Assembly: GCA_964620475.1 (NCBI GenBank)
Contig: CAZUJN010000001.1
Coordinates: 83,497 to 147,496 of the forward strand
Origin: an uncultured Candidatus Saccharibacteria bacterium
GTDB taxonomy: Bacteria > Patescibacteriota > Minisyncoccia > Phycocordibacterales > CAIZLB01
Direction of reading: 5' to 3'
DNA length: 64,000 bases
The notes beneath the pieces were generated by a model. That model had not been told where the DNA came from, made no database searches, and was given only the letters and a program-made list of their open reading frames with translations. The number at the start of each line of letters is the position of its first letter. Positions within the stretch are counted from its first letter, which is position 1. Both the position numbers and the translations under genes were made by a program. Below, piece after piece: positions 1 through 64,000 of the stretch.

Positions 1-836
1 TCTATATTTTGTGATCCTGAAACATCAAGTAAACTATTAGATATATTATAGGTCGGACTACTGTATATATTGGATATTTTAACGGTATCTTTTTTTTGAA
101 ATAGGGGATTATTAACGTTTTTTGATAATATTGATCGGGCGGGGTATGAATATATGTAAGTATTATCTATAAAGGACTGATTGTCATAGTTATCAGTTTT
201 TAATCTAAGCTTACTTTTAAATACGTTATAAATATTCGAGTTGTCTTTTTTTATTGGTTTTATTCTTTTTACTTCAACTATTGCGAAATCAAATTCACCT
301 GTTGAGTTTTGATCAGGGTCTCCTATTATGTATTGATTATTTTTATTTAGCCAAAAAGATGGTATGTATCTTAGTGTGACCGTGTGTGTTGTTGTTGTTG
401 GACTTTTTGTTCTACCTACACATTTTTTGTTTGAGTCTAATATATGCCTTGCTACATGTGCGTTTGTTAACACTACACCAGTATCTTCATCCGGGTCTGA
501 TAAGAAAACGCCGCTACCACTTGCTACCTTTATATATTTATTTGTTGTTTCTGAACAAAAAATATTTATCAAATAATTGTTTATATATGATGTATTCTCT
601 AAAAGAGATTTTGTTGAAATATTTTGATTTATAATTATATTTTTTAGAATTTCTGTTTGAGGAGAGTTGTTGAGATTTATCAGAGGTGTTGTCTGAATAT
701 TTTTATCAGATATGGTATAACCTAAAGAAATTGGTTTTTTCTCGTATGTGGTTATATTGTTAGTGTTTAAACAGTATATAGACGTAATTAGAAGGAAAAA
801 TAATAAAAAAGTTTTTAAAATTCTGTAGTTGTGCAT
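1..836 (-). CDS. secreted trypsin-like (S1/HtrA-type) serine protease, N-terminal part only (gene runs off the left edge)
   Basis: Absent from the ORF track because there is no stop inside the window. My minus-strand translation from the ATG at 836 gives a signal-peptide-like start (MHNYRILKTFLLFFLLITSIYC...), then GSGVFLSDPDEDTGVVLTNAHVA (catalytic His motif) and GEFDFAIVEV (catalytic Asp motif). The frame stays open to position 1. Confidence 0.6.
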   Translation of the reverse strand, partial: MHNYRILKTFLLFFLLITSIYCLNTNNITTYEKKPISLGYTISDKNIQTTPLINLNNSPQTEILKNIIINQNISTKSLLENTSYINNYLINIFCSETTNKYIKVASGSGVFLSDPDEDTGVVLTNAHVARHILDSNKKCVGRTKSPTTTTHTVTLRYIPSFWLNKNNQYIIGDPDQNSTGEFDFAIVEVKRIKPIKKDNSNIYNVFKSKLRLKTDNYDNQSFIDNTYIYSYPARSILSKNVNNPLFQKKDTVKISNIYSSPTYNISNSLLDVSGSQNI

Positions 837-868
837 ATATATTATATCTGTTATTATAGCATAAGCAT

Positions 869-939
869 GCGGGATTGGTTTAGTGGTAGAATGACTGCCT
901 TCCAAGCAGTAGACAAGAGTTCGATTCTCTTATCCCGCA
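869..939 (+). tRNA. tRNA-Gly (anticodon TCC)
   Basis: Acceptor stem gcgggat/atcccgc, anticodon arm actgc-cTTCCaa-gcagt, T arm aagag-ttcgatt-ctctt. Length 71 nt; no encoded CCA. Confidence 0.85.
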
Positions 940-958
940 CATTATATTAATAAAAATA

Positions 959-996
959 AAAACATCGCATAAATTAATATTCGATGTTTTTATTTT
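959..996. terminator. rho-independent terminator, bidirectional (after tRNA-Gly and after hup)
   Basis: Hairpin aacatcg ... cgatgtt flanked by an A-run upstream and a T-run downstream. Confidence 0.5.
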
Positions 997-1017
997 CTTT
1001 AGTTAGAATTGAGTTAA

Positions 1018-1290
1018 TTATTTAACTGAATCTTTCAAAGCTTTTGCTGCACGGAATTTTGGAACGTTAGTTGCAGGAACTTTTACAGTCTCTCCAGTTT
1101 TTGGGTTTCTAGCCATTCTTGCTGCTCTTTTTTTAACAGAGAATATACCTAGACCTGCTATTGAAACTTCGCCACCTTTTTTAAGTGTTGTTACTATAGA
1201 ATCTACTACTGTATCAACAACTTGTTCTGCTTGAACTTTTGTTGTTCCTAATAATTCATGAATTTTTTCAACCAATGCTGCTTTGTTCAT
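1018..1290 (-). CDS. hup: HU family DNA-binding protein
   Basis: 90 aa. MNKAALVEKI...RNPKTGETVKVPA...: canonical HU/IHF fold signature with the RNPKTGE arm motif. Confidence 0.9.
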   Translation of the reverse strand: MNKAALVEKIHELLGTTKVQAEQVVDTVVDSIVTTLKKGGEVSIAGLGIFSVKKRAARMARNPKTGETVKVPATNVPKFRAAKALKDSVK

Positions 1291-1417
1291 ATTTTTATTT
1301 TTTATTTTTTTATGTAAATAATAATGATTAATCTTTATTACCGAAGTAATATAATAATTTTAGATAGAAAATCCATATTTTGCAATAGATTTTCTGAAAT
1401 TAAGTATTAGGGTATTA

Positions 1418-1987
1418 TTATATAACTTTGTCAATCATACCATATTTCTTAGCTTCTTCTGCTGACATGAAGTAGTCACGGTCTGCATCTTTAACTATTT
1501 TGTCATATTTCTGACCTGTATTCTTAACTAACATCTTGTATAAGTCTTCTTTCATCTTAAGCATTCTCTTTGATCTTATTTCAATATCGGAAACCTGGCC
1601 TTCATATCCACCTAGGGGTTGATGAATCATTACCTCTGAGTTTGGTAGGGCAAACCTTTTTCCTTTTGTCCCTGATGATAAGATCATAGCCCCCATTGAA
1701 GCAGCCATACCTACACATATTGTAGATACATCATTTTTAATATGATTCATGGTGTCTATAATGGCTAAGCCGTCTACTACAGACCCTCCAGGCGAGTTTA
1801 TGTATAATTTTATATCTTTATTTGGATTTTCTGAGGCTAAAAATAGTAGCTGAGCTATAACTATATTGGCTGAGTCTGAATTAACCTCTCCGTTTAAGAA
1901 AATAATGTTTTCACGAAGTAGTCTAGAGTATATATCATAAGCTCTATCTCCTTGTGGTGATTTTTCTATTACTGTTGGTATTAACAT
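1418..1987 (-). CDS. clpP: ATP-dependent Clp protease proteolytic subunit
   Basis: 189 aa. YINSPGGSV... GMAASMGA (Ser active site), IHQPLGG (His). Confidence 0.9.
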
Positions 1988-2041
1988 AGGTATCTATTAT
2001 AACAGACTATGCAAGTTTTTGTATTATGTTATATTTAACAT

Positions 2042-2743
2042 ATGAGATTACACCGTTTTTATCTAAAAGATATTGAAAAACAAGGAGATTTATGGATTAC
2101 CAATGATATTGGATTCATTCATCAATTGAAAAACGTGTTTAGGGCTAAAATTGGGCAAAATATTCTTGTCTTTAATGAATTAATAGGGGAGGTGGAGCTT
2201 AAACTTGAAAACATTAGTAAAAAAGACATGTCTTTTGTGTTTATAAGACAATCAAGAGAGGTAAAAATTAGTAAAGGTAATAAAAGACAGGTGTGTTTGT
2301 ATATGTCTATTATAAAAAATCATAATTTTGAACTGGTTCTTGAGAAGGCTGTTGAATTAGGTGTTGATAAAATAATACCAATAATCACAGAAAGAACTAT
2401 AAAAAATAATCTTAATATGGATAGATTAAATAAGATCATTATAGAAGCTACTGAACAAAGTTGGAGAATGGGTCTATTAAAAATAGAAAAACCTGTTAAT
2501 TTAACAGATGTCGAATTTAATAACGCAAATGAGAAGGTCTTTGGTTCCATAGAAGGTAAGGTAAATTTATTTAATCATGACAGTAAAAATGATATTGATA
2601 TATTTGTTGGACCAGAAGGTGGTTTTTCTGATCAAGAAATTTCTCTGCTTACTAAAAATAACGTTAAAGCGGTTTGTATTAATGAAAACGTTTTACGCGC
2701 TGAAACTGCAGCTATCGTTTTTTGTGCCGCCTATAATCTATAA
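2042..2743 (+). CDS. rsmE: 16S rRNA (uracil1498-N3)-methyltransferase RsmE family
   Basis: 233 aa. RsmE-like layout with a C-terminal GPEGGFSDQE motif and ending LRAETAAI. Confidence 0.7.
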   Translation: MRLHRFYLKDIEKQGDLWITNDIGFIHQLKNVFRAKIGQNILVFNELIGEVELKLENISKKDMSFVFIRQSREVKISKGNKRQVCLYMSIIKNHNFELVLEKAVELGVDKIIPIITERTIKNNLNMDRLNKIIIEATEQSWRMGLLKIEKPVNLTDVEFNNANEKVFGSIEGKVNLFNHDSKNDIDIFVGPEGGFSDQEISLLTKNNVKAVCINENVLRAETAAIVFCAAYNL

Positions 2744-3838
2744 TTATAGAAACTTCCTTATAGGCCAGATAATTATTTCTGATATTTTAAGAATAATATT
2801 TCTTTTGCCCCAGGATTTTTCGGTGAAAGAAAAACCTTTAGATATTAAAAATTCAGAGTATGTTTGTAAATCGTTTATGCATTGCTGATTGTAAATTAAC
2901 ACCCCTGATTCGTAATTATATTTTAGGCTCAAGTTGTCTAAATTCATTGTACCTATGAATGCTGATTTATTGTCAAATATTGCAAACTTACTATGTATCA
3001 TTTTTTCTATGAAATAAATATTTATTTTGTGTTTTATAAAAGTTTTTATAAAGGTGTTTCTTGCTATATCTGCAACAAGCCAATTTGATTTTATCGGCAA
3101 TATTATATTTACGACAACACCTTTTTTTGTGGCCTGTTTGAGCTGTCTGGTTAATTTAAAGTCTGGTATAAAATACGGTGCTACCAGGGTTATATTTGTC
3201 TTAGAGTTTTTTATATATTTTAAATATTCTTTGTAAATGTGTCTTTCAAATTGTAAAGGTGATTGTGTTATATAAGAAAAATCTCTTTCTTCTTTTGATC
3301 TCAAATACTTTTTACTAGATCTGCCTATTCTAAAGGTTGGATAATATACTCTATTCCATGTGCTATTAAAAATTTTTCTAACTTTATCATTTAGATTTTT
3401 ATCCTTAATTAATATACATAAATCTAACCAATGTATCATCTGATCAGACAGGCATACACTGCCCGTGAATACATATTCATTGTCTATAATGATGCTTCTT
3501 CTATGGTTTCTCAAAAATAGAAAAGTTTTTCTGTTTTTTGTAAAAGGTAATATTGAATTAAAAAAACGTATCTCAATATTGTGTTTTTGTAAATCTTTTA
3601 TGATAGATGTTTTATCAAAACGGAAACTACCTACATGATCCAACAATAATCTAACTTTAACACCTTCAGATGATTTTTGTTTCAATAGGTTTATTATATC
3701 GCTACCAATGTTATCAGGAGTAAAATAGTATATCTCAATATCTATACTTTCTTTTGCGGACAATATTTTAGACCTGATTGCTTTTATACAATCTTTTGAT
3801 GTGAAGAATAATTTGTAATTTAATATATTATTAATCAT
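2744..3838 (-). CDS. phospholipase D / cardiolipin synthase-like protein
   Basis: 364 aa. C-terminal HKD motif HSKFAIFDNKSAFIGTMNLD. The first motif is degenerate (HRRSIIID). Overlaps pilB by 8 nt. Confidence 0.55.
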   Translation of the reverse strand: MINNILNYKLFFTSKDCIKAIRSKILSAKESIDIEIYYFTPDNIGSDIINLLKQKSSEGVKVRLLLDHVGSFRFDKTSIIKDLQKHNIEIRFFNSILPFTKNRKTFLFLRNHRRSIIIDNEYVFTGSVCLSDQMIHWLDLCILIKDKNLNDKVRKIFNSTWNRVYYPTFRIGRSSKKYLRSKEERDFSYITQSPLQFERHIYKEYLKYIKNSKTNITLVAPYFIPDFKLTRQLKQATKKGVVVNIILPIKSNWLVADIARNTFIKTFIKHKINIYFIEKMIHSKFAIFDNKSAFIGTMNLDNLSLKYNYESGVLIYNQQCINDLQTYSEFLISKGFSFTEKSWGKRNIILKISEIIIWPIRKFL

Positions 3839-5570
3839 TTGCGACTCTCAATACTTCTTCTATACTAGTCAAACCCTGTACCGCTTGAAATATTCCATCC
3901 TCTATCATTGTAAGCATACCTTCTTTTTTTGCTTGTTCTTCTATCTCGTCTGATGTTGCATTTTTAATTATTAGGTCTTTAATAGTTGCTGTAACTTTTA
4001 GTGATTCGTGTATACCGATACGTCCTTTATAACCATCTGTATTTTCATCTATGGGATTTGCCTTATAAAAATTAATATTAGTCCAATTGCTATTTTCTGG
4101 TACAATTTTCTCTCTTTTTAAGAATGTTAATATTCTATCCATATCAACCTTCTTATTTAATTGGTCTATTTCATCTTGTGAGGGTGTGTATTTTACTTTA
4201 TTATCATCTAATCTTCTTACGAGTCTCTGGGCTATTACTAATTTTATTGTGGAAACCAATAGAAATGGTTCACATTTCATATCCATTAATCTTGGTATTG
4301 CCCCAGCTGCTGAGTTTGTGTGAAGTGTAGATAAAACAAGGTGACCAGTCAATGCCGCGTTGATGGCAAGAGATGCTGTTTCATTGTCACGAATCTCACC
4401 AACCATGATAATATCAGGGTCTTGTCTAAGAAGTGATCTAAGTCCGTTTGCGAAAGTAAAACCTATATCTGATCGTATCTGAGTCTGATTTATTCTTTTT
4501 ATTTGATACTCTATAGGATCTTCAACTGTTGATATGTTAACGTCTGGTGTGTTTAATATATCCAACATTGTATATAAAGTTGTTGTTTTACCTGAACCGG
4601 TTGGTCCTGTGGTCAATATCATACCTTCTGAATAATTTAAAGCTGCATGCATATCATCTAATGCGTGACCATGAAAACCTAGACCCTCCAGTGTAAAACC
4701 AGACACATTTTCTCTCAATAGTCTCATAACTATCCTTTCACCATAATATGTTGGTAAAACAGAAACACGAAAGGATATTTTTTCACCATTAAGGTCTATT
4801 TTAAAACGTCCATCTTGTGGCAATCTTTTCTCGTCTAGTTTTAGATTTGCTAATACTTTTATACGAGCAGTTATACTTGGACCTGTGGTCTTTGGTAATA
4901 ACATGGCATCATGCAATATGCCGTCTATTCTATATCTTATAACAGTATTTTGATCTGTATGCTCTATGTGTATATCAGAAACCCCTTGTATAACAGCATG
5001 GTTTAATAAAGTATCTACTATTTTGATGATTGGTAAATCATCGGCCATTTTTTTTAAATCGTCTATATTTTCAGCATCTATATCACCGTTTACATTCTTG
5101 GCCTCTTTTTGTATTATATCTCCAAAATCGGCCTTAAGACTCTTTTGATATTGTAATAAAAGGTTTTTTATTGAGGCTGAGTTAGTAAGTCTTGGCAATA
5201 CCTTTAATCCTGTTTTCTTTTTTATAAAATCAATTGCATTTAAGTCGTCTCCGTCCATCAATGCGACTTCTAATGTATCCTCCGTTTTTTTAAATGCTAC
5301 TATGTTGTGTTTTCTGGCAATAGGTTCTGGTATAAGTGATAATATATCCAATGATACTTTTATGTTTGTTAAATCTACAAACGGTATACCCACTAGATAT
5401 GCTTGTATACGCAAAAAATCATCCTCACTGATTTTACCCATATCAATCAATGTTTTTTGTATAGCTTCTCCTTTTTCCTCAGCTTTTTTCTTTATGATTT
5501 CATATTCATCTGCTGAAATTAAGCCTGAATCTATAATAAATTTATATAATTGATCTTGGTCTATATGCAT
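3831..5570 (-). CDS. pilB: type IV pilus / type II secretion assembly ATPase (GspE/PilB family)
   Basis: 579 aa. Walker A GPTGSGKTTT, Asp/His boxes, N-terminal GspE_N-like domain. Confidence 0.85.
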   Translation of the reverse strand: MHIDQDQLYKFIIDSGLISADEYEIIKKKAEEKGEAIQKTLIDMGKISEDDFLRIQAYLVGIPFVDLTNIKVSLDILSLIPEPIARKHNIVAFKKTEDTLEVALMDGDDLNAIDFIKKKTGLKVLPRLTNSASIKNLLLQYQKSLKADFGDIIQKEAKNVNGDIDAENIDDLKKMADDLPIIKIVDTLLNHAVIQGVSDIHIEHTDQNTVIRYRIDGILHDAMLLPKTTGPSITARIKVLANLKLDEKRLPQDGRFKIDLNGEKISFRVSVLPTYYGERIVMRLLRENVSGFTLEGLGFHGHALDDMHAALNYSEGMILTTGPTGSGKTTTLYTMLDILNTPDVNISTVEDPIEYQIKRINQTQIRSDIGFTFANGLRSLLRQDPDIIMVGEIRDNETASLAINAALTGHLVLSTLHTNSAAGAIPRLMDMKCEPFLLVSTIKLVIAQRLVRRLDDNKVKYTPSQDEIDQLNKKVDMDRILTFLKREKIVPENSNWTNINFYKANPIDENTDGYKGRIGIHESLKVTATIKDLIIKNATSDEIEEQAKKEGMLTMIEDGIFQAVQGLTSIEEVLRVAND

Positions 5571-5650
5571 AATTTTAAAATTGACTTTCTATACTATATA
5601 GTATAATATATAAAACACAGTAAATCTATTTTACAGACAGATCTTAACAG

Positions 5651-5681
5651 AAGTCGCTCTTTATCAGGCGACTTTTGTCTT
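5651..5681 (+). promoter_or_regulatory. hairpin plus T-run in the pilB/nusA divergent intergenic region (leader or attenuator-like)
   Basis: aagtcgc-tctttatcag-gcgactt followed by ttgtcttt, about 45 nt upstream of nusA. Confidence 0.25.
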
Positions 5682-5725
5682 TAATAAATTTACTTTATAA
5701 AAAATAATTAGTAAAAATAAAATTT

Positions 5726-6883
5726 ATGTTCGATTTAAAGACAATAAATCTTGTGATAGACCAGTTACAAGAAGAAAAAAATATCTCAAAAGATAAGATT
5801 ATAGATGCTATAGAGGCATCTCTGGCCACTGCTTATAAAAAAGAATATTGCAGAAGATCTCAGTTTGTTAAGTGTAACTTTGATTTGTCTTCTGGAAAGA
5901 CAGAGTTCTTTCAGATTAAAACTGTAATTGACCCTGTGGATATATTAACAGAAGAAGATCTTGAAGAAATAAAATATAATAATGAGCATGGAATAGAGAA
6001 TGATTCATTCTTAGATAAAATAAAGTTCAATGATGATCAGCATATATTATTGCCCGTTGCTCAAAAAATCAAAAAAGATGTTGTTCCTGGAGAAGAATTA
6101 GTTTTTCCTTTAGAACACAAAGATGATTTTGGTCGTATAGCCGCTCAAACCGCAAAACAGATAATTATGCAAAAGATTAGAGAGGCTGAGAAAGTTAATC
6201 TTATAGATGAATTTGGTAATAAAACAGGGGAAATAATATCAGGCACAGTAGAGAGAGTTGATAGAGGGGCTATATTTATAAATGTAGGAAAAGCTGTTGG
6301 TATCATGCCTTATGATGAACAAATCAAAAATGAAAAGTTCAAACAAGGTGAAAGAGTAAGAGCTTATCTAGTAGAAGTTGATGACTCTGGTCGTGGTGTT
6401 TTCTTAAAGTTATCTAGATCACACCCAAAATTCTTAGCAAAATTATTTGAATTAGAAGTACCTGAAATAAAATCAGGGTTAGTTGAAATAAAATCTATAG
6501 CAAGAGAATCAGGTTCAAGATCTAAGATAGCTGTCTTCAGTAATGATGAGACTATAGATCCCGTGGGCGCTATGGTCGGTCAAAGAGGAACAAGGGTAAA
6601 TGTTATTATGTCTGAATTGCATGGAGAAAGAATAGATATAATAGAATACGTTGAAGATATAAATGAATACATAGAAAGATCATTATCACCTGCTAAAATA
6701 TTGGGTGTAGATGTTGATCAAGAAAATAAAGTTGCTCATGCAGTTGTTACAGAGGATCAACAGTCATTGGCTATAGGTAAAGGTGGTCAAAATGTGAGAC
6801 TTGCTGCAAAATTAACGGGTTATAGAATAGATATAAAAGCTGTTACAGCAGAAGAGGGTGAAGAATATTCTGAAGAAGAATAG
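5726..6883 (+). CDS. nusA: transcription termination/antitermination factor NusA
   Basis: 385 aa. NusA N-terminal domain, an S1 domain and two KH domains (IGKGGQN). Confidence 0.85.
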   Translation: MFDLKTINLVIDQLQEEKNISKDKIIDAIEASLATAYKKEYCRRSQFVKCNFDLSSGKTEFFQIKTVIDPVDILTEEDLEEIKYNNEHGIENDSFLDKIKFNDDQHILLPVAQKIKKDVVPGEELVFPLEHKDDFGRIAAQTAKQIIMQKIREAEKVNLIDEFGNKTGEIISGTVERVDRGAIFINVGKAVGIMPYDEQIKNEKFKQGERVRAYLVEVDDSGRGVFLKLSRSHPKFLAKLFELEVPEIKSGLVEIKSIARESGSRSKIAVFSNDETIDPVGAMVGQRGTRVNVIMSELHGERIDIIEYVEDINEYIERSLSPAKILGVDVDQENKVAHAVVTEDQQSLAIGKGGQNVRLAAKLTGYRIDIKAVTAEEGEEYSEEE

Positions 6884-6925
6884 AAATATAAATTATAAAT
6901 TTAAATAAATATAAAAAATAAAAAT

Positions 6926-7456
6926 ATGACAATGAATTTATGGCACGATATAAAACCAGGTAATAAAGATGAGATGACTGTTATAGTTGAGATAAATAAA
7001 GGCTCTCATAATAAATATGAAGTTGATAAAGAGACAGGTTTGATAGCTTTAGACCGTGTATCACACACATCACAAAATTTTCCATTTGATTATGGTTTTG
7101 TACCTCAATCATTGTGGGCTGATGGAGATCCTCTAGATGTTGTATTGCTTACAACATACCCGTTAACTCCTGGTATATTGGTTAAAGCTAGACCTGTAGC
7201 TATATTGAATATGACAGATTCAGGCGACAGTGATGCAAAAATCATAGCTGTTCCTGTTGAAGATCCTAGATTTGACGATGTGACAGATATAGAACATGTA
7301 AATAAACATACATTAAAAGAAATAGAGCATTTTTATCAGACATATAAAAAAATACAAAATAAAGTTGTTGAAACTCACGGTTTTGATAATGCTGCTAAAG
7401 CTAAAGAAGCCTTTGATATTTCAATGGAGAATTATAAAAATAAATTTAATAAATAA
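6926..7456 (+). CDS. ppa: inorganic pyrophosphatase (family I)
   Basis: 176 aa. EINKGSHNKYE, DGDPLDVVLL signature. Confidence 0.9.
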   Translation: MTMNLWHDIKPGNKDEMTVIVEINKGSHNKYEVDKETGLIALDRVSHTSQNFPFDYGFVPQSLWADGDPLDVVLLTTYPLTPGILVKARPVAILNMTDSGDSDAKIIAVPVEDPRFDDVTDIEHVNKHTLKEIEHFYQTYKKIQNKVVETHGFDNAAKAKEAFDISMENYKNKFNK

Positions 7457-7464
7457 AATTCAAT

Positions 7465-8517
7465 ATGTCAGATTATAAGATAAAGAAAATAAATACAGAT
7501 GTGGATTGTGAAATATCTATAGAAGTAGAATTAAAATCTAAAGCTATAGAGGAAAATAAATCAGAAGCATTGAAGAGGATAAATGAAAATGTAAAAGTGG
7601 ATGGTTTTAGACCTGGTCATATACCTGAAAAAGTTCTTATAGAAAAAGTTGGCGATTATGCCATAACAGAGGAAGCTTGTAGAATATGTATAGATAAAAA
7701 TTTCTTAAACATAATACAGGATTCAAAACATTTACCTATAAATCAGCCCAGTATATCTATAACTAAATTAGCTGTAGGTTCAGATGCTGATATAAAAATA
7801 GAATTTGCTATACAACCGGTTGTTGATTTGGCGGATTATAAAAAGATAGCCAAGAAGCATAATTCTGAAAAAGAAAAAGAAAAAATAGAAGAGGTTTCTG
7901 ATGAAGAAATAGAAAAAGTTTTAACAAATCTACGAATGGAGGTAGCGCACTTTGAATATCATCAAAATCATCATGATCATGATCATAATCACGGTGAGCT
8001 TGAGCCTGTAGAATTAAATGATGAATTTGCAAAGAAAGTCGGTCCATTTGAAAATGTTGATGATCTTAAAAAAGCAATAAGAGAAAATCTTTCTCAAAGT
8101 AAAAATCAAAAAACTATAGAGAAAAACAGAATAAAACTTGTTGATGAAATAATAGAAAAATCAAAAATAAAATATCCTGAATTATTATTGCAATCAGAAT
8201 TGCAAATAATGATAGAGGAATTAAAGGCAGATTTAAATCAAATGGGTCAAACTTTTGATGAATATCTGAAGGTGATAAATAAAACAGAGGCCGATCTTAG
8301 AGAAGAAAGAAAAGAAATGGCGGCTAAAAGAGTTAAAACACAGTTGGTTTTAAGTAAAATAGCTGGAGAAGAAAAACTTAAGGCTGATGAAAATCTAGTG
8401 AACACCCAAGTTGATCAAATACTTAAAACTCATGTTGGTGCCGATAAAGAAAATGTGAGAATGTTTGTTGAAAGATTTGAATTAAACAAAATGGTTTGGG
8501 AGTTGTTGGAGATATAG
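7465..8517 (+). CDS. tig: trigger factor lacking the FKBP/PPIase domain, with a His-rich insert
   Basis: 350 aa. N-terminal ribosome-binding signature VDGFRPGHIPEK (GFRxGxxP). The C-terminal arm domain aligns with E. coli TF. The PPIase region is replaced by HFEYHQNHHDHDHNHGE. Confidence 0.6.
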   Translation: MSDYKIKKINTDVDCEISIEVELKSKAIEENKSEALKRINENVKVDGFRPGHIPEKVLIEKVGDYAITEEACRICIDKNFLNIIQDSKHLPINQPSISITKLAVGSDADIKIEFAIQPVVDLADYKKIAKKHNSEKEKEKIEEVSDEEIEKVLTNLRMEVAHFEYHQNHHDHDHNHGELEPVELNDEFAKKVGPFENVDDLKKAIRENLSQSKNQKTIEKNRIKLVDEIIEKSKIKYPELLLQSELQIMIEELKADLNQMGQTFDEYLKVINKTEADLREERKEMAAKRVKTQLVLSKIAGEEKLKADENLVNTQVDQILKTHVGADKENVRMFVERFELNKMVWELLEI

Positions 8518-8532
8518 TGTATAATTATAGAT

Positions 8533-8778
8533 ATGGAAATATTGGCACTCATTCTTAATTTCATTGTATATATATTTACTTCGGAAGCTGTTCTTGTGGC
8601 ATTAATTATTGTCGGCACACTCTCTGTTGTTTCATCGTACGGTCAAAAAAATGAGTTAGCAAAATATAAAATAAGGATAACTGGATATTTGTTAATATGT
8701 GTATCTATCGTTTTACTGTATATTTTATATATCTCAGATCCAACAGGTTTTATATATTTCTTTGATGTATTGCTTTAA
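8533..8778 (+). CDS. small membrane protein, hypothetical
   Basis: 81 aa with two hydrophobic helices, followed by a terminator. Confidence 0.3.
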   Translation: MEILALILNFIVYIFTSEAVLVALIIVGTLSVVSSYGQKNELAKYKIRITGYLLICVSIVLLYILYISDPTGFIYFFDVLL

Positions 8779-8795
8779 TTAAATAAGAATAAAAA

Positions 8796-8817
8796 CACCC
8801 GAAAGGGTATTTTTTTA
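8796..8817 (+). terminator. rho-independent terminator
   Basis: cacccgaaagggt followed by T7. Confidence 0.6.
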
Positions 8818-9002
8818 TGTACCCCTATCTATTCCCACACATCCATGTTATACTCAACGCACAAGGGTAGTATTCCCACAGACTTTGAGAGAATAGTTAG
8901 AGTTTGATTTATAACGAGTGCAGTGACTTTCATTTGAATAAATCATATAGATTACAAAGTAGTGTTTGTCAGATTAATGAAAAAAATAAGTAAATAAATA
9001 AA

Positions 9003-9383
9003 ATGGATACAACAGTAAACAACAAAAGATTATACGTAGGAAACCTATCATGGGGAGTAAATGATGATTCATTAAGAGCTGCTTTTGCAGAATGTGGTGA
9101 AATCGATAATGCACAAGTTGCAATCGATAGAATGACAGGAAGATCAAAAGGCTTCGCATTCGTAGAATTTAAAAACGAAGAAGATGCACAAAAAGCAGTT
9201 GAAAAATGGAATGGTCAAGAACTTGATGGTAGACCACTTAGAGTAAACATCGCTCAACCTAAAACAGAAGGTGGTGCTCCAAGAAGATCATATGATAACA
9301 ACAGAGGTGGTTATGGTAGATCAAATGATAGAGGTGGATACGGAAGATCAAATGATAGAGGTGGATACAATAGAGGATACTAA
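9003..9383 (+). CDS. RRM-domain RNA-binding protein with a C-terminal RGG/RGGY repeat tail
   Basis: 126 aa. RNP2 LYVGNL and RNP1 KGFAFVEF. The tail is NDRGGYGRS repeated (27-nt DNA repeats at 9297-9378). Confidence 0.85.
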   Translation: MDTTVNNKRLYVGNLSWGVNDDSLRAAFAECGEIDNAQVAIDRMTGRSKGFAFVEFKNEEDAQKAVEKWNGQELDGRPLRVNIAQPKTEGGAPRRSYDNNRGGYGRSNDRGGYGRSNDRGGYNRGY

Positions 9384-9411
9384 TCTGATATACATATCAA
9401 CAAAATAAAAC

Positions 9412-9444
9412 AAAAAACACAAGACAAAATTGTGTTTTTTGTTT
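9412..9444 (+). terminator. rho-independent terminator
   Basis: aaaacaca-agacaaaat-tgtgtttt followed by tttgttt. Confidence 0.55.
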
Positions 9445-9451
9445 ATTATAT

Positions 9452-10675
9452 ATGTATATGAAGTTTATCTATACAGCAAAGAGAATTGATAATTCCACTT
9501 ATGATGCTATTTTAGTTGCTGATTCGAAAACAGATTTATTTGATAAAGTAAAACAGAATGGCGATACTTTGATTTCTTATAAAATAGAAAAGGGTATTAA
9601 CTGGAAGGATAAAATAGATAATTATTTGATGTCTTTATCTAAAATAAAAACTGTAGATAAGATTATTTTTGCTAGAAACTTGGCTAATATGATAGAGGCG
9701 GGTCTATCTTTAACCCGTGCTATATCTGTAATGGAAAAACAGATTAAAAATAAAAAATTAAAAAATATATATAAAGAGATTAATCAAGATATAGCAAGTG
9801 GAAAGAGCTTTCATGAGGCTTTATTGAAGTTTAACAATGTTTTTCCTGCTGTATTTATATCTATGGTTAAGGCAGGTGAAGAAAGTGGTAATCTTGCAGA
9901 TTCTTTAAGGTCTATAGCCACTCAAATGGAAGCAACCTATAAATTACAGAAGAAGATTAAGGGTGCTATGATATATCCTGGTGTTATTATGACTGTTATG
10001 TTGATTATTGGTGTTATCATGATGATGTTTGTGGTTCCAAAGTTAACCGCTACATTTAAAGATATAGGTGCTGATTTGCCCGGATCTACAAAGTTTATTA
10101 TTTGGTTAAGTGATACCTTAAGAAATCATTTCTTTATATTTACAATAATCCTATTGATAATAATGATTGTTATTTATAAGTTAATGCACACAAGAGGCGG
10201 TAAGGATTTGTTTGATAGTATAATAATAAAATTACCTGTATTTGGGCAAATAGTTAAAGAATCTAATTCAGCTAAGACCGCAAGAACTATGTCTTCTCTG
10301 ATAGGTTCTGGTGTAAATCTTATACAATGTGTTGAAATAACCAATGAGGTTATACAAAATAATTCATATAGAAAAGTTCTTGATCAAGTAAAAATAAATG
10401 TTGAAAAGGGTAAGCCTATGTCAGAGGTATTTTCTAGAAATGAAAATCTATATCCAATATTTGTTGCTGAAATGGTAAATGTAGGCGAAGAGACAGGAAA
10501 ATTATCAAGTATGTTGCAAGGTGTTGCGACCTTTTATGAGAATGAGGTTGAACAAAAGACGAAAGATTTATCAACCATAGTAGAACCTCTGCTCATGGTT
10601 ATAGTGGGTAGCGCTGTTGGTTTTTTTGCTATATCAATGATTACACCAATGTATTCAGTAATGAATAATTTATAA
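9452..10675 (+). CDS. pilC: type IV pilus / T2SS inner-membrane platform protein (GspF/PilC family)
   Basis: 407 aa, two T2SF repeats and three TM segments. Confidence 0.85.
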   Translation: MYMKFIYTAKRIDNSTYDAILVADSKTDLFDKVKQNGDTLISYKIEKGINWKDKIDNYLMSLSKIKTVDKIIFARNLANMIEAGLSLTRAISVMEKQIKNKKLKNIYKEINQDIASGKSFHEALLKFNNVFPAVFISMVKAGEESGNLADSLRSIATQMEATYKLQKKIKGAMIYPGVIMTVMLIIGVIMMMFVVPKLTATFKDIGADLPGSTKFIIWLSDTLRNHFFIFTIILLIIMIVIYKLMHTRGGKDLFDSIIIKLPVFGQIVKESNSAKTARTMSSLIGSGVNLIQCVEITNEVIQNNSYRKVLDQVKINVEKGKPMSEVFSRNENLYPIFVAEMVNVGEETGKLSSMLQGVATFYENEVEQKTKDLSTIVEPLLMVIVGSAVGFFAISMITPMYSVMNNL

Positions 10676-10677
10676 TT

Positions 10678-11112
10678 ATGATTAAAATAAATTTAAAAAA
10701 TCGAGGATATACTTTTATAGAAATAATGGTGGTTTTATTTATAGTTTTTACAATATTAGGTATAACTGTAATATCATTTCATTCATTACAAAATAAACAA
10801 AGTCTTGATAAACAGGTCGATTTTATAAAATCCCTAATAATCGAAGCTAGACAGTCTGCTTTAAATTCTAAAAACGGCCGAGATCAGAAAATTATATTTT
10901 CAACTTCTTCTATTGCTTTAAATGAAAAGGTTTTTGATTTAGAAAATAATATACAATTAAGATCTTATTCTATGGCAACAAATACTATTATTTTTTATAG
11001 GGTTACAGGATTAGCCTCTGCTACTGGAACTATAGAATATGTTATTAGGAGAGATGATAAAGATTTCGCCACATCATCTATTATGATAAATGCTTTAGGT
11101 ATTATAGAATAA
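10678..11112 (+). CDS. prepilin-type N-terminal cleavage/methylation domain protein (pseudopilin / minor pilin)
   Basis: N-terminus NRG|YTFIEIMVVLFIV with Glu at +5. Confidence 0.7.
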   Translation: MIKINLKNRGYTFIEIMVVLFIVFTILGITVISFHSLQNKQSLDKQVDFIKSLIIEARQSALNSKNGRDQKIIFSTSSIALNEKVFDLENNIQLRSYSMATNTIIFYRVTGLASATGTIEYVIRRDDKDFATSSIMINALGIIE

Positions 11113-11119
11113 TAATAAG

Positions 11120-11605
11120 ATGCTTAAATATAAAAAAAATAAATTAGGTATATCTATAGCAGAAGTTATAGTTGCCTCGGCTATAATATCTGTTTTTATG
11201 TTAAGTATTGCAAATGTCTACAATAATTTAGTTAAGTTGTCGGTTGAAAATACGTATAAAACCCAAGCGGTTTTTCTGTTGGATGAAGGTGTGGAGGCGA
11301 TGAAAATGATGAGATCTTATTCTTGGAGTGATATAGCTAGTTCAACCCAGGGTGTTGATTATTATCTTATTTGGCAAAACAATAGATGGCAAGCCACAAC
11401 CACCCTAGTTATATCAGATGATGTTTTTATTAGAAAATATAATGTACAAAATGTTTATAGGGATGCTAATACATTAAATATTGTTTATAGCGGTGGTGTG
11501 TCTGATAATAATAGTAAGATTATAAATATGAAAGTTGAATGGAATTATAAAAATGCCACGAATACAAAAGACACAAGTTTTTATTTAATCAATATTTATG
11601 AGTAA
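11120..11605 (+). CDS. prepilin-type minor pilin/pseudopilin
   Basis: KLG|ISIAEVIVASAII with Glu at +5. Confidence 0.55.
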   Translation: MLKYKKNKLGISIAEVIVASAIISVFMLSIANVYNNLVKLSVENTYKTQAVFLLDEGVEAMKMMRSYSWSDIASSTQGVDYYLIWQNNRWQATTTLVISDDVFIRKYNVQNVYRDANTLNIVYSGGVSDNNSKIINMKVEWNYKNATNTKDTSFYLINIYE

Positions 11606-12110
11606 TATGAAATATTTAAAAAAACAAAAAGGTTTTTCATTAATAGAGATTGTTATATATTTATCTTTGTTGATAATTGTGTCTGTGCTTGTTATACAGA
11701 GTTTGCTTTCATTGTTTAAAAACTATAATGTAGTTAGAGCTAATCAAGAATTAGAATCAACAGCAGTAAATATAATAGATAAAATAAACCGCGATGTAAA
11801 AGATTCTCAGGGTGTATTAATAGAACAGAGTTTGTTTCTTATTCCACAAGGTGTATTGACATTAAATAATTCTTCTACATCCACTACAAAATTTTCATAT
11901 GAGAATAATAGAATAAAATATTATAAGAATGATAGTTTTATAGCTAATCTTTCAAATAAAAGTATAAATGTTAATAATTTTAAAGTATATTTAATACAGA
12001 GTACTAGTACAAAAGCGGTTAGGATTGATTTAGGTTTAGATGTAAAACCCCATCTCTCACAAGAGGTTTTTAATAAAACTTTTCATACAACAATACAACT
12101 TAGAAAATAA
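11598..12110 (+). CDS. prepilin-type minor pilin/pseudopilin
   Basis: KQKG|FSLIEIVIYLSLL with Glu at +5. Confidence 0.6.
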   Translation: MSNMKYLKKQKGFSLIEIVIYLSLLIIVSVLVIQSLLSLFKNYNVVRANQELESTAVNIIDKINRDVKDSQGVLIEQSLFLIPQGVLTLNNSSTSTTKFSYENNRIKYYKNDSFIANLSNKSINVNNFKVYLIQSTSTKAVRIDLGLDVKPHLSQEVFNKTFHTTIQLRK

Positions 12111-12128
12111 TTAATATATAATGATTGT

Positions 12129-13889
12129 ATGAAGATTAAAAATACTCAAAAAGGAGCTATCATGATAGTAATGGTGTTATTTCTTATAATAATATCTTCG
12201 GCCATGTTGATTGGTATATCTTATCCAGTGTCTAATCAAGTAAAGGGCACAAGTGAGTATTTAAAATCAAAAGAAACTTTTGATATAGCAGATAGTCAGA
12301 TAGAAAATTCTCTATATAGATTTAATAAAGGTAAAAATGATGCACCCACTGATATATACCTCATGGGCGCAACAGCTACAGCAGAACTTGTTGAAATAGG
12401 TGGAGATAAAAGTGTCACCGTGAAGGGCAGTAAGAATATTTTTGAAAGATATATACAATCTGTTTTTACTAAAGGTGAAGGAACTTCTTTTAATTATGGA
12501 TTACAGGTTGGTAGCGGTGGTTTATATATGGATGGTTCTGCTAAAGTAATAGGTAATATATATGCAAATGGTGATATTGTAGGTCTAAGTGGCACACAAT
12601 GGTCTCAACAAAATGAAATAACAGGTACAGCTATCGCCGCTACTTTATCCAACCCTGTAGAGTCTATATCTATATATAATAATAGTGCAGGAACTACATT
12701 TGATATAGGGAGAACAAATTCAAATCAAGATATAGCCCAATCCTTTGTTGCGGCAACCACAACATCTATAAATGAAATACAGATATATATAAAAAAGACT
12801 GGTTTGCCAGCAAATGCTACGGTTAAAATAGTTAATAACGATAACGGTAATCCAGGATCAACTGTATTAACTTCAGGAACATTAATATCTACTTTAACAA
12901 CAAATTCATTTGCATATGTTCCTGTTGTGATGAACACATCTGTTAATCTGGTAAATGGAAATACATATTGGATTGTCATTGATGTATCATCAAATGATAA
13001 TAATGATTATTACTCTTTGAGGGTTTATGATAATCAATTTCCAGATTTTGTTTCCAAGCAAGGTAGATTTGTTAATAATCTAATAGATACAACTCCAAAT
13101 ACTTTGGATTTTGATATGAAAATATTGGTTGGTGGAGATAAGGGTATAATATCCGGAATTAAAGCAACCGAAGCTTGGGCAAATGTTGTTAATAACTCAA
13201 CTGTGTCTGGTACCATATATTGTCAAATAGGTAGTGGAAATAATAAATCATGTAATACATCAAAATCTGATCCTGTAACAGCTCCTTATCCTGTATCTGA
13301 TGCAAATATTTCTGAATGGAAATCATGGGCTGAATCTGGTGGTGCCACTTCAACAGTAAATATAGACTCATCTGATACTGTTTATCTTGGCCCTATGCGT
13401 ATTAATGGCGATTTAAATATATCTCAATCGGGTAAGTTATATATAACGGGTCCTATTTATGTGACAGGCATGGTAAGTGTAACAGGTTCAGGTAAAATAT
13501 TTGTTGACCCTTCATTGGACTCAGCTAGCGGTTTGATAATATCTGAGGGTTTAATCAATATAGGCGGATCTGGCGGTATATATGGATCAGGTCAACCCGG
13601 TAGTTATGTATTATTAAATTCTATGAGATCATGCACAGATTATACTAATTGTAATAATAACCCTGCTATATCTATATCAGGTTCAGCAGGTTCTGTTGTT
13701 CTAAATACACCAAATGGTGCTATTAAACTCTCTGGTTCAGCCAAAATAAAGGCCGGATCATCGAAAATGCTTATAATGGATGGTTCTACATCTGTGGAAT
13801 ATGAGACTGGTTTGACTAATATCAATTTCACCACTGGTCCATCAGGTTCATGGATTAAAAAGTTATGGTCAGAGGTTTTGGGACTGTGA
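12129..13889 (+). CDS. large pilus-associated protein (PilX/ComGG-like N-terminus, Gly/Ser/Thr/Asn-rich ectodomain)
   Basis: 586 aa. The N-terminal hydrophobic helix KGAIMIVMVLFLII resembles a pilin but lacks Glu5. It lies in the pilin operon. Confidence 0.4.
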   Translation: MKIKNTQKGAIMIVMVLFLIIISSAMLIGISYPVSNQVKGTSEYLKSKETFDIADSQIENSLYRFNKGKNDAPTDIYLMGATATAELVEIGGDKSVTVKGSKNIFERYIQSVFTKGEGTSFNYGLQVGSGGLYMDGSAKVIGNIYANGDIVGLSGTQWSQQNEITGTAIAATLSNPVESISIYNNSAGTTFDIGRTNSNQDIAQSFVAATTTSINEIQIYIKKTGLPANATVKIVNNDNGNPGSTVLTSGTLISTLTTNSFAYVPVVMNTSVNLVNGNTYWIVIDVSSNDNNDYYSLRVYDNQFPDFVSKQGRFVNNLIDTTPNTLDFDMKILVGGDKGIISGIKATEAWANVVNNSTVSGTIYCQIGSGNNKSCNTSKSDPVTAPYPVSDANISEWKSWAESGGATSTVNIDSSDTVYLGPMRINGDLNISQSGKLYITGPIYVTGMVSVTGSGKIFVDPSLDSASGLIISEGLINIGGSGGIYGSGQPGSYVLLNSMRSCTDYTNCNNNPAISISGSAGSVVLNTPNGAIKLSGSAKIKAGSSKMLIMDGSTSVEYETGLTNINFTTGPSGSWIKKLWSEVLGL

Positions 13890-13901
13890 TATAATTCTTT
13901 T

Positions 13902-14711
13902 ATGATTTCTAAAAAACCTATTGTTGTTGCGAATTGGAAAGCATCACAAAATAATTATAAATTAACAGAGAAAAAAATAGGTTCTCTTTTAAAGAATTTA
14001 AATAAAGACAAAACGAAAGTTGATCTAATAATAGCTCCTAATTTTTTATTTTTACAAAATTTAAAAAAGATTTTTAAAAAAAGTATAGGCCTATCTGCAC
14101 AAGACGCTTCTGTATTTGAAGATGGTTCACACACAGGAGAAACAACCTCAGAATCAATAAAGGATGTGGGTATAGATTATGTGATAATCGGTCATAGTGA
14201 AAGGAGAGATCAAGGTGATACACAGGATATGATTATTAAAAAAATACAGAACTCTTTAAAAAATGATTTAAAAGTTATATATTGTATCGGTGAAAAAGAA
14301 AGAGATAATGGTGTAAAATATTTAAAATTGATAGAAGATCAAATAGTTTCTGTGTTCAATAATGTAGACAAGAAGAAGTTTGAAAATGTCATATTAGCAT
14401 ATGAACCTGTTTGGGCGATTAATAATAAAGATAATTTATCTATAGATGCACATTCATTGCATAGCATGGTGATTTATATTAGAAAAATATTATTAGAAAA
14501 ATATGGTGATAATATTTCTAAAAATATAAATATACTTTATGGCGGATCTATCACAAAAGAGAATGCTCAAGATATATTATGGAACGGTGAAGTGCAAGGT
14601 TTACTTATAGGTCGAGCATCATGGGATAATGATAGCTTAGCCTCTATAATAAAAAATATAATTATTAATCCAAAGAAAAATATACTAAAAGTTTATGGAA
14701 ATAAAAAATAA
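13902..14711 (+). CDS. tpiA: triosephosphate isomerase
   Basis: 269 aa. VVANWK, IIGHSERR, YEPVWAI, GGS... motifs. Confidence 0.85.
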   Translation: MISKKPIVVANWKASQNNYKLTEKKIGSLLKNLNKDKTKVDLIIAPNFLFLQNLKKIFKKSIGLSAQDASVFEDGSHTGETTSESIKDVGIDYVIIGHSERRDQGDTQDMIIKKIQNSLKNDLKVIYCIGEKERDNGVKYLKLIEDQIVSVFNNVDKKKFENVILAYEPVWAINNKDNLSIDAHSLHSMVIYIRKILLEKYGDNISKNINILYGGSITKENAQDILWNGEVQGLLIGRASWDNDSLASIIKNIIINPKKNILKVYGNKK

Positions 14712-15861
14712 AAGAGTCTTTTTAAGAGCTGATTTTAATGTACCTATTCAAGGGGGAATTGTAAAAGATGATTATAGAATAAAAACTACAATTGATACTT
14801 TAAAGATTCTAAAAGATGGTAATAATAAGACATTATTGGTTTCTCATATAGAAACAAAAGACATTGAAAAATCTACTTTAAAACCAGTTTTTGAATATTT
14901 GAAAAATAATTTCACAGATTTCACTTTTCATTTTTTGGAGAATGTCGGATGTTTAGATGATATAAAAAATGCTTTCGAGGGTGTAAAAGAAGGTGAATTT
15001 CTATTGTTGGAAAATATTAGAAATTTATCTGGAGAGAAAGATAATGATATAGAGTTAGCTAATTTCTTTCACTCTATAACTGATTTTTATATAAATGATG
15101 CTTTTGCGGTTTCTCATAGGAATCATATGTCTGTGTCTGCTTTGCCTAAAATATTTACAAGAGAAAATAAAATGTTTGGAGTTCAGATGCAAAAAGAAAT
15201 AGATAATCTATCTAAAATAATAAATCCGAATACACCTGTCGCTGTTATATTATCTGGAGCAAAATTTTCCACTAAACTTCCCCTAATACAAAAATATTTA
15301 AATACCGCTGATAATATTTTTATAGGTGGTGCATTGTATAATAATATTTTAAAATCTCTGGGATATAATGTCGGTTCATCATTAATAGATAAAGACGCAT
15401 CGTATATAGATGAGATGATTAAAACTGATAATTTTAAAAATAAAGTTTATATATCTGAATATGTTGTTGTTAAGGATATTAATACAGGGGAGATAAAAAT
15501 TAAAAATATAAAAGAGGTTTTAGAATCAGAAACAATACAAGATATAGACAATCAAAGTGTGTATGAGTTTATTAATACTATAAAAAATAAAAATGCACAG
15601 ACTATAATTTGGAATGGCCCTCTTGGAAATTATGAAATAGATGATTTTAAAAAAGGAACAAGGTTTTTAGCTGAAGAGTTAATAAAGTTTGTTAATGAAT
15701 CATCTGCAAGTTTGTATATAGGTGGAGGTGATACTGTTGCTTCTATAAACGATATGAATATTGTTAATAACAAAATATTTGTATCTACTGGAGGTGGAGC
15801 AATGCTTGAATTTTTGGAAAAAGATGGAAAAATTCCTGGGGTTGTTAATGTGACTATGTAG
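14695..15861 (+). CDS. pgk: phosphoglycerate kinase
   Basis: 388 aa. RADFNVP N-terminus and a GGGD... C-terminal hinge (IGGGDTVA). Overlaps tpiA. Confidence 0.8.
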   Translation: MEIKNKRVFLRADFNVPIQGGIVKDDYRIKTTIDTLKILKDGNNKTLLVSHIETKDIEKSTLKPVFEYLKNNFTDFTFHFLENVGCLDDIKNAFEGVKEGEFLLLENIRNLSGEKDNDIELANFFHSITDFYINDAFAVSHRNHMSVSALPKIFTRENKMFGVQMQKEIDNLSKIINPNTPVAVILSGAKFSTKLPLIQKYLNTADNIFIGGALYNNILKSLGYNVGSSLIDKDASYIDEMIKTDNFKNKVYISEYVVVKDINTGEIKIKNIKEVLESETIQDIDNQSVYEFINTIKNKNAQTIIWNGPLGNYEIDDFKKGTRFLAEELIKFVNESSASLYIGGGDTVASINDMNIVNNKIFVSTGGGAMLEFLEKDGKIPGVVNVTM

Positions 15862-15936
15862 GGTTGACTTAAAAAAACAAAGTTGTATAGTTATTACATG
15901 CTCGTTGGATAGTCCCTCGAGTGAACCAAAAACCTC

Positions 15937-16161
15937 ATGAAAACTTTGCTTCTGACCGCAATGTCGGCCGCTGTTTTCACCGCATCGTCTGTTGCGGATA
16001 ATGTGCCGGTTGAAAAGCTGGCGGTAACAAGCGTTCAAAACCAAATCCCTGGACCTCAAAAGGACAACGGTGTCCCTTGGTGGTTAGTCGGAGGAATCAT
16101 GTTTTGGTTGATCATCGATCTCACCACTGAAACTTCTCGGTACCGTGAGACTGACGATTGA
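15937..16161 (+). CDS. small exported/membrane-anchored protein on a GC-rich (~50%) patch
   Basis: 74 aa. Signal peptide MKTLLLTAMSAAVFTASSVA and a C-terminal TM helix PWWLVGGIMFWLIIDL. The local GC is far above the 30% background. A terminator hairpin follows at 16183-16216. Confidence 0.35.
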   Translation: MKTLLLTAMSAAVFTASSVADNVPVEKLAVTSVQNQIPGPQKDNGVPWWLVGGIMFWLIIDLTTETSRYRETDD

Positions 16162-16406
16162 CCCTTGCGACACCTCTATTTCTCGGTATCCTGCCTAACG
16201 GCGGGACCCGAGATTTTTATTTTTTGTTGTGATATAAATTATCTGTATGACCTTAAGACGTATTATAATATTTCTACTCATTCTTATAACTATCTACATC
16301 CTAACCTGTTACCACCGATGAGTAATCAAGAAATAACAATTGCCATTCTAATTATTTCTCTCCTGATAATTTTGAGAGATAAACGAGAGGGAAACACGCC
16401 ATAACA

Positions 16407-16437
16407 AAACCCCAGCCTAACGGCCGGGGTTGGTTTA
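16407..16437. terminator. bidirectional terminator between convergent genes
   Basis: ccccagcc-taac-ggccgggg flanked by A/T runs. Confidence 0.5.
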
Positions 16438-16440
16438 TTA

Positions 16441-16818
16441 TTATTTTTTAGATTTTATTAATGGATCACACGGTTTTACCGCGAATCTTCCACTACCAGA
16501 CAAGAATAATACTATAGAGCCTATAAGTAATACTATTGCACTACTGTCACCTTTACTGTAATAAACTGCACCTGACATTATTATGACAGCACCCAATGCA
16601 GCAAGTTTTGTCCAAACCCCAAATAGTATTCCTAAGCCCGTTAATAATTCGCCTATAGCAACAGCCCAAGCTGTAGTTGTACTCAAACCAAACACTGTAT
16701 TAAACATAGATACAGCCTGATCCATATTTGATAACTTCATGTATCCGGCTAGTATCAACATTGCACCAACTATTATTCTTATAATTAATAAAATTGTATT
16801 TGTTATTTTGTTTTTCAT
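16441..16818 (-). CDS. DoxX family membrane protein
   Basis: 125 aa with four TM helices and a DoxX-like pattern (IVGAMLILAGYMKL). Confidence 0.65.
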   Translation of the reverse strand: MKNKITNTILLIIRIIVGAMLILAGYMKLSNMDQAVSMFNTVFGLSTTTAWAVAIGELLTGLGILFGVWTKLAALGAVIIMSGAVYYSKGDSSAIVLLIGSIVLFLSGSGRFAVKPCDPLIKSKK

Positions 16819-16825
16819 ATATAAA

Positions 16826-17269
16826 TTATAACACCTCTATTATTTTTTGTGCTACCTCTTCCATCTCGCCGGCTATATATGTATATTTACTATCTTCGAA
16901 ATCATTATATTTGGGTATTACATGTATGTGAGAATGAAATATATCTTGTCCTGCACCACTTTCATTATTCATCAATATATTTATACCATCAGCACTTAAA
17001 CCATTTTTGATAGCTATAGCTATTTTTTGTGCAGTGATATTTATATGACACCAAGTCTCAACAGGGGTGCTGTATATATTTTCAAAATGACTTTTAGGTA
17101 TTATCAGGGCATGTCCTCGGGTTTTAGGTTTAATGTCTAGAAAAACTAAACTATTATCATCTTCATAGATTTTTACCGCTGGTATCTCATTTCTTATTAT
17201 TTTACAAAACACACAATCAGCTTCTATTTGGGCATCATCATGTATTTCTCTGTTGTCATTTGTATTCAT
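16826..17269 (-). CDS. HIT (histidine triad) family hydrolase
   Basis: CVFCKII plus the HSHIHVIPK triad motif. Confidence 0.85.
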   Translation of the reverse strand: MNTNDNREIHDDAQIEADCVFCKIIRNEIPAVKIYEDDNSLVFLDIKPKTRGHALIIPKSHFENIYSTPVETWCHINITAQKIAIAIKNGLSADGINILMNNESGAGQDIFHSHIHVIPKYNDFEDSKYTYIAGEMEEVAQKIIEVL

Positions 17270-17292
17270 GAAAGTATGATATCATATATGCC

Positions 17293-19059
17293 ATGTTAGA
17301 GACCATAGATAATAACTTCGCTAAGAAGATACTGAGAGATAGGGGTTTTACAAAAGGTGAGATAGAGGATTTTCTTAACCCTGTATATATAGAAGATAAA
17401 GCGGGTTTGTATGATGCTAAAAAGATGAAGGATATAGATAAAGCCATAAGTCGTGTCTGGGAAGCTGTAGATAACAATGAGAAGATTTGTATATATTCTG
17501 ACTATGACGCTGATGGAGTTCCTGGTGCTGTGATATTACATCAATTTTTTAAGAAAATAGGTTTTGAGGAAAATGTGATAGTTAAGATACCTCATAGACA
17601 TCGTGATGGTTTTGGTTTACATAAACATCTTATAGATGAGGTTAAGAAAGAGGGGGTGAGTTTACTTATAACTATAGACTTAGGAATATCAAATGTTAAA
17701 GAAGTTGATCATGCAAATGATCTGGGTATAGATGTGATAATAACAGATCATCATCAACCGCATGAAGAATTGCCAAGAGCGTATGCTATCCTAAATTCAA
17801 AACAAGATGATTGTAATTATCCAGAGAAGAATTTGTGTGGTGCAGGGGTGATATTTAAATTAATACATCTTTTAATAGAGGGAGCTAAAAGTAGAGGTTA
17901 TAAGATAACTCAAGGTTTTGAAAAATGGCTATTGGACATGGCGGGTCTGGCTACCATATCAGACATGGTACCTTTGATCGGTGAAAACAGAATACTGGCT
18001 TTTTATGGTTTAAAGGTCTTACAGAAAAATCGTCGGCCTGGCCTTTATCATTTATTAAAAAAAATGAAAATAGATGAAAGATATTTAGATGAGGGTGATA
18101 TAGGTTTCTCTATATCACCGTGTATAAATGCTGCTTCACGCATGAATCACGCTGATGATGCTTTTATGCTACTTTCTTCGGATGATGAGAATGAAACAGT
18201 AAAACTTGCTGATCAACTTATAGGTTTGAATAAATTAAGAAAAGATTCTGCAAATGAATTGATTAATGATATAAAAAATAAAATCGACTCATCTAAAATA
18301 GGTGACATTATAGTAATAGGTGATGAAAATTGGTCCCCCACTATCTTAGGTCCTGCTGCTTCACAGCTGGTAAGACAGTTTCAGGTTCCGGTTTTTATCT
18401 ATGCAGCTGACGGCGGTGAAATGTTTCGTGGATCATGTCGATCTGTAAAAGACATCTCTTTAACTGAAATCATGCATCATGTGTCTCCAGGTTTTTTTAC
18501 AGAGTTTGGTGGACATCATGCATCAGGAGGTTTTGCTTTTATCAAAGAAAAGAAAGATTTATTTGAAAATGAAATTAAAAATGCATTTCAAAAATATAAA
18601 AGTCAAAGACAACATATTGTCGAAGAAGATGAAGCTTTAGAAAAAATTTACAATATCTCACATGAGCATATAACAACTATTGTAAGTCATTTGAAACAGA
18701 TGAAGCCATTCGGGATGAATAACCCAAATCCTCTCTTCTGTATAAGAAACGTTTCATTGTCTGAGATACGATATTTTGGTAAACAAAAAGAACATATAGA
18801 GTTCCTATTAAAAGACTATATGAAAGAAGATGGAAGTATAGAAAATGTTACACCAGAATTGTTTAGAGATGTATATAAATATTCTGAAAAATTTTCTAAA
18901 AAAGACATTGTAAGGTACATTAGTTTCTTTGCTGAAAATCATTTACAAGATGTTTCAAAGGATGTTAGACATGATATATATGGTCGTATAGAAGAAAGTT
19001 ATTTTTTGGGTAAAAGAGAAATTCGTGTTAAAGTTGAATATATAAATGTTTCAAAATAA
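17293..19059 (+). CDS. recJ: single-stranded-DNA-specific exonuclease RecJ
   Basis: 588 aa. DHH motifs (YSDYDADGV, ITDHH) and a DHHA1 GGHHASGG motif. Confidence 0.85.
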   Translation: MLETIDNNFAKKILRDRGFTKGEIEDFLNPVYIEDKAGLYDAKKMKDIDKAISRVWEAVDNNEKICIYSDYDADGVPGAVILHQFFKKIGFEENVIVKIPHRHRDGFGLHKHLIDEVKKEGVSLLITIDLGISNVKEVDHANDLGIDVIITDHHQPHEELPRAYAILNSKQDDCNYPEKNLCGAGVIFKLIHLLIEGAKSRGYKITQGFEKWLLDMAGLATISDMVPLIGENRILAFYGLKVLQKNRRPGLYHLLKKMKIDERYLDEGDIGFSISPCINAASRMNHADDAFMLLSSDDENETVKLADQLIGLNKLRKDSANELINDIKNKIDSSKIGDIIVIGDENWSPTILGPAASQLVRQFQVPVFIYAADGGEMFRGSCRSVKDISLTEIMHHVSPGFFTEFGGHHASGGFAFIKEKKDLFENEIKNAFQKYKSQRQHIVEEDEALEKIYNISHEHITTIVSHLKQMKPFGMNNPNPLFCIRNVSLSEIRYFGKQKEHIEFLLKDYMKEDGSIENVTPELFRDVYKYSEKFSKKDIVRYISFFAENHLQDVSKDVRHDIYGRIEESYFLGKREIRVKVEYINVSK

Positions 19060-19570
19060 TCAAATAACAATATACACAGATGGTTCATCAAGAGGTAATC
19101 CTGGTCCAGGAGGCTTTGCTTCTATTGTAGTTATTCATGGTCAAAGGGTTATAGAGCTTGGTGGACATGATACACATACAACAAATAATAAGATGGAATT
19201 ATCTGGGGTTATAGAAGGATTAAAAGTTTCATTGAATAACATTGATGCAGGTGTAAAAAATATTAAAGTTTATTCTGATTCAAAATATGTTTTGAATGGT
19301 ATAACATCATGGATACACGGTTGGAAAAAAAATAATTGGCGAACTTCAGCTAAAAAAGAGGTGTTAAATCAAGATCTGTGGCAGGAATTAGATAAACTAG
19401 TTGAAACAGTTTCACAAAAAGATATAAAGATAGAATGGAATTATGTTAAAGGACATGCAGATAATCCGTATAACAACAGAGCGGACATTATAGCGACAAC
19501 ATGTGCCGATGAAGGTTACACAAAAGTCCTATATGATGGCGATATGGATAGTTGGAAGAAAACTTTATAA
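19046..19570 (+). CDS. rnhA: ribonuclease HI
   Basis: 174 aa. IYTDGSSRGNPGPGG, catalytic D/E/D, and HADNPYNNRAD near the C-terminus. Confidence 0.85.
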   Translation: MFQNNQITIYTDGSSRGNPGPGGFASIVVIHGQRVIELGGHDTHTTNNKMELSGVIEGLKVSLNNIDAGVKNIKVYSDSKYVLNGITSWIHGWKKNNWRTSAKKEVLNQDLWQELDKLVETVSQKDIKIEWNYVKGHADNPYNNRADIIATTCADEGYTKVLYDGDMDSWKKTL

Positions 19571-19613
19571 AGTCTTTATCAAAAGTTTAAGGTAAAAATG
19601 GCACAATGTCTGG

Positions 19614-20957
19614 ATGAAGAATTGGGTCTTTTTATTTTTATTAACTATGTCTATTGTGTCGGTGTTTTTGGGTTTGAAAAAGTTTCGTGAAAACTCTGAC
19701 TCTCTACAACAGAGATTCGGAGATAAAAAGTTTTTGAAGTTGGATACTGTGATTAGGGTTCAGGGTGAGATTAATCAAAAAGATTATAAAAATATTTTCA
19801 TCGGTGAGGGTAGTGAAAAGTATAAAGTAACAGTTCGTGGTGATATAGAGTCAGGTGATTGTCTTCAGGTCTCGGGTAATGTTTCTATTCCAGAGAATAA
19901 GAAAGGCTCTGAAACTTTGTATGACTTTCCCTACAGAGAATATCTTGCTAAAGATGATATTTATCTTTTGTATAATGTCACCAAGTTTAAGAAAGTTGAT
20001 AGTTGCCGAGCTTTGAGTTTTTATGAAAATGTTAAATTATATTTTCTTAGACAAAAGATAAAAATTACAAAAGTGTTCTTAGAAAAATACGAACAACCTT
20101 ATGCCGGGTTAGTAGCTGGAGTGCTGATCGCGGGTAAGGGGTTGATGAGTGCTGAAACACTTGAATTGTTTAAAAGAGTGAGTTTGTCACATGTGGTGGT
20201 TTTGTCTGGATCAAATGTTTCGATAATAATTTTTTGTATAAAATATTTTTTTGATAATTTATTTTTGATTTTGAGACTTAGGAAAAATTTTATAACAGAA
20301 TTTTTGAAAAAGATTTTAATGATAGTTTTGATTTCTGTTTTTGTTTTGTTGACGGGTGGAGGTGCTCCTATATACAGAGCTTTTGTTTCTTCTGTTTGTG
20401 GTTTGTTAATTTTTAATAATAAAGTTTCTCAACTTTATGCTTTGAATATTGTTGTGATGATTATGACAATCATCAACCCACTTGGAACTTTATATGATCC
20501 ATCATTTCATCTGACATGTTGTGCAACTTATGGACTTATAATGTTTACTGATAGATTTGATAAGATGATAATTTTTTCTAGATTAAATTTTATTCCAAAT
20601 TTTTTAAGAGAGATTATTTCTGTAACTTTAGCAACTCAAGTATTTGTATTTCCATATATTATGTTTATGAGTGGAAGTTTTTCATCGGTGTTTTTGTTGA
20701 GTAATGTTTTTGTTTTACCTTTGATTCCATTTGTGATGTTGTTAGGGTTTATGAGTCTGTTTTCATGGGTTAGTGATTTGTCGGTTTTTATAAATAATAT
20801 AATTCTGAAGATAATATTTTGGGTGGTTGATTTTTTGAGTAAGGTGCCGGGAGGGTATGTTGTGTTTGATAAAAAAGTTTGTGTGGTGATACTTGTGGTT
20901 TATGGGATATTTGTGTTGGGGTTGTTTTGGAAAATGAAAAAGTCCGGGGCTGTGTAG
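19614..20957 (+). CDS. comEC: ComEC/Rec2 competence channel, membrane part (DUF4131 plus Competence domain) without the MBL domain
   Basis: 447 aa. An N-terminal OB-like region, then a polytopic segment with SHVVVLSGSNVSIII (ComEC signature). Confidence 0.7.
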   Translation: MKNWVFLFLLTMSIVSVFLGLKKFRENSDSLQQRFGDKKFLKLDTVIRVQGEINQKDYKNIFIGEGSEKYKVTVRGDIESGDCLQVSGNVSIPENKKGSETLYDFPYREYLAKDDIYLLYNVTKFKKVDSCRALSFYENVKLYFLRQKIKITKVFLEKYEQPYAGLVAGVLIAGKGLMSAETLELFKRVSLSHVVVLSGSNVSIIIFCIKYFFDNLFLILRLRKNFITEFLKKILMIVLISVFVLLTGGGAPIYRAFVSSVCGLLIFNNKVSQLYALNIVVMIMTIINPLGTLYDPSFHLTCCATYGLIMFTDRFDKMIIFSRLNFIPNFLREIISVTLATQVFVFPYIMFMSGSFSSVFLLSNVFVLPLIPFVMLLGFMSLFSWVSDLSVFINNIILKIIFWVVDFLSKVPGGYVVFDKKVCVVILVVYGIFVLGLFWKMKKSGAV

Positions 20958-20985
20958 CTCCGGACTGAGGGGGGGGTGGGGTCTT
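20936..20985 (-). repeat. GC-rich terminator-like repeat, copy H0 (G8 tract plus hairpin), 3' of the minus-strand ORF 20984..21244
   Basis: Read on the minus strand: ccccaccccccccc-tcagtccgg-agctacacagcc-ccggact-tttt. Related to the copies at 43757-43801 and 45017-45069. Confidence 0.5.
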
Positions 20986-21244
20986 ACAAAAATACTCGAT
21001 AGACGGTTATACCAGCCATAATTGGTGGCACGAATACCCAGAAGAAGGCAAGAAATCTTCTGCGGCCTGTGCTGCTAGGAAATACTTTCATTCCCACAGT
21101 GAACACAAATGCGTTTACACATAGCTGTGTGACGGCTGCCGCCCATGTACAACTACCGAAGACTTTCATGTGTATCAATATGAAGACGGATAAACCTGCC
21201 GCTCCTGAGAGTTTCATCCACAAATCTTTTTGTTCAATGTTCAT
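20984..21244 (-). CDS. small membrane protein, hypothetical, with GC above background
   Basis: 86 aa with two or three hydrophobic helices, followed by the H0 element. Confidence 0.3.
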   Translation of the reverse strand: MNIEQKDLWMKLSGAAGLSVFILIHMKVFGSCTWAAAVTQLCVNAFVFTVGMKVFPSSTGRRRFLAFFWVFVPPIMAGITVYRVFL

Positions 21245-21343
21245 AACTATATTATATAATAATAAAATAGTTATGTCAAATAAACAAAACTCTAAAAACC
21301 ACCCAAAACAAAAACCTCGGCTCTCACCAGGGTTCTTGATTGA

Positions 21344-21931
21344 TTAATACCTCCCCTCAACCACACTCCAATTAACGTTCTCAAAAAAGGCTTCTATATA
21401 TTTCTTTTTCTCTGATGGCGGTACGTCCAACATATATGAATGTTCCCACATATCAAGTGCGAGTACAGGTTTAAGACCTGTTAGATGACCTTCATGTTGT
21501 TCTCCAATCCAAGTGTTTATTAGATTACCTGTTTTCTCATCTAAGTATAAGAATGCCCAACCTATACCACGAGTCATCGCCAGGGTTTTAAACTCTGATA
21601 ACCATTTATCATAAGATCCCCAAGTCTCAACAATCTTTTTGTATAGATTAGACTCTGTATTGTTGGTTACAGGCCCCCCTTCAAATTGTGTGAAATAATA
21701 TTCATGATTTCTCATACCTCCAAATTCAAAACCAAGCCTTCTTTTAAGTTCACCTATAGTATATAGATTTTTCTCTGTATCTTCTGATAATTCAGCTATC
21801 TTTTGTAAGATTAAATTTGTATGTTTAACATATCCAGCATAAAGTTTTAGATGCTCTTCTATAGTTTTAGATGAGATATTTTTTAACTCTCCTATATTAA
21901 ACTGTTTTTCTATATATGTATTGTAATTCAT
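21344..21931 (-). CDS. sod: Fe/Mn superoxide dismutase
   Basis: 195 aa. DMWEHSYMLD and GWAFLYLD motifs. Confidence 0.9.
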   Translation of the reverse strand: MNYNTYIEKQFNIGELKNISSKTIEEHLKLYAGYVKHTNLILQKIAELSEDTEKNLYTIGELKRRLGFEFGGMRNHEYYFTQFEGGPVTNNTESNLYKKIVETWGSYDKWLSEFKTLAMTRGIGWAFLYLDEKTGNLINTWIGEQHEGHLTGLKPVLALDMWEHSYMLDVPPSEKKKYIEAFFENVNWSVVEGRY

Positions 21932-21988
21932 TTCTTTATTATTTCTTTTGATTTATTTGATATAATTTATGTTTATAATTATATAACA

Positions 21989-22894
21989 ATGAAAAATTTA
22001 TTCTATAAATATAACATCTTTCATGTCATTATAGCATTTTTGTTTATTTTAGATGTGCTTTTGATTGTCTTTGTGTATCAGAATAAAGATTGTAAGACTA
22101 ACATCAACAGAGTTTCCTTCTTAGATGTTGGTCAAGGTGATGCTATTTATATAGAGAATGATAAAGGCCAAAATATGCTTATAGATACAGGGAATAAAGA
22201 TTCTGATGTTTTGAATCAGATCAGAAAAGTTGAAAACTGTTCTCGTGTAAATATAGACTATCTAGTTTTAACTCATCCAGACCAGGATCATATAGGTGAA
22301 GCTTATAATCTCATATCAAAAGGTTTTGTTAAAAAAGTTATACATAATGGTTTTTTAGATATAGATCAGCCAGGAGAGAGTCAAACTGAGAATGATTTAG
22401 AAAATATCATAAATACACATCATATAACAAAACAAAATATAGTAGATTTAAATACTATTGATTTTCCGGGCTTTAATATAAATGTTATATTTCCTTGGTC
22501 CAAAGTTTATGAAGGTAAGGATAAAAAGAAAGATGACAATTATTATTCTATAGTTATTAAGGTCGAGAAGGGTCAAAAAAGTTTTCTGTTAACAGGAGAT
22601 GCCTCTATGAAAAGTGAAAGGGACATATTGGATAAATATTGTTTTAAGAAAAAACCTTGTCCAGAGTTAGAGTCAGACGTGTTGAAGTTAGGTCATCATG
22701 GATCTAAGACATCCAGTAGTTATGATTTTTTGAAAATTGTTAATGCGACAGAATATATAGTATCAGCTGGTAAAAACAACAGATATCATCATCCAAGTCA
22801 GGAAACTCTAGATAATATAAATCTATTAAACAAAAAAGACTCTCATAGCAGAGAGACTTCTTTAGAGGGAAATATAGTTTATGTTTTAGATTAG
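21989..22894 (+). CDS. metallo-beta-lactamase fold protein, ComEC C-terminal-domain-like (ComEC encoded in two pieces)
   Basis: 301 aa. N-terminal TM helix, FLDVGQGDAIYIE and LVLTHPDQDHIGE (HxHxDH) motifs. Confidence 0.7.
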   Translation: MKNLFYKYNIFHVIIAFLFILDVLLIVFVYQNKDCKTNINRVSFLDVGQGDAIYIENDKGQNMLIDTGNKDSDVLNQIRKVENCSRVNIDYLVLTHPDQDHIGEAYNLISKGFVKKVIHNGFLDIDQPGESQTENDLENIINTHHITKQNIVDLNTIDFPGFNINVIFPWSKVYEGKDKKKDDNYYSIVIKVEKGQKSFLLTGDASMKSERDILDKYCFKKKPCPELESDVLKLGHHGSKTSSSYDFLKIVNATEYIVSAGKNNRYHHPSQETLDNINLLNKKDSHSRETSLEGNIVYVLD

Positions 22895-23133
22895 ATTAAA
22901 CCAGCTTTCTTCAAAGTTTGGAAAGCGCCGTTTTTTTGTATAGTTTTTAAACCTCTTGCTGATACAGTTATAGATACTGTTTTGTTCAACTCAGGAACAA
23001 AAACTTTTTTCTTTTGTAGATTTGGATATCTTCTCCTTGTACCTGTAGGGTTAAATTTCTCAGCACGTGTTCTGTTAGAATACCCACCTCCAATTATAGA
23101 TCCTCTTTTTGTTATTTCGCAGATTTTAGCCAT
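22891..23133 (-). CDS. rpmB: 50S ribosomal protein L28
   Basis: MAKICEITKRGS...RRYPNLQKK. The true start is at MAK; the ORF-track start at 23169 is an upstream extension. Confidence 0.8.
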   Translation of the reverse strand: MAKICEITKRGSIIGGGYSNRTRAEKFNPTGTRRRYPNLQKKKVFVPELNKTVSITVSARGLKTIQKNGAFQTLKKAGLI

Positions 23134-23201
23134 GGGGGATATATTAGCATAAATATATAATTGTGGCAATATAATAGTCTTCTATGTTATATTAAATAAA
23201 T

Positions 23202-23663
23202 ATGATCAAAAAAAGTGATAAGAAACTTATAAATAAACCTTTTGAGGAGAGAATAGCTACTTGGGTTGGATCAACTAGTTCATTATATATACATACAGCC
23301 ATGTTCTTGGCTGCGTTTATATTGATATTGCTTGGGGTGTCTGAAGAAAGAGTATTGCTTATACTAACCACTTTAGTTTCTTTAGAGGCTATATACTTAG
23401 CTATATTTATACAAATGTCTGTAAATAAAAACACTGAATCCCTAGAAGAGGTTGAAGAGGATTTGGGAGAGATTCAAGAAGATATTGAAGATATTCAAGA
23501 AGATGTTGATGAGATCCAAGAAGATATTGATGAGATTGAAGAGGATGTTGATGATATTGAAGAAGGTGACAATAAACGTGATAAACAAGTTGATGATAAA
23601 TTTAGAAGCATAGATAGACAACTAGAGATAATTTTACAAGAAATAAAAAATCTGAAACAATAA
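23202..23663 (+). CDS. two-TM membrane protein (DUF1003-like?) with an acidic coiled tail
   Basis: 153 aa. The tail EDIEDIQEDVDEIQEDIDEIEEDVDDIEE is encoded by 21-nt tandem repeats (about 23463-23567). Confidence 0.45.
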   Translation: MIKKSDKKLINKPFEERIATWVGSTSSLYIHTAMFLAAFILILLGVSEERVLLILTTLVSLEAIYLAIFIQMSVNKNTESLEEVEEDLGEIQEDIEDIQEDVDEIQEDIDEIEEDVDDIEEGDNKRDKQVDDKFRSIDRQLEIILQEIKNLKQ

Positions 23664-23667
23664 TATC

Positions 23668-24255
23668 ATGACAATAATTTCTTTACTTATACTTATATTA
23701 TCGATAGTGGCTCATGAAGTTGCACATGGTATAGCCGCTTTATGGCAAGGAGATAGAACAGCAAAAGAGGCAGGCAGACTTACTTTGAATCCTATGGCAC
23801 ATATAGATCCTATAGGATCTGTGATATTACCACTAACTATGTTTTTTATAGGTTCTCCTTTTTTATTCGGTTGGGCAAAACCCGTACCAGTTAATCCTTA
23901 TTATTTTAGAAATGTAAGATACGGTGAGACTTTAGTTGCATTTGCTGGTCCATTAGTGAATCTTATATTCGTAGCTGTATTTACCTTGTTGATAAATTTT
24001 GGAAATTTCGGACAAAACTTTATTGATGTAGCTTCAATGATTGTTTTGATAAATCTAGTTTTAGCTTTCTTTAATTTGATGCCAATACCTCCACTTGATG
24101 GTTCTAAAATATTTTTTACACTTATACCACAAAGGTTTTATAAACTTAGACAATCATTAGAATCAAAATCGTTTATATTTTGGTTTATTGCAATAATAAT
24201 TATTTGGCAATTTTTCTATCCTTTAGTTTGGTGGTTGTATGGCGTGTTGGTGTAG
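23668..24255 (+). CDS. site-2 protease family (peptidase M50) membrane metalloprotease
   Basis: 195 aa. HEVAHG (HExxH) in TM1 and a second motif LNLVLAFFNLMPIPPLDG. Confidence 0.7.
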   Translation: MTIISLLILILSIVAHEVAHGIAALWQGDRTAKEAGRLTLNPMAHIDPIGSVILPLTMFFIGSPFLFGWAKPVPVNPYYFRNVRYGETLVAFAGPLVNLIFVAVFTLLINFGNFGQNFIDVASMIVLINLVLAFFNLMPIPPLDGSKIFFTLIPQRFYKLRQSLESKSFIFWFIAIIIIWQFFYPLVWWLYGVLV

Positions 24256-26175
24256 CAACATACCGACTTCACCCTCAAATTCCTTTCTGTATTGTTTCCA
24301 GCCAATAAAATTTCCTATTCTTGTTTCAGAGTCTAAGGCCTTAGCAGCATGTTCAAAAGGACTCCAGTGTCCAGATGATGATAGTTTTGTATACAGTTTA
24401 AGATCATTGTCTATGTTTGATGTTTTACCGTCAAAGGTTGAATAACTAACCCTGGCACATCTAGCGACGCTTATCTTTTTCTTTATATCTAAGTTTAAAC
24501 TTTCTTCCTCTTTTAATATAAAAGGTAAATGCCATTCATTGGTTTTTAATATTGTGGGTTTAATTGATTTTAATAATGAATCTATTTTTCGCGCCACCAG
24601 CCTAGTCTCTGGTTGGGCATCTTCTTTTGTTCTTAGGTTTAAGAAGTTATCCCATTCTGTTGATGTTATTATTATGTCTATCATTAACCACGGCTCTAAT
24701 ATTCTATTTAATATCTCTTTGTGTAAATTAATTTTCTCTCCAAAGAAGTGAAAAATAATTGGAATATATCTAGACCACAACCATATCTTTTTTGATATAA
24801 GTAATCTTATGCCAATTAATTTTTCTCCAGATTGCATACCTGGTTTATTTTCACCGAAGTAAATTGGTAGATATGGATTTGATATAACAGATTGTCTTAT
24901 TTTTTTTGCGGGTATTGCACGACTCGACGCCGAATTTCTTGATAAAAGTCTGTGGCTTATTATATGACCCCATACGAATTTCGGTATAGTTATTTTAAAG
25001 GTAGATATTCTTTTTCCTGTTTGCTCTGATTGAGAGTATTTTAGTATCTCAACCTTAATCTGTTCTTTATTTTTTTGAATTTTAGATTTGAGGTCTATAT
25101 CTATAAATTTATTTTCTGTATCAAAGGATAATATAGATGCTGATAAAACTGATTTATACAATACTGAGATAGTATTTTCTATTTCTTGAGGGGTAGATTC
25201 AAAAGCATTACCTCTAAAAGTAATAGGAAAACCGTTATTTATAAGTATTATATTATCTTTTTGTATATCTGTATGTGGTCCTATATTTATTTGATTATTT
25301 CTAAAATACAAAGAATCGAATTCTCTGTCAGATGAAGACATGCTTATTAGAAATAGTTTATCAATTATATTTTTGTTTATATAGTCAAGCTGATTTTTAC
25401 TTAGTATGTGTTTTCCAACACAACCGACCACAAGATTGATTCTATTTCTGATAATCACATCTACAATATTTTCTCTTTCATTATTTTTAATATCATACCC
25501 AACACAAAAATATTTTTTATCTAATTCTTTTTTTATTGATGAGCCTATAGGGCCAAGTCCTGATATTAATATTCTTGGTTTTATATTGTATTGATTTATA
25601 GTCTCATTGATTCTTTTTGTGCCTATTTTAGCTATGATTGGACTTTCTTTTTTTAATTTAGTGTTTGATCTCGCTACATTAAATATAGGAAATAATAATT
25701 TTTCATCTTCTAATTTTCTAAAACCAGAAGATGTTTGCTCAACACCAACTGTTATCATGTTGCTATTATTAGTCTTAAAATATTCTAAAGCAGTTTTTAT
25801 TAATTCACCGCCATCATCTAATAATATTAGCCTTGAATTGGGTCCAAGCAATTGCTTTATTCTACAGAATTCTTTATCGCAGTTTTCTTTGTGTTGTATA
25901 TCGAAATATTTATTTTGGTTAAATTCATGTTCTATGATATCAAAACCTTTGGTTTTTAAATCATTCAATACTATTTTATTTGTAGAATAAATTTTACCAA
26001 ATATGTGTATATTTTCTTTTGGTATACCTGATTTATTAATCATATCAAACATGAAAGCCTGGGGTGACAATATATGCTGACAGGCCAATATATGAACATT
26101 TGTAAAATCACCCTCAATTTTTTTGAAGATTTTATGAATCTTTTGTATTTTTGGATAATTATATTGATTGTTCAT
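24223..26175 (-). CDS. two-domain protein: N-terminal Rossmann-like (GLGPIGS) domain fused to a ThyX-like (flavin-dependent thymidylate synthase fold) domain with permuted motif order
   Basis: 650 aa. C-terminal half: TFKITIPKFVWGHIISHRLLSRNSASSRAI aligns with ThyX ...[21 protein letters not shown] (RHRx7S motif). EWDNFLNLRTKEDAQ aligns with ThyX SLMNFLNLRADSHAQ. ISVARCARVSY...SSGHWSPFEH aligns with the ThyX N-terminal AVRAARVSF...HGHETPFEH segment but lies at the C-terminus. Confidence 0.6.
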   Translation of the reverse strand: MNNQYNYPKIQKIHKIFKKIEGDFTNVHILACQHILSPQAFMFDMINKSGIPKENIHIFGKIYSTNKIVLNDLKTKGFDIIEHEFNQNKYFDIQHKENCDKEFCRIKQLLGPNSRLILLDDGGELIKTALEYFKTNNSNMITVGVEQTSSGFRKLEDEKLLFPIFNVARSNTKLKKESPIIAKIGTKRINETINQYNIKPRILISGLGPIGSSIKKELDKKYFCVGYDIKNNERENIVDVIIRNRINLVVGCVGKHILSKNQLDYINKNIIDKLFLISMSSSDREFDSLYFRNNQINIGPHTDIQKDNIILINNGFPITFRGNAFESTPQEIENTISVLYKSVLSASILSFDTENKFIDIDLKSKIQKNKEQIKVEILKYSQSEQTGKRISTFKITIPKFVWGHIISHRLLSRNSASSRAIPAKKIRQSVISNPYLPIYFGENKPGMQSGEKLIGIRLLISKKIWLWSRYIPIIFHFFGEKINLHKEILNRILEPWLMIDIIITSTEWDNFLNLRTKEDAQPETRLVARKIDSLLKSIKPTILKTNEWHLPFILKEEESLNLDIKKKISVARCARVSYSTFDGKTSNIDNDLKLYTKLSSSGHWSPFEHAAKALDSETRIGNFIGWKQYRKEFEGEVGMLLHQHAIQPPN

Positions 26176-26286
26176 ATAATAGGTGAGTCATATTGACTTG
26201 ACACTATTATAACTTTATGTCACTATAATATATACAGTTCGGCGAATTGCGAATATTTATATAATATAATACAATTTAGATAAATT

Positions 26287-27081
26287 ATGACAAACAACAC
26301 TTTAAATATAGATCAAATATGCCAGGTTTTAGATATTAAACCTGTTACGAAACGCATATTATTATCATTGATAGAGAAAGGTAATATGACCGTAGCTGAT
26401 ATATCATCCCATCTTAAAATACCCAAATCTACCATATATGACTCATTACAAGAGCTTATGGATAAAAGCATTGTCATAGAATATATGGATGGTAGGGCAA
26501 AGTCTTTTGGTATATCTAATCTGTCTCATTTAGAAGAGATATATAAAAAACAGATAAATAAACTTGATAATGCTCATAAATCACTGATTTCATATATACA
26601 AGAAAATTTAAATAAAAGTGACAATACAGGAGTGTCTCGTCCAAAGATTAAATTTTATTATGGCGTAGATGGTATGAAGCAGGCTTTTCGCGATACGCCC
26701 TGGGTCGAAGAACATAAAGAGACATATCTTATGTGGCCTATGGTTGAAATGGTTCAATTGTTCGGAGAAGATTTTTTGATACATCATGGAACTCCTAGAT
26801 TGCACTATAAAATAAACATGTATGTGGTTCAAAAGGATAGCGATAGAAATAATGTACCAGAGTCTTTTAAATGGAAAAAATATGATGAAAATGAGAGTTT
26901 AACTCATATAAAATATGCTCCTAAAAATATGGATTGGTCTATAAGTTATTGGATATACAGGGACCAAGTATTGTTTGCTGGATCAGGAGAGGAGAAATAT
27001 GCTTTTGTGGTTTATAGTAGAGAGTTTGCGCAACTAATGAAGCTTATGTGGCAACAGATGTATAGTGTGGCAGAGGAATAA
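26287..27081 (+). CDS. TrmB-family winged-helix transcriptional regulator
   Basis: 264 aa. N-terminal HTH (ILLSLIEKGNMTVADISSHLKIPKSTIYDSLQEL). Divergent from the ThyX-like gene. Confidence 0.5.
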   Translation: MTNNTLNIDQICQVLDIKPVTKRILLSLIEKGNMTVADISSHLKIPKSTIYDSLQELMDKSIVIEYMDGRAKSFGISNLSHLEEIYKKQINKLDNAHKSLISYIQENLNKSDNTGVSRPKIKFYYGVDGMKQAFRDTPWVEEHKETYLMWPMVEMVQLFGEDFLIHHGTPRLHYKINMYVVQKDSDRNNVPESFKWKKYDENESLTHIKYAPKNMDWSISYWIYRDQVLFAGSGEEKYAFVVYSREFAQLMKLMWQQMYSVAEE

Positions 27082-27159
27082 TTAATTTATTGACATTCGT
27101 CTATAAATAAACAAATATATACTAAGGTTTGGATAATTTCCCCGAACCAGCACATTGTT

Positions 27160-27915
27160 ATGTCATACGCTCAAGCTAAAGTCACGATTTACTTTGTCAA
27201 AGCCACCGCTTTCATGCATATCTTGTTCCACAAGGTTTCTGATGAGCTTCGTTTCGGACATCTCGTTGGGAGTTTTTTCGTGTATCCGATTAGATCAATT
27301 CCTCTGGCCTATCTTGCTCAGGTCACACCCGAGAAGACAGGGGGCGTTTCCGCTAAGTTATGTGCCGGTGATACAGGAAAAAGTGTTCATATTTATCCAG
27401 GTGATCAGTACATTGCTCTCATATCGGAACCGGCTCAGGATTCGGTTGCTCCTCAGATTGTATCTATGATGCCACGTTATGATTATGTGAGTATCATGGA
27501 ATCTATGAAGCCGATGCATATCGAATTCTCTCCTGACACGGTTTTTGAACTTGATATTCCTGCATGGTCCAGGAAAGTGACAGGTACCATGTTGATGATT
27601 ATCGACAAACTTATCGGACATGTAGGATCCGAAGTTCGAAGTGTCATCAAAAACCCTGATAACAAATGGTGGACTAAGCTTGAGGGTGAAGAGGAATACA
27701 CTCAGGTGTGGCCAATTATTCCGGAAATCACCCAAGACTACATAGCGTCCGCCATGGAACATCCGGTCAAACCATCTATCCCTAAGCCTTCTGAGAAGAA
27801 GGTCATGAAGGGTGCCAGGCCTAAACCGCCCAAAAAACTCACTACAACCGAGAAGGTTCCGGTGAAAACGGCAAAAAAGGTGGCAAAAAAGGCTGCCACC
27901 AAAAGAAACGGTTGA
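27160..27915 (+). CDS. hypothetical protein on a GC-rich (~48%) patch, with a Lys/Pro/Ala-rich histone-H1-like C-terminal tail
   Basis: 251 aa. Tail PKPSEKKVMKGARPKPPKKLTTTEKVPVKTAKKVAKKAATKRNG. The whole 27100-27975 segment is well above background GC, and the start codon is uncertain. Confidence 0.35.
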   Translation: MSYAQAKVTIYFVKATAFMHILFHKVSDELRFGHLVGSFFVYPIRSIPLAYLAQVTPEKTGGVSAKLCAGDTGKSVHIYPGDQYIALISEPAQDSVAPQIVSMMPRYDYVSIMESMKPMHIEFSPDTVFELDIPAWSRKVTGTMLMIIDKLIGHVGSEVRSVIKNPDNKWWTKLEGEEEYTQVWPIIPEITQDYIASAMEHPVKPSIPKPSEKKVMKGARPKPPKKLTTTEKVPVKTAKKVAKKAATKRNG

Positions 27916-27942
27916 TATTGCACCGTTCGACAGTTCAGGTAA

Positions 27943-27971
27943 CCCGATTCGAAAGAATCGGGCCCTTTTTC
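27943..27971 (+). terminator. rho-independent terminator
   Basis: cccgattc-gaaa-gaatcggg followed by ccctttttc. Confidence 0.6.
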
Positions 27972-28029
27972 ATATAAAAGACAGGCTAAACTCTTGCAAA
28001 ACCTTTAAAAATATAGTACATTATGCTGC

Positions 28030-28446
28030 ATGCCTACATTAAATCAATTAGTAAAAAGAAATCGTTCAAAGGCAAAAAGAAAGAGTAAAGCTATTGCACT
28101 TACTCGTGGTTTCAATTCATTATTAAACAAACCTATATATTACAATTCACCACAAAAAAGAGGTGTTTGTACAAAGGTTACAACAAAGACACCTAAAAAA
28201 CCTAACTCAGCTGTTCGTAAGATTGCTCGTGTTAGATTAACAAACGGTATTGAGGTTACAGCCTATATCCCAGGTATGGGTCATAACCTACAAGAACACT
28301 CAGTAGTATTACTACGTGGTGGTCGTGTGAAGGATGTTGGTCTTCGTTATACTATTGTTCGCGGTAAACTTGATACAGCGGGTGTAGATAAAAGAAGAAA
28401 AGGACGTTCATTGTACGGTAGAAAGAAACCAAAAGAAGCAAAATAA
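28030..28446 (+). CDS. rpsL: 30S ribosomal protein S12
   Basis: [12 protein letters not shown]...PNSAVRK...LLRGGRVKD. Confidence 0.9.
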
Positions 28447-28566
28447 TCTTTGAACGAGATTTTTAAAAAGCAAAAAAATCCAATTGGAGTACTCTCATTT
28501 GAGGAATAATACTTACAACGATTGGTAAATTTATAAAAATTAATAAATTATTAAAAAAATAAAAAT

Positions 28567-29037
28567 ATGAGAAGAAAAGTAAAGAACCGTAATATAGCTG
28601 GAGTAGATCCACGTTATAACTCATTAACACTTGGTAAATTTATCAACTATGTTATGTGGGACGGTAAAAAAAATACGGCAAGAAATGTTGTTTATGACAT
28701 GCTTGACGTTTTGAAAGATAAAACAGGAAATGAAAACCCTATAGAAGTTTTTGATACAGCTATAAAAAATGTATCTCCACAAGTAGAGGTTAGATCAAGA
28801 AGAGTCGGTGGTGCAAACTATCAGGTTCCTTATGAAATAAGACCAGAAAGAAGAACTTTTTTAGCTATGAACTGGATTATCGGTGCAGCTCGTAATAAAA
28901 AAGGTAAACCAATGCACTTAAAATTGTCAGATGAAATATTAGCTGCAGTTAAAGGTGAAGGTGAAGCTATGAAGAAGAAAGAGAATACACATAAGATGGC
29001 TGAAGCTAACAAAGCTTTCGCTCATATGGCTTGGTAA
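28567..29037 (+). CDS. rpsG: 30S ribosomal protein S7
   Basis: 156 aa. The S7 signature region ...SRRVGGANYQVP... is present. Confidence 0.9.
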   Translation: MRRKVKNRNIAGVDPRYNSLTLGKFINYVMWDGKKNTARNVVYDMLDVLKDKTGNENPIEVFDTAIKNVSPQVEVRSRRVGGANYQVPYEIRPERRTFLAMNWIIGAARNKKGKPMHLKLSDEILAAVKGEGEAMKKKENTHKMAEANKAFAHMAW

Positions 29038-29083
29038 TTATTAATAAGAACTTTAAAAATATAAATATAAAATATAAAAATAT

Positions 29084-31225
29084 ATGCAACGCGATTATCC
29101 ATTAGAAAAAACAAGAAACTTTGGTATTATTGCTCACATTGATGCTGGTAAAACTACTACATCAGAACGTGTGCTTTTCTATACCGGTATCACCCACAAA
29201 ATCGGTGAAGTGCATGAAGGTGAAGCTGTTACAGACTGGATGGAACAAGAAAGAGAAAGAGGTATTACTATTACTGCGGCTGCTATTACATGTTTTTGGA
29301 ATCCAACATACATGGGTACAGATACATCTAATAAACATAGATTTAACATTATTGACACACCAGGACACGTGGACTTTACAGTAGAAGTAGAAAGATCACT
29401 TAAAGTTCTTGACGGTGCTGTTACAGTTTTTGATGGCGTTGCTGGAGTAGAGCCTCAATCAGAAACAGTTTGGAGACAAGCTGATAAATATCATGTTCCA
29501 CGTATTTGTTTTATCAACAAACTTGATAGAACCGGTGGATCATTCGAAAGATCATTTAAATCAATCATAGATAGATTGAATAAAAATGCTATAAGAATGC
29601 AAATCCCTATGGGAGAAGAAGAAAACATGAAGGGTGTTATTGATCTTCTAAAAATGAAAGCATATACATTTGAAGGAGACATGGGTAATAAAGTTGTTGA
29701 AAGTGAAATCCCTGCAGAATTTCTAGAAGAAGCTACAAAACATAGAGCAACTCTAGTTGAAGCTGCTGCTTCACAAGACGATGATATGATGAATACATAT
29801 CTAGAAGGAGGTGAATTTACTATAGATCAACTTAAAGCCGCAATAAGAAAAGGAACATTGGCTAACAAAATATTCCCAGTATTTACAGGTACAGCTTTGA
29901 AAAACAAAGGAGTACAACTCGTTCTTGATGCTGTTATAGATTATCTACCATCTCCACTTGATGTACCACCAATAAAAGGTGTTGATCCAGAAACAGGTGA
30001 AGAAATAGAGAGAAAAGCATCAGATACAGAACCTTTTGCTGCCCTTGCTTTCAAATTACAGACAGATCCATTCGTAGGTCAGCTTACATTCTTCCGTGTT
30101 TATTCAGGATCAATAGAAGCTGGTTCATACATATATAACTCAACTACAGGTAATAAAGAGAGACTTGGACGTATAGTTAGACTACAAGCAAACAAAAGAG
30201 AAGAGGTTAAGAAAGTTTTTGCTGGAGAGATCGCGGCTGCTGTAGGTCTTAAAGAAGCCCTTACATCACATACTTTCTGTGATGAAGCTCATCCAATAAT
30301 ACTTGACCCTATAACTTTCGCAGAGCCAGTTGTGTCTCTATCAATAGAGCCAAAAACAAAAGCTGATCAAGAAAAAATGGGTATCGCTCTACAAAAACTT
30401 TCAGATGAAGATCCAACTTTCCGTGTTACTTCAAACCCAGAAACAGGTCAAACATTGATCGCGGGTATGGGTGAGTTACATTTGGAAATCATGATCGATC
30501 GTATGAAAAGAGAGTTCAATGTAGAAGCTAATGTTGGTCAACCACAAGTTGCTTACAGAGAAACTATTACAGGTCAAGCTGAAGCAGAACATAAATATGC
30601 AAAACAATCAGGAGGTAAAGGTCAATACGGTCACGTACGTATTACTATTAAACCACTTGAAGAATTAGCGGAAGGTACAAAACTTCCTAAAAATGTTCAT
30701 AGAGAGGCAGGATATGAATTTATCGATTCTATTAAAGGAGGTATTATCCCAGGTGAATTTATACCGGCTGTACAAAAAGGTGTTAAAGAAGCTATGGATA
30801 GAGGTATAGTTGCAGGATTCCCATTAACAAATGTATCTTGTGAATTAACATTCGGTTCATATCACGATGTGGACTCATCAGAAATAGCATATAAGATTGC
30901 TGCATCACAGGCTTTCCAAGAGGCAGCTCAAAAAGCTAGACCAGTTATCTTGGAACCAATCATGAAAGTAGAGGTTATAGTTCCAGAAAAATTCATGGGT
31001 GATGTAACAGGATCATTATCATCAAAGAGAGGTCAAATAGAGGGTATGGAAGATAGAGGTTTGAACAAAGTTATTAGAGCACTTGTTCCATTGTCAGAGA
31101 TGTTTGGTTACACAACACAACTTCGTTCTATGACAGAAGGTCGTGGTTCAAATACTATGGAATTCGCTAAATATGACATAGTTCCACCAAACGTTGAAAA
31201 ACAAATCGTTGACTCAAGAAAATAA
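29084..31225 (+). CDS. fusA: elongation factor G
   Basis: 713 aa. [17 protein letters not shown] and NKLDR GTPase motifs plus EF-G domains II-V. Confidence 0.95.
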
Positions 31226-31248
31226 TTAATATAATATAAAGAAACAAT

Positions 31249-31518
31249 ATGCCAATAACAAAATCAGCCAAAAAAGCCTTAAGACAAGGTGAAAGAAAAA
31301 AAGTTTTCAATCTAAGACGTAAGAAAAAAGTTGAAGACGTAGTAAAATCTGTAAAAAGATTAGTAAAAGAAGGTAAAGCCAAAGAAGCTAATGCTCTTTT
31401 ACCAAAAGCTTATTCAGCACTTGATAAAGCTGCAAAAGGTAACACTATAAAGAAAAATACTGCTGCAAGAAAGAAATCAAGATTAAACGCTATAGTTAAA
31501 AAAGCTGCTACAAAATAA
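31249..31518 (+). CDS. rpsT: 30S ribosomal protein S20
   Basis: 89 aa. MPITKSAKKALRQ...KNTAARKKSRL; basic, helical, S20-like. Confidence 0.8.
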   Translation: MPITKSAKKALRQGERKKVFNLRRKKKVEDVVKSVKRLVKEGKAKEANALLPKAYSALDKAAKGNTIKKNTAARKKSRLNAIVKKAATK

Positions 31519-31525
31519 TCATTAA

Positions 31526-31562
31526 AATAAAAATCCTCGTCATAACGAGGGTTTTTATTTTT
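31526..31562. terminator. bidirectional rho-independent terminator
   Basis: cctcgt-cataa-cgagg flanked by A and T runs. Confidence 0.6.
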
Positions 31563-32161
31563 TATCTACGATGATCTCTGTGCTTAATTGAAGCGTTCAT
31601 TATTTTATCTTTAACTATTATAGGGTCCGGTATTTCTTCAAATAAAAAGCGTTGTGAACTTCCGGCGGTTTGTATTTCTAGGTTTCCAAAATCAAAATAA
31701 GATTGAAGCACACCATTAACATGAACAGATATATCTTCTATGGAACTTAGATGTAACTCAGATACTTTTCTTTGAAAGAAACCTATTTGAGATATATCTA
31801 TAACTCTTTCGGTGGTAACAATCCATGTATCCAATGAGTGCATGGTCAATGTGTGAAATAAGTATGCCCAAAGAATCATTATGTATAAAGACCAAGCTAG
31901 GGTGAACATTGGTGCTAATTGGTATTTTATTAATAGTGGTGCAGCTACAACTATGATCAGAAAAGGTAATACTGATGCTATGATAGCTGTAAATATCGGT
32001 CTTATTAAAATAATCCAATGACGTCTGGTAAATACCAACATCTCTTCATTGTCTTTTTTTCCTTCAAAATGCATATTTGATTTCATCAAAAAATCAAACA
32101 TACCTCTTGTTTGAGATTTTATTTCACCATCTACTGTTTTTATTATTTCTTGATTATTCAT
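31562..32161 (-). CDS. membrane protein with a bacterial PH (YdbT/DUF304-like) domain
   Basis: 199 aa with two TM helices followed by a PH-like beta region; hypothetical. Confidence 0.4.
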   Translation of the reverse strand: MNNQEIIKTVDGEIKSQTRGMFDFLMKSNMHFEGKKDNEEMLVFTRRHWIILIRPIFTAIIASVLPFLIIVVAAPLLIKYQLAPMFTLAWSLYIMILWAYLFHTLTMHSLDTWIVTTERVIDISQIGFFQRKVSELHLSSIEDISVHVNGVLQSYFDFGNLEIQTAGSSQRFLFEEIPDPIIVKDKIMNASIKHRDHRR

Positions 32162-32162
32162 A

Positions 32163-32366
32163 TTAATTAACTGTGTATAATAACATTATTGTTAATGCGG
32201 TTAATACGATTGAACCCATCAACATTAAAAAAGCCACACGTCTCGGATGTGTTCCTATTCCAAAACGTATTAGATGATATAGTAATAGAAATATAACTGT
32301 CCAAAAACCCAATAAAAACAATACCACCACCACATTTATGATTTCAGGCATAGGTGTAATAAGCAT
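32163..32366 (-). CDS. small two-TM membrane protein, hypothetical
   Basis: 67 aa, hydrophobic. Confidence 0.25.
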   Translation of the reverse strand: MLITPMPEIINVVVVLFLLGFWTVIFLLLYHLIRFGIGTHPRRVAFLMLMGSIVLTALTIMLLYTVN

Positions 32367-32384
32367 AATCTAATTATAACAAGA

Positions 32385-32792
32385 TTATTCTTTGTTTGCT
32401 ATTTCTTGTTTTATTTTGTCTAATTCAATCTTTATGTGTTTTAAGGTTATTTCTTCTTCAGTTACAAGATCCTCTGTTCTTTCTTCTATCTTTTTCTCTC
32501 TTTTAAGTCCAGATATTAGTATTCTGTCTCCTATAAAATTAGATACCATTAAACCTGTTATAAGTAATATACCCATAGATACAAATATTTGAACTGGGGG
32601 ATAGAAGAACCAATTGAAAAATGCTATGTCAGATTTCCATAACATGTCTATAGATTCCCATATAGCTCTCCAAAACATGACAACTGCTGTTCCTGATATG
32701 AATGCATATACAAAAGGGTGATGACTTAATCCTTCTCTAGTTTTATCTTCTGTCTTATCGAAAAATTTTACTATTTTTTTTAATGTTGGCAT
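32385..32792 (-). CDS. membrane protein, hypothetical
   Basis: 135 aa with two TM helices and a charged coiled C-terminus. Confidence 0.3.
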   Translation of the reverse strand: MPTLKKIVKFFDKTEDKTREGLSHHPFVYAFISGTAVVMFWRAIWESIDMLWKSDIAFFNWFFYPPVQIFVSMGILLITGLMVSNFIGDRILISGLKREKKIEERTEDLVTEEEITLKHIKIELDKIKQEIANKE

Positions 32793-32797
32793 ATTTT

Positions 32798-33427
32798 TTA
32801 TTTTAAATTAATTTTTTGTATTTCTTTTTTTATTTTTCTACCATCTTGATCTACATCAAATATTATAATTTCATCAAAATCAAATTCAATATCAGCTATA
32901 TCTGTATCTGAAATATTCTCTATGTATTTTAATAAAGATCTAAGTGAGTTTCCATGGCCAACGACTAATACATTTTTACCCTTATTTAACAAAGGTAAAA
33001 TCTCTTTTTTATAATAAGGTATAACTCTATTGTATACCATTTCCAATGATTCACCTTTTGGTGGAATAAAATCCCAAGATCTACGTAATTTATGAAATTT
33101 ATCTTCTCCTAGAAGTTTCTCCATTTCCCATTTATTGTTTCCTGTGTACTCACCATAATCTCTTTCATTTAATTCTGATGCATGTTTAGTTGGAACATCA
33201 TAAAGCTCGCAACTATTTAATACGCATGAAAGTGTCTCTATGGTTCTAACCTCCATCGATGCAAAAGCATTATCTATACTAATATTTAAGTCTTTTATAA
33301 AAAGACCTGCTTTATTTGATCTATCAAAACCATCTTCACTAAGATGTATATCTCTTTTTCCAGTCCAACGACCAACCTTATTCCATTCTGATTCTTGATG
33401 TCTTATCAATATAAGTTTTCCTGTCAT
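32798..33427 (-). CDS. gpm: histidine phosphatase family phosphoglycerate mutase
   Basis: 209 aa. LIRHQESEWN (RHG-type motif) and HGNSLRSL. Confidence 0.7.
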   Translation of the reverse strand: MTGKLILIRHQESEWNKVGRWTGKRDIHLSEDGFDRSNKAGLFIKDLNISIDNAFASMEVRTIETLSCVLNSCELYDVPTKHASELNERDYGEYTGNNKWEMEKLLGEDKFHKLRRSWDFIPPKGESLEMVYNRVIPYYKKEILPLLNKGKNVLVVGHGNSLRSLLKYIENISDTDIADIEFDFDEIIIFDVDQDGRKIKKEIQKINLK

Positions 33428-33453
33428 AATATGCTTATATTAACATATTATTT

Positions 33454-34584
33454 TTATTTTATACCACTACCTATAGCCTCTTTTATGTTTTTGAATCCTT
33501 TTTCTTTTAATAATTGTGCTAGTTCTTGATTGATTTGAGATATTGCTTGAGGTCCTTCGAAGATCATACCTGTTATCATTTGTACGAGGGAGGCACCGTT
33601 TATTATTTTTTCATAGGCATCTTTTCCTGAAGATATTCCTCCAACTCCTATAAGGAGGTATTTATTATTAGTTTTTTTGTAAATATTAGCTAAAAGTTTA
33701 TTTGATAAATCTTCTACAGCCTTACCACTGATACCACCTTTTTCAGTTATATTTTTTTCCTCGTCATCTATTTTTGGATTATTTCTATTTTTGGTTAAAT
33801 TACTGCAGATGATTCCATGTATTCTGTGTTTATCCAATATATCTAATATGGTATTAGTTTCTTCTTCATTTATATCAGGGGATAATTTTATGAAAATTTT
33901 CTTGTCAGTATCTATTTTATCTATATTTTCCAATAGTTTTTCTAAGTTCTCCGGTTTTATAAAAGGTTGACCGCCTAGAGCATTAGGACATGATATATTG
34001 ATGGTTATATAGTCACCATATTCTTTCATTATGTTAAATGCTTTTATATAATCGTTTATAGCATTGTCTATTTCTAAGTTTTTATAACAATTTGTCATTG
34101 CTATATTTATACCTAAGGGTATTTTTGAGATAGATGATTTTATTGTATGAGATATTCTTTCAGCCCCTTTGTTTTTAAGACCATAATATACTATAAGACT
34201 TTTTGATTTTGGCATACGCCATAATCGGGGTTTTGGGTTACCATCACAATATTCACCAGTTATTGATCCTACCTCTATAAATCCAAAACCCACAGCCGGT
34301 AATATGTTTATAAGTTCTGCATTTTTGTCAAAACCCGCTGATAAACCTATGGGGTTTTCATATTCTTTTTCAAATATATTTTGATTTAATATAGGGTTTT
34401 TGTAATAGAAAAAAGCTTTAGTTATAAGTCTAAATAAGGAATATTTACCTAAAAATGCACCAACTTTTGTCATCTGATCATGTATATCTTCAGGATCCAT
34501 AAGGAAAAATATGGGTTTAAGGAGATATTTATAAAGAATGGATATTATAAGATTTCTTATTTTTATAAAAAGCTCATATATCAT
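33454..34584 (-). CDS. pyrD: dihydroorotate dehydrogenase (class 2, quinone-dependent type)
   Basis: 376 aa. NPIGLSAGFDKNAE, GFGFIEVGSIT, an N-terminal membrane-association extension and a C-terminal LIGVGGISSG. Confidence 0.8.
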   Translation of the reverse strand: MIYELFIKIRNLIISILYKYLLKPIFFLMDPEDIHDQMTKVGAFLGKYSLFRLITKAFFYYKNPILNQNIFEKEYENPIGLSAGFDKNAELINILPAVGFGFIEVGSITGEYCDGNPKPRLWRMPKSKSLIVYYGLKNKGAERISHTIKSSISKIPLGINIAMTNCYKNLEIDNAINDYIKAFNIMKEYGDYITINISCPNALGGQPFIKPENLEKLLENIDKIDTDKKIFIKLSPDINEEETNTILDILDKHRIHGIICSNLTKNRNNPKIDDEEKNITEKGGISGKAVEDLSNKLLANIYKKTNNKYLLIGVGGISSGKDAYEKIINGASLVQMITGMIFEGPQAISQINQELAQLLKEKGFKNIKEAIGSGIK

Positions 34585-34588
34585 ATTG

Positions 34589-34660
34589 TGCTCCCGCTAG
34601 GAATCGAACCTAGATTTAGAGTTCCGCAAACTCTTGTCCTATCCATTGAACGACAGGAGC
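34589..34660 (-). tRNA. tRNA-Arg with anticodon GCG (unusual)
   Basis: 72 nt. Acceptor gctcctg/cgggagc with one G-U pair, anticodon arm agagt-ttGCGga-actct, T arm ctagg-ttcgatt-cctag, 4-nt variable loop, no CCA. Confidence 0.75.
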
Positions 34661-34687
34661 ATGCTAAACACTATACAACAAAATAGC

Positions 34688-35173
34688 TTAAAAACCAAGA
34701 TATTCCAATATAGTATGGAAAATAGACTCTTTCATTCTTTCTTCCGGCAATATTTTTACCAATTCTTCATGTATGCTGTGTATGTCTTTTCCTGTAACTT
34801 CTATAGGCAGGGTCAATATTAACAAAGGATCATATAAATCACCGGTTTTACTAAATAATATACGAGAACTAATGTGATTTTCTCTATTATCTTCTATCCA
34901 AAATGATCTTAGTTCTGAGAAATTCCATGTTTTTTGATTTATACGAACCCCTGTTGTGTTTATCTCAAAACGTAATATTCTAGGCTCTTTAAATGCATGT
35001 AATAGTAATACCAATGTAGATACAATAACCAAAATACCAAAAGTTAAATTACTGAACATAAAAGATATTAAGGCTATTGTTACAGAAATTATACCAACAG
35101 ACCATTTCCAATCTTTGTCCTTAGTAAAATACATATAGTTGTACTCTTCCCATATCATTGGTAATTTACTCAT
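34688..35173 (-). CDS. membrane protein, hypothetical
   Basis: 161 aa. Two TM helices, then a PH-like domain. Confidence 0.35.
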   Translation of the reverse strand: MSKLPMIWEEYNYMYFTKDKDWKWSVGIISVTIALISFMFSNLTFGILVIVSTLVLLLHAFKEPRILRFEINTTGVRINQKTWNFSELRSFWIEDNRENHISSRILFSKTGDLYDPLLILTLPIEVTGKDIHSIHEELVKILPEERMKESIFHTILEYLGF

Positions 35174-35187
35174 GATATTATTATACT

Positions 35188-38100
35188 ATGTTTCTAATCA
35201 TAATTGTAGTGATAGGTATTATTTTTTATCTAGCACAAATAAATTCTAGAATAAATATCTTAGAAGAAAAATTAAAAGGTAATTTTATTAAAGAGAGTGC
35301 TCCTGTTGGGGTATCTGAGATTAAACCCACAGTTGAACCCGTGATAGAACAATCTCAATTTACAGAGTATAAAAAACCTGAGATTGCTGTATCTCATCAG
35401 GATACATTTGCAAAAAACCTGGCACGTTTCGGTATAACTATATTAGTATTAGGAATAATATTTTTCTTAAAGTATATAGACAGTCAAGGATTAATCGGTC
35501 CAGTATTCAAATACGTTTCAGGGTTATCTCTAGGAGTAATATTATTAGGTATTGCTGAGTATCTACGTAGTCAAAATAAGCATTATACAAATCTTCTTCG
35601 TGGAGGAGCATTTATAATAATGTATATAACAGCATTTGTTGGTTATATATTGTTCCATATAGTTTCTTTGCCGGTAACTTTAACTTTGATTTCTATAGTA
35701 CTTATAATCTCAACAATTATTTCATTTAAAGAAAATGATTTTATACCTTTTACTGTTGGTGTTGGTGGCGCCTATTTAACAACATTCTCACTACTTGCTG
35801 ATATAGGTGTAAATAAAGATACATATATAAGTGTATTGTTATATTTATTTATATTAAATATAGCTATATTATTTGTATCTTTGTATAAGACTTGGATTAA
35901 AGATGTGGTTATTGGATTTGTCTCAACATGGATTATTTTCTCATCTATCTTCTATGTAAATGAATTCAATAAAAATATATTATTTATATTTGCAACTCTT
36001 TATGGTCTGCAATATCTAATAGTATTTTTAATACAAGATTTTAAAAATGCCAGAGAAAAAGTATTTGAATTAGTAGACAGTACTGTGTTTTTAACTGTTA
36101 TAAATACTCTGGTATATACAACTTTATTGTATCAATTGATTGTGAAAACATTTTGGTTTGATTATGTAGGCTATATAGTGGCTTTATTGGGTGTATTCCA
36201 TCTTGCTATTTATGCTCTATTGCGATCAGTTAAAGATAAACAAAATAATATAATAGACTTAACTCACTTTGTTGTCGGTGTATTGTTATTATCAGCATCA
36301 GTTTCATTACAATTCGATGGGCCTGCTGTTACCATGATATGGTTCCTTGAAGGAGTGGTGTTGTCATTTATGACAGTGTTAAGAGATTTTAAAGATAAAT
36401 CTTTGATGTATATTTTAGGATTTTCTGCTGTTGTAGCTGGTATCATGCATATGATAATTGTAGGTGACTATAAGACAGTTATGGATAATGGATTGATGTT
36501 TATAAATCAAGGTTATATTGTGTGGTTTGCTGTGTTCTTGTTGATAAATCTTGTTGCATATATATGGTATGGATCAGTTTCTGATTCTGTTGATGAGTTG
36601 TTTAAAAAAGATATACACAAGATATCATTTGTGTTGATAATAATTGGCCAAGTTTTATTTGTCGGGTTAACTTCATTTGAAATACAAGAATTTGGTAGTT
36701 ATAGAAGTCAAAAAGAGTATACAAGAATAAATCAGCAAGATGAGATGAATTTTAAATTAGATGTATCAAATAATTTTGCTCACAAATATGATGAAATACA
36801 AAATATAGAAAGAGAGACTACATTTATGCAACTTGTATTATTTATTATAATGACCATTATATATTTCTTAATTGGTTTGATAAGAAAGAATAGGGTGGTT
36901 AGAAATATGGGTATTATTACATTGATTATAACCACAGCACTTTTGATTGGTTTAACATGGGAACTTGGTCCAGTATATAGGATTATAACTTTTGTTGGAT
37001 TTGGTATAGCGCTATTGATAGTGTCTTACTTATATATTTCTAAAAATAAAAAAATAGATATTGCCAAGACTTTAATTCTATTTATGTTATTAACATTTGC
37101 TGTAAACATACAAGCGAAAGTTATAGATATAAAAGAATGGTCAAGTATATCTCAAATAAAATCATCTGAAATATCAGTTAGCACATCAAGTGATAATCAT
37201 GGTTTATATATATTACCTATAAAAAAAGATATATTAGATAGATCAAAGAAAAATGATTTATCTGATATAAGGATAATAGATAAAGATAATAATGAAATAC
37301 CTTATATAATTGTAAAATCAAATCAAAATACCCAAACTGTAAATCAAGAAAATTTTCAGGCAAAGATTTTAGAAAATAGTCTAAGTGGGGGTGGTAAGAA
37401 GGTCGTTGTAATAGATACCGGTAGAGAAGGTTTGCTTTATAATAAAGTGATTTTTACACATGATATAAAAGATATAAATTTCAGAAAGACTGTTAAAGTC
37501 TATATATCTGATGTATCTATAAGATCAGGTTCAACAGCTTGGAAAGAGTTGGAACAAAAGAGTGTTATATATAATTATACAGATAAAGATAATTTTTCTG
37601 TAGAAAAAACATATATAGATTTGAATGATATATCTTCTAGATATATAAAATTTGAATTAACCGATGATGATGAATTTTCAAAAGACATAAAAGTTAATAA
37701 TAAGGTAAATATAAATAAGGTTGAAATACAATATCAAAAAGATGAAGAAAAAGATCTGGGTGTTAAGGTAAAAGATTATCTGTCTGGAAATTTTCAATTT
37801 GATAGTGCAGAAGTATTTCAAGATGTAAAATTATTAGATAATAAAAGTGAGAATAATAGATCATCGTATATTTTTGAAGGGGGAATAAATATAGAAGAAA
37901 TAACTCTCAATATAGATTCAGCAGATCTAAATTTTAACAGAAATGTTGTTATACAAGGATCAAATGATGATATCAATTGGTCAGATATAGGTAATGGAAA
38001 TATATATCGTATAGATTCCCCTCTTTACACAGGAGAGAAAACATCTATAAAAACAAATATCTCTACATATAAGAAAATAAAAGTTATTATTCAAGATAAT

Positions 38101-38451
38101 AATGATAAACCTCTAAATCTTAAAAAATATTCCAAAATAAAATTACAAAATAATGGTTTATTGTTTAAGTTGGAAAATGTTAATCCTGGGGAAATACGGG
38201 TTATTATAGGTAATAATACAGAGCTGGCACCGGTTTATGATATGAGAAATATTATAAATTATTTCGAAGATGTTACTCCAAAAATAGTTGATTATGATGA
38301 AGTTGTTAAAAATCCGAAACATGATCCGGCTCAAACTATACCTTTTGGTGAAAGAAATAAAGTTCTACTAAATATTGGCTTAATCATATTTATAGTTATA
38401 ATAGGTATATTCGGATTCTTTTGGATGAAGAAGGATAAAATAAATGAATAA
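35188..38451 (+). CDS. very large polytopic membrane protein (about 18 TM helices, DUF2339-like) with a ~440-aa extracytoplasmic C-terminal domain and a terminal anchor helix
   Basis: 1087 aa, judged from the hydrophobicity pattern; no catalytic motif recognised. Confidence 0.45.
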   Translation: MFLIIIVVIGIIFYLAQINSRINILEEKLKGNFIKESAPVGVSEIKPTVEPVIEQSQFTEYKKPEIAVSHQDTFAKNLARFGITILVLGIIFFLKYIDSQGLIGPVFKYVSGLSLGVILLGIAEYLRSQNKHYTNLLRGGAFIIMYITAFVGYILFHIVSLPVTLTLISIVLIISTIISFKENDFIPFTVGVGGAYLTTFSLLADIGVNKDTYISVLLYLFILNIAILFVSLYKTWIKDVVIGFVSTWIIFSSIFYVNEFNKNILFIFATLYGLQYLIVFLIQDFKNAREKVFELVDSTVFLTVINTLVYTTLLYQLIVKTFWFDYVGYIVALLGVFHLAIYALLRSVKDKQNNIIDLTHFVVGVLLLSASVSLQFDGPAVTMIWFLEGVVLSFMTVLRDFKDKSLMYILGFSAVVAGIMHMIIVGDYKTVMDNGLMFINQGYIVWFAVFLLINLVAYIWYGSVSDSVDELFKKDIHKISFVLIIIGQVLFVGLTSFEIQEFGSYRSQKEYTRINQQDEMNFKLDVSNNFAHKYDEIQNIERETTFMQLVLFIIMTIIYFLIGLIRKNRVVRNMGIITLIITTALLIGLTWELGPVYRIITFVGFGIALLIVSYLYISKNKKIDIAKTLILFMLLTFAVNIQAKVIDIKEWSSISQIKSSEISVSTSSDNHGLYILPIKKDILDRSKKNDLSDIRIIDKDNNEIPYIIVKSNQNTQTVNQENFQAKILENSLSGGGKKVVVIDTGREGLLYNKVIFTHDIKDINFRKTVKVYISDVSIRSGSTAWKELEQKSVIYNYTDKDNFSVEKTYIDLNDISSRYIKFELTDDDEFSKDIKVNNKVNINKVEIQYQKDEEKDLGVKVKDYLSGNFQFDSAEVFQDVKLLDNKSENNRSSYIFEGGINIEEITLNIDSADLNFNRNVVIQGSNDDINWSDIGNGNIYRIDSPLYTGEKTSIKTNISTYKKIKVIIQDNNDKPLNLKKYSKIKLQNNGLLFKLENVNPGEIRVIIGNNTELAPVYDMRNIINYFEDVTPKIVDYDEVVKNPKHDPAQTIPFGERNKVLLNIGLIIFIVIIGIFGFFWMKKDKINE

Positions 38452-39682
38452 TAAGATATATGATGTGATTATAATAGGTGGTGGGGCAGCGGGCATGATG
38501 GCTGCTGCTTCTATTGATCGTGGAAATAAAGTTCTGCTTATAGAGAAAAATGAAAATCTCGGTAAAAAACTTCTGATAACTGGAGGAGGAAGATGTAATG
38601 TGACTAATGCTGAATTTGACCTAAGAAAACTTTTGAAAAATTATAAAAAAGCTGAACCATTTCTGTATTCAGCTTTTACTCAATATGGGGTTGAAGATTC
38701 TCTAAAATATTTCAATGATAGAAATATGCCAACTAAAGTAGAAGAATATGGTCGTGTGTTTCCGGTATCTGATTCCGCTAAAAGTGTTTTTAATGTTTTA
38801 TTAAACGATATAAAGAAAAATAAAAATCTAGAAATACTAAGTAATGCCCCGGTTAAAGATATATTATTTTCTAATGGAAAAATAGATGGTGTTAAAATCC
38901 AAAAAGAAATATATAAGGCAAGAAGATATATATTGGCAACCGGTGGGACATCTCACCCTGAGACTGGATCAACAGGTGATGCATATATATGGCTCAAAAA
39001 TATGGGTCACACTGTTCATAATCCAAAACCATCTCTAGTTCCACTTCGTTCTCATGATAAATGGATAAAAGACATACAGGGTTTAACCTTACAAGGTATA
39101 AAAATAAACTTATATGCTGGGGACAAAAAGATAGATTCTAAAAAAGGTAAGATATTGTTCACTCATTTTGGTGTATCTGGTCCAACTATATTAAACATGA
39201 GTAAACAAATTAGCGATCTCTTAGATAAAAAAGAAAAAGTGTATATAGGTATAGACCTTATGAATCAATATGATCACGGAAATCTTAATAAGTTTTTAAA
39301 TGAAATATTGCAAAATAATCCAAGAAAAAAAGTTGTAAATATTTTATCTGATATTTTAAATAAAAATTTAGTAAATATTATTTTGGAGAATTCCAAAATA
39401 GATAAAGATTTAAATGGAAACAGTATAACAAAGGATATGCGAATTTCTCTTATAGAAAATATTAAAAATCTGAAAATAAATATAAATGGTTTACTTGATG
39501 AAAATGATGCAATCATAGCAGATGGTGGAGTAGATCTTAAAGAGATTGATTTTAAAAATATGCAATCTAAGGTTATTAAAAATCTTTATATAGTCGGTGA
39601 TCTTTTGAATATTGATAGACCTTCGGGTGGATATAGTTTACAAATATGTTGGACTACTGGGTATTTGGCAGGGAGGGGGTAG
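38444..39682 (+). CDS. HI0933/YhiN-like FAD-dependent oxidoreductase (aminoacetone oxidase family)
   Basis: 412 aa. DVIIIGGGAAGMMAA dinucleotide fold, and GGGRCNVTN. Confidence 0.75.
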   Translation: MNNKIYDVIIIGGGAAGMMAAASIDRGNKVLLIEKNENLGKKLLITGGGRCNVTNAEFDLRKLLKNYKKAEPFLYSAFTQYGVEDSLKYFNDRNMPTKVEEYGRVFPVSDSAKSVFNVLLNDIKKNKNLEILSNAPVKDILFSNGKIDGVKIQKEIYKARRYILATGGTSHPETGSTGDAYIWLKNMGHTVHNPKPSLVPLRSHDKWIKDIQGLTLQGIKINLYAGDKKIDSKKGKILFTHFGVSGPTILNMSKQISDLLDKKEKVYIGIDLMNQYDHGNLNKFLNEILQNNPRKKVVNILSDILNKNLVNIILENSKIDKDLNGNSITKDMRISLIENIKNLKININGLLDENDAIIADGGVDLKEIDFKNMQSKVIKNLYIVGDLLNIDRPSGGYSLQICWTTGYLAGRG

Positions 39683-40235
39683 ACTTTCTATTTATAAAAA
39701 CACTCATTAGAGAGTTTAATAATATCATTACTATTGAATGTAATGATGTAGCTATATTATGAGTTTGCAATGTTAATAAAGTTAATATATGCCTAGTCAC
39801 ATTCATTTCATATAATATAGATTTTTCACTTTTTGGATCTTTATATGTTTTGATCAGTGTTGGTATAAAGGCAATAAAATCTATACTTACAACAGTGATG
39901 ACTGATATAGTTGGATCTTTTGTTAATATCCAAGGTATTAAACCCAATAATGCCAAGGCTAAAAAATAATGATCGATTTTTCTAACATGATTAAAGCCAT
40001 ATTGTAATGAGAATAAGAATATTATTATTGTAAATATCTCTGCTGTGGCGGTTGGTATAACACCAATACCACCACCTTTTACCAAAGCCCCAAAGAATGT
40101 AACCGCTGAAACTATACTCCATATAAACCAGGTATAAGGATGAGGCTTGATTTTCTTTTTGATTATATCTATGAGATAGGGGATATTACCTATTATCGCC
40201 ATTATTACAGCTACAATTACCAAAGATTCTTTCAT
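39654..40235 (-). CDS. membrane protein, hypothetical
   Basis: The likely start is MKESLVIVAV (Met46 of the track ORF). The upstream 45 codons run through the terminator of the neighbouring GC-rich gene. Six TM helices. Confidence 0.4.
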   Translation of the reverse strand: MKESLVIVAVIMAIIGNIPYLIDIIKKKIKPHPYTWFIWSIVSAVTFFGALVKGGGIGVIPTATAEIFTIIIFLFSLQYGFNHVRKIDHYFLALALLGLIPWILTKDPTISVITVVSIDFIAFIPTLIKTYKDPKSEKSILYEMNVTRHILTLLTLQTHNIATSLHSIVMILLNSLMSVFINRKSTPSLPNTQ

Positions 40236-40272
40236 GATTATAATCTTATCATAAAAAACACCCCAGCCGCTT

Positions 40273-40512
40273 TCACGGCTGGGTGGAGATTGCTTCTTCA
40301 AGTAGTCGGTCGAATCCATCGTTAACGACAACGATAACCTGAATGTATTGCACTTGTATGAACGTGCCATCAGGTGTAAATGAAGCCTTTGTGCTAGCGG
40401 TGTTTAACTGATCCCGCGCGAGTTGTTCTAACTGTTGTCTCTCCGCTTCGGTCTCTGGTATCAACACCATAAGGCAGAGTCCGTTTTGGGATTGTGGTGT
40501 TTCGATTCTCAT
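40273..40512 (-). CDS. small soluble hypothetical protein on a GC-rich (~50%) patch
   Basis: 79 aa (MRIETPQSQNGLCLMVLIPETEAERQQLEQLARDQL...). Followed on the minus strand by the hairpin cccagccg-tgaaa-cggctggg plus T6. Confidence 0.35.
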   Translation of the reverse strand: MRIETPQSQNGLCLMVLIPETEAERQQLEQLARDQLNTASTKASFTPDGTFIQVQYIQVIVVVNDGFDRLLEEAISTQP

Positions 40513-40586
40513 GTAGGTGAGGGTTTAACTTCTTGAAAATACCATAAAGGTATGGTTTTGTAAACTACTATGATAAAATATTATTC

Positions 40587-41423
40587 ATGATAAAAAAGAC
40601 ACTTTTATTTATATTAAAAATATTAGTAATACTTATAATATTACTTCTAATTTTTATATTTTCTATATATTCATTTATAAAACCTTCAAATAATAGAGAT
40701 TGGAATAATGATCAAAAAGTTTTATCAACAGCAACAGTGAAAGGTGATATTGTTTCCATAAAAAACATCAGAGATTTTAGATATGCATCTACAACATCTT
40801 ACACGGAACATTATTATGATAAAGATTATGATTTAAATAAATTAAAAAGAGTTTGGTATATAGTGGAACCTTTTTCTGGTATCGCTGGATCCGCTCATAC
40901 TTTTTTGAGTTTTGAATTTGAAGATAATGTGTTTTTATCTGTGTCTGTTGAGATAAGAAAAGAGAAAGGTGAATCTTTTCATCCTATAAAAGGATTATTT
41001 AATAAATATGAACTCATGTATGTTTTAGCTGATGAAAAAGATGTTGTTGATCTTCGTATTAATCATAGAAAAGATCAAGTGTTTATTTATCCAATAAAGA
41101 TTTCAAAAGAGAAAAATAAAGAATTGTTTATGAGTATAATTGATAGAGTAAATAAACTATATAATAAACCAGAATTTTACAATACAATTACAAATACATG
41201 TACTACAAATATAGTTAAACATGTAAATGACATAAGTCCTCATAAAATACCTTGGTATGATAAGAGAATAATGTTTCCTGCAGATTCGGATGAATTAGCT
41301 TATAGTTTAGGGCTTATAGATACGGATTTACCTTATGATAAAATAAGGGAAAAATTCAATGTTAATAAGAAGGGTGAGATGTATAAGGGTGATGATGATT
41401 TTTCGGTGAAGATAAGGGAGTAA
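40587..41423 (+). CDS. DUF4105-like exported protein
   Basis: 278 aa. N-terminal TM/signal helix, and an ...YNTITNTCTTN... Cys motif typical of the DUF4105 / Lnb N-terminal domain. Confidence 0.5.
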   Translation: MIKKTLLFILKILVILIILLLIFIFSIYSFIKPSNNRDWNNDQKVLSTATVKGDIVSIKNIRDFRYASTTSYTEHYYDKDYDLNKLKRVWYIVEPFSGIAGSAHTFLSFEFEDNVFLSVSVEIRKEKGESFHPIKGLFNKYELMYVLADEKDVVDLRINHRKDQVFIYPIKISKEKNKELFMSIIDRVNKLYNKPEFYNTITNTCTTNIVKHVNDISPHKIPWYDKRIMFPADSDELAYSLGLIDTDLPYDKIREKFNVNKKGEMYKGDDDFSVKIRE

Positions 41424-41458
41424 AACAAAAAACCTATCAACGGCTGATAGTTTTTTTG
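41424..41458. terminator. bidirectional terminator
   Basis: ctatca-acggc-tgatag between an A-run and a T7-run. Confidence 0.6.
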
Positions 41459-41465
41459 TCTATTA

Positions 41466-42047
41466 TTATCTGAATGTGTGTCTAAACCAATTCAACATCT
41501 TATGGAACATACCGTTCGCATTTGGATTCGTTGAAGATGCATTCATCATTCTTCTATCAACATCTCTGTTTCTTAGGTTTGGATCTATTATCGTTACACT
41601 CTTAGCACTTATAGACTTAGTTGTAGTTGATAATTCTCCTGCAACCATAACATGTTGACCTGTTGTTAATGATGAGAAGGGTACAGTAGATGTACCATTT
41701 CTATATGTTGTACTCGCATCTGTATTTACAGTATATGTAGTAGTAGCATTGTTTCTACCGATATTATCTATTGTAAATGTACTTGATGAAATACTTGATA
41801 CAACACCACCTATACCCATCATGTTTTGCATCATTGGTCTTGTAGAAGTTGAATGATTTCTCGGTTGCATCATTCTAGTTGATGTACCGTTTCTATAATC
41901 ATCATCTCTTCTTGGTCCTTGCATCATAGCACCTCGGTTATCAGCACTTGATATTGTTGGTATTACCGCAACAATAAAAGTTGATATTAATAAACCAGAT
42001 ATAATCTTATTATTTTTCATGTTAAGTTTTTTATTATTATTTTGCAC
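41466..42047 (-). CDS. secreted low-complexity protein rich in Met/Asn/Thr/Ser
   Basis: 193 aa. Signal peptide, then MMQGPRR..MMQPRN..PMMQNMMG repeats. Confidence 0.4.
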   Translation of the reverse strand: MQNNNKKLNMKNNKIISGLLISTFIVAVIPTISSADNRGAMMQGPRRDDDYRNGTSTRMMQPRNHSTSTRPMMQNMMGIGGVVSSISSSTFTIDNIGRNNATTTYTVNTDASTTYRNGTSTVPFSSLTTGQHVMVAGELSTTTKSISAKSVTIIDPNLRNRDVDRRMMNASSTNPNANGMFHKMLNWFRHTFR

Positions 42048-42107
42048 TTAACTATATATACGTAGAGTTGGGGAGTTTTATTACAGATAAGGTGATAGAA
42101 TATAAAT

Positions 42108-42806
42108 ATGTCACAAGAATCTTTTAATGCAACAGAAAATAAAATAGAAATCAGTGAGTCTACCTATGACTCTGAAAATGAATCGATTAAACCTGTTGAT
42201 AATGTTAAAAAACAAGAAGAAATAGTCAGAAGGGAACAAAACAGATTAAATCAACTTAATGAAGTCAGGGAAAAACTTGGTCTTTTAAATAAAGATTCTA
42301 TACAACCTACTGGTATCAGAAAAATTATCTCAGATAAGGTTAACGCGGGGGAAGAATTATCAATGTTGGAGAGAATAAAATCAGGAAGAGATAGAGTGTA
42401 CACGGGTAATGACATTGAAGGAATGAATATAAAACCAGATCATGCATATCGTGCAGTAGATTTAAATACATTGAAAAAGTATATATATCATGGAAATGTT
42501 GAAGGTGAACATGAAAAGCCTGATGTATGGAAAGAAGGTGATAATCGTGGTGTTGATTGGTACCTCGGTGGTGTCGCCCCAAAGTACGGTGAATATATTA
42601 TTGAAGCACCTGCTAATCCTGATAAATTCACAATCGCTGATTTACATGATAATAGTATTCTGTCATCAGATCTATCTGTAAGACATATAAAATCAGAGGG
42701 TGGTACAAATAACTCTGTTGATTTATCTGATACCAATTTATATAAATTAAATAAAACTGAAGAAGGTAAGTTGAGAGCAGAATCGGTAGATGTTAATAAT
42801 ATATAA
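42108..42806 (+). CDS. hypothetical protein
   Basis: 232 aa, acidic N-terminus, no recognisable motif. Confidence 0.35.
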   Translation: MSQESFNATENKIEISESTYDSENESIKPVDNVKKQEEIVRREQNRLNQLNEVREKLGLLNKDSIQPTGIRKIISDKVNAGEELSMLERIKSGRDRVYTGNDIEGMNIKPDHAYRAVDLNTLKKYIYHGNVEGEHEKPDVWKEGDNRGVDWYLGGVAPKYGEYIIEAPANPDKFTIADLHDNSILSSDLSVRHIKSEGGTNNSVDLSDTNLYKLNKTEEGKLRAESVDVNNI

Positions 42807-42808
42807 TT

Positions 42809-43309
42809 ATGTATAAAATTCATTTTCCTGATATAAGAGATTTTGAAGAGATGACTGCTATAGGTGAGCAGATCTTTAAAACTGAGGGTGATGACACACA
42901 GTCTAAGGCTTCTGTAGAAAATTGTTTGAGTATTTCTAAGATAGATAAATACTGCTATCTATCTGTAAAAGATGGTGACATAAATATAGCGTGGACTATA
43001 GTTTTACCTACATCTAAGGAAAATATGGATAAATTTCTAAATAAGGAAATAACAGAAGCCGAGTTGTCTGAATATTCAAAAGTCAATCCGTGTTCTGAGT
43101 GTTTGTATTTTATGGTTGCGGTAACGGTGCCAGAATATAGAGGTAGGGGATTAGCAACTTTTTTATTTGAAGAGCAGATTAAATATTTTATTGGTAAATA
43201 TAAAATAAATAATTTTTTTGGATGGATATTTAGCGAAGAAGGTAAAGCTTTGGCTCAAAAATTAAAACAAAAAGTTTCTGGAGTTAACGTTTTTATTTTG
43301 GATAGGTGA
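42809..43309 (+). CDS. GNAT-family N-acetyltransferase (probable)
   Basis: 166 aa. YRGRGLATFLFEE resembles the acetyl-CoA binding motif A. Confidence 0.5.
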   Translation: MYKIHFPDIRDFEEMTAIGEQIFKTEGDDTQSKASVENCLSISKIDKYCYLSVKDGDINIAWTIVLPTSKENMDKFLNKEITEAELSEYSKVNPCSECLYFMVAVTVPEYRGRGLATFLFEEQIKYFIGKYKINNFFGWIFSEEGKALAQKLKQKVSGVNVFILDR

Positions 43310-43728
43310 TTACATCGCCATTAATATAGCTCCAACAACTATTGCAAGAGCACCTATACTCTTTAATATTGTTAATGATTCGCTTAAGAATAATACTGAT
43401 AATACAAATACGAACACTATACTTGTTCTATCTATAGCCGCTACGGCAGTTACAGGACCAAGTTTTATAGCTAGAAAATAAAATAACCAGGATAATGCCC
43501 CAGATATACCTGAGAGTATTATGAATAATATTGCTTTATTATCTATAGTATTTAGAAAATTAAATTTACCTAATGAGAATGCTGTGATTATTAAAAATAC
43601 AGCCATGACAACAGAGCGTATTGTTGTCGCTAAAGTTGAGTCAATATTTTTTAAACCCATTTTACCGAAGATCGCAACAAGTGCTGCGAATATTGCGGAG
43701 AATAGGGCATAGATGGTCCAGTTCATGA
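43310..43728 (-). CDS. EamA/DMT-superfamily small membrane transporter
   Basis: The likely start is MNWTIYALF (139 aa, four TM helices). The track ORF extends upstream into the GC-rich neighbour's 3' element. Confidence 0.5.
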
Positions 43729-43756
43729 GGTTTATTATACACCTGAAGTTTGGAAA

Positions 43757-43801
43757 ATAAAAAACCGCTGGGACCTTTGTGGGTCCCGAGCGGGGAAGTG
43801 G
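43757..43801 (-). repeat. GC-rich terminator-like repeat, copy H1
   Basis: Minus-strand reading: cccacttccccgctcgggaccc-acaaa-ggtcccagcgg-tttttt. Lies 3' of ORF 43815..44333. Confidence 0.55.
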
Positions 43802-43814
43802 GAAAAGCCGAACA

Positions 43815-44333
43815 TCAATCTTCGTCGAACATCTCCATGAATTCTTTGAGGCGGGATTTGAGATCTTTTCCGACTCGGATTGAAACATTGGCGTCGCCGT
43901 CTTGTCCGTGACCTGGGCCTGGAATGCAAAGGAATTCTTCAAAGCGGATGTATTTGCCATTCTTGGCAGCATCACCGCCGTAGAGGTCGATCAGACCCTG
44001 GCCATCTTCGGCCTCGCACTCACCTGAGAGACCGAAAGCTGTCATCAGATCTTGGGTAGTCATGATAATGAATCCTTCGGTCCAGGTACGAATCAGGCCG
44101 TGGTCCATCTTGTATTTGATCAGCCATTCGCCACCTTCCTTGTCTTGGGGGTGATGGTTTTTGGCAATGGTCATGTTGAGATGTTTGATAGACCCGATGA
44201 CTAATTCTCTGTTTGGAGTGGTGACACTGTTGTATCCACGGATCATCACTTTGTTACCCCCTGGGTGATACCAGATTGGATACCCGGCCAAGGTTCTTCG
44301 AGGGGTGGAGGGTGTGATTTGGTTTGTCGTCAT
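43815..44333 (-). CDS. hypothetical protein encoded by a GC-rich (~50%) gene
   Basis: 172 aa. GC is about 20 points above background. No motif recognised. Confidence 0.4.
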   Translation of the reverse strand: MTTNQITPSTPRRTLAGYPIWYHPGGNKVMIRGYNSVTTPNRELVIGSIKHLNMTIAKNHHPQDKEGGEWLIKYKMDHGLIRTWTEGFIIMTTQDLMTAFGLSGECEAEDGQGLIDLYGGDAAKNGKYIRFEEFLCIPGPGHGQDGDANVSIRVGKDLKSRLKEFMEMFDED

Positions 44334-44430
44334 TGCAATGTTTGTTGAGGTTTCTGACTTTTACAGGTTACAATAAAATGTTGTTTGTGTAAACCATATA
44401 GAATGTGTGTTAAATGTGACACATCTATTT

Positions 44431-44988
44431 TTATTTGATTTGAAAATTAAATTGCCCAGCTATATCTTTTACAAATTCTTCAACTGATACTCCTTTTTTA
44501 TTGGCACTATGCTCAGCTTGCTCTTTATTGTTTACTGAAATTATTTTATCCATTATTGATTTTATCCCTATATCACCAATAACTTTATTATTTGTAACAT
44601 CATAAACTATAGATTGAACATTTAAAGGGGTGCCTGATAGGAAATTTTCTATAGTTGGTTCAAGACCTCGTCTGAGTATAGAGTGTATGCTTTTTAATGG
44701 TATATAATCTATTTCATATTTTGGTCCTATAAGTTTAGGGTTTCCATAACTGTTAACATCCATACTCCATCCGTCAGGTAGAGATATAGGTTGTTCCTCT
44801 TCAACTATAAAATCAAGATCGACATCTTTTGATACAGGTGTTCCATACATCTCTTGTATTATAGAGCGACAAACAAAACCACCTATTAGATATATATTTC
44901 CTTTAGAATTTGATTTTACTATTTCTATAGATTCTTTAAATTCAGGGAAGGTGTTTGCAATTTTTAAAAATGATTCGGTGGGGGACAT
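44431..44988 (-). CDS. minimal nucleotidyltransferase (Pol-beta superfamily) fold protein, probable
   Basis: 185 aa. LIGGFVCRS...SKDVDLDFIV resembles the G[GS]...DhD NTase motif. Confidence 0.35.
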   Translation of the reverse strand: MSPTESFLKIANTFPEFKESIEIVKSNSKGNIYLIGGFVCRSIIQEMYGTPVSKDVDLDFIVEEEQPISLPDGWSMDVNSYGNPKLIGPKYEIDYIPLKSIHSILRRGLEPTIENFLSGTPLNVQSIVYDVTNNKVIGDIGIKSIMDKIISVNNKEQAEHSANKKGVSVEEFVKDIAGQFNFQIK

Positions 44989-45016
44989 GGGATTATTGTA
45001 GCATTGTGTTTAGAGA

Positions 45017-45069
45017 AAATAAAAAACCGCCGGGACCTTGTGTGTCCCGAGCGGGGGGGGCGATTGGGG
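45017..45069 (-). repeat. GC-rich terminator-like repeat, copy H2 (contains a C8 tract on the coding strand)
   Basis: Minus-strand reading: ccccaatcgccccccccgctcgggac-acacaa-ggtcccggcgg-tttttt. Lies 3' of ORF 45079..45603. About 80% identical to H1 over ~40 nt. Confidence 0.55.
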
Positions 45070-45078
45070 ATGTTAATC

Positions 45079-45603
45079 TCATGCAGCATTGGTATCGATT
45101 TTTAATGCGGTTGCCAGCCGTATGAATCTAGCCCAGGCTGTGTTCAATGTGCTAGTCCCGTAGTCGATCAATACTAGCTTACCGTCGATTTTACGCCAAT
45201 TTGATGCGGCTGGGTCATGAGAACCAGAATCACTGAGTAGCTCTTTGAGTTCAGATGGAAGTTTGTCATAAAATTTTTGTATTTCTTCTTGTGTGACATT
45301 TTCTTCCCCTCTGTATCTCTGAAAGTTGATTATACCAATTGTAAATACCGGTTCGATAAACTGTTTGAATGACATGACTTTTGTTACATACCAAGATAGC
45401 ATGCATTCTGATATATTGGATGCCATACCATAAAGTATTGATTCATAAAAGTTTGCAGGGATTGATCGTAAGAATTTCCAAAAACCTCGTCTGAATTCAA
45501 ATGATCTTTTATATTTATCAATACGAAAAGACGGAAACTTGATGACCAATAAGTTGAATAAGATGAGAGCTGTTCTAGAATTACCAAATCTGATTTTGAG
45601 CAT
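45079..45603 (-). CDS. small protein-kinase-like-fold protein (Kdo/lipopolysaccharide-kinase-like catalytic loop)
   Basis: 174 aa. C-terminal SHDPAASNW...LVLIDYG resembles the HxDxxxxN catalytic loop plus a DxG/DYG motif. Only the 3' ~170 nt encoding these motifs is GC-rich. Confidence 0.35.
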   Translation of the reverse strand: MLKIRFGNSRTALILFNLLVIKFPSFRIDKYKRSFEFRRGFWKFLRSIPANFYESILYGMASNISECMLSWYVTKVMSFKQFIEPVFTIGIINFQRYRGEENVTQEEIQKFYDKLPSELKELLSDSGSHDPAASNWRKIDGKLVLIDYGTSTLNTAWARFIRLATALKIDTNAA

Positions 45604-45672
45604 GGTTTTGTTATGTTAGGTTTAACTCAAATACAATACATAAAATATCTAGGTGTGTAAATAGGTGAGATT

Positions 45673-45754
45673 TGACCATTACATGGTCAGTACACCTTTG
45701 CTATTTTTTCAAATTCTGCGAATTTTCGAAAATAAGGTAAAGCTTTTCGAATCT
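45673..45754 (+). repeat. hairpin-containing repeat, copy A (family A/B/C)
   Basis: tgaccattacatggtcagtacacc...gaattctgcgaatt...aagcttttcgaatct. About 80% identical to copy B. Confidence 0.5.
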
Positions 45755-45810
45755 TTAAAAATTCAATAAGTTGAGAGCTCCACAAAGATTGTTTATGATA
45801 TAATCGTTAA

Positions 45811-46317
45811 ATGAATAAGATAATAATTATTGGTTGTCCCGCTTCAGGTAAGTCAACTCTAGGTAATAAACTTGCAAATATTCTAGATATACCTATTTTC
45901 CATTTGGATAAGATATTTTGGATACAACCTGGAGGAATCAAACAAGATATATTTTTTGCTAAACAAAAGGAGATAATTAAGGGTAACGAAAAATGGATTA
46001 TTGATGGTGATTTTGTAAGATCAAAATCGTTTGATTTTCGCGTTGAGAATTCTGATTTGATAGTTATATATGAATTATCAAAGATCTTAATTTATTGGAG
46101 ATTATTTAAAAGATTTGTGAAGGATTATGGAAAAACTCGTTCAGATATGCCTGAAAATAGAAAGGAGACATTTAAAACGATGTTCGGTGTTATCAAATAT
46201 ATATGGTCTTATAATAACGATTTTGCAGTGGAAAAGATCGATAAGGTTGGTATGAAGGATAAGATTGTTTTAATAAAATCAACTGAAGATGAAATAAATT
46301 TTTTAAGAAGATTTTAA
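45811..46317 (+). CDS. P-loop NTPase of the FlaR / topology-modulation, adenylate-kinase-like family
   Basis: 168 aa. MNKIIIIGCPASGKSTLGNKLA (Walker A) and IFHLDKIFW. Confidence 0.6.
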   Translation: MNKIIIIGCPASGKSTLGNKLANILDIPIFHLDKIFWIQPGGIKQDIFFAKQKEIIKGNEKWIIDGDFVRSKSFDFRVENSDLIVIYELSKILIYWRLFKRFVKDYGKTRSDMPENRKETFKTMFGVIKYIWSYNNDFAVEKIDKVGMKDKIVLIKSTEDEINFLRRF

Positions 46318-46338
46318 AATTTATTAATTAATATCATC

Positions 46339-46359
46339 TCATCACAGGTGATGATTTTT
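46339..46359 (+). terminator. rho-independent terminator
   Basis: tcatca-cagg-tgatga followed by ttttt. Confidence 0.5.
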
Positions 46360-46410
46360 AAAGTTTTATCTTTCGAAAGCTACGCTTTCTCTACACTATA
46401 ATATGTCATT

Positions 46411-46431
46411 GCGGAGGAGGTGAGATTCGAA
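46411..46431 (-). mobile_element. 21-nt duplicate of the tRNA-Ser 3' end (att-type direct repeat; left boundary of the integrated element)
   Basis: gcggaggaggtgagattcgaa is identical to 61977-61997 inside the tRNA-Ser gene. Confidence 0.6.
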
Positions 46432-46524
46432 GCTTACAGCTTCAGTACCACAAGGGCATTTCTCAGAAATAAAGGAGAACCTTTTCGAATCTCTCGAGGA
46501 AGTGCATAGTTGCACTTCCTCTCC
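46429..46524 (+). repeat. hairpin-containing repeat, copy C (tRNA-Ser-like remnant) of family A/B/C
   Basis: gaagcttacagcttcagtacca...ccttttcgaatctc-tcgaggaagtgcatagttgcacttcc-tctcc. Its 3' block matches copy B. Confidence 0.5.
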
Positions 46525-46695
46525 TTACAAAAACAAAAACACCCTTTCGAATGTTTTGTTTTTTGTGGAGGATCGTAGAGTCTATTCGAACTTATTATAT
46601 TAAAAACAGCGCATAACTATGTAAAGTTAATACGCTGTGGTTGAAAGTTTTAAGAGAGTTGAATTCTACGGTTACTTCACCGAGTGGGTATACCA

Positions 46696-47115
46696 CTATT
46701 TAAACAAGTCTTCACCGGCTAGAAACTTGGGGGTTGTCGGCTCGGAGGTGTAGAGCTTGACCGAGTTTTTGAAGATGCTTGTACCTAACTCCTCACCTTC
46801 AATGCCGATTATCGAGAATGCCAGGATACTTTGATCGAAACCAAAGTTGGCATAGGCGACATACCGTTTGCCGTTTAACTCGACAGTTAGCTTTTCTCCT
46901 AGTTTAAACTGGCCTGTAACTGTCATCTTTTTCGACCGAAAAAGATTATTTTCTGGGATCTTATGCCACAACGAACCCTCAACCCTTCCTGATATGTAGG
47001 CACCACTTACAGGACAACGGGTTATTCTATAGAAAGGGAAATCTTTCCAGAGGGTGGAAATTCCGTCAAATCCAACGAGTGAAAAGTGGGTGAGTGTAAA
47101 GGTCTTGGTTTTCAT
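46696..47115 (-). CDS. hypothetical protein encoded by a GC-rich (~45%) gene
   Basis: 139 aa, no motif recognised. Confidence 0.35.
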   Translation of the reverse strand: MKTKTFTLTHFSLVGFDGISTLWKDFPFYRITRCPVSGAYISGRVEGSLWHKIPENNLFRSKKMTVTGQFKLGEKLTVELNGKRYVAYANFGFDQSILAFSIIGIEGEELGTSIFKNSVKLYTSEPTTPKFLAGEDLFK

Positions 47116-47270
47116 AATGATTGGTGTTTGTTTTGGTTTAATGTGCTTTTCTGTCAGTCACTTGACCAACTGGGTAAAGTATATCATGATATTATATATT
47201 GATATTTTTATAAAACAAACTATATAAATAAATACTTATAAATAAAGGCTATATTAATTTTATATTAATT

Positions 47271-48107
47271 TTGTTCGTAAAAATTGACAAAATTAAATCA
47301 AAAATATACACTATCTACATGAATAACCAAGATCTAAAAACCAAAGTTGAGCGAGCAGGCTTAACTGATAAAGAATCGGCCACATATAGTGCACTTATTG
47401 AGCTGGGCGGAGCTTTTCCTTCCAAAATAGCCGAATATACAAAACTTAATCGAAGTACTGTATATAAGGTATTATTAGATCTTTCTGTAAAAGGGTTGGT
47501 TAGTGAGATAAAGAAGAAAAATAAGTTGTATTATCAGATTGAAAACCCTACTCGACTTGTAAGATATGCAAAAGATAAGGTAAAGATAGCAGAAGAACAG
47601 TTGGAGTACATGTCTAAACTGGTTCCTCAAATAGAAGGATTATATTCATTACTTTCAAATAAGCCAAAGATTTCATATTTTGAAAATATAGACGGCATCC
47701 TTTCTATATATGAGGATCAAATATCGGGAACCAAGAAATATGAAATGTTAGCATTTTCTAATACAACAGAAATAGAGAATGTTTTTCCGAAAGATTTTTT
47801 CACCAGATATAGAAGAGCAAAAGAGAAAATAGGTATTACAACAAGGGGTCTTATTCCTGATACTGAAAGGGATGAATCATTTGTAAATAGAATGTATGAC
47901 GGATATAAAAAAGAGGTTATTCCTCAGGTAAAATATGTTCCAGCAAAAGATTTTCCATTTAAAGGTGAGATTACTATTTATGGAGATAAAAAAGTTTCTA
48001 TTGTAAATCTAAATAAAGAATATTTTACTGGTCTAATTATTGAAGACCAAACAATTCATAACATGATGAGAATGATATTTGAATTGTCTTGGAAAGGGGT
48101 TAAGTAG
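47271..48107 (+). CDS. TrmB-family winged-helix transcriptional regulator (paralogue-like of 26287..27081)
   Basis: 278 aa. N-terminal HTH ESATYSALIELGGAFPSKIAEYTKLNRSTVYKVLLDL. Confidence 0.5.
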   Translation: MFVKIDKIKSKIYTIYMNNQDLKTKVERAGLTDKESATYSALIELGGAFPSKIAEYTKLNRSTVYKVLLDLSVKGLVSEIKKKNKLYYQIENPTRLVRYAKDKVKIAEEQLEYMSKLVPQIEGLYSLLSNKPKISYFENIDGILSIYEDQISGTKKYEMLAFSNTTEIENVFPKDFFTRYRRAKEKIGITTRGLIPDTERDESFVNRMYDGYKKEVIPQVKYVPAKDFPFKGEITIYGDKKVSIVNLNKEYFTGLIIEDQTIHNMMRMIFELSWKGVK

Positions 48108-48118
48108 GGAAATAGATT

Positions 48119-48235
48119 CGGTCCTTACAGGATCAGTACACCTTTTCTCGTTTTATCGAATTCTACGAATTCTCAAAACATAGAAAAGCTTTTCGAATCT
48201 CCCACGGAAGCAAAGCGGTTTGCTTCCTCTTCTCC
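48119..48235 (+). repeat. hairpin-containing repeat, copy B (family A/B/C), followed by a terminator
   Basis: cggtccttacaggatcagtacacc...gaattctacgaattc...aagcttttcgaatctc-ccacggaagcaaagcggtttgcttcc-tcttctcc. Confidence 0.5.
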
Positions 48236-48240
48236 TAATT

Positions 48241-48271
48241 AAAAACAATCACCTGGCGGTGATTGTTTTTC
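48241..48271 (+). terminator. rho-independent terminator
   Basis: caatcacc-tggc-ggtgattg followed by ttttt. Confidence 0.55.
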
Positions 48272-48446
48272 CTAGCGGGCCATGTGAGTTAAGTACCCAC
48301 TGGTACAAGCAGTATAAGGCTTTTTGAGGGGTTTTAGAAGCACCTCCCTGAGGTAAGTGAGTTGGGTATCTAAATGCCAACAAATGCCAATTTTAGAGAG
48401 AATCGGGGTTATTAGAAAAAAGGATAAAAAATGGTAAAATGAGGCC

Positions 48447-49628
48447 ATGATTGAGGATTTAAACAAACACCTAACAGATCAAGAATTCTTCACCTATGCG
48501 AAGTTTTTTGACATGGTTATAAACAAAAAGAACCTCGCTGATGAAGACCAAAGAGAAATTGGTGTATATCAGTTTTCTATTGGCGAAGATGAGTCATATA
48601 GACGATTTCGTAGACTTTTCAATTTCATCAAATACCAAGACTTGCCAGTCAAAATCTCTGAATCAAGATACAACAAACTGGAAGAAATGATTGGTTCGTA
48701 CGCAAAAGGAAAAGACGCGAAAGGTGCAGGAATGCCGACAAAAGAAGATCTAGATACTATTTGCGAAAAGATAAATAACGGTAAGCCTATAAAATTTTCA
48801 GAGACAGGAATGCTGTCATGGGCATGGTTTGAGGTGTATGACTCCACTCATTTTTTGCCACATCAATACGAGATTTCTAATGAAGTAAAATCGAATGTTA
48901 AAAAAGAATTTGATACATATCTAGAGAATCTCATAAACGGCAAGCTCTCTATCGCTAAGGATAACTACTACAAGTTCAACATCCTAAAAGAAGCGTTCAT
49001 CCAAATGATTGAGCGAAAGGGTGTTTTGAAATTATTTGGCAAAAACTTTGTCATCAAAGAAGAATTAAACAATGAAGGAAACCTAAAGAGTGACCCTAAC
49101 TTTTGCATTGTGCAAACGGTATATGCCTTACAACACCTAGGATACCTGACGGTGAACAATATCTGGAGAGATGACGAGTACAAAGAACAATACAGTAGTT
49201 CGAGCAATATCCGATATTTCATATCAATCAATGTGACAATTGAGGATAGTTTCATTTCTGAAATAAACGACAGATACAAGAAAGCGAATCCAAAAAACGT
49301 GATCGAAGGATTCGACAAACCGAAAGGAATCTTAAAATTCGCAGGTGAGGAAATAATCCTTTCACTCAAAGGTAAAGAAACGGATGCATCCCTCCTTATG
49401 AATACCTTGTACAAAAAAGAAGATACGGAATGGATCTATAACGACGAGATTTTTGAGGATTGGAAGTTTAACCAAGCTGACATCCTGAAAAGTCCTAAAA
49501 ACAAGATATATTTCGCTGCCAAAAAGATAAATGAAAAGGTAGCGATGAAGACCAAAATCGAGGATTTTATTGAATTTACCACTGAAAAAGCAAGGATAAA
49601 TCCTCGCTACAACAAAGTTGACGAATAA
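48447..49628 (+). CDS. hypothetical protein (island cargo)
   Basis: 393 aa, GC about 40%, no motif recognised. Confidence 0.4.
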   Translation: MIEDLNKHLTDQEFFTYAKFFDMVINKKNLADEDQREIGVYQFSIGEDESYRRFRRLFNFIKYQDLPVKISESRYNKLEEMIGSYAKGKDAKGAGMPTKEDLDTICEKINNGKPIKFSETGMLSWAWFEVYDSTHFLPHQYEISNEVKSNVKKEFDTYLENLINGKLSIAKDNYYKFNILKEAFIQMIERKGVLKLFGKNFVIKEELNNEGNLKSDPNFCIVQTVYALQHLGYLTVNNIWRDDEYKEQYSSSSNIRYFISINVTIEDSFISEINDRYKKANPKNVIEGFDKPKGILKFAGEEIILSLKGKETDASLLMNTLYKKEDTEWIYNDEIFEDWKFNQADILKSPKNKIYFAAKKINEKVAMKTKIEDFIEFTTEKARINPRYNKVDE

Positions 49629-49719
49629 TATATAAATCGCAATAAATTTTTATAAATAGCCATCATATATCCTGAAGTCATCCTTCGGGATTTATTAATT
49701 AGCTAAATATAAAAGTTAT

Positions 49720-51015
49720 ATGCAAAAGCAAAAACTCATATGGTCAGTTACAACCCGCAAAGTGAGTGATCTGACAAAAAACGGATACAATCCGAGAAAG
49801 ATAAGCGAGAGCGAAAAGAGAGACTTGGAAAAGTCTATTAAGGAATTCGGGACGGTCGTTCCTGTAATCCTTAATATTGGTTTGAGAGCCAATGTCATTA
49901 TCGGCGGTGAGCAAAGAGTAAAGATATATGCTGATCTCGGTATGGAAGAGATCGAGTGTATGGTACCCTCTCGGGAACTGACACCTAAAGAAGAAAAAGA
50001 GCTTAACCTCCGTTTGAACAAAAACACAGGGTCATGGGATGAAAACCTTCTCAAGGAATTCGATATGGACATGCTCCTTGGTGTAGGTTTTGGCGATGAA
50101 GAATTGCAAAGCCTGTTTGATGATGTAGATATGGTCGAGGATGACTTTGATATTGAAAAAGCTGTCAAAGAAACCATAACTGCTAAAGTGAAGACTGGAG
50201 AAATCTGGGAACTCGGAAAGCATAGGTTGCTTGTTGGGGATTCTACTGATGTCACATCCGTACAAAAACTTATGGATGGAAAACTTGCAGACATCGTGTA
50301 CTGCGATCCGCCATACAACATTGGACTCGACTATTCAAAAGGTGTCGGCAACAAAGAAAAATATCAAGGGTCATATTCCGCAAAGGATGATTCGAAAAAG
50401 GATACTGACTATCTCGATTTCATAGATAAAAGTATTGATGTGGCAAAGACCGTAGCCAAGAAGGATTCCCACTTCTTCTACTGGTGCGACTCTTCGTATA
50501 TTTGGATCACACAGAATCTATACCAAAAGCACGGTATAGATAGTAAACGTGTCTGCATGTGGATCAAGAATAATCAGAATCCCACTCACAAGATTGCGTT
50601 CAATAAAGTATATGAACCATGCGTATACGGAACTATCGGCAAGCCATATCTCAATTCAGCAATGAACAATGTTAATGAGATTCTCAATCAGGAAGTGACC
50701 ACCGGCAATCAGGTACATGATGAGATTCTAGACATGATAGATATTTGGATTGAGAAAAGAGACAACGCTCAAACATATCAACATCCAACTCAAAAGCCTG
50801 TAACGCTCAATGAAAAACCACTCAAAAGATGCAGTGCTCCGCTTCATATTGTGTATAGCGGATTTGCGGGTAGCGGTAGTGATTTGATTGCTTGCGAAGA
50901 ATTAAATCGTGTTTGGTATGGAGTCGAAAAGGATTTGATTTTCGCAACCATCGTTATAGACCGATGGGAAAAGTTTACTGGCCTTAAAGCAAAGAAAATA
51001 TATGAAAATAACTAA
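49720..51015 (+). CDS. ParB/Srx-like nuclease domain fused to an N6-adenine/N4-cytosine DNA methyltransferase (DPPY class)
   Basis: 431 aa. N-terminal NPRKISE...IIGGEQRV (ParB-like). Methyltransferase motif IV VYCDPPYNIG and motif I GFAGSGSDLIACEELNR. Confidence 0.85.
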   Translation: MQKQKLIWSVTTRKVSDLTKNGYNPRKISESEKRDLEKSIKEFGTVVPVILNIGLRANVIIGGEQRVKIYADLGMEEIECMVPSRELTPKEEKELNLRLNKNTGSWDENLLKEFDMDMLLGVGFGDEELQSLFDDVDMVEDDFDIEKAVKETITAKVKTGEIWELGKHRLLVGDSTDVTSVQKLMDGKLADIVYCDPPYNIGLDYSKGVGNKEKYQGSYSAKDDSKKDTDYLDFIDKSIDVAKTVAKKDSHFFYWCDSSYIWITQNLYQKHGIDSKRVCMWIKNNQNPTHKIAFNKVYEPCVYGTIGKPYLNSAMNNVNEILNQEVTTGNQVHDEILDMIDIWIEKRDNAQTYQHPTQKPVTLNEKPLKRCSAPLHIVYSGFAGSGSDLIACEELNRVWYGVEKDLIFATIVIDRWEKFTGLKAKKIYENN

Positions 51016-51751
51016 AGGAGATATTTTCAAGATCGGCAATCATATTATCGGTTGTGGTGATTCTACCGACAGAGAATTTGTAGCTAAAGTAATCGGGAAG
51101 AACAAGATACGAGCCATCATTTCTGACCCACCTTATGGAGTTGCATATGTTGAAAACAAGAAAGGCTTTGCGAAACTTGGTGTTAAGGACGAGAAAATAA
51201 TTGTCGGCGATCATTTGCAGAGCGAATCTGAATATGAAGATTTCACCAGAAAGTATCTTGGTGCCGTTATTCCATATCTCGATGACTACAATGCATGCTA
51301 CATATTTAACGCCGATCCGATGTTTCCATCTCTCCGTAAAGGCATGAAAGATGCGGGTTTCTATTACAGCCAGATGATTATTTGGATTAAGAATCAACCT
51401 GTCATGAGTAGAAAAGACTACCTTTCGCAATATGAACTAATTGCATATGGATGGTTTGGCAAGCACAAAATGGAAAGATCTAAATCAAAGAATGTTATTT
51501 ATCACCCACGACCAAACAGATCAAGACTTCACCCTACACAAAAGCCGATAGGGCTACTTAGAAAGATAATTCCAGACGCAACATGCGTCGGTGACTTTAT
51601 CTATGATCCGTTTCTCGGAAGTGGATCAACTGCTATTGCATCGGAACATTTAGGTCGAAAATGTATCGGTATAGAAATAGATGAAGTGTATGTTTCCGTC
51701 GTTCTACAAAGACTTGAAAAGCTAACTGGTCAAAAACCAATAAAGATATAA
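51002..51751 (+). CDS. N6-adenine/N4-cytosine DNA methyltransferase (DPPY class)
   Basis: 249 aa. ISDPPYGVAY and DPFLGSGSTAIASEHLGRKCIGIEID. Confidence 0.85.
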   Translation: MKITKGDIFKIGNHIIGCGDSTDREFVAKVIGKNKIRAIISDPPYGVAYVENKKGFAKLGVKDEKIIVGDHLQSESEYEDFTRKYLGAVIPYLDDYNACYIFNADPMFPSLRKGMKDAGFYYSQMIIWIKNQPVMSRKDYLSQYELIAYGWFGKHKMERSKSKNVIYHPRPNRSRLHPTQKPIGLLRKIIPDATCVGDFIYDPFLGSGSTAIASEHLGRKCIGIEIDEVYVSVVLQRLEKLTGQKPIKI

Positions 51752-51755
51752 CAGT

Positions 51756-52130
51756 ATGAACGAGGAAGACTTCATAAAAGATCCATACAAAAAGCAAACA
51801 TACGATACGTATGCTCTTTGGAAGTCTCTGCCCTCATTTCTCAAGGGACAGCCGAGAGTTGCTCTCGAAAAGTTTGGTATTAATGAAGAAATTGTATTTG
51901 AGTTGCTATCCATAAAAAATCAAACTGAGTTCTCAAAAATATACAAAACAGATGTCGGCACATTGACCGACTGGAACAAGAGACTTGAGAAAGATGGATT
52001 GACTAAAGACATCAACAGCTGGGCAAGAAAGCTTACTCCTAACGTCATATTTGCCCTGTATAAAAATATCACAAAGCATGGTCGAGCTCATGAGGTGAGA
52101 GCATGGTATGAATTAATTGAAAACAACTAA
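51756..52130 (+). CDS. hypothetical small protein with a possible HTH
   Basis: 124 aa. TEFSKIYKTDVGTLTDWNKRL is HTH-like. Translationally coupled to the methyltransferase genes. Confidence 0.35.
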   Translation: MNEEDFIKDPYKKQTYDTYALWKSLPSFLKGQPRVALEKFGINEEIVFELLSIKNQTEFSKIYKTDVGTLTDWNKRLEKDGLTKDINSWARKLTPNVIFALYKNITKHGRAHEVRAWYELIENN

Positions 52131-52326
52131 TATGAAAAACATTGATCTAAAAGAAATAAATATCATTCTCTCTGACACATTGCAAAAAGTTGTGAATAGA
52201 GAGATCTCACATAAACAAGCGAACATGGTCGCTAAGCTTGCCTCTACACTTTCTAAAAACATTGTGAATACCGAACTCAAAGAGCGAGTTGAATTTTTGG
52301 AGCAAGCACTTAAAGGAAAGAAATAA
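52117..52326 (+). CDS. hypothetical small helical protein
   Basis: 69 aa. Overlaps its neighbours by 14 nt upstream and lies 3 nt from the next gene. Confidence 0.3.
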   Translation: MKTTNMKNIDLKEINIILSDTLQKVVNREISHKQANMVAKLASTLSKNIVNTELKERVEFLEQALKGKK

Positions 52327-52328
52327 TT

Positions 52329-53813
52329 ATGAAAAATCTAGCAAACCTATTAAGAAAAGCAGACATCACTCCAAGAGAAAGAATGATAACCTTGGTGCAA
52401 AATAGTGTTTATAAAGAAAAGGACGGCAAGAGTATTCTTTCCGAATCGGAGATATATTCTTTGACGGAGGGGTGGAAGCCGAAAACTTCTCAGGAAGTAA
52501 GGGAGTATAACAAGTACTTGGAACTGTCTAAACTAGAAGCTTCGATGAGATTAGATGCTCAAATGTTTGCGTGTAGATCCGAGAATCTGCTACTACGAAG
52601 TCATATACTGATTGAGGGAATAAAAAGTGATATAGGAAAAACTCATGATGCAATTTTAGATAAATATGTATCAAAAGAAGATGCCCTGAACTTTGTCATA
52701 CAAAATACTTATCTCGACTATTCAACGCTTGTTCACATACTCACTTTCAACAACCTACCGAAAGATATTCAGGATGATTTGATTATGTTAGATGAGTATG
52801 TAGCACATGATAAAAAGTATTTGGAAGATGAGGTCTTTCTTTATGAATTGTTCAAAGATTCAAGTACTCTAAATACAAAAGATAAAAATATCTTGATAGA
52901 CCGTATCTATTCGTGTATGTATCACGATGGTTTTAGAAAGATTAAAAATGGAACAGAAAAAGATGGTTTCTTGCCACTCCATTTCTTTGCTGAGTTACCA
53001 ATGGATGCTGTGCTGAAAAAATGGGCAGAATACAGCCAGACAGATATCGAGGGGAAAGATAATGGTTATATACTAGATAAATTTGAGGAGTACGCAAAAA
53101 GTAGAGGTAAAACCATGGAGATATTTGTAAAGGAAACACTATCGAAGTGGATAGATGAAGGTTTGTTTGTGTCGGAATATACCCCAGTATTTTTTAGTAA
53201 TAAACACAATACATGGAATGGTGATACTAAATTTATACACAAAGAGATTTTTACCAAATGGCACGAAGAATTACAGAAGACCAAAACATCGATAGACAAA
53301 ATGGGTGCTAATGGAGATTTGGTTGTGGAGCAATTTGATAAGGAAATTTTTGGAACCACAGAGAAGGTTCAGATAGTTACTGGGGAAAGTTTGTATAGAT
53401 GCAAATCTGATATTGACTTTGTGAATGAATACAAGGAGCAGGTGACTGTACTCCTACCTATCGCAGGGACGTGTTTGTTTATGAAGAAATATAATAAGCC
53501 GTTAGATAATCTTGAAACACTAAAATGTTTTTACGAATTATCTAAAACATTTTCGGATGTATTTGAAATTGATATGTCAGATAAATATGATGATTTTGTG
53601 AGTTCGTTTGAACAGGAGATCAAACTCATCAATCATTCAATATCCATTGCATTAGATAATGTGAGTGGTTTTATATATACAAAAATGAACAAAAAATACC
53701 CAATAGAGATCATCGAGAATAATTTTACTTTTGATATTGATACAGAATCAGAAAATAAAGCCGATGGTATTATTGAAAGTTATAAAGGAGCATTTCAGAA
53801 AATTGGGTTTTAA
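52329..53813 (+). CDS. hypothetical protein (494 aa), island cargo
   Basis: No Walker, nuclease or HTH motif recognised. Last gene of the plus-strand methyltransferase operon. Confidence 0.4.
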   Translation: MKNLANLLRKADITPRERMITLVQNSVYKEKDGKSILSESEIYSLTEGWKPKTSQEVREYNKYLELSKLEASMRLDAQMFACRSENLLLRSHILIEGIKSDIGKTHDAILDKYVSKEDALNFVIQNTYLDYSTLVHILTFNNLPKDIQDDLIMLDEYVAHDKKYLEDEVFLYELFKDSSTLNTKDKNILIDRIYSCMYHDGFRKIKNGTEKDGFLPLHFFAELPMDAVLKKWAEYSQTDIEGKDNGYILDKFEEYAKSRGKTMEIFVKETLSKWIDEGLFVSEYTPVFFSNKHNTWNGDTKFIHKEIFTKWHEELQKTKTSIDKMGANGDLVVEQFDKEIFGTTEKVQIVTGESLYRCKSDIDFVNEYKEQVTVLLPIAGTCLFMKKYNKPLDNLETLKCFYELSKTFSDVFEIDMSDKYDDFVSSFEQEIKLINHSISIALDNVSGFIYTKMNKKYPIEIIENNFTFDIDTESENKADGIIESYKGAFQKIGF

Positions 53814-53815
53814 GA

Positions 53816-54568
53816 TTATTTACCCTTCCAGTGCACCGCTCGATTTTCGATAAACATCATTATTTTGTTGAGAGCAAAACCAATCACACCAGTCATGAGG
53901 ATGGCGGCATACATATCTGCTGTTTGATAGACTAATTGTGCATCAATAATGCGTTTTCCAAGCCCAGCATTGGTCCCAATAAACATTTCAGTCACGATGA
54001 CAATTATAAGTGAGAGTGAAATTGCCACACGAAAACCTGAAAAGATTTGTGGTAATGCTTCTGGAAAAATCACTTTGCGAAAAAGTTCGAATCCTTTTAC
54101 TTTCATTGTTTTAGCGACACGCACTCGTAATTCCTTGCCGAGATGTACCCCATACATGGAGTTTATGAGAATGACCAATCCTGCACCCCAAGCAGTGACA
54201 GCAAATTTAGCCTCATCGCCGATTCCAAAGACAAGGAGAAACAGTGGGAAAAGCGCAGTCGTTGGAATACCTCGAAAAAACTCGACAGTAAATTCAAGAG
54301 CGTTATAGACTTTGCTTGAGTAACCCATCAGAAGACCAAGTGGGACTCCGATAATAGTTGCAAAAATAAAACCAACAAGAACACGATACAGGGTGTGTCC
54401 GATGTCGCTTAACATTGATCCATTCAGTAGTGAATCAATGAGGTGATTGGAAACATCATATGGAGATGCCAAGAATAAAGGACTGACAAGTTTGAAATAT
54501 GAAATGATCCACCAGAGGCAGAGTAAAATTGTCGGTATGAGTATGTAATATAATTTCTTATTTTTCAT
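53816..54568 (-). CDS. ABC transporter permease (NitT/TauT, SsuC/TauC/ThiX-like)
   Basis: Likely start MKNKKLYYILIP. Six TM helices and an EAA-like loop. Confidence 0.75.
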   Translation of the reverse strand: MKNKKLYYILIPTILLCLWWIISYFKLVSPLFLASPYDVSNHLIDSLLNGSMLSDIGHTLYRVLVGFIFATIIGVPLGLLMGYSSKVYNALEFTVEFFRGIPTTALFPLFLLVFGIGDEAKFAVTAWGAGLVILINSMYGVHLGKELRVRVAKTMKVKGFELFRKVIFPEALPQIFSGFRVAISLSLIIVIVTEMFIGTNAGLGKRIIDAQLVYQTADMYAAILMTGVIGFALNKIMMFIENRAVHWKGK

Positions 54569-55310
54569 ATTCGAAGGTATTAAGAATTGCGTTTCGAAGT
54601 TCAGTAAATTCAGGACTTGAAAGCATATCAAGTGTTCGAGGACGAGGGAGTTTTACTTCAAAAATCTTTTTAATTTTTGCTGGTCGTGGAGACAGAACAA
54701 TCACTCTATCAGCGAGAAATATAGCTTCGTCAATATCATGACTTACAAACAAAGTTGTTATTTTTTTCTCTTGCCAGATATCAAGAAGCTCCAACTCCAT
54801 TTTTCTAGTAGTTGAATAATCAAGAGCAGAAAATGGCTCATCCATGATCAGAATGTCAGGATCATAAGCAATTGAACGACATATAGAAACAAGTTGACGT
54901 TGTCCCCCAGAGAGTTCATAGACAAATTTATCCTTTGAATTAAGCAAACCCACTTTATTTAAAAGATGCTCGGCAATTTTGTATTGTTTTTCTTTATCTA
55001 CTTTTGCTATTTCAAGCGGAAATATAATATTTTCTAAAACGGTTCTCCAAGGAAAAAGACTTTCGTTGTAATTCTGAAAAACAAAACCTACTTGTGCATC
55101 CTTTGGGTTTTTACCGCTAACCATGACTTCACCTGATTCAGGAGTTTCAATACCAGCGACGATATTAAGTAGCGTTGTTTTACCTGATCCATTCGGACCA
55201 AAAACAGTTACAAATTCTCCTTTATTAACTTCAAGATTAATACCATCAATAACCCTGGTGTCGCCAGAATCTTTTTTAAAGGTTTTAGTTATTCCAACAA
55301 GTGAAATCAT
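54558..55310 (-). CDS. ABC transporter ATP-binding protein
   Basis: 250 aa. Walker A GPNGSGKTTLL, signature LSGGQRQ, Walker B ILIMDEPFSALD. Confidence 0.85.
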   Translation of the reverse strand: MISLVGITKTFKKDSGDTRVIDGINLEVNKGEFVTVFGPNGSGKTTLLNIVAGIETPESGEVMVSGKNPKDAQVGFVFQNYNESLFPWRTVLENIIFPLEIAKVDKEKQYKIAEHLLNKVGLLNSKDKFVYELSGGQRQLVSICRSIAYDPDILIMDEPFSALDYSTTRKMELELLDIWQEKKITTLFVSHDIDEAIFLADRVIVLSPRPAKIKKIFEVKLPRPRTLDMLSSPEFTELRNAILNTFEYEK

Positions 55311-55316
55311 TACCGT

Positions 55317-56273
55317 TTATTTGTAATATGCGTTAGTTAAATCTGGTTTTGATTTGAACTCTCCAGAAGCCACTAAAATATCAAGCAACTTATTGGTTAA
55401 AGTTTTATCAATCTGTTGTGAATTTCTAAAATATGTCATTCCGAGAACGTCGACAACTTTCTGGTCTAGCTTAAAGATTGTTTTTGTCATACCCCTAACA
55501 TCTTTGTCGTTGGTACGTAGATAATCAAAGGCCTTATCAAAAGCATTAACTACTTTTTTTGCTTCACGTGGATACTTATTTACAAACTGAGTGCTTACAA
55601 GTGCTACCCCCAATGGGCTGTGATCTAACTGTTCAGAATAAACAGAACCATAGACCTTCCTTATTCCACCGCTTGTAAGTGCGATAGATATTGTTGGTTC
55701 ATATGTGAATAAAGCATCAATCGATCCTGCGGTAAGTGCTGTGAGATGTTGTGGTGGTGGTAATTGCACAAACTGAATAGTAGAAGAATCAATGCCTTTA
55801 TCTTTTAGAAAAAGTTTAAACATATTTGAAGCACTTGTACCTGGGAATACTCCGATTTTTTTACCTTTCAAATCCTCAAGGGTCCTAATAGGAGAGCTTT
55901 CCTTTACCAAAAGAGAATCAAATGGAACGTCACTTGTAATGTCAGTTAAAGCGATAATTTTCATTTTTCCAGGATCAACCATTTCTGCGTTTAAATATGG
56001 AAGTATAGAAATTTCGGGAGTAACATCTATATCACCTCGTGCAAGTGCATCAACAATTTGATTTGAGGTTTGAAGTAGTGTGGTTTGAACAGTAATGCCC
56101 TGATCCTCAAAAAACTTTTTTTGCTGAGCAATCTCTAAAGGAAGTTGGCTTGCTGTAATCGGTAAATACCCGATTTTTACAACATAATCAGACGGTTTAT
56201 TAGATCTTAAAAAAAATACGCTGAGTATAACTAAAATTATAAGTGTTCCGATGATTAAAAATGGTTTTTTCAT
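55317..56273 (-). CDS. ABC substrate-binding protein (NMT1/THI5-like, SsuA/ThiY-like)
   Basis: Likely start MKKPFLIIGTLIIL (signal anchor), then a periplasmic-binding-protein type 2 fold. Confidence 0.65.
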   Translation of the reverse strand: MKKPFLIIGTLIILVILSVFFLRSNKPSDYVVKIGYLPITASQLPLEIAQQKKFFEDQGITVQTTLLQTSNQIVDALARGDIDVTPEISILPYLNAEMVDPGKMKIIALTDITSDVPFDSLLVKESSPIRTLEDLKGKKIGVFPGTSASNMFKLFLKDKGIDSSTIQFVQLPPPQHLTALTAGSIDALFTYEPTISIALTSGGIRKVYGSVYSEQLDHSPLGVALVSTQFVNKYPREAKKVVNAFDKAFDYLRTNDKDVRGMTKTIFKLDQKVVDVLGMTYFRNSQQIDKTLTNKLLDILVASGEFKSKPDLTNAYYK

Positions 56274-56422
56274 AGTAATAAAAATTAAGTTATTAATAAA
56301 ATTTCCTGTTTTAAAAGATGGTCTCATTGTACCATAAAAAATGACTTTTCCATAATTAAAATACGCCCAAAATAAATTTAAGCGTCATAACCCCTATTCA
56401 AATTACTAACTATTAAAAATAG

Positions 56423-57121
56423 TTACAAAACATTGTTCTCCTTACCCAAAACCACCCGATTAAGATACATGAAAGGAATGTTTATTAGTCCGACTAACCA
56501 TTTGACAGCAGTTTGTCCAATTATAAGGGGCATTATTGGTAAGGCTCCCAAGAAAGCTATTGGAATAAATATTAGACTATCCAGAAGTAGTGCTGGTATC
56601 GAACTGAAGACATTTCTTGCCCATAAATGTTTGCCTTTAGTAAATTTTTTGAACCAAGCATACACATATGCATCAAAATTCTCAGTTATAAGGAAGGCAA
56701 TCCAGCTAGCAATGGTAATCCTTGGTACTAGATTGAAAATTTGTTCCCATGATCCCTGCATTGTCCAAAATGGTGCCGCAGGCAATTTTACACCAAGCCA
56801 AAAGAAAAACACCATTGCGATTTGAGATACAAAAGCAATGAGAATCATTTTTGATACTTCCTTTCTACCAAATTTTTCATTTACAATATCTGTAAAAAGA
56901 TACGTGATAGAGAAAACAAGTACTCCACTCGGACCAAAGAATGTGCTGAATCCCAGATCGAAAGCAGAGATCTTGGCGGCTAAGACTTGGGCTACAAGAA
57001 CAAACGTGACGTATAATCCAATAAGTAAATCCGATCGGTTATATTTTCGAGCATACAAACTCCCGAGAAGTGTAAAACTAGTGATACCTACAATCCAGAT
57101 AATTAATAAGTATAAGCTCAT
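56423..57121 (-). CDS. yhhQ: YhhQ/COG1738 (VUT family) transporter, a queuosine-precursor (preQ0/preQ1) transporter family
   Basis: 232 aa, about six TM helices. YLFTDIVNEKFGRKEVSKMI matches the conserved YhhQ TDxxNExYG motif. Confidence 0.65.
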   Translation of the reverse strand: MSLYLLIIWIVGITSFTLLGSLYARKYNRSDLLIGLYVTFVLVAQVLAAKISAFDLGFSTFFGPSGVLVFSITYLFTDIVNEKFGRKEVSKMILIAFVSQIAMVFFFWLGVKLPAAPFWTMQGSWEQIFNLVPRITIASWIAFLITENFDAYVYAWFKKFTKGKHLWARNVFSSIPALLLDSLIFIPIAFLGALPIMPLIIGQTAVKWLVGLINIPFMYLNRVVLGKENNVL

Positions 57122-57128
57122 ATATTAT

Positions 57129-57848
57129 TTATAATAACTTAATTCTATAATTTATCCAAATAAAACCCCGCTCGTTTCTCTCTTGTTTTGTTTCTATCTT
57201 GTATCCGTACTCGGTCATCATTTTTTCTAGAACTTCAAAATCATATCGGGGTTGAGAAGTTCCTGCACTCTGTAAATTTGCATGGGGTAAGGTAATAATA
57301 CCGTCATTATGTAAAAAATCTTTTGCATCATTAAGAAATCTTTTATGTACAGTGAAATTGTTATCATAGAGCGCCCGATCAATTAAGTCGTTTCCACCAT
57401 CAAAATTGACAAAGGGTAAATTTGCGATAATCAGATGGTATTTTTTATCAGATGGAAATTTTGAAAAAAGATCAGAATAGAAGGTTGATATTTTATTTTG
57501 TAAACCGTTTAATGAAACATTGTGTTCAGTGCATTTAATTGCTTCCATGTTAATGTCGGCAGAGTCAACGTGCTTTGCGCCTGCAAGAGAAGCAACTATT
57601 GACTGTACACCTGTACCACAACCTATATCTGCAACTTCTAAATCACTTAAATTTCCAAATGCTTCAAAAACAGATTTTGAACTGGGGGTATAATCGGGTG
57701 GAAAGACGCTGGGAAAAACATCGATAGGAACAATCTTGTCTCCAATATTCAAGCTTATTCTGTAAATTCCATCCTTACTTTTATTTTTCAAAAAAGAAAG
57801 AAATTCTTGAGTATGTTTTGGATTGATTTTTTCTATGTGTGTAATCAT
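57129..57848 (-). CDS. SAM-dependent methyltransferase, small-domain (RsmC/RlmG/PrmC-like) type
   Basis: 239 aa. VADIGCGTGVQSIVASLAG (motif I), HLIIANLPFV (NPPY-like motif IV), preceded by VFPPDYTPSS. Confidence 0.55.
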   Translation of the reverse strand: MITHIEKINPKHTQEFLSFLKNKSKDGIYRISLNIGDKIVPIDVFPSVFPPDYTPSSKSVFEAFGNLSDLEVADIGCGTGVQSIVASLAGAKHVDSADINMEAIKCTEHNVSLNGLQNKISTFYSDLFSKFPSDKKYHLIIANLPFVNFDGGNDLIDRALYDNNFTVHKRFLNDAKDFLHNDGIITLPHANLQSAGTSQPRYDFEVLEKMMTEYGYKIETKQERNERGFIWINYRIKLL

Positions 57849-57853
57849 ATTTT

Positions 57854-58174
57854 TTAATCCTCAATCCAAACCTGTGCTGGACGATGTGCATCAGAATGTT
57901 TTATGTCAATAAATATTTTTAGATATTTAGGTTTAATAGATTCTTTTACTTGCAGATAAATTTGATGGGCCAACTCTTCAGCAGTAATTTTATTTTTAGC
58001 AATTTCATTTACAGCTCGCTCAGCATCGACATATTCAAGAACTTTCTTCTTGGGATAGTACTCAACGATAACATCACCAGAAAACTCTTTATCCGTAACC
58101 GAACAAATTGCCTTAAACGGTAAAAATATCTTTGTGCCACTGATCTTGAAATTTAATGAGATTGTTTTAATCAT
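57854..58174 (-). CDS. T-fold protein, QueF-like
   Basis: 106 aa. LPFKAICSVTDKEFSGDVIVEYYPKKKVLE aligns with QueF [30 protein letters not shown] (Cys conserved). The QueF E(S/L)K(S/A)hK(L/Y)(F/Y/W) motif is not preserved. C-terminal LKIFIDIKHSDAHRPAQVWIE is a T-fold-type strand. Confidence 0.4.
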   Translation of the reverse strand: MIKTISLNFKISGTKIFLPFKAICSVTDKEFSGDVIVEYYPKKKVLEYVDAERAVNEIAKNKITAEELAHQIYLQVKESIKPKYLKIFIDIKHSDAHRPAQVWIED

Positions 58175-58175
58175 T

Positions 58176-59081
58176 TTATTGTAAGTTATGTTTGATAATA
58201 AAAATTCTAAAATTTGCAGGGATACTCCTTACTTTTGTCATATTGAGTTCATGTTTTTGTGCAAATTCGGACATTTTTTTGTATATAAAATCTCTATCCT
58301 CAGAACTTAAACCTGCACTGAACACATTATACGTTCCTTCTTTTATTGAATAAAGAAGGTCATTGAGTTGATATTTTCTTTTCCATGATAGTGCTTTATT
58401 TGAAATAATCTTGAACAAAGTAAATTTTTTATCTGCACAGATATATTCCACAGCTTTTGTAGCATCGCCTGCGGGATACTTTCTTTGAACAAAAGGCTTT
58501 TTGAGATTAACTCTTAAAGAAAAATAATATTCAAAAAGAAGCTCTAGGTCCTTATCTATAATTGGGCTATTAAAAATTTGTTCAATCCTATCTTCTATCT
58601 GACTATTTTCATCGCCAGTAATAATATAACCACCAGGCTTAGATAAAGATTTTATCTTATTCAAAGCTTTTTCTGGAGAATTAAAACAATGAAGAATTGC
58701 TTTGAAGTGCACAATACTATACTGTCCTTTAAATTTAAGAACGTCTCCCAAAATTATTCGGGTTTTATCTTTAACATATTTAGACACAGCCTCATACATT
58801 TTTTCACTATAATCTATTCCATAAATCTCAGCCTTTGAATTTAAATTCAAAAGGGGTATTAAAAACAAGCCAGACCCAAAGCCAACATCTAGAATGTTGT
58901 CACCGTCTCGTGTTAAACCAATGGCTTGAGATGCATATTCTTTCTGTATAGATTTTGGGAATAATCGCAAAATCTCGTACTGTTGTTGGTTTATTTTTTT
59001 GTAGGTATCCCGCGTAGACATAAAAGTACTGTACCATAAAATTATCCTTTTGTGTAGCCATTTAAATATTTTTTCTATCAA
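58176..59081 (-). CDS. class I SAM-dependent methyltransferase
   Basis: 301 aa. ILDVGFGSGLF (motif I) and GGYIITGDE. Confidence 0.55.
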   Translation of the reverse strand: MIEKIFKWLHKRIILWYSTFMSTRDTYKKINQQQYEILRLFPKSIQKEYASQAIGLTRDGDNILDVGFGSGLFLIPLLNLNSKAEIYGIDYSEKMYEAVSKYVKDKTRIILGDVLKFKGQYSIVHFKAILHCFNSPEKALNKIKSLSKPGGYIITGDENSQIEDRIEQIFNSPIIDKDLELLFEYYFSLRVNLKKPFVQRKYPAGDATKAVEYICADKKFTLFKIISNKALSWKRKYQLNDLLYSIKEGTYNVFSAGLSSEDRDFIYKKMSEFAQKHELNMTKVRSIPANFRIFIIKHNLQ

Positions 59082-59147
59082 AAGTTACCAACTCCTGCCG
59101 TGTGAGACGCCTAGACTTCCTCAGGGGTTTGCGTCATCAATGTAGGT

Positions 59148-60473
59148 ATGAAAACAACAGCACCAACAGGCTATGAAATGGCCCAAACAACACAATTAGT
59201 AGCAAGTTTGAAATACTGCCTTTATGCACGTAAATCGACAGAAAGCGAGGAACGGCAAGTCCTCTCTATAGACAGTCAGATTAAGGAGATGTTACAACTG
59301 GCAGAACGAGAGAATCTGGATATCGTGACAATGAAGCGAGAAAGTCACTCGGCAAAAGAAACTGGACAAAGACCAGTATTCAACGAGATAATCGATGAAT
59401 TAAGAGCTGACAAATACAACGCAATCCTCACATGGGCACCCGACCGTATCTCAAGAAACGCAGGAGACTTAGGAAAAATCGTTGACTTGATGGATGCGGG
59501 TAAACTACACCAAATCAGGACATTCGGACAGACATTTTCAAACAATCCGAATGAAAAATTTCTTCTAATGATTCTTGGATCACAAGCAAAGCTTGAGAAC
59601 GACAACCGAGGGATTAATGTAAAACGAGGACTGCGAACAAGAGTAGAGATGGGATTGTGGCCAGGAGTTGCACCTCTTGGATATTTGAATCAAAGGGATA
59701 TCGACAAGAAGTGTCAGCTCATAGTCGATCAATTGAGAGCACCACTGGTAAAAAAAATATTTGAAAAAGTGGCATATGAAAAATTAAGCGGAAGAAAGAT
59801 ATATAATTGGCTTCGATTTGAAGCCAATTTCTATACCAGAGGAAACAAACCTCTGACACTCGCAGGAGTATATAGGATCATAGAAAGCCACTTCTACTAT
59901 GGGATGTTTGAATATCCAAAAGACAGCGGTAACTGGTATACAGGAAAACATGAACCATTGATTACCAAAGAATTATTTGATCAGGCTCAAGCCCAAATGA
60001 AGCGTGACAACATACAACGAGAGAATAAAGAATTTGCATTCACTAAATTATTTACATGCGGATACTGTAGTAGTGGAATATCAGCAGAAGAAAAATGGAA
60101 GCAACTCAAGGATGGAACGCATGCAAAATATGTATACTACTCATGTGCGAGATCGAGAGACAGGAACTGTAAGAACAAATATATACGAGAGGAGGATTTA
60201 ATTATCGAGATGTTAAAAATACTGGACAAGGTAAATATAAACGAGCTAGGCATGAGGCAAAAGCTTGAGGACGAGATAGCAAGATTCAACATATTCCAAA
60301 GGTCGGTGCTCGGAAGTACTGACAAGGTTGGCAACAGAAAAGATACTGATATACGAAACTATGCGAAGTATATTCTCAAAGAGGGAGCGGTTACTGAAAA
60401 GCGAGAATTGCTAGCGAACTTGAGATCGAGAATAGCATATAAAGACAAAGAGCTGACATTAATCGAAGAATAG
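59148..60473 (+). CDS. large serine recombinase (resolvase N-domain, recombinase domain and zinc ribbon)
   Basis: 441 aa. YARKSTESEERQVLSIDSQ (Ser nucleophile), GLWPGVAPLGY, CGYCSSG...C. Confidence 0.8.
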   Translation: MKTTAPTGYEMAQTTQLVASLKYCLYARKSTESEERQVLSIDSQIKEMLQLAERENLDIVTMKRESHSAKETGQRPVFNEIIDELRADKYNAILTWAPDRISRNAGDLGKIVDLMDAGKLHQIRTFGQTFSNNPNEKFLLMILGSQAKLENDNRGINVKRGLRTRVEMGLWPGVAPLGYLNQRDIDKKCQLIVDQLRAPLVKKIFEKVAYEKLSGRKIYNWLRFEANFYTRGNKPLTLAGVYRIIESHFYYGMFEYPKDSGNWYTGKHEPLITKELFDQAQAQMKRDNIQRENKEFAFTKLFTCGYCSSGISAEEKWKQLKDGTHAKYVYYSCARSRDRNCKNKYIREEDLIIEMLKILDKVNINELGMRQKLEDEIARFNIFQRSVLGSTDKVGNRKDTDIRNYAKYILKEGAVTEKRELLANLRSRIAYKDKELTLIEE

Positions 60474-60482
60474 ATTTTAATA

Positions 60483-61871
60483 CTACTTGTACTGTGCGTG
60501 AATGTTTTTAACATAATCATCCGCAATTTGTAGTATTTCACTGAAAGTAAGTATTTCGATGTTTTGTAGAGAATTGCGAAGTTTTGTGAAGTCTCTTTTG
60601 AGACTTTTTTCTTTTATCTTATTTAGCTTACTTTTTGTCAGTTTGTGATCTGAGGAGATTATAATAATTCCCCTTGGGTGGTAAAGGTTTTCTTCTTCAG
60701 TCATATTGGTAATCTTATTTTCATCAGAATTATTTTGAAATCGTTTTTGAACGATAGCGTCCATGTAATTCATGGTCTGAATTACAGCCCTGCTTAATTC
60801 AGAAGAAAAACTAAAATTCTTATGAGAGGAATCCCAAGTCACAGCATTTTTTAAATGTGTCTTAATCTCAATAATATCGAGACCGTTGTAGTGATTAATT
60901 CCAATAAAATCTGGGTATTTTTTGTCGCCATCAATGTCTTTGAATTCAATTTTTGGATATATTCTTTTATACGAGAAAACAAGATAAAGAAGATATTTTT
61001 CAAAATACTTTTGCCAGAGATTTTCCAGCTGTTTTATTTCAGAGTTGTTATCTGTAATTTTTGAGATTATTTTCTTCGCTTTCTCTGTCTCCATATCAGT
61101 AGTTCCCAGAGTTAGAATTTCTCTACCTAAAGCAATAATATCTTTAAGTTTTTCCTTGATAAAATACTCATCTAATGCTCTTAAAAAATCAGGGGAAAAT
61201 ACTTCGTCTTTAATTAGCTTATCCGTAAAATACTCAAGATTTTTTATATCTTCTATATCTAGAAAGTTATCATAATCTTTCTTTTTGTTCTTATTTTTAA
61301 GATTAAATCGTTCAACCATGAAGGAGAAATCTCCTTTGCCAATAGTTGTAACTTCTTTGGGTGCTTTACTGGTATATTTTAGCTTAAGCTTGTTTATCAA
61401 AAAAGTTTCAATACGATCCCTACTAGATTTACCTTTCTTAAAAACATCGTATGAATCACTTAAAATATCAATCAAAATTGGTTCAGGTATTTGAAGCATC
61501 TTTTCATTGGTTTTTCGTAGAATCTTTTTGCCAGTATTTAAAACTTTAATCTTTGAAAATGTGTCATCAATACCTAGAATAAGTTTTATGTATTGAAACC
61601 ACGGGATATTATAATCACTACCATATCTGGTTCTTAATACATTATCTATGTTTACCTTATCTGAAATAATCAATGACTGTCTATTGTTTGTTTTTTCATA
61701 ACTGTTTTGTTGGCGATTGTAATAATGAAAATCAATAAGCACATCTTTCTTATTAAAAATAACCACATCACCAGAAGGGCATAAAATTTTATTGTCTTCA
61801 AAAATCATCCCAGGCCAATTTAGAGATTGAAAAAATTCGACTATTTTCTCCTTTTGTGTTTTTTCTTCCAT
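60483..61871 (-). CDS. Shedu/DUF4263-like PD-(D/E)xK nuclease-fold protein (candidate antiphage defence)
   Basis: 462 aa. C-terminal YPDFIGINHYNGLDIIEIKTHLKN is a PD...(D/E)xK motif. Located between the recombinase and tRNA-Ser. Confidence 0.4.
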   Translation of the reverse strand: MEEKTQKEKIVEFFQSLNWPGMIFEDNKILCPSGDVVIFNKKDVLIDFHYYNRQQNSYEKTNNRQSLIISDKVNIDNVLRTRYGSDYNIPWFQYIKLILGIDDTFSKIKVLNTGKKILRKTNEKMLQIPEPILIDILSDSYDVFKKGKSSRDRIETFLINKLKLKYTSKAPKEVTTIGKGDFSFMVERFNLKNKNKKKDYDNFLDIEDIKNLEYFTDKLIKDEVFSPDFLRALDEYFIKEKLKDIIALGREILTLGTTDMETEKAKKIISKITDNNSEIKQLENLWQKYFEKYLLYLVFSYKRIYPKIEFKDIDGDKKYPDFIGINHYNGLDIIEIKTHLKNAVTWDSSHKNFSFSSELSRAVIQTMNYMDAIVQKRFQNNSDENKITNMTEEENLYHPRGIIIISSDHKLTKSKLNKIKEKSLKRDFTKLRNSLQNIEILTFSEILQIADDYVKNIHAQYK

Positions 61872-61882
61872 TACTGCATTTT

Positions 61883-61914
61883 ACCAAAAAACAGCAGATT
61901 AATCTGCTGTTTTA
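61883..61914 (-). terminator. terminator hairpin downstream of tRNA-Ser
   Basis: aacagcagatt/aatctgctgtt palindrome with T6 on the minus strand. Confidence 0.45.
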
Positions 61915-61974
61915 GGGCAATCGGGTCGCACTACTTGCTCAGGCAAGTGGGTTGACGCCGATAAAAAATTGTGT

Positions 61975-62064
61975 TGGCGGAGGAGGTGAGATTCGAACTC
62001 ACGGGACCCGTAAAGGCCCTCCTGTTTTCAAGACAGGTGCAATCGACCTCTCTGCCACTCCTCC
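61975..62064 (-). tRNA. tRNA-Ser (anticodon TGA) with encoded CCA
   Basis: 90 nt. Acceptor ggaggag/ctcctcc, anticodon arm cctgt-cTTGAaa-acagg, long variable arm, T arm gtgag-ttcgaat-ctcac. Confidence 0.85.
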
Positions 62065-62109
62065 ATACTGTATACGTCGATATACCTTTATGATATTATC
62101 AGATTATCT

Positions 62110-62568
62110 ATGAAATATCTAGGGGTAGACTATGGACAAAAAAAGATCGGTATAGCTGTCAGTGATATTGACGGAAATATGGCTTTTCCACGTGAAATTA
62201 TCAAAAATGATAGTCTGGAAAATAAGCATATAAAATATATAAATGATTTATGTAATAAAGAGGGTATAAGGGATATAGTTATTGGTAAATCTATTGATTT
62301 TGAAGGTAAAGACAATAAGATAGAATCTAAAGTATTAGAATTTATAAATATTTTAAATAGAGACAATAAATATACAATACATCGTATCGATGAAAGATTT
62401 ACTACGAGTTTAATAGCCTCAGAAAACAGATTTCATTTTCAAAAAATACAAAATTCTAAGAATTTTTCTAAAAACGCTAAAAGTGTCAGAGATAATTCAA
62501 AAGACGATGACGCTAAAGTTGCAACAATAATTCTACAAAACTTTCTCGATTCAAAGACAAAAATATAG
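62110..62568 (+). CDS. ruvX: YqgF/RuvX Holliday-junction-resolvase-like putative pre-16S rRNA nuclease
   Basis: 152 aa. MKYLGVDYGQKKIGIAVSD (RNase H-like first strand with Asp). Confidence 0.8.
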   Translation: MKYLGVDYGQKKIGIAVSDIDGNMAFPREIIKNDSLENKHIKYINDLCNKEGIRDIVIGKSIDFEGKDNKIESKVLEFINILNRDNKYTIHRIDERFTTSLIASENRFHFQKIQNSKNFSKNAKSVRDNSKDDDAKVATIILQNFLDSKTKI

Positions 62569-62582
62569 TATAATCATTTCAT

Positions 62583-62906
62583 ATGATTACATTTGACGAA
62601 TTCAAAAAGGTTGAGCTAAAGGTGGGTAAGATACTGCAAGCCGAGCCGGTAGAAGGATCTGAAAAATTATTAAAATTAGAAGTTGATTTTGCTGAAGATA
62701 AGCCAAGAACAGTAGTTTCAGGTATAGCAGGTCACGTAGATATGGATACATTTGTAGGAAGTAAGAAAATATTTGTTACAAATCTAGAGCCAAGACCTAT
62801 ATTAGGTATAGAAAGTCAGGCCATGATTTTAGCAGGTAAAGATGGACAAGGTTTAGCTTTAGTTGAAACAACAAGAGATTTACCAACGGGTACATTATTA
62901 TCTTAA
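62583..62906 (+). CDS. tRNA-binding domain protein (CsaA / EMAP-II-like OB fold)
   Basis: 107 aa. FKKVELKVGKIL...KLLKLEVD...VVSGIAG. Confidence 0.75.
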   Translation: MITFDEFKKVELKVGKILQAEPVEGSEKLLKLEVDFAEDKPRTVVSGIAGHVDMDTFVGSKKIFVTNLEPRPILGIESQAMILAGKDGQGLALVETTRDLPTGTLLS

Positions 62907-63912
62907 TAAAATGAGTACATTTTTAGAAAAAATAAAACAACAAATACCTGTGCCAAAAATGATACGTTTTGATCATGCAGGATTTGATATTGGTTCTGAC
63001 CATATTCGATATATATTTTTAGAAAAAACTGAAAACACAACTTATGTTAAAAGTTTTGGAACCGAAAGAATACCTCATACAATAGATAAATCTCTTGGAA
63101 TATCTGAGAATCAGGAGGTTGTAGATATTTTAAAGAAAATTCAAAAAGAGAATAAATATAAGTATGTAGAAGTATCTTTGCCTGAAGAGTTGGCTTATAT
63201 ATATACTCAAGAAGTAGAGGGGGATAATGATATATCTATACGAAGTCAAATAGAATTTAAAATAGAAGAAAATGTGCCTCTAAAACCAGATGAAGCTGTT
63301 TTTGATTATGTAAAAGTAAAAGATATAGACAATAATAAGAAATTAATAACTGTCTCTGTTGTATCACAGAAGGTTATAGAGGACTATGTTAAGACATTTG
63401 AAAAGGCAAATATGCAAATAGTTTCTTTTTTGGTACAAAATCAGGCATTATCTAAATCTCTGATTAGTAAAGATGACACAAATTCATATTGTATAGTGGC
63501 TATAGAGAAGAAATATATAGTTGTATCTATAGTATCAGCTGGTATGGTTTTATATACTTCAACTATCAATAAAACTTTGTTTGACGATGAGTTAAATTTG
63601 CAGAGAAAAGAAATATTGGAGGAGGTGATAAAAGATATATATAGAATACTTATTTATTGGACATCATATACAGAGAATAATAAACAATATGGGTTTGGTA
63701 AAATAAAGTCAATAATAATTTCATCAACACATTCAAATATAATAGAATCTGATTTTATTAATATGATGATTAATAAATTAGCTATACAGATAGATAAACC
63801 AAATGTATGGATAAATGCTATAGATTTGAATAAAGAGATACCACCTATTAATAAACTCGATTCATATCAATACGCTACAGCTATCGGTTTAGCTCTACCT
63901 AAGTTAAAATAA
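62863..63912 (+). CDS. pilM: type IV pilus assembly protein PilM (actin-like ATPase fold)
   Basis: FDHAGFDIGSDHIRYIF at the N-terminus and ATAIGLALP at the C-terminus. The true start is probably an internal Met (MSTF..., 62911). Confidence 0.6.
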   Translation: MKQQEIYQRVHYYLNKMSTFLEKIKQQIPVPKMIRFDHAGFDIGSDHIRYIFLEKTENTTYVKSFGTERIPHTIDKSLGISENQEVVDILKKIQKENKYKYVEVSLPEELAYIYTQEVEGDNDISIRSQIEFKIEENVPLKPDEAVFDYVKVKDIDNNKKLITVSVVSQKVIEDYVKTFEKANMQIVSFLVQNQALSKSLISKDDTNSYCIVAIEKKYIVVSIVSAGMVLYTSTINKTLFDDELNLQRKEILEEVIKDIYRILIYWTSYTENNKQYGFGKIKSIIISSTHSNIIESDFINMMINKLAIQIDKPNVWINAIDLNKEIPPINKLDSYQYATAIGLALPKLK

Positions 63913-63916
63913 ATAT

Positions 63917-64000
63917 ATGCTTTTCTTAATGAATAAAAAACAAAAAGAAAAAATACTTGATCAATATTATGCGTCATTGATTAATATATTTTCTATTTCA
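63917..64000 (+). CDS. partial ORF running off the right edge (possibly pilN)
   Basis: ATG at 63917; MLFLMNKKQKEKILDQYYASLINIFSIS... stays open to the window end. Confidence 0.25.
   Translation, partial: MLFLMNKKQKEKILDQYYASLINIFSIS

Follow-up and report, generated by a model that had tools for sequence, protein, structure and literature searches.

In the 64,000-nt stretch of DNA that was analysed (the window), positions 48279-61976 form a 13.7-kb cargo island, which its own large serine recombinase probably inserted right at the 3′ terminus of a tRNA-Ser(UGA) gene. A recombinase-bearing, site-specific island at tRNA-Ser had been proposed in a first-pass annotation, which called for comparison with related genomes in search of an empty site. 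This comparison bore the proposal out and, at the level of sequence, established insertion at tRNA-Ser: the site is empty in the close relatives L030, L021 and L016. The L030 flanks are 94-100% identical to those of the window, and a 180-nt stretch made up of the tRNA, up to and including its CCGC, and the adjoining flank on the RuvX side is 100% identical in this element-free genome. An exact-protein look-up of RuvX returned no match, and that of the 168-aa left-flank protein returned the same strain only (L001, L002). The tRNA and the adjacent recombinase, as annotated earlier, were both recovered, the former by ARAGORN and the latter by its three domains. The features are listed in Table 1.

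Comparison with family loci and empty relatives indicated that both island ends are conserved. At the right end (attL), the tRNA runs to CCGC and is followed by a conserved element arm, P′ (CAAGACAATTTAGTATCGG). The left end (attR) is formed by X, a conserved pseudo-tRNA arm that terminates in CCGC, after which comes the native tRNA trailer, as in empty relatives. The sequence after the CCGC of X matches that 3′ of the tRNA in L021 at 31/35 nt (~90%), and the displaced trailer as a whole is 90% identical to the sequence after tRNA-Ser in L016 and 81% in L021. The attB of L021 (...CTCACCTCCTCCGC followed by tagtaaaaacaatcatcgcaaggtgattg) and the attR (...CTCACATGGCCCGC followed by taggaaaaacaatcaccgccaggtgattg) and attL (...CTCACCTCCTCCGC followed by caacacaattttttatcgg) of the window fit a simple insertion, and their only common core is CCGC (4 nt, not 21 nt). 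A very short core shared by attP and attB is typical of serine integrases; it lies round a 2-nt crossover and thus leaves no long direct repeat. When 45 family loci were anchored on the terminal CCGC of the tRNA, the conserved right arm aligned directly after it and the tRNA stems on the left varied with the host. HMM searches found a single P′ and one X in the window. X was found upstream of the recombinase in at least 12 loci, with its orientation kept in L007, L063, L069, L078, L095, L115 and others. Complete family elements delimited by X span 3.9-13.7 kb, and 3′ of X lies either a native-type terminator or the P′ arm of the next element; tandem arrays of family elements occur. L036, whose PilM is 93% identical, has an 871-nt cassette without a recombinase, in which a P′ variant and X accompany a single ORF.

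Table 1. Features of the tRNA-Ser locus, in window coordinates.
Feature	Position	Strand	Evidence and remarks
Module C, 5′-truncated, degenerate	45656..45784	-	CM 72.7 bits; HMM match
Module B	46411..46527	-	CM 98 bits; -43.8 kcal/mol, z = -4.6; last 21 nt (46411-46431) = left repeat
Older layer between modules A and B, outside recombinase element	46696..48107		No P′ or X motif (HMMs)
139-aa ORF	46696-47115	-	Older layer
TrmB regulator	47271-48107	+	Pfam
Native tRNA trailer displaced by insertion	48102..48274	-	Terminator hairpin (-17.2 kcal/mol) and module A
Module A, 3′ end degenerate	48102-48235	-	CM 121 bits
X, left (P) arm of element	48275..48396	-	Alignment A2; ends in pseudo-tRNA-Ser 3′ half GTGGGTACTTAACTCACATGGCCCGC
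attR core CCGC	48275-48278	-	3′ end of X; comparison of att sites
393-aa ORF, first gene inside left end	48447..49628	+	No family match
Semi-conserved block	49720..53813	+	Pfam, PADLOC, PHROGs; also in L138
ParB_N + N6_N4 methyltransferase	49720-51015	+	Pfam
N6_N4 methyltransferase	51002-51751	+	Pfam
Variable cargo block	53816..59081	-	Pfam, NCBIfam
ABC transporter genes	53816-56327	-	Pfam
Vut_1, queuosine-precursor transporter	56423-57121	-	Pfam
Large serine recombinase, 441 aa	59148..60473	+	Resolvase PF00239 E = 1.1e-19; Recombinase PF07508 E = 1.2e-13; Zn_ribbon_recom PF13408 E = 1.2e-06
Shedu-type nuclease, SduA_C	60483..61871	-	PF14082 E = 2.3e-18; eight PADLOC SduA models, best E = 6e-13; slot between recombinase and tRNA
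Terminator-like hairpin for tRNA transcript, element-supplied	61884..61913	-	-20.4 kcal/mol, z = -7.2
P′ arm	61917..61976	-	Supplies CCA, then motif ACACAATTTTTTATCGGCGTCAACCCACTTGCC...; family consensus over 45 loci; alignment A1
attL core CCGC (tRNA sense)	61977..61980	-	Host tRNA/element junction; identity to empty sites of L030 and L021 ends exactly here
tRNA-Ser(UGA), intact	61975..62064	-	ARAGORN; 3′ half = host (B) arm of attachment site

In the mechanism that we propose, the circular form would carry an attP in which arm X (...GTACTTAACTCACATGGCC-CGC) is joined to P′ (CAACACAATTTTTTATCGG...), and the host attB would consist of the tRNA-Ser trailer together with the T-arm and the 3′ strand of the acceptor. 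Strand exchange would take place in the common CCGC, probably at the CC of tRNA positions 71-72, which has the inverted motifs GTACTTAA and TTTAGTAT at equal distances on either side; this predicted dinucleotide and the dyad symmetry are by-eye readings. The tRNA body would remain host-derived, and the element would provide the CCA, a new trailer and a terminator. A consensus terminator scanner flagged none, though the hairpins at 61884-61913 and in the native trailer fold strongly. The P′ hairpin was also considered as a complete palindromic att site; as the element meets host DNA at CCGC, it was instead read as a half-site. Insertion was presumably catalysed by the recombinase of the island, and present-day excision, for which a directionality factor would be needed, may be possible; no circular junction was found, and no candidate for such a factor was recognised among the small ORFs.

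The recombinase belongs to the large serine recombinases, with a catalytic domain containing the serine, Recombinase and zinc-ribbon domains and a short att core. The catalytic motif YxRxS is present (Y26-x-R-x-S30), and Ser30 aligned to the catalytic region of SPbeta integrase, the best solved relative (9dxh, E = 1e-10). Judged from this alignment, the motif and the three-domain architecture, the protein looks complete. The PHROGs search matched it to the integrase family phrog_95 (E = 5e-59). It is the only gene common to all elements of the family, for which 86 related loci were found. The link of the family to tRNA-Ser emerged from comparing loci: of the 40 metagenome loci with a tRNA downstream of the recombinase, 38 have a minus-strand tRNA-Ser as the nearest one, with anticodons gct (12), gga (10), cga (8), tga (6) and act (2). 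More than 8000 homologues were present in the database, the best 120 of which are 81-97% identical and spread across Patescibacteria classes. Family recombinases are 85-89% identical as proteins and share ~40% identity at four-fold sites, which is synonymous near-saturation and suggests that most family copies are old residents; host flank proteins among the loci are only ~30% identical. The L138 element has a 97%-identical recombinase and a 91%-identical P′ arm, and lies at a tRNA-Ser with another acceptor stem and with other cargo. A literature search found no description of this recombinase family, which is large, highly conserved in Patescibacteria and seemingly undescribed.

The first-pass annotation had drawn the element as ~15.6 kb long, bounded by an exact 21-nt repeat, GCGGAGGAGGTGAGATTCGAA. 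The repeat is real: two plus-strand copies were found (46411-46431 and 61977-61997) and no further one allowing 3 mismatches, and 0/100 shuffles gave a match. Because the tRNA gene is on the minus strand, the 21-mer is the reverse complement of the tRNA 3′ end, covering the T-loop, the T-stem 3′ strand, the acceptor 3′ strand, the discriminator G and the first C. The L001 contig breaks 17 nt beyond the repeat. As boundaries, the repeats gave way to the CCGC at X and at the tRNA, and the left 21-mer lies 1.87 kb outside X, within a tRNA-mimicking module rather than a plain tRNA fragment. In the element-free L013, the module directly after tRNA-Ser already carries the same 21-mer. Since the left end of the family is X and the 21-mer belongs to the module, the TrmB regulator and the 139-aa ORF lie outside the recombinase element. 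The methyltransferases, Shedu nuclease and transporters that had been listed with TrmB as typical cargo are within it.

The DNA at 45.6-48.27 kb is made up of older layers of the same hotspot, punctuated by three tRNA-mimicking modules; related genomes yielded more than 17 further ones. Modules are 115-200 nt long and usually follow a tRNA gene (Ser, Arg, Val, Lys) at a distance of 18-58 nt, as in 15/21 cases, the short spacer being a terminator-like hairpin where examined. Relative to the T-loop-to-acceptor segment of its own upstream tRNA, a module is antisense at the 5′ end and identical at the 3′ end, and the two ends should therefore fold into a copy of the acceptor/T helix of that tRNA. 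The conserved core reads GATTCGAAAAGC ... GGTGTACTGA-hairpin-TGTAA. Four helices showed strong compensatory change, with 93% of cells paired compared to 68% in shuffles; counts of G-U versus A-C gave no clear strand bias. In module B, the 3′ end matches the tRNA 3′ end at 20/22 positions of the scored window and retains the 21-mer perfectly, whereas module A, which we infer to be the original neighbour of the tRNA, is degenerate. The Rfam search, run on the modules and on loci next to them, gave nothing beyond tRNAs and noise below threshold, and tRNA, tRNA-Sec, tmRNA and hammerhead were rejected as identities on the negative ARAGORN and Rfam results and misfitting motifs. We tentatively suggest that the modules represent a new class of structured element, with two conceivable roles. 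As RNAs, they could mimic tRNAs and be processed by tRNA enzymes; alternatively, they could serve as decoys or secondary landing pads for tRNA-Ser-specific serine recombinases. A P′-type arm lies directly after the 3′ end of the module in L078, and perhaps also after module A, the P′-like resemblance after modules A and B being read by eye and the single P′ HMM match in the window standing apart from it.

Three other explanations of the locus were weighed. That a single 15.6-kb element spans 46411-61997, with the 21-nt repeat as att core, a crossover in the T-loop-to-acceptor segment and the left copy as the displaced tRNA end, would account for a repeat that is exact and unique (0 expected by chance), and L078 likewise has an exact 21-nt copy of the 3′ end of its tRNA-Ser(gct) 13 kb off, beyond the recombinase. 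This reading is nonetheless very improbable: the module holding the 21-mer adjoins tRNA-Ser in element-free genomes, that of L013 with the same 21-mer; the conserved left end of the family is X at 48275, followed by the native trailer of empty relatives; and 46.4-48.27 kb lacks P′ and X motifs. The stems left of CCGC also vary with the host across 45 loci, and a tRNA 3′ half supplied by the element would therefore mismatch. Repeats of ~20 nt from the T-loop to the 3′ end are the classical core of tRNA-integrating tyrosine-integrase elements. The 21-mer and modules would fit such cores if they were attR scars of a second integrative family crossing over in the T-loop, with 46.4-48.3 kb as its remnant beside the island, and each module does match its own tRNA at the 3′ end. 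Against this rather unlikely origin, no phage-integrase domain of a tyrosine recombinase was found in ~25 ORFs at 42-62 kb (Pfam, PADLOC, PHROGs, NCBIfam), most modules sit close to their tRNA with only a short hairpin spacer, each also has an antisense copy of the tRNA end, and the paired cells of the four compensating helices exceed those of shuffles.

It is also unlikely, though the protein conservation among the best 120 of >8000 homologues is extreme against saturated synonymous sites and divergent host flanks, that the recombinase has become fixed at a tRNA-Ser hotspot as a domesticated gene passed on vertically, with the island immobile as a unit and its cargo turned over by other means. 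No transfer or replication genes were recognised (Pfam, PHROGs), as this explanation would have it. However, the island is present or absent at the same site among close relatives, a 97%-identical recombinase occurs at a different tRNA-Ser with different cargo, and P′ and X are conserved alongside the recombinase in loci that include tandem arrays, as expected of an active integration system.

The cargo of such elements would be freely swapped: the present island carries Shedu, two DNA methyltransferases and transporters, and others carry restriction-modification systems and a diversity-generating retroelement (DGR). The semi-conserved block comprises a ParB_N-methyltransferase, a second methyltransferase, a 124-aa HTH protein, a 69-aa ORF and a 494-aa orphan; the 124-aa and 494-aa proteins are 84% and 45% identical to their L003 counterparts. 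The variable block encodes an ABC permease, an ATPase, an NMT1-type binding protein, Vut_1, an MTS methyltransferase, a 106-aa FolE/QueF-like protein and a SAM methyltransferase, which in other family loci have only weak (29-34%) ABC-ATPase matches; L138 has NUDIX, a 1351-aa gene and others in place of this segment. The nuclease is an SduA protein with the DUF4263/SduA C-terminal nuclease domain that defines Shedu, and its gene is absent from the L138 element. The 393-aa ORF had no match in Pfam, PHROGs, PADLOC or NCBIfam and no homologue in the other loci compared, and the 139-, 124- and 69-aa ORFs had no family in these databases beyond a weak HTH. Prophage identity was ruled out by the PHROGs search, which found no structural genes (capsid, portal, terminase, tail) and matched methyltransferase, ParB and integrase only. 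An IMG/VR scan with the 124-aa protein found no relatives, and the element is therefore not catalogued as viral; the 494-aa protein had no fold match in BFVD. The element is richer in GC than its flanks, as had been noted, but the contrast is weaker than the 38-40% against ~30% first given: 35.4% over the element, with 40% peaks in two 1-kb windows, against 29-31%. GC is also raised (36.8%) at 42.8-45.6 kb, outside the proposed element.

By the usual account, serine integrases target ORFs, and tRNA sites belong to tyrosine integrases. The compact 441-aa serine integrases described here, which recognise the 3′ end of any tRNA-Ser with a tRNA-imitating attP arm, form a very large family that appears to be a main vehicle of defence systems (restriction-modification, Shedu, DGR) in the tiny-genome, largely uncultured Patescibacteria. 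Their predicted attP and attB are short and concrete, and hence directly testable as genome-engineering parts. The modules, if functional, would constitute a novel kind of non-coding element associated with tRNA genes, and the locus cautions island finders that the longest exact repeat beside a tRNA need not be the att site.

The modules resemble tRNA-like domains (the tmRNA TLD, viral tRNA-like structures, acceptor-T minihelices) in that their ends pair as acceptor and T stem, but each copies the tRNA just upstream (Ser, Arg, Val, Lys) and lacks an Rfam match, an anticodon and a D arm. With tRNA-integrating islands and tycheposons, which use tyrosine integrases, the island shares site-specific placement beside a tRNA, tandem accretion and a modular cargo of defence and nutrient genes. 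In those systems the crossover falls within the tRNA, whose 3′ part is rebuilt from a long repeat, whereas here the tRNA body is untouched, only CCGC is shared, a tyrosine recombinase is lacking and the 21-nt repeat belongs to an island-independent module 1.87 kb past X. Large serine recombinases are present in 27 of the 937 elements, tycheposons and cryptic ones together, that one study counted (10.1101/2020.12.28.424599). Phage large serine integrases (SPbeta SprA/YokA, phiC31, Bxb1, TP901-1) have the same domain architecture, catalytic motif and very short attP/attB core; unlike them, the recombinase here is accompanied by no phage structural genes and targets a tRNA 3′ end, not an ORF. SCC (SCCmec) elements with their Ccr recombinases are similar in being cargo cassettes without transfer genes, in their insertion by a large serine recombinase where a conserved housekeeping gene has its 3′ end, and in having short direct repeats, tandem or composite arrays, recombinase-less derivatives and free cargo exchange. 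CcrB was the best NCBIfam match of the recombinase, at 121.7 bits against a cut-off of 900, with CcrA (60.6 against 700) and CcrC (52.8 against 900) likewise below theirs. SCC elements target the 3′ end of rlmH (orfX), whereas the island described here, in a Patescibacteria host, targets tRNA-Ser with a single 441-aa recombinase and an attP arm that mimics the target tRNA.

A serine-recombinase island is present at tRNA-Ser in the window, but it is bounded by a 4-nt core, CCGC, and not by the 21-nt repeat from which the first-pass annotation had delimited it. The earlier observation is upheld, and its interpretation is supported in part. The 21-mer itself (GCGGAGGAGGTGAGATTCGAA) does occur exactly twice, with no third site even at three mismatches and no matches in shuffled sequence. 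It is the antisense of the T-loop, T-stem 3' strand, acceptor 3' strand, discriminator G and one more C of a tRNA-Ser(tga) that was confirmed by ARAGORN. The genes proposed earlier (methyltransferases, Shedu, transporters, TrmB and the recombinase) were borne out by Pfam, PADLOC and PHROGs, which revealed two N6/N4 DNA methyltransferases, one ParB_N-fused and one plain, an ABC transporter, a Vut_1 transporter, two SAM methyltransferases and TrmB. The element is also richer in GC than its flanks (35.4% vs 29-31%), although the difference is smaller than had been claimed. Since GC is also raised, to 36.8%, at 42801-45610, which lies outside both the element as first proposed and the recombinase element, is common to relatives and has o166 and EamA genes 90-95% identical in the related loci L030 and L036, GC alone fails to delimit the island. 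At the conserved border of the variable region, the EamA-type transporter appears to be divided between two overlapping ORFs, probably by a frameshift.

Database searches returned more than 8000 homologs of the recombinase, the best 120 of which (81-97% identity) are spread over many lineages of Patescibacteria, among them Nomurabacteria, Colwellbacteria and Parcubacteria. Three unrelated genomes have a minus-strand tRNA-Ser 1.1-1.9 kb downstream of the gene, each with different cargo (type I RM; type II RM with AlwI; DGR and helicase/methylase). A metagenome scan with the recombinase yielded 80 further loci, 40 of them with any downstream tRNA; the first was a minus-strand tRNA-Ser in 38 (anticodons gct 12, gga 10, cga 8, tga 6, act 2) and tRNA-Asp in 2. 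ACT is an unusual anticodon in bacteria. tRNA-Ser with this anticodon (A34) was repeatedly called in Patescibacteria loci, and several of these genes serve as integration sites. Among four loci (window, L003, L007 and L009), the recombinase proteins are 85-89% identical, whereas four-fold synonymous sites are 38-46% identical, near saturation; in the one pair compared, window and L003, the host flank proteins RuvX and PilM are ~30% identical. The conserved proteins and diverged synonymous sites indicate an old family on which purifying selection is very strong, exceptionally so for the integrase of a mobile element.

On the element side of the tRNA, the window carries CCA, then ACACAATTTTTTATCGGCGTCAACCCACTTGCC, then a strong hairpin terminator; in element-free genomes the native tRNA-Ser generally ends ...TCCGC without CCA and runs into a terminator. 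Alignment of 45 loci (recombinases 65-100% identical), anchored on the terminal CCGC of the tRNA, gave the consensus ...GGTTCGAATC..C....CTCCGC / CAAGACAATTTAGTATCGG. Left of the slash, T-stems and acceptor strands differ with the host tRNA; right of it, conservation tracks the recombinase. An HMM of this right arm, P', has a single match in the window. In six Logan assemblies (L138-L143), every contig with a 97%-identical recombinase breaks inside tRNA-Ser, 140-143 nt past the stop codon, probably reflecting either a repeat or population heterogeneity at the junction.

The distal end is a conserved non-coding arm, X, common to three elements (window, L014 and L078) and terminating in a pseudo-tRNA 3' half, GTGGGTACTTAACTCACATGGCCCGC. 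An X HMM has one match in the window, also matches the recombinase-less L036, and finds X upstream of the recombinase, in constant relative orientation, in L007, L063, L069, L078, L084, L089, L095, L113, L115, L128 and L130. Pairing X with the tRNA gave complete elements of 3.9, 4.8, 6.3, 11.9, 12.0, 13.0 and 13.7 kb. In every case X ends in CCGC, after which comes either a terminator of native type or a further P' arm; a P' arm directly after X denotes a tandem array. Compared with the empty relative L021, the window junctions show the pattern of a simple insertion, in which CCGC is the sole sequence common to the empty site (attB), the distal junction (attR) and the tRNA-side junction (attL). 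The positions of the two cores therefore define the element.

Coordinates of features in the window, with junction sequences (slash, junction) and ACT tRNA-Ser calls in related loci
Feature	Position	Strand	Remark
Recombinase element	48279-61976		
CCGC core, distal	48275-48278 (plus-strand numbering)		
CCGC core, tRNA side	61977-61980 (plus-strand numbering)		
X HMM match	48271-48396		
P' arm HMM match	61917-61976		
tRNA-Ser(tga)	61975-62064	minus	ARAGORN
21-mer, left copy	46411-46431		
21-mer, right copy	61977-61997		
Module A	48102-48235	minus	90% identical to L016 copy
Module B	46411-46527	minus	holds 21-mer
Module C	45656-45784	minus	truncated
EamA-type transporter (43310-44333)	43310-43975, 43815-44333		two overlapping ORFs
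ParB_N-fused and second methyltransferase	49720-51751		
494-aa protein	52329-53813		
Queuosine-precursor transporter cluster	56423-59081		
Large serine recombinase, three domains	59148-60473		Pfam, PADLOC, PHROGs
Shedu SduA-type protein	60483-61871		Pfam, PADLOC, PHROGs
attB in L021			CTCACCTCCTCCGC / tagtaaaaacaatcatcgcaaggtgattgtttttt
attR in window			CTCACATGGCCCGC / taggaaaaacaatcaccgccaggtgattgttttta
attL in window			CTCACCTCCTCCGC / caacacaattttttatcgg
ACT tRNA-Ser, L007	12443-12532		ARAGORN
ACT tRNA-Ser, L041	6126-6213		ARAGORN
ACT tRNA-Ser, L062	12522-12611		ARAGORN
ACT tRNA-Ser, L065, L070, L077, L087			ARAGORN

In the circular form, the predicted attP would read ...CTCACATGGCCCGC / CAACACAATTTTTTATCGG, and excision would restore an attB of ...CTCACCTCCTCCGC / TAGGAAAAACAATCACC. 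The attP pattern, read by eye, is GTACTTAA-N10-CC-N10-TTT(A/T)(G/T)TAT, with dyad symmetry about the CC in CCGC. From this symmetry, we infer that CC may be the crossover dinucleotide.

What, then, is the left 21-mer? In relatives that lack the element, a conserved module of 115-135 nt comes after tRNA-Ser and its terminator. It opens with a 5' strand that corresponds to the acceptor stem (GGAGGAG) and continues through a hairpin, a stretch antisense to T-loop and T-stem (GTGAGATTCGAA) and a conserved core to a TGTAA-loop hairpin; its 3' end is identical to the last ~21 nt of the tRNA. Because the module 3' end copies the tRNA end, the related locus L013 has the same 21-mer already duplicated without any island. 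The left 21-mer of the window sits in such a module, B, and is not the element boundary. More than 20 module copies were found with a covariance model, about 115-200 nt long over the wider set (window, L013, L016, L020, L021, L035, L037, L044, L054, L087 and others), and Rfam gave no match for the modules. Of 21 copies, 15 have a tRNA on the same strand 18-58 nt upstream (Ser-tga, Ser-act, Arg-tct, Arg-gcg, Val-tac or Lys-ttt), and in each the antisense segment and 3' end both match its own tRNA (22/22 for the tRNA-Val of L035, for example). The module ends mimic the acceptor and T stems of the tRNA concerned. In five of the six exceptions (window A, B and C; L014; L078) a recombinase element lies between module and tRNA; in the sixth, L041, the module is 4 kb from the tRNA. 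Four module helices are well supported, with strong compensatory change: in an alignment that was fitted to the model, a caveat on these figures, 93% of cells are paired vs 68% in shuffles, both sides change in 20 of 25 pairs, and the covariation score is 0.505 vs 0.144, reached by 0 of 500 shuffles (slid controls, 0.05-0.12). The fold energy of module B is -43.8 kcal/mol (z = -4.6). These tRNA-mimicking trailers are the most novel lead of the analysis.

Element-free relatives have the module right after tRNA-Ser and its terminator, which places the insertion of the recombinase element between the tRNA and the module that trails it, A. Modules B and C are probably older layers, together with TrmB, a 139-aa ORF and a 168-aa AAA-like ORF that lie between them. 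In L078 a further P'-type arm directly follows the module 3' end, so the mimic end can probably act as a secondary attB.

Scanning genomes with the 5' portion of the tRNA recovered 46 loci, among them empty and otherwise occupied versions of the site. L030 is 100% identical over 180 nt of the tRNA and RuvX-side flank and 94% identical in the EamA/o166 flank, and has a terminator and unrelated DNA immediately after the tRNA. L016 and L021 (flanks 75-77% identical) have, in order after the tRNA, the terminator, the module and the left-flank genes of the window. L036 (CAZSTO010000018.1; PilM 93% identical), a close relative, carries at this tRNA-Ser site an 871-nt cassette in which a P' variant and X enclose one ORF, without a recombinase. 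By eye, this ORF resembles a nucleotidyltransferase.

The recombinase is the sole universal gene across 86 loci. About 10-12 of these loci also have ParB-methyltransferase and methyltransferase genes, and the remaining window cargo is essentially unique among them, save for weak (29-34%) ABC-ATPase matches. An element with a recombinase 97% identical to that of the window (P0002) has a 91%-identical P' arm and a 124-aa/69-aa/494-aa block in common with the window; its other cargo is wholly distinct (NUDIX, a 1351-aa protein and others, without Shedu), and the tRNA-Ser that it adjoins differs in its acceptor stem (CGTCTCC). Homologs of the 494-aa protein number about 130 and all come from Patescibacteria; its AlphaFold model is confident (pLDDT 91) and mostly helical, with no fold match in PDB or BFVD. 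It co-travels with the 124-aa HTH protein (84% conserved) and the 69-aa ORF, beside the two methyltransferases. These two genes share a 14-nt overlap and hit one and the same PADLOC model, that of a type II methyltransferase; a cognate restriction enzyme was not recognised in the vicinity. The queuosine-precursor transporter (Vut_1/YhhQ family) is clustered with a 106-aa FolE/QueF-fold protein and two SAM methyltransferases, which suggests island-borne 7-deazaguanine salvage or modification. The L003 element (GCA_964562615.1), at the same tRNA-Ser/RuvX site, holds a diversity-generating retroelement (bAvd and RVT_1) at 3628-5028.

Two other kinds of element were considered. A prophage is ruled out by the PHROGs, IMG/VR and BFVD evidence. 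In a study of tycheposons, recombinases at tRNAs were mostly of the tyrosine type (10.1101/2020.12.28.424599); a tyrosine-integrase island is ruled out here, as the Pfam, PADLOC and PHROGs screen of the region found no tyrosine recombinase. The best reading is an SCC-like cassette moved by a tRNA-Ser-targeting serine integrase. A compact enzyme would move the cargo, with the T-arm and acceptor 3' strand of tRNA-Ser as its B half-site. We found no description in the literature of tRNA-Ser-specific serine integrases in Patescibacteria. The L036 mini-cassette, which lacks a recombinase, parallels pseudo-SCC elements. In the recombinase of the window, the catalytic YxRxS motif is present; the nearest solved relative of the enzyme is the SPbeta integrase, and its best NCBIfam match, CcrB, is far below cut-off. 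Collectively, these features suggest that it works like both SCC/Ccr and the SPbeta integrase and belongs to neither named family.

What the first reader, a model, noticed from the sequence alone, without database searches (positions are those of the whole stretch)
49720..53813. Compact plus-strand operon of two DNA methyltransferases and three unknown ORFs: candidate novel defence or anti-defence module
The five genes are co-directional and overlap or abut, with spacings of -14, +4, -14 and +2 nt. They are the ParB-nuclease-domain methyltransferase, a second DPPY methyltransferase, a 124-aa HTH-like protein, a 69-aa helical protein and a 494-aa protein with no recognisable motif. No cognate restriction endonuclease is recognisable. 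The ParB-methyltransferase architecture is typical of mobile-element orphan methylases. The three downstream unknowns, tightly coupled to the methylases inside an island that also carries a Shedu-like gene, could be the effector part of an uncharacterised modification-dependent system.
Basis: inference. Interest (0 to 1): 0.58.

Follow-up and report, generated by a model that had tools for sequence, protein, structure and literature searches.

The report
Phage-derived island core operon in Patescibacteria
The five genes are real and always travel together, but they are the backbone of a 13.7-kb mobile island that a serine recombinase inserts next to a serine tRNA gene in tiny "candidate phyla" bacteria; it is not a defence system, and it looks like a phage packaging module whose motor gene was replaced by two unknown proteins, possibly the first phage satellite in this group.

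Summary
Observation confirmed: five co-directional, abutting ORFs (ParB-MTase, MTase, 124 aa, 64-69 aa, 494 aa).

Interpretation only partly supported. The linkage is strongly conserved: 37 of 38 species-level genomes, all Patescibacteria. But the operon is the backbone of a mobile island, not a defence cassette.
- The island spans window 48275-61976. Its left end is sharp and starts with GCGG in 10 loci. Its right end is a conserved hairpin abutting the 3' end of tRNA-Ser.
- A large serine recombinase lies downstream (59148-60473).
- Metagenome contigs hold the predicted right-end/GCGG/left-end (attP-like) junction.

The 124-aa protein is homologous to proteins that sit directly upstream of TerL and portal in four uncultured phages, so it is small-terminase-like. 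It lacks their C-terminal tail. Streptococcus phage Javan244 has the same layout: ParB-MTase, MTase, TerS, TerL, portal.

In the island, a 64-aa protein and the 494-aa protein stand where TerL would be. The 494-aa protein:
- has a confident all-helical model (pLDDT 91) with no PDB or viral fold match;
- has no NTPase or nuclease motif;
- diverges far faster than its neighbours (median identity 43% against 74-84%).

Best reading: a phage-derived, probably helper-dependent (satellite-like) island carrying orphan self-protecting methylases. The function of the 64-aa/494-aa pair is unknown.

The parts
48275..48446 (+). Left end of the island (attL side). It starts GCGGGCCATGTGAGTTAAGTACCC, and the first ~116 nt are conserved non-coding sequence.
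   Evidence: Homology with L001, L009, L010 and L011 starts exactly here, with unrelated sequence to the left. Divergent islands also begin with GCGG. The same motif lies next to a related recombinase in IMG/VR contig L047.
48447..49628 (+). 'up' slot: a 393-aa protein of unknown function. This position holds different genes in different islands. A terminator-like hairpin follows at 49669-49691.
   Evidence: The protein is present at 63-92% identity only in the closest islands and is replaced by unrelated genes elsewhere. No family hit. Hairpin.
49720..51015 (+). pm: ParB_N-domain plus N6/N4 DNA methyltransferase (DPPY)
   Evidence: Pfam and PHROG hits. 202 phage records carry homologues. In phage Javan244 the homologue precedes a second MTase, TerS, TerL and portal.
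51002..51751 (+). m2: second N6/N4 DNA methyltransferase (DPPY)
   Evidence: N6_N4_Mtase E 2.6e-30, phrog_498 E 4e-60
51756..52130 (+). g3: 124-aa HTH protein. It is a homologue of the phage small terminase (TerS) but lacks the phage C-terminal tail.
   Evidence: 36-54% identical to proteins directly upstream of, or overlapping, TerL in L049, L051, L053 and L056. It is the most conserved gene of the operon (median 84%).
52132..52326 (+). g4: 64-aa helical protein. The ORF caller's TTG at 52117 is probably not the start.
   Evidence: Homologues start at this ATG. g4 is homologous to the C-terminal domain of a Zn-ribbon protein that precedes divergent g5 genes (hhalign 96%, E 2e-9).
52329..53813 (+). 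g5: 494-aa all-helical protein with no known family or fold. It evolves fast, and its N-terminal ~60 aa are the best conserved part.
   Evidence: AF2 pLDDT 91, pTM 0.80. No PDB or BFVD match. About 239 clusters at 50% identity. Median identity 43% against 74-84% for its neighbours. It is not TerL.
53816..59081 (-). Variable cargo: ABC transporter (permease, ATPase, NMT1-type binding protein), Vut_1 transporter and two SAM methyltransferases
   Evidence: Pfam. This segment is replaced by other genes in L001, L003, L009 and L038.
59081..60473 (+). Large serine recombinase (441 aa, CDS 59148-60473) with its conserved ~70-nt upstream region
   Evidence: Resolvase, Recombinase and Zn_ribbon_recom domains. 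A homologue lies downstream on the same strand in 20 of 27 informative loci. Its identity tracks that of the operon.
60483..61871 (-). Shedu (SduA_C) cargo gene inserted between the recombinase and the right end
   Evidence: Pfam E 2.3e-18. It is absent from L001 and L009, where the right-end hairpin follows the recombinase directly.
61923..61976 (+). Right end of the island: a conserved ~50-nt hairpin, then TTG. GCGG at 61977-61980 is shared with the left end.
   Evidence: Conserved in W, L001, L009, L027, L003 and L038 directly against the tRNA 3' end. It is fused to the left end through GCGG in L064 and L081.
61975..62064 (-). tRNA-Ser(tga), the integration target
   Evidence: ARAGORN. A tRNA-Ser (tga, gct or gga) or tRNA-Leu occupies the same position in L001, L003, L027, L038, L045 and L080.

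Best explanation
The five genes are the conserved backbone operon of a family of small (about 7-14 kb) integrative islands of Paceibacteria-type Patescibacteria. In this window the island spans 48275-61976.

Shown:
- The island has sharp, conserved ends.
- It lies against the 3' end of a tRNA-Ser gene.
- It carries a large serine recombinase.
- Its two ends are found joined through a shared GCGG in other contigs.

Inferred: the recombinase inserts a circular form of the island at the tRNA 3' end.

The operon derives from the head of a phage late operon (ParB-methylase, second methylase, small terminase, large terminase, portal). The two methylases are orphan enzymes that most likely pre-methylate the element's DNA, so that it survives restriction in a new host (inferred). 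Gene 3 is a small-terminase homologue that keeps the HTH and core but lacks the C-terminal tail of its phage relatives.

Genes 4 and 5 stand where the large terminase would be. They form a conserved pair. Gene 5 is a non-enzymatic-looking helical protein whose alleles are exchanged between islands and which diverges much faster than anything around it.

Most likely mechanism (inference): the island has no capsid, portal or motor of its own and is a helper-dependent, satellite-like element. Gene 3 would mark island DNA for packaging, or would interfere with the helper's small terminase. Genes 4 and 5 would contact a variable helper component. The constant N-terminus of gene 5 would face the island's own proteins, and its variable body would face the helper.
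For: Conserved unit:
- 37 of 38 GTDB loci carry all five genes in order.
- The four look-ups that started from typical gene-5 homologues at 32-68% identity show the same.
- All genes are under purifying selection, dN/dS 0.02-0.28.

Island ends:
- Homology with four loci begins at exactly 48275.
- Left ends of five more divergent islands also start with GCGG after unrelated flanks.
- Right ends abut GCGGAG of tRNA-Ser.
- L003 and L038 share a 98%-identical right block but sit at different tRNA-Ser genes, gga and gct.
- An attP-like junction (right end, GCGG, left end) is present in L064 and L081.

Recombinase: it has the three LSR domains. It lies downstream in 20 of 27 informative loci, 119-8014 nt after gene 5.

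Phage origin:
- Gene-3 homologues sit immediately upstream of TerL (phrog_2, E 1e-29, 4e-18, 8e-33) and portal (E 2e-101; Pfam Phage_portal) in L049, L051, L053 and L056.
- L047 carries the same left-end motif, a 52%-identical recombinase, a ParB-MTase (39% identity) and an MTase (45% identity), followed by TerS and TerL.
- Phage Javan244 has MTase, MTase, TerS, TerL, portal.

Gene 5:
- pLDDT 91, with no fold match.
- No Walker A motif by my reading of the translation; no residue invariant across the 43 aligned homologues is Asp, Glu or Lys.
- Median identity 43%.
- W against L009: neighbours are 94-98% identical but gene 5 is 39% (38% by tblastn), with the DNA breakpoint about 190 nt into the gene.

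Composition: island GC is 35.4% against 31.3% for the rest of the window.
Against: - No helper phage has been identified, and no evidence of packaging or induction exists.
- No replication gene and no regulator typical of known satellites is recognisable.
- The TerS assignment rests on homology to uncharacterised phage proteins in the TerS position. PHROG, Pfam and NCBIfam give no TerS hit for gene 3. Its AF2 model is mediocre (pLDDT 68) and has no significant fold match.
- One island (L080) with the same ends, a 96%-identical recombinase and the same tRNA-Ser/RuvX flank lacks the operon entirely. The operon is therefore not required for the island to persist.
- The attP-like junctions lie in chromosomal contigs next to a truncated recombinase. 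They show tandem copies, not a free circle.
- An exact attP pattern found nothing in a first metagenome scan.
- The shared core is only 4 nt.
Confidence: 0.5

Rival explanations
1. A non-satellite integrative element. The island moves by some other route, for example release on lysis followed by natural transformation, to which Patescibacteria are thought to be prone. Gene 3 would be a DNA-binding regulator or recombination directionality factor. Genes 4-5 would serve replication or maintenance of the excised circle.
For: - Divergent gene-4/gene-5 pairs sit in tyrosine-integrase elements beside excisionase-like proteins and a 486-aa protein that looks Rep-like by eye.
- No capsid-interaction or replication gene is otherwise recognisable in the island.
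- Allele exchange of gene 5 resembles incompatibility-driven diversification of initiators.
Against: - No iterons or tandem repeats lie in or near gene 5.
- Gene 5 has no NTPase, primase or winged-helix Rep signature.
- Gene 3's relatives are in the TerS position of phages, not next to integrases.
- The MTase-MTase-TerS layout is specifically a phage packaging-module head.
Confidence: 0.25
2. One reading: a novel modification-linked defence or anti-defence system. The two methylases mark self DNA, and genes 3-5 are the effectors.
For: - Tight operon with conserved linkage to the two methylases in 37 of 38 loci.
- Gene 5 evolves fast, as immune sensors do.
- A Shedu gene is carried in the same island.
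Against: - Gene-3 homologues occur in phages next to TerL, with no methylase within 10 kb.
- Gene-4/5 pairs occur without methylases.
- No PADLOC model other than MTase models matches.
- No nuclease, ATPase or other effector domain or fold was found.
- The operon is the element's backbone between its att ends, whereas the cargo, Shedu included, varies.
Confidence: 0.1
3. A type IIS-like restriction-modification system: two methylases (one per strand), gene 3 as the controller (C) protein and gene 5 as an unrecognisably divergent endonuclease.
For: - Two adjacent N6/N4 methylases and a small HTH protein.
- REases are notoriously divergent in sequence.
Against: - The confident model of gene 5 is almost entirely helical and matches no nuclease fold.
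- The residues invariant across the 43 aligned homologues are mostly aromatic or hydrophobic, and none is Asp, Glu or Lys.
- Gene 3 is homologous to TerS-position phage proteins.
- Gene 5 alleles swap while the methylases stay the same (W against L009). That would uncouple restriction from modification.
Confidence: 0.05
4. A decaying prophage remnant with no current function.
For: - No structural genes are present.
- Truncated recombinases and deletion derivatives exist at some sites (L064, L075).
Against: - ORFs are intact in 37 of 38 species-level genomes, in constant order.
- dN/dS is 0.02-0.28 in all genes.
- The ends are precise, the same element occurs at different tRNA-Ser genes, and attP-like junctions exist.
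Confidence: 0.05

Closest known systems
Phage-inducible chromosomal islands (PICIs / SaPIs)
   Same: - Small integrative island with precise att sites.
- Encodes an integrase and a homologue of the helper-type small terminase, but no capsid, portal or large terminase.
- Carries variable accessory and defence cargo.
   Different: - A large serine recombinase instead of a tyrosine integrase.
- No recognisable primase-replicase, master repressor or AlpA.
- The TerS homologue lacks the C-terminal tail.
- Two methylases head the operon.
- An unknown 64-aa/494-aa pair is present.
- The host is a Patescibacterium.
- Helper dependence is untested.
Phage late-operon head 'ParB-methylase, second methylase, TerS, TerL, portal' (for example Streptococcus phage Javan244)
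   Same: Same order and orientation of a ParB-domain N6/N4 methylase (31% identity over 99% of the protein), a second methylase and then a small-terminase-position gene.
   Different: In the island, TerL and portal are absent. Genes 4 and 5, which are unrelated to TerL (hhalign probability 0.3%), follow instead.
L047 / IMG/VR UViG_3300014208_000734 element (uncharacterised)
   Same: Same left-end motif, a related serine recombinase (52% identity) and related ParB-MTase and MTase (39% and 45% identity).
   Different: - It carries HNH, canonical TerS and TerL after the methylases.
- The recombinase lies at the other end and in the opposite orientation.
- It carries a type I restriction R subunit as cargo.
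Large-serine-recombinase integrating elements (phiC31/Bxb1-type prophages, SCCmec Ccr, XisF elements)
   Same: Resolvase, Recombinase and Zn-ribbon architecture. The best NCBIfam similarity is to CcrB and XisF, below their cut-offs. Integration needs only a very short shared core.
   Different: - The target is the extreme 3' end of tRNA-Ser or tRNA-Leu genes.
- No recombination directionality factor has been identified.
Minimal or marine satellites and tRNA-targeting cargo islands (PICMI, Tycheposons, VEIMEs), as listed in PMC11389934
   Same: Small size, insertion beside tRNA genes, variable cargo, and presumed dependence on a helper's particles.
   Different: No shared marker genes were found. 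PICMI mobilisation is reported to rely on a DNA motif only (PMC11389934), whereas this island encodes a TerS homologue and two further conserved proteins.

Membership tests
Orphan (solitary) type II DNA methyltransferases of mobile elements | SAM-dependent N6/N4 methyltransferase domain with the DPPY catalytic motif | tested here: met
   PF01555 E 7e-22 and 2.6e-30. DPPY is present in both proteins.
Orphan (solitary) type II DNA methyltransferases of mobile elements | No cognate restriction endonuclease in the neighbourhood | tested here: met
   PADLOC, Pfam and NCBIfam find no REase among the neighbours. The gene-5 model is helical with no nuclease fold match.
Orphan (solitary) type II DNA methyltransferases of mobile elements | Demonstrated methylation of a defined DNA motif | not testable with these tools
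   Needs SMRT or ONT methylome data.
Small terminase subunit (TerS), for gene 3 | Encoded immediately upstream of, and usually overlapping, the large terminase gene in phages | tested here: met
   This holds for its homologues in L049, L051, L053 and L056. In the island itself no TerL follows.
Small terminase subunit (TerS), for gene 3 | N-terminal HTH DNA-binding domain, helical oligomerisation core and C-terminal TerL-binding tail | tested here: inconclusive
   There is a weak HTH_28 hit (E 0.004) and the model is helical. The 30-50-aa C-terminal extension of the phage homologues is missing. There is no significant fold or family match to solved TerS.
Large terminase subunit (TerL), for gene 5 | P-loop ATPase domain plus RNase-H-like nuclease domain | tested here: not met
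   No Walker A motif, by my own reading of the translation. No Pfam or PHROG TerL hit. hhalign against the L047 TerL gives probability 0.3%. The model is all-helical.
Large-serine-recombinase integrative element | Recombinase with Resolvase, Recombinase and zinc-ribbon domains | tested here: met
   (E 1e-19, 1e-13, 1e-6)
Large-serine-recombinase integrative element | Defined attL and attR junctions, the same element at different target copies, and an attP form | tested here: met
   Junctions in 10 loci. L003 and L038 sit at different tRNA-Ser genes. An attP-like junction is present in L064 and L081. No empty attB site was recovered.
PICI-type phage satellite | Integrase plus packaging-redirection gene (TerS or equivalent) in a <=15-kb island that lacks virion genes | tested here: met
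   13.7 kb, with a serine recombinase and a TerS homologue. No capsid, portal or TerL hits among the island ORFs that were scanned.
PICI-type phage satellite | Primase/replicase and a helper-sensing master repressor | tested here: not met
   None is recognisable. The 'up' slot protein and genes 4-5 have no family.
PICI-type phage satellite | Induction by, and packaging into particles of, a helper phage | not testable with these tools
   No helper has been identified. Needs virome read mapping or experiments.
Known anti-phage defence systems (PADLOC-DB) | Match of the non-methylase genes to any defence-system model | tested here: not met
   Zero PADLOC families for genes 3, 4, 5 and 'up'.

The most novel reading that the evidence does not exclude
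These islands would be the first phage satellites of the Candidate Phyla Radiation. They would use a previously unseen hijacking module: a tail-less small-terminase homologue (gene 3) working with a new-fold, allele-swapping adaptor pair (genes 4-5). That pair would couple island DNA to, or block, the large terminase or portal of whichever helper phage is circulating. The same recombinase and att 'chassis' would carry alternative modules, such as full HNH-TerS-TerL in L047 or a helicase in L080.
Probability: 0.3. Interest if true: 0.75.

Novelty: new variant of a known kind. Interest (0 to 1): 0.6.

Why it matters
Mobile elements of Patescibacteria are almost uncharted. My two literature searches on this point found no described satellite or serine-recombinase island in the group.

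This family offers several things:
- a well-delimited element with a testable attP/attB pair: a large serine recombinase that targets the 3' end of tRNA-Ser, which may be useful as a genetic tool for organisms that currently have none;
- an unannotated small-terminase family that would improve annotation of CPR phages;
- a widespread protein (about 239 clusters at 50% identity) with a confidently predicted fold and no known relative, whose rapid allele turnover points to a molecular arms race.

It also shows that 'methylase plus unknown genes' operons in islands can be packaging-module relics rather than defence systems.

Tried and rejected
- **Gene 5 as terminase, portal or nuclease.** Rejected. 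No family was found. A PDB profile search returned only noise. Foldseek against PDB and BFVD gave no hit with E <= 0.001 and TM < 0.2. hhalign against TerL gave 0.3%.
- **Gene 5 as an iteron-binding replication initiator.** No iterons or tandem repeats.
- **Structured RNA at the left end.** No Rfam match.
- **Long direct repeats flanking the island.** None. Only a 4-nt GCGG is shared.
- **attP junction by an exact two-part pattern in metagenomes.** No hit. A second scan with the left-end motif alone then recovered attP-like junctions.
- **Gene-5 relatives in IMG/VR by pattern scan.** None.
- **Gene 3 and gene 5 in GenBank phages.** None.
- **Gene 3 fold search.** Mediocre model (pLDDT 68) with only insignificant MarR-like HTH matches.
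- **Gene 3 against the canonical L047 TerS by hhalign.** No detectable homology.

Full report
**1. The observation**

The five + strand ORFs exist as described: 49720-51015 (431 aa), 51002-51751 (249 aa), 51756-52130 (124 aa), 52117-52326 (69 aa) and 52329-53813 (494 aa), with spacings of -14, +4, -14 and +2. The first has ParB_N plus N6_N4_Mtase. The second has N6_N4_Mtase. Both carry DPPY.

The third has only a weak HTH_28 hit. The fourth and fifth match nothing in Pfam, PHROGs, PADLOC or NCBIfam. No restriction enzyme is recognisable.

One correction concerns gene 4. In every homologue it starts at the ATG that corresponds to 52132, giving 64 aa. The second overlap is therefore probably a +1 spacing.

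**2. Conservation**

The 494-aa protein (g5) has about 130 homologous clusters in the 5.8-billion-protein collection. The few that carry names come from Patescibacteria/Minisyncoccia, and none has a Pfam domain. An exhaustive profile search found 239 representatives at 50% identity, all of similar length and with no informative fusions.

Contigs that encode typical homologues at 68%, 39%, 34% and 32% identity all carry the same five genes in the same order.

A scan of one genome per GTDB species with the 124-aa protein (g3) gave 38 loci, all from Paceibacterota, Nomurabacteria, Vogelbacteria or Parcubacteria-type MAGs. Of these, 37 carry all five genes in order. The 38th contig ends 228 nt after gene 4. 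All genes are under purifying selection, with dN/dS of 0.02-0.28. This is a functional, conserved unit, not a chance arrangement and not a decaying remnant.

**3. The operon sits in a mobile island with defined ends**

*Recombinase.* A large serine recombinase with Resolvase, Recombinase and Zn-ribbon domains lies at 59148-60473. A homologue lies downstream on the same strand in 20 of 27 informative GTDB loci, 119-8014 nt after g5. It follows g5 directly in L027 and L045.

*Left end.* DNA alignment of the window with L001, L009, L010 and L011 starts in every case at exactly 48275 (GCGGGCCATGTGAGTTAAGTACCC…). The sequence to the left is unrelated. Five more divergent islands also begin with GCGG after unrelated flanks.

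*Right end.* A conserved ~50-nt hairpin (61923-61976) abuts the GCGGAG of the 3' end of tRNA-Ser(tga) at 61975-62064. The same structure stands against tRNA-Ser (gct, gga, tga) in L001, L003, L027, L038 and L080; a tRNA-Leu(gag) lies ~110 nt after the recombinase in L045, but the hairpin is not recognisable there.

*Same element, different targets.* L003 and L038 share a 98%-identical right block that ends at the tRNA. The tRNA genes differ (gga and gct), so the same element has inserted at two targets.

*attP-like junction.* A metagenome scan for the left-end motif recovered contigs (L064, L081, probably L079) in which the right-end hairpin is fused to the left end through a single shared GCGG. 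This is exactly the attP-like junction predicted from the two ends. In L064 it lies next to a truncated recombinase, which indicates tandem copies.

*Extent in this window.* The island spans 48275-61976 (13,702 bp). Its GC content is 35.4% against 31.3% for the rest of the window.

*Variable content.* The segment between g5 and the recombinase is variable cargo. Here it holds an ABC transporter, a Vut_1 transporter and two SAM methyltransferases. The Shedu gene is a further insertion between the recombinase and the right end, and it is absent from L001 and L009.

**4. What the genes are**

*g3.* This is the best conserved gene (median pairwise identity 84%). Six IMG/VR contigs encode relatives. 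One (L048) carries the whole cassette. In three distinct phage contexts (L049; L051 with L050, its near-duplicate; L053), and in a fourth phage contig (L056), the homologue has no methylase or g4/g5 nearby. This was checked by tblastn for L049-L053 and from the precomputed Pfam list for L056. In the sixth contig (L052) the locus ends at the homologue, so its downstream context is unknown.

In these phages the homologue is 36-54% identical. It lies directly upstream of, and mostly overlaps, a large terminase gene (phrog_2, E 1e-29, 4e-18, 8e-33; Terminase_6N). A portal gene follows (phrog_2662, E 2e-101; Phage_portal).

g3 is therefore a member of an unannotated small-terminase family. The phage versions share residues 11-122 with g3 and add a 30-50-aa C-terminal extension that the island protein lacks.

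Independent support for a phage origin of the layout comes from two elements:
- L047 has the same left-end motif, a 52%-identical recombinase, a ParB-MTase (39%) and an MTase (45%), followed by canonical TerS and TerL.
- Streptococcus phage Javan244 has a homologue of the ParB-MTase (31% identity over 99% of the protein), then a second methylase, TerS, TerL and portal.

*g4.* This protein is homologous to the C-terminal domain of a 131-134-aa zinc-ribbon protein that immediately precedes the most divergent g5 homologues (hhalign 96%, E 2e-9). Those pairs sit in other small integrative elements. These carry a tyrosine integrase, MerR/excisionase-like proteins and a 486-aa protein that looks Rep-like by eye, and no methylases. 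So g4-g5 is a conserved pair linked to mobile elements, not to methylation.

*g5.* The protein gives a confident, almost entirely helical model (pLDDT 91, pTM 0.80). It has no significant match in the PDB or among predicted viral structures. No Walker A motif is seen by my own reading of the translation. The residues invariant across the 43 aligned homologues are mostly aromatic or hydrophobic, and none is Asp, Glu or Lys. It is not TerL.

g5 diverges far faster than its neighbours. The median pairwise identity is 43%, against 74-84% for the other genes. Between the window and L009 the neighbours are 94-98% identical but g5 is 39% by global alignment (38% by tblastn). The DNA homology breaks about 190 nt into the gene. 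Its dS often exceeds that of its neighbours, which indicates allele exchange rather than only relaxed constraint. The N-terminal 40-60 residues are the most conserved part.

**5. Mechanism**

*Shown:*
- a conserved five-gene unit;
- island boundaries at a tRNA-Ser 3' end;
- a linked serine recombinase;
- an attP-like junction;
- homology of g3 to TerS-position phage proteins;
- methylase domains without a nuclease;
- rapid turnover of g5.

*Inferred:*
- The recombinase integrates a circular form of the island at GCGG.
- The methylases protect the island's own DNA on entry into new hosts.
- The island lacks capsid, portal and motor genes, so it depends on a helper phage.
- g3 directs or perturbs packaging.
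- g4-g5 contact a variable helper component.

I put the backbone-of-a-mobile-island reading at about 0.9. I put the satellite-like mechanism at about 0.5. A specific adaptor role for g4-g5 is well below that.

**6. Caveats**

- No helper phage and no packaging evidence are available.
- No replication or master-regulator gene is recognisable.
- g3 has no direct TerS family or fold hit.
- L080 has the same ends, a 96%-identical recombinase and the same tRNA-Ser/RuvX flank, but a helicase-like gene in place of the operon. The recombinase/att chassis can therefore exist without the operon.
- The shared core is only 4 nt, and no empty attB site was recovered.

**7. Comparison and novelty**

The island works most like a PICI-type satellite: an integrase and a TerS homologue without virion genes. 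It fails the membership tests for a primase-replicase and a master repressor. It also uses a serine recombinase, so it should not be filed as a PICI.

The methylases are ordinary orphan phage-type enzymes. The g4-g5 pair, and the tail-less TerS in this combination, have no described counterpart. Literature searches found no satellites or serine-recombinase islands described in Patescibacteria. The known satellite families are those listed in PMC11389934.

Verdict: a new variant of a known kind. The defence-system interpretation is not supported.

Noticed in passing
window 49720-51015 (residues ~200-280 of the ParB-MTase); loci L014/L015, L025/L026/L046: The ParB-methylase occurs in two allele classes. 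Pairwise identity is either 73-75% or 88-98%, while the adjacent methylase stays at 85-98%. The variable stretch lies between the DPPY motif and the C-terminal SAM-binding motif, where a target-recognition domain is expected. This suggests swapped methylation specificities.
   Followed up: partly
window 48447-49628: The first gene after the left end ('up', 393 aa, no family) is a variable slot. It has its own promoter-like site and is followed by a terminator-like hairpin (49669-49691). It is replaced by unrelated genes of 225-630 aa in other islands. L064 and L075 share a different 383-aa family at this position.
   Followed up: partly
L080 (metagenome contig Ga0194051_1002190): This island has the same left end, a 96%-identical recombinase, the same right-end hairpin and the same tRNA-Ser(tga)/RuvX flank as the window. 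Its interior is a 797-aa DEAD/ResIII-like helicase plus a 182-aa protein, with no five-gene operon.
   Followed up: partly
L047 / L062 (IMGVR_UViG_3300014208_000734 = Ga0172379_10003659): A related element has the same left-end motif next to a 52%-identical serine recombinase. It carries HNH, ParB-MTase, MTase, canonical TerS and TerL, then a convergent type I restriction R subunit. No portal follows TerL in the part that was read.
   Followed up: partly
L064 5706-5879, L081 ~240-420, L079 1-90: These contigs hold attP-like junctions (right-end hairpin, GCGG, left end). In L064 the upstream copy keeps only the C-terminal 160 aa of the recombinase. L079 has a ~790-nt mini-remnant between a left end and a tRNA-Ser. 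Island remnants seem to accumulate at these tRNA sites.
   Followed up: partly
L054 3585-7107, L055 2130-5413, L008 724-3277: The most divergent g5 homologues (546-623 aa) are preceded by a g4-like protein with an N-terminal CxxxxxxxC…CxxH zinc ribbon. They are followed by a 486-aa protein with a Rep-like stretch, judged by eye only. These elements carry a tyrosine integrase and MerR/HTH_17 excisionase-like genes.
   Followed up: partly
window 48284-48296, 48354-48366 and 61947-61959; L003 6296-6310, ~6385-6400 and ~18950-18965: A short motif recurs twice near the left end and once in the right-end hairpin: A(A/T)GTGAGT(T/C) in the window's type. It co-varies as TGTAGGT in the L003 type. These may be protein-binding sites for the recombinase or for g3.
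   Followed up: no
window 53816-59081: The cargo between g5 and the recombinase consists of uptake genes plus two SAM methyltransferases. The uptake genes are an NMT1/THI5-type ABC transporter and a Vut_1 (YhhQ-like) transporter. These would be nutrient-salvage functions carried on a mobile island in a reduced-genome bacterium.
   Followed up: no
window 47271-48107: A TrmB-family HTH regulator lies just outside the island's left end. It gives weak matches to CRISPR-associated Csa3/CasR regulator models (PADLOC E 2e-5 to 5e-4). A perfect 13-bp-stem terminator follows at 48241-48270, immediately before the island.
   Followed up: no
L048 (IMGVR_UViG_3300000970_000154): This contig carries the full cassette, with g5 only 26% identical. 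It has two serine recombinase genes, one about 4 kb upstream and one about 7 kb downstream of the cassette. This may be a tandem or composite island.
   Followed up: no

Follow-up and report, generated by a model that had tools for sequence, protein, structure and literature searches.

The window, a 64-kb stretch of DNA from a Patescibacteria bacterium with a tiny genome, contains a cluster of seven ORFs, all on the minus strand, that encode two methyltransferases (MT1 and MT2), a tunnel-fold (T-fold) protein of 106 aa, the transporter YhhQ, and the binding protein, ATPase and permease of an ABC importer (Table 1). The ORFs and their coordinates are as described in the initial annotation, profile searches place each ORF firmly in a family, and gaps of 1, 5, 7 and 6 nt separate the genes. 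Two further distances depend on the choice of start: the spacer between YhhQ and the binding protein is exactly 149 nt if the latter begins at its second Met (MKKPF..., 56273) in an ORF that reaches 56327, and the ATPase and permease genes overlap by exactly 11 nt if the permease begins at Met22 (54568) in an ORF that reaches 54631. Both starts are called in related loci, and the permease is called as a 250-aa protein in L006. The start of MT1 is TTG, and a later Met at 59018 is a possible alternative. The identical gene order is seen again in independent samples, and thus the cluster is not due to chance. The genes and gaps of the proposed single seven-gene operon therefore stand, but the spacer contains a terminator-like hairpin, so that the ABC genes may form a second transcription unit, giving an arrangement of four plus three genes.

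Table 1. Features of the gene cluster and of the island that carries it
Feature	Position	Strand	Evidence
attL-like 21-nt copy of the tRNA-Ser 3' end, left island boundary	46411..46431	.	repeat search
Two overlapping DNA N6/N4 methyltransferase genes, the first fused to a ParB_N domain	49720..51751	+	
ABC permease	53816..54568	-	BPD_transp_1 3e-23
ABC ATPase	54558..55310	-	ABC_tran 3e-32
NMT1/SsuA-type substrate-binding protein of a NitT/TauT ABC importer	55317..56273	-	NMT1_2, SsuA_fam
Terminator-like hairpin in the YhhQ/binding-protein spacer	56363..56385	-	consensus match only
YhhQ/QPTR (COG1738, Vut_1) queuosine-precursor transporter, 232 aa	56423..57121	-	Vut_1, TIGR00697
MT2, MTS/HemK-PrmA-type methyltransferase, 239 aa	57129..57848	-	MTS 8e-16; fold matches
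Mini-QueF-like tunnel-fold protein, 106 aa	57854..58174	-	profiles, PDB matches, AF2 model, alignments
MT1, class I SAM-dependent methyltransferase, 301 aa	58176..59081	-	Pfam, phrog_4752
Large serine recombinase	59148..60473	+	Resolvase, Recombinase, Zn_ribbon_recom domains
Shedu-type (SduA_C) nuclease, island cargo	60483..61871	-	PF14082, 67 bits
tRNA-Ser(UGA); 3' end (61977-61997) is the right-hand repeat copy	61975..62064	-	

The cluster belongs to a 15.6-kb genomic island at tRNA-Ser that lies wholly inside the window and is bracketed by two identical 21-nt copies, in direct orientation, of the 3' end of tRNA-Ser(UGA). The GC content of the island is 0.33-0.39 versus about 0.30. In addition to the cluster, it encodes the recombinase, the Shedu-type nuclease and the two DNA methyltransferases, in agreement with the earlier description of a mobile element beside DNA methyltransferases, as well as two large proteins, of 393 and 494 aa, that match no family in profile searches.

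A single tunnel-fold domain makes up the 106-aa protein. Among Pfam models, GTP_cyclohydroI scores higher (29.7 bits, a partial match that passes the gathering score of this FolE model) than QueF (20.4 bits), and the QueF models are all far under their cut-offs. The top PDB sequence match is QueF-L 5jyx (7.6e-5 for the single sequence and 2.1e-7 for the family profile), and the AF2 model (pLDDT 97.6) superimposes over its whole chain on the thioimide structure of QueF-L (TM 0.86-0.88, rmsd 1.5 A). By both sequence and predicted structure, the nearest relative is archaeal QueF-L, followed by the C-terminal domain of FolE. Examination of the alignments revealed that C24 corresponds to the thioimide-forming Cys21 of QueF-L, and E66 to the base-binding Glu conserved in QueF, QueF-L and FolE, both residues being invariant in 45 family members and 41 distant relatives. 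The catalytic Asp of QueF and QueF-L is replaced by Phe31, which is Phe in 45/45 family members, and the strict NADPH motif E(S/L)K(S/A)hK(L/Y)(Y/F/W) occurs in none of 101 sequences, the equivalent helix being acidic (LEYVDxE, or LEFxSxExW in relatives). The protein has P-F-x-G, as in FolE, in the loop behind the Cys, and none of the zinc ligands of FolE.

As candidates, QueF is rejected by the missing NADPH motif and catalytic Asp, QueF-L by the missing Asp that it has in common with QueF, and FolE by the missing zinc ligands; thus the protein is none of the three. Nor does it classify as FolB or QueD. Its initial description as a QueF-like protein that has the region of the catalytic Cys but not the NADPH motif is upheld, and the suggested placement among QueF-L-type amidinotransferases has to be abandoned. 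We assign the protein to an undescribed family, here called mini-QueF. Replacement of the catalytic Asp by an invariant Phe suggests that thioimide chemistry may be impaired or different in this family. The median pI of 6.3 and the lack of a consistent positive charge argue, weakly, for a free base rather than tRNA as the substrate. Some family members are named 'GTP cyclohydrolase I' by NCBI, and the JGI pipelines label these proteins QueF.

The assignment of YhhQ was confirmed at full length: it matches Vut_1 (1.5e-44, 152.5 bits) and, over positions 7-198 of 201, TIGR00697 with 113.8 bits versus the curated cut-off of 50.95, thus passing the NCBIfam equivalog cut-off for the queuosine precursor transporter. 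YhhQ transports preQ0 and preQ1, although specificity varies among the COG1738 transporters and other purines are possible cargo (PMC5372724). In the ABC importer, the binding protein has an NMT1_2 match (1.4e-21), scores 130.8 bits with SsuA_fam, under the cut-off of 163.5, and has SsuA, TauA and NrtA as PDB relatives, with no specific ligand signature in the profile and PDB comparisons; the ATPase is most like SaoA, NtrCD and TauB, each under its cut-off.

MT1 matches Pfam Methyltransf_31/11/25 (1e-11 to 2e-13) and phrog_4752 (3e-9), and MT1-like genes abut the T-fold gene in four dereplicated loci, overlapping it in L031 (43% identity). MT2 is a member of a family that spans the Patescibacteria and has N-L-P-[I/F/M] as motif IV; its best fold match is 9l4q, a carbamoyl N-methyltransferase, and PrmA, HemK2 and MJ0882 come next. 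The order T-fold, MT2, YhhQ is common to the window locus and L011, L014 and L017, whereas L037 has MT2, T-fold, YhhQ and L015 has YhhQ, MT2. Since such adjacency recurs in other lineages, both methyltransferases are truly coupled to the T-fold/YhhQ pair, as had been claimed. MT2 homologues also occur with no YhhQ or T-fold gene nearby (L016, L038 and L039), and one lies within a different ABC importer operon.

Comparison of 46 dereplicated Patescibacteria loci demonstrated that YhhQ is adjacent to mini-QueF in 40 of them, on the same strand in 39 and with a median gap of 6.5 nt. The second most frequent neighbour, present in 26 loci, is a QueC-like gene (TIGR00364, 111-133 bits, full length). 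The core-genome copies are situated among housekeeping genes. The T-fold/YhhQ pair is not in itself a trait of mobile elements: in Patescibacteria it is a conserved cassette of the core genome, in most cases accompanied by a QueC-like gene. The island copy does ride on a mobile element, as first noted, but as a variant of this arrangement. The ABC importer is linked to the cassette in one subclade only. In L011, L014 and L017 the seven-gene order is kept in a second, unrelated genomic context, and the T-fold gene is preceded, at a distance of 12 nt, by an additional binding-protein gene, which links the ABC system with the cassette. The importer genes of the proposed unit are present, but their link is confined to this subclade and they are perhaps transcribed separately.

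Distant relatives of the Patescibacteria mini-QueF family were identified in phage contigs, in which a DpdA-like gene (phrog_887, 1e-46), joined in one case by a QueC-like gene, is followed by a variable tailoring gene, mini-QueF and YhhQ, close to terminase and portal genes. All three long phage contigs with the mini-QueF/YhhQ pair have the DpdA-like gene 0-2.3 kb upstream. The Patescibacteria family itself was not found in IMG/VR by a pattern scan. In the window, searches by tblastn, phmmer, a three-sequence DpdA HMM and a scan for the motif DSG[AG][FY] detected no DpdA or TGT, consistent with the initial report, and neither the window nor the surroundings (10 kb) of any Patescibacteria locus contained a TGT, QueA or DpdA homologue.

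Building on the observed family assignments, conserved residues, predicted fold, gene coupling and island structure, we propose, with about even confidence, that the cluster is a mobile 7-deazaguanine uptake-and-tailoring cassette combining non-reductive Cys chemistry with N-methylation and, as part of the same reading, a horizontally mobile copy of the 'mini-QueF + YhhQ' cassette of Patescibacteria and, in distant form, of phages. The substrate would be a preQ0-type 7-deazaguanine base, a queuosine or archaeosine precursor, imported by YhhQ and, in this subclade, probably also, through a second, high-affinity route, by the NitT/TauT-type ABC importer and its NMT1-type binding protein. Glu66 would hold the 2-amino-4-oxo-pyrimidine face of the base, and Cys24 would attack the C7 nitrile to form a covalent thioimide, as in QueF and QueF-L, which have this chemistry in common and differ only in the nucleophile (PMC5485725). 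Since the 106-aa protein has no NADPH site, the thioimide would not be reduced to preQ1, and an N or O nucleophile might instead yield an amidine- or amide-type product. This product may then be methylated by MT2, the fold of which is similar to enzymes methylating amide, carbamoyl or exocyclic nitrogen, and by MT1. Finally, a transglycosylase encoded elsewhere would insert the finished base into nucleic acid; the host TGT, with tRNA as its target, is the most likely candidate.

Plain salvage of a queuosine precursor, with the 106-aa protein as a minimal QueF converting preQ0 to preQ1 for TGT and the methyltransferases acting elsewhere, appears unlikely. It closes the pathway gap most simply in organisms with YhhQ and QueC-like genes together, it agrees with the label given by the JGI pipelines, and phage proteins earlier predicted to be QueF-L actually yield dPreQ1 (PMC6884629). 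However, these dPreQ1-making QueFs retain the NADPH motif (PMC10516641), whereas mini-QueF proteins have an acidic helix in its place and lack the catalytic Asp, and the 106-aa protein stays far under the QueF cut-offs. Repeated insertion of MT1-like, MT2-like and other tailoring genes is also left unexplained by salvage.

We consider it improbable that the island modifies DNA, an unrecognised transglycosylase inserting a (possibly methylated) 7-deazaguanine and the cassette and island DNA methyltransferases serving together as self-marking or anti-restriction cargo. The phage DpdA neighbours keep this previously suggested alternative alive, short of proof for the island, and the presence of methylated dPreQ1 in phage DNA (PMC10516641), the two DNA methyltransferases, the Shedu nuclease and the unmatched 393- and 494-aa proteins are in line with it. 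The absence of DpdA and TGT homologues from a window that contains the whole island, the negative IMG/VR scan and the housekeeping context of the core-genome copies all argue against it.

Equally little credence is given to a different substrate, either another 2-amino-4-oxo heterocycle (such as a guanine derivative or pterin) or a pyrimidine vitamin precursor, that is salvaged and methylated. De novo purine synthesis is impossible in these bacteria, other purines are possible cargo of the heterogeneous COG1738 family (PMC5372724), the hairpin behind the Cys is FolE-like, the Pfam model of FolE outscores that of QueF, the binding protein is in the NMT1/THI5 clan, and an MT2 homologue is found in another ABC importer operon. 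Yet the conserved QueF-nucleophile Cys would have no role in known FolE-type chemistry without a zinc site, QueC-like genes, of a family best known for but not limited to 7-deazaguanine chemistry, are neighbours in 26/46 loci, and in the phage relatives the cassette is accompanied by DpdA and QueC. Finally, that the four upstream and three ABC genes are unrelated neighbours, with housekeeping methyltransferases, is highly improbable: the hairpin, the single-subclade ABC link and the solitary MT2 homologues would fit, but not the within-block gaps of 1-7 nt or overlaps, the seven-gene order of L011, L014 and L017 with a binding-protein gene beside the T-fold gene, or the recurrence of MT1-like and MT2-like genes around the pair in varying orders.

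The favoured uptake-and-tailoring cassette can be compared with several known systems. The archaeosine synthase QueF-L of Pyrobaculum calidifontis (5jyx/5k0p) and mini-QueF are both single tunnel-fold domains of about 105-110 aa with the thioimide Cys and base-binding Glu conserved and the NADPH motif in neither. They differ in the acid/base Asp at Cys+7 (Phe in all mini-QueF members), the His of the H-E pair (missing in mini-QueF), origin (crenarchaeal versus bacterial, in Patescibacteria) and partner (arcTGT versus a base transporter). QueF is of the same superfamily, has the catalytic Cys position and Glu in common with mini-QueF, and also clusters with YhhQ, in preQ0-salvaging bacteria; mini-QueF lacks its NADPH motif, Asp and N-terminal extension, has acidic residues in the helix at QueF's two Lys, and scores far under the curated cut-offs. 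The C-terminal domain of FolE has a similar hairpin after the Cys (C-x5-P-F-x-G-x5-Y-x-P), but mini-QueF is half as long, with no N-terminal domain, and lacks the zinc ligands His113 and Cys181 and the catalytic His112 (CSVT versus CEHH; Asp in place of Cys181). A role as GTP cyclohydrolase is thus excluded.

The YhhQ/QPTR preQ0/preQ1 salvage of E. coli and other bacteria (PMC5372724, PMC11130926) involves the same transporter family, likewise clustered with 7-deazaguanine enzymes; in the window, the partner is mini-QueF rather than QueF, methyltransferases are inserted, a binding-protein-dependent ABC importer is attached, and no preQ1 riboswitch was found. Phage 7-deazaguanine clusters combine DpdA with FolE/QueD/QueE/QueC, QueF, Gat-QueC, ArcS2 and DpdL/M/N, and methylation or formylation of preQ-type bases is an established form of tailoring in them (PMC6884629, PMC10516641). 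In contrast to these clusters, DpdA was not found in the window, the phage preQ1 methylase DpdM is a DUF3109 metalloprotein rather than a class I methyltransferase, and the published phage QueF proteins have the NADPH motif that mini-QueF proteins lack. Nevertheless, distant mini-QueF/YhhQ cassettes in phage contigs lie directly downstream of DpdA-like genes. The cluster is built on an undescribed family of small enzymes that in some phages stands beside DNA-modifying enzymes.

All seven minus-strand open reading frames proposed in the initial annotation are present exactly where it placed them, each with a strong family match: a methyltransferase (MT1), a 106-aa tunnel-fold (T-fold) protein here called mini-QueF, a second methyltransferase (MT2), the transporter YhhQ, and the binding protein, ATPase and permease of an ABC importer. 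Successive genes are separated by gaps of 1, 5, 7 and 6 nt, and the 149-nt spacer and 11-nt overlap claimed for the cluster are exact when internal Met starts are taken for the binding protein (56273) and the permease (54568), the same starts as in the gene calls of a near-identical contig. The coding strand of the spacer has a hairpin resembling a terminator, and thus the cluster may represent a 4+3 arrangement rather than one transcript. Neither the spacer nor the region ahead of the operon yielded a preQ1 or other riboswitch, whether Rfam gathering thresholds or a cut-off of E <= 1 was applied.

This cluster is best read as a mobile cassette for taking up and tailoring a 7-deazaguanine of the preQ0 type, a reading whose chances of being correct we regard as about evenly balanced. 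Beyond the families, residues, fold, gene coupling and mobility established here, we infer a substrate, chemistry, product and destination as follows: the base would enter through YhhQ, probably with the help of the ABC system; Cys24 of mini-QueF would perform thioimide chemistry on it without NADPH; the product would be methylated by MT2 and MT1; and the finished base would be passed to a transglycosylase encoded elsewhere. The main weaknesses of this reading are a missing catalytic Asp, the riboswitch that was not found, and a view of TGT and DpdA limited to the window.

Coordinates of the features discussed (L-numbers denote related loci or contigs)
Feature	Sequence	Coordinates (strand)	Remark
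MT1	window	58176-59081 (-)	
mini-QueF	window	57854-58174 (-)	
MT2	window	57129-57848 (-)	
Terminator-like hairpin	window	56385-56363	coding strand, in 149-nt spacer
21-nt exact repeat	window	46411-46431 = 61977-61997	tRNA-Ser(UGA) 3' end
Element copies, ~90-120 nt	window	45668-45754, 46423-46525, 48114-48233	
Shedu-type nuclease	window	60483-61871 (-)	SduA_C, 67 bits
Two N6/N4 DNA methyltransferases	window	49720-51751 (+)	genes overlap
393-aa protein	window	48447-49628	
494-aa protein	window	52329-53813	
Two TrmB-like HTH regulators	window	26287-27081 and 47271-48107 (+)	
650-aa ThyX-type protein	window	24223-26175 (-)	
tRNA-Ser(UGA) synteny	window	34588-62064	shared with L016
tRNA-Ser(UGA) synteny	L016	7384-11728	distant Patescibacterium
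MT2 homologue in importer operon	L039	1-8280	
T-fold/YhhQ gene block	L003	10001-14172	Microgenomates
Phage cassette	L100/L102	5931-8965	close to terminase/portal genes
Phage cassette	L104	5247-9021	close to terminase/portal genes
Phage cassette	L105	5116-8980	close to terminase/portal genes
Phage cassette	L103	1045-2038	mini-QueF/YhhQ pair alone

In Pfam, mini-QueF scores just over the gathering threshold of GTP_cyclohydroI (29.7 bits), with only positions 77-141 of 179 covered, and below the cut-off of QueF (20.4 bits vs 27.3). All NCBIfam QueF and FolE models are far under their cut-offs (TIGR03139, 23 vs 86.9), and no PTPS or FolB model of Pfam or NCBIfam matches the protein. The structure of the archaeal archaeosine synthase QueF-L (5jyx) is the top match by phmmer, profile and Foldseek; the PDB sequence search recovers it at 7.6e-5 with the single sequence and at 2.1e-7 with the profile of the 45-member family, followed by FolE at 2.4e-4, with bimodular QueF merely at 0.42. 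The AF2 model (pLDDT 97.6) superposes over its full length on the QueF-L thioimide structure (TM 0.86-0.88, rmsd 1.5 A) and also on the FolE C-terminal domain, and a fold search of BFVD returned FolE-type matches only.

Examination of the alignment of the 45 family members revealed 14 invariant residues, among them C24, F31, G33, E47, E66 and H97. The first aligns with Cys21 of QueF-L and Cys55 of B. subtilis QueF, the thioimide-forming cysteine, and is invariant in 45/45 members and in 41 distant relatives. E66 lines up with the Glu by which enzymes of the superfamily recognise the 2-amino-4-oxo-pyrimidine ring. A regular-expression search for the QueF NADPH motif E(S/L)K(S/A)hK(L/Y)(Y/F/W) found it in 0/45, 0/41 and 0/15 sequences (0/101 in total); the equivalent segment of the family is LEYVDxE. 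Both QueF and QueF-L use an Asp at position Cys+7 as general acid/base (PMC5485725). This position, Asp28 in QueF-L, is filled by Phe31 in 45/45 members and by F, Y, I, V or T in the relatives, with Asp in 1/41. The FolE zinc site (Cys110, His113 and Cys181), catalytic His112 and N-terminal domain are gone except for the Cys: CSVT replaces CEHH, and Asp95 occupies the Cys181 position.

Membership in QueF, QueF-L or FolE is thus ruled out by the missing NADPH motif, Cys+7 Asp and FolE zinc and His residues, and membership in QueD/PTPS or FolB by the absence of an HMM match. This places mini-QueF outside all of these families, with a fold resembling that of QueF-L and an active-site signature of its own. 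The QueF-like T-fold with a catalytic-Cys region and no NADPH motif seen in the initial annotation therefore stands, the profiles classifying the protein as neither FolB nor QueD and the model giving it a QueF-L-like fold; the suggested assignment to the QueF-L-type amidinotransferases does not, the catalytic Asp being Phe throughout the family. What is exposed is a small enzyme family whose public names, 'QueF' from JGI and 'GTP cyclohydrolase I' from NCBI, are likely over-annotations, as it can be neither. The reading of mini-QueF as a minimal true QueF in plain salvage seems unlikely; the protein shares the thioimide-forming Cys position with QueF but differs from it in the NADPH motif, the Cys+7 Asp and the curated HMM scores.

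The YhhQ-like protein is a member of the YhhQ/QPTR family (COG1738), as first annotated, with full-length matches above the curated cut-offs (Vut_1, 152.5 bits; TIGR00697, 113.8 vs 50.95, residues 38-225 of 232). Substrate specificity varies within this family (PMC5372724), and the cassette might handle something other than a deazaguanine; we consider this rather improbable. The NitT/TauT importer set is complete, its three genes being encoded together, and falls below the cut-off of every subfamily model (SsuA, TauA, NrtA and Sao); this system probably imports the base alongside YhhQ. In the context typified by locus L014, a paralogous binding-protein gene lies 12 nt upstream of the T-fold gene.

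The class I methyltransferases MT1 and MT2 both have a Rossmann fold. MT1 is a generic enzyme of this class, and in L031 and three more dereplicated loci a similar gene runs into the start of the T-fold gene. MT2 belongs to a family found throughout Patescibacteria at 40-70% identity. Its SAM motif I is canonical and its motif IV, N-L-P-[I/F/M], unusual, and many of its polar residues are invariant. Among solved structures it is closest to MJ0882, PrmA and HemK2/N6AMT1 and, best by fold, to a carbamoyl N-methyltransferase; the methyl acceptor in this group is an amide, carbamoyl or exocyclic nitrogen. An MT2 homologue lies between the T-fold and yhhQ genes in the window, L011, L014 and L017, upstream of both in L037, and right after yhhQ in L015, where there is no T-fold gene; homologues stand alone in L016 and L038. 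In L039, a homologue (46% identity) occurs with a UbiE-like methyltransferase in a different ABC importer operon with four to five Peripla_BP_6 binding-protein genes, a second case of the MT2-type family travelling with uptake systems.

The window is a low-GC (about 0.30) Patescibacteria chromosome with genes including those for type IV pili, NusA, trigger factor, PGK, RecJ, ComEC, EF-G and RuvX. The exact repeat of the tRNA-Ser(UGA) 3' end flanks 15.6 kb of higher GC. Besides the operon, this segment encodes a large serine recombinase, a Shedu-type nuclease, two N6/N4 DNA methyltransferases (ParB_N-fused and plain), a TrmB-like regulator and two proteins without family, 393 and 494 aa long. 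Direct repeat, recombinase and GC shift together indicate a predicted tRNA-targeting integrative island, bearing out the proposal that the unit rides on a mobile element beside DNA methyltransferases. The island is also present in a second sample (L006). The seven genes were found in another neighbourhood as well (L011, L014 and L017), flanked by ALAD and NAD synthase on one side and by a Trp-repressor-like gene, a phosphoribosyltransferase and a phage-type integrase on the other; hence the module moves between contexts. Compared with the window, the YhhQ and ABC genes there are 86-94% identical, MT2 only 66-69%.

Several further features of this region were observed. The ends of a three-copy element are inverted boxes AGATTCGAA...TTCGAATCT, the same box as in the tRNA-Ser T-arm, and its second copy immediately adjoins the left att-like repeat; these copies could be what earlier integrations left behind, serve as recombination sites or form a small family of palindromic repeats. 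The Shedu-type nuclease gene, between the serine recombinase and tRNA-Ser, makes the island a carrier of an anti-phage defence candidate. ParB_N is fused to the first of the DNA methyltransferases, near which no restriction enzyme was recognised. Neither the 393-aa nor the 494-aa flanking protein has a Pfam or PHROG match; both are kept in L006. Locus L016 shares PilM, a tRNA-binding protein, RuvX and tRNA-Ser(UGA) synteny with the window and has an MT2 homologue directly after this tRNA; tRNA-Arg(GCG) is only 3.8 kb off, compared with 27 kb in the window, so the interval is variable and insertion-prone. One TrmB-like gene lies inside the island, the other in a GC-richer block at 26-32 kb that includes EF-G. 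The ThyX (Thy1) domain of the 650-aa protein is confined to its C-terminal third, and its N-terminal 370 residues have no family match.

As the initial annotation had noted, the 64-kb window contains no DpdA/TGT-superfamily transglycosylase by tblastn, phmmer, a DpdA HMM or a motif scan. Similarly, neither the window nor any of about 100 related loci yielded TGT, QueA or DpdA, and no TGT was located within 10 kb of any related locus. The context there is bacterial, unlike that of QueF-L, whose substrate for amidinotransfer from ammonium is preQ0-tRNA produced by arcTGT. A weak DpdA-HMM match in L052/L054 (E 0.001) was rejected, the 386-aa protein being QueC-like and matched via a low-information C-terminal stretch. 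That the operon, with DNA methyltransferases on the same island, serves island-borne DNA modification through an unrecognised transglycosylase is quite unlikely.

Close relatives of mini-QueF come solely from Patescibacteria-type MAGs and metagenomes, although some MAG taxonomic labels are clearly unreliable, and the Patescibacteria family has no match in IMG/VR. One core copy is borne by the 1.02-Mb contig JBAQFJ010000001.1. An exhaustive profile search gave only 17 representative clusters at E <= 1e-10 and about 226 small proteins (roughly 105-120 aa) at E <= 1e-3. An alignment of 41 of these distant relatives retains invariant C24 and E66 and a nearly invariant H97; their Pfam matches are weak (QueF 29/41, FolE 21/41, PTPS 1/41 at E 0.007), and none matched a named NCBIfam family. 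Two representative proteins from the profile search are fusions. P0277 combines a DpdA-like N-terminal domain (DSGAF motif) with a genuine FolE C-terminal domain, and P0252 joins an N-terminal region, whose His-rich QueD-like motif is a resemblance only, to a phage-type mini-QueF; a PDB sequence search with P0252 gave no match.

ORFs were called in all fetched loci, the loci were dereplicated at a T-fold identity of 90%, and neighbouring genes up to 6 kb away were clustered; the counts refer to the 46 loci that had 2 kb of flank or more. YhhQ/Vut_1 accompanies the T-fold gene in 40/46 loci (median gap 6.5 nt; same strand in 39), and a QueC-like protein in 26/46 (full-length TIGR00364 match, 111-133 bits vs the cut-off of 150). 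Other neighbours are a GT2 glycosyltransferase (19/46), a NodU-type carbamoyltransferase and a KsgA-like methyltransferase (18/46 each), a BpsA_C-like aminopropyltransferase-fold protein directly upstream (17/46), PIG-L deacetylase (14/46), AdoMet decarboxylase (6/46), and MT2-like and abutting MT1-like genes (4/46 each). In Shapirobacteria, the YhhQ, QueC-like, carbamoyltransferase and GT2 genes overlap. This overlap and the tight T-fold/YhhQ pair are good evidence for coupling. For the cluster in the window, mere adjacency of its genes is very unlikely. For farther housekeeping neighbours conserved synteny may be the sole cause; the synteny of KsgA-like, SHMT and polyamine genes was not counted as functional evidence, as it may reflect a conserved Microgenomates chromosomal block. 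In Microgenomates core genomes (L003, L008, L023, L026, L030, L034, L052 and others), overlapping genes of the QueC-like, NodU-type carbamoyltransferase and GT2 kinds come after T-fold and YhhQ, and often BpsA_C-like and AdoMet decarboxylase genes stand before the pair, with a PIG-L deacetylase gene in the same block; this may be a larger pathway or conserved synteny only.

A distant subgroup occurs in phages (closer-subgroup alignment A7 served as scan query). Its member P0329, about 24% identical to the window protein, lies on a 60-kb phage contig, also in IMG/VR, in the order DpdA-type transglycosylase (phrog_887, 1e-46), class I methyltransferase, mini-QueF and YhhQ, then terminase and portal genes. 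On two further viral contigs, a DpdA-like gene and then a variable gene precede mini-QueF and YhhQ. In L104, which also has a QueC-like gene, the variable gene resembles myo-inositol-1-phosphate synthase, and in L105 it is weakly GT1-like. On a fourth, short contig the mini-QueF/YhhQ pair stands alone. A PDB sequence search with the L100 DpdA-like protein gave no match; a phage of the L100 type is IMGVR_UViG_3300017989_000015. Pairwise similarity between MT1 and the L100 methyltransferase is confined to the SAM-binding motif, and thus the two are analogous neighbours, not orthologues. These occurrences imply that the mini-QueF/YhhQ cassette is much older and wider than this island. The phage cassette looks like a salvage-dependent, DpdA-based 7-deazaguanine DNA modification module with an imported precursor. 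YhhQ homologues showing no pattern were noted in published phage surveys, whose phage QueFs retain the NADPH motif (PMC6884629, PMC10516641); no published description of the phage mini-QueF/YhhQ cassette is apparent. A literature search for queuosine in Patescibacteria/CPR gave nothing relevant, and this context is absent from a 2026 QueC-family survey.

The observation behind the initial annotation is thus confirmed, and its interpretation as mobile queuosine-precursor salvage or 7-deazaguanine modification is partly supported and made sharper as the uptake-and-tailoring cassette. A bolder and, as it stands, doubtful proposal is that mini-QueF forms a new tunnel-fold catalytic branch that would convert salvaged preQ0 via a Cys-thioimide to substituted amidine- or amide-type 7-deazaguanines, decorated by interchangeable neighbour enzymes and installed by TGT- or DpdA-type enzymes. 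The decorators would be class I and HemK-like methyltransferases on the island, giving an N-methylated base; a BpsA-like aminopropyltransferase with AdoMet decarboxylase, glycosyltransferases and a carbamoyltransferase in other Patescibacteria; and methyltransferase, glycosyltransferase-like or inositol-phosphate-synthase-like enzymes in phages. If so, a set of hypermodified 7-deazaguanine bases would exist in RNA or DNA of ultra-small bacteria and phages.

7-Deazaguanine bases (queuosine, archaeosine, dPreQ0, dG+ and mdPreQ1) connect phage-host conflict to the decoding function of tRNA, and discoveries of further derivatives and enzymes continue. The novelty here is the enzyme family and its cassette, not 7-deazaguanine salvage as such: a T-fold family is welded to a preQ0 transporter across Patescibacteria, with a distant form beside DpdA in phages. 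If active, this family would define a route to 7-deazaguanine derivatives that relies on salvage and needs no NADPH, in organisms unable to make purines, and the T-fold/YhhQ pair is a simple two-gene marker for locating more modification systems.

Among known systems, DpdM, which makes mdPreQ1 in phages, has a DUF3109 fold with a CxxxCxxCC metal site (PMC10516641); as a DUF3109 protein it was rejected as a model for MT1 or MT2, neither of which has these features. Dpd-type DNA modification differs from the window in its transglycosylase, whereas phage contigs L100, L104 and L105 do have a DpdA-like gene. Closest to mini-QueF in both sequence and structure is QueF-L, likewise one tunnel-fold domain, about 110 aa long, that lacks the NADPH motif. 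Mini-QueF differs from QueF-L in that the Cys is kept but the Cys and Asp catalytic pair is broken by Phe31 in place of Asp28.
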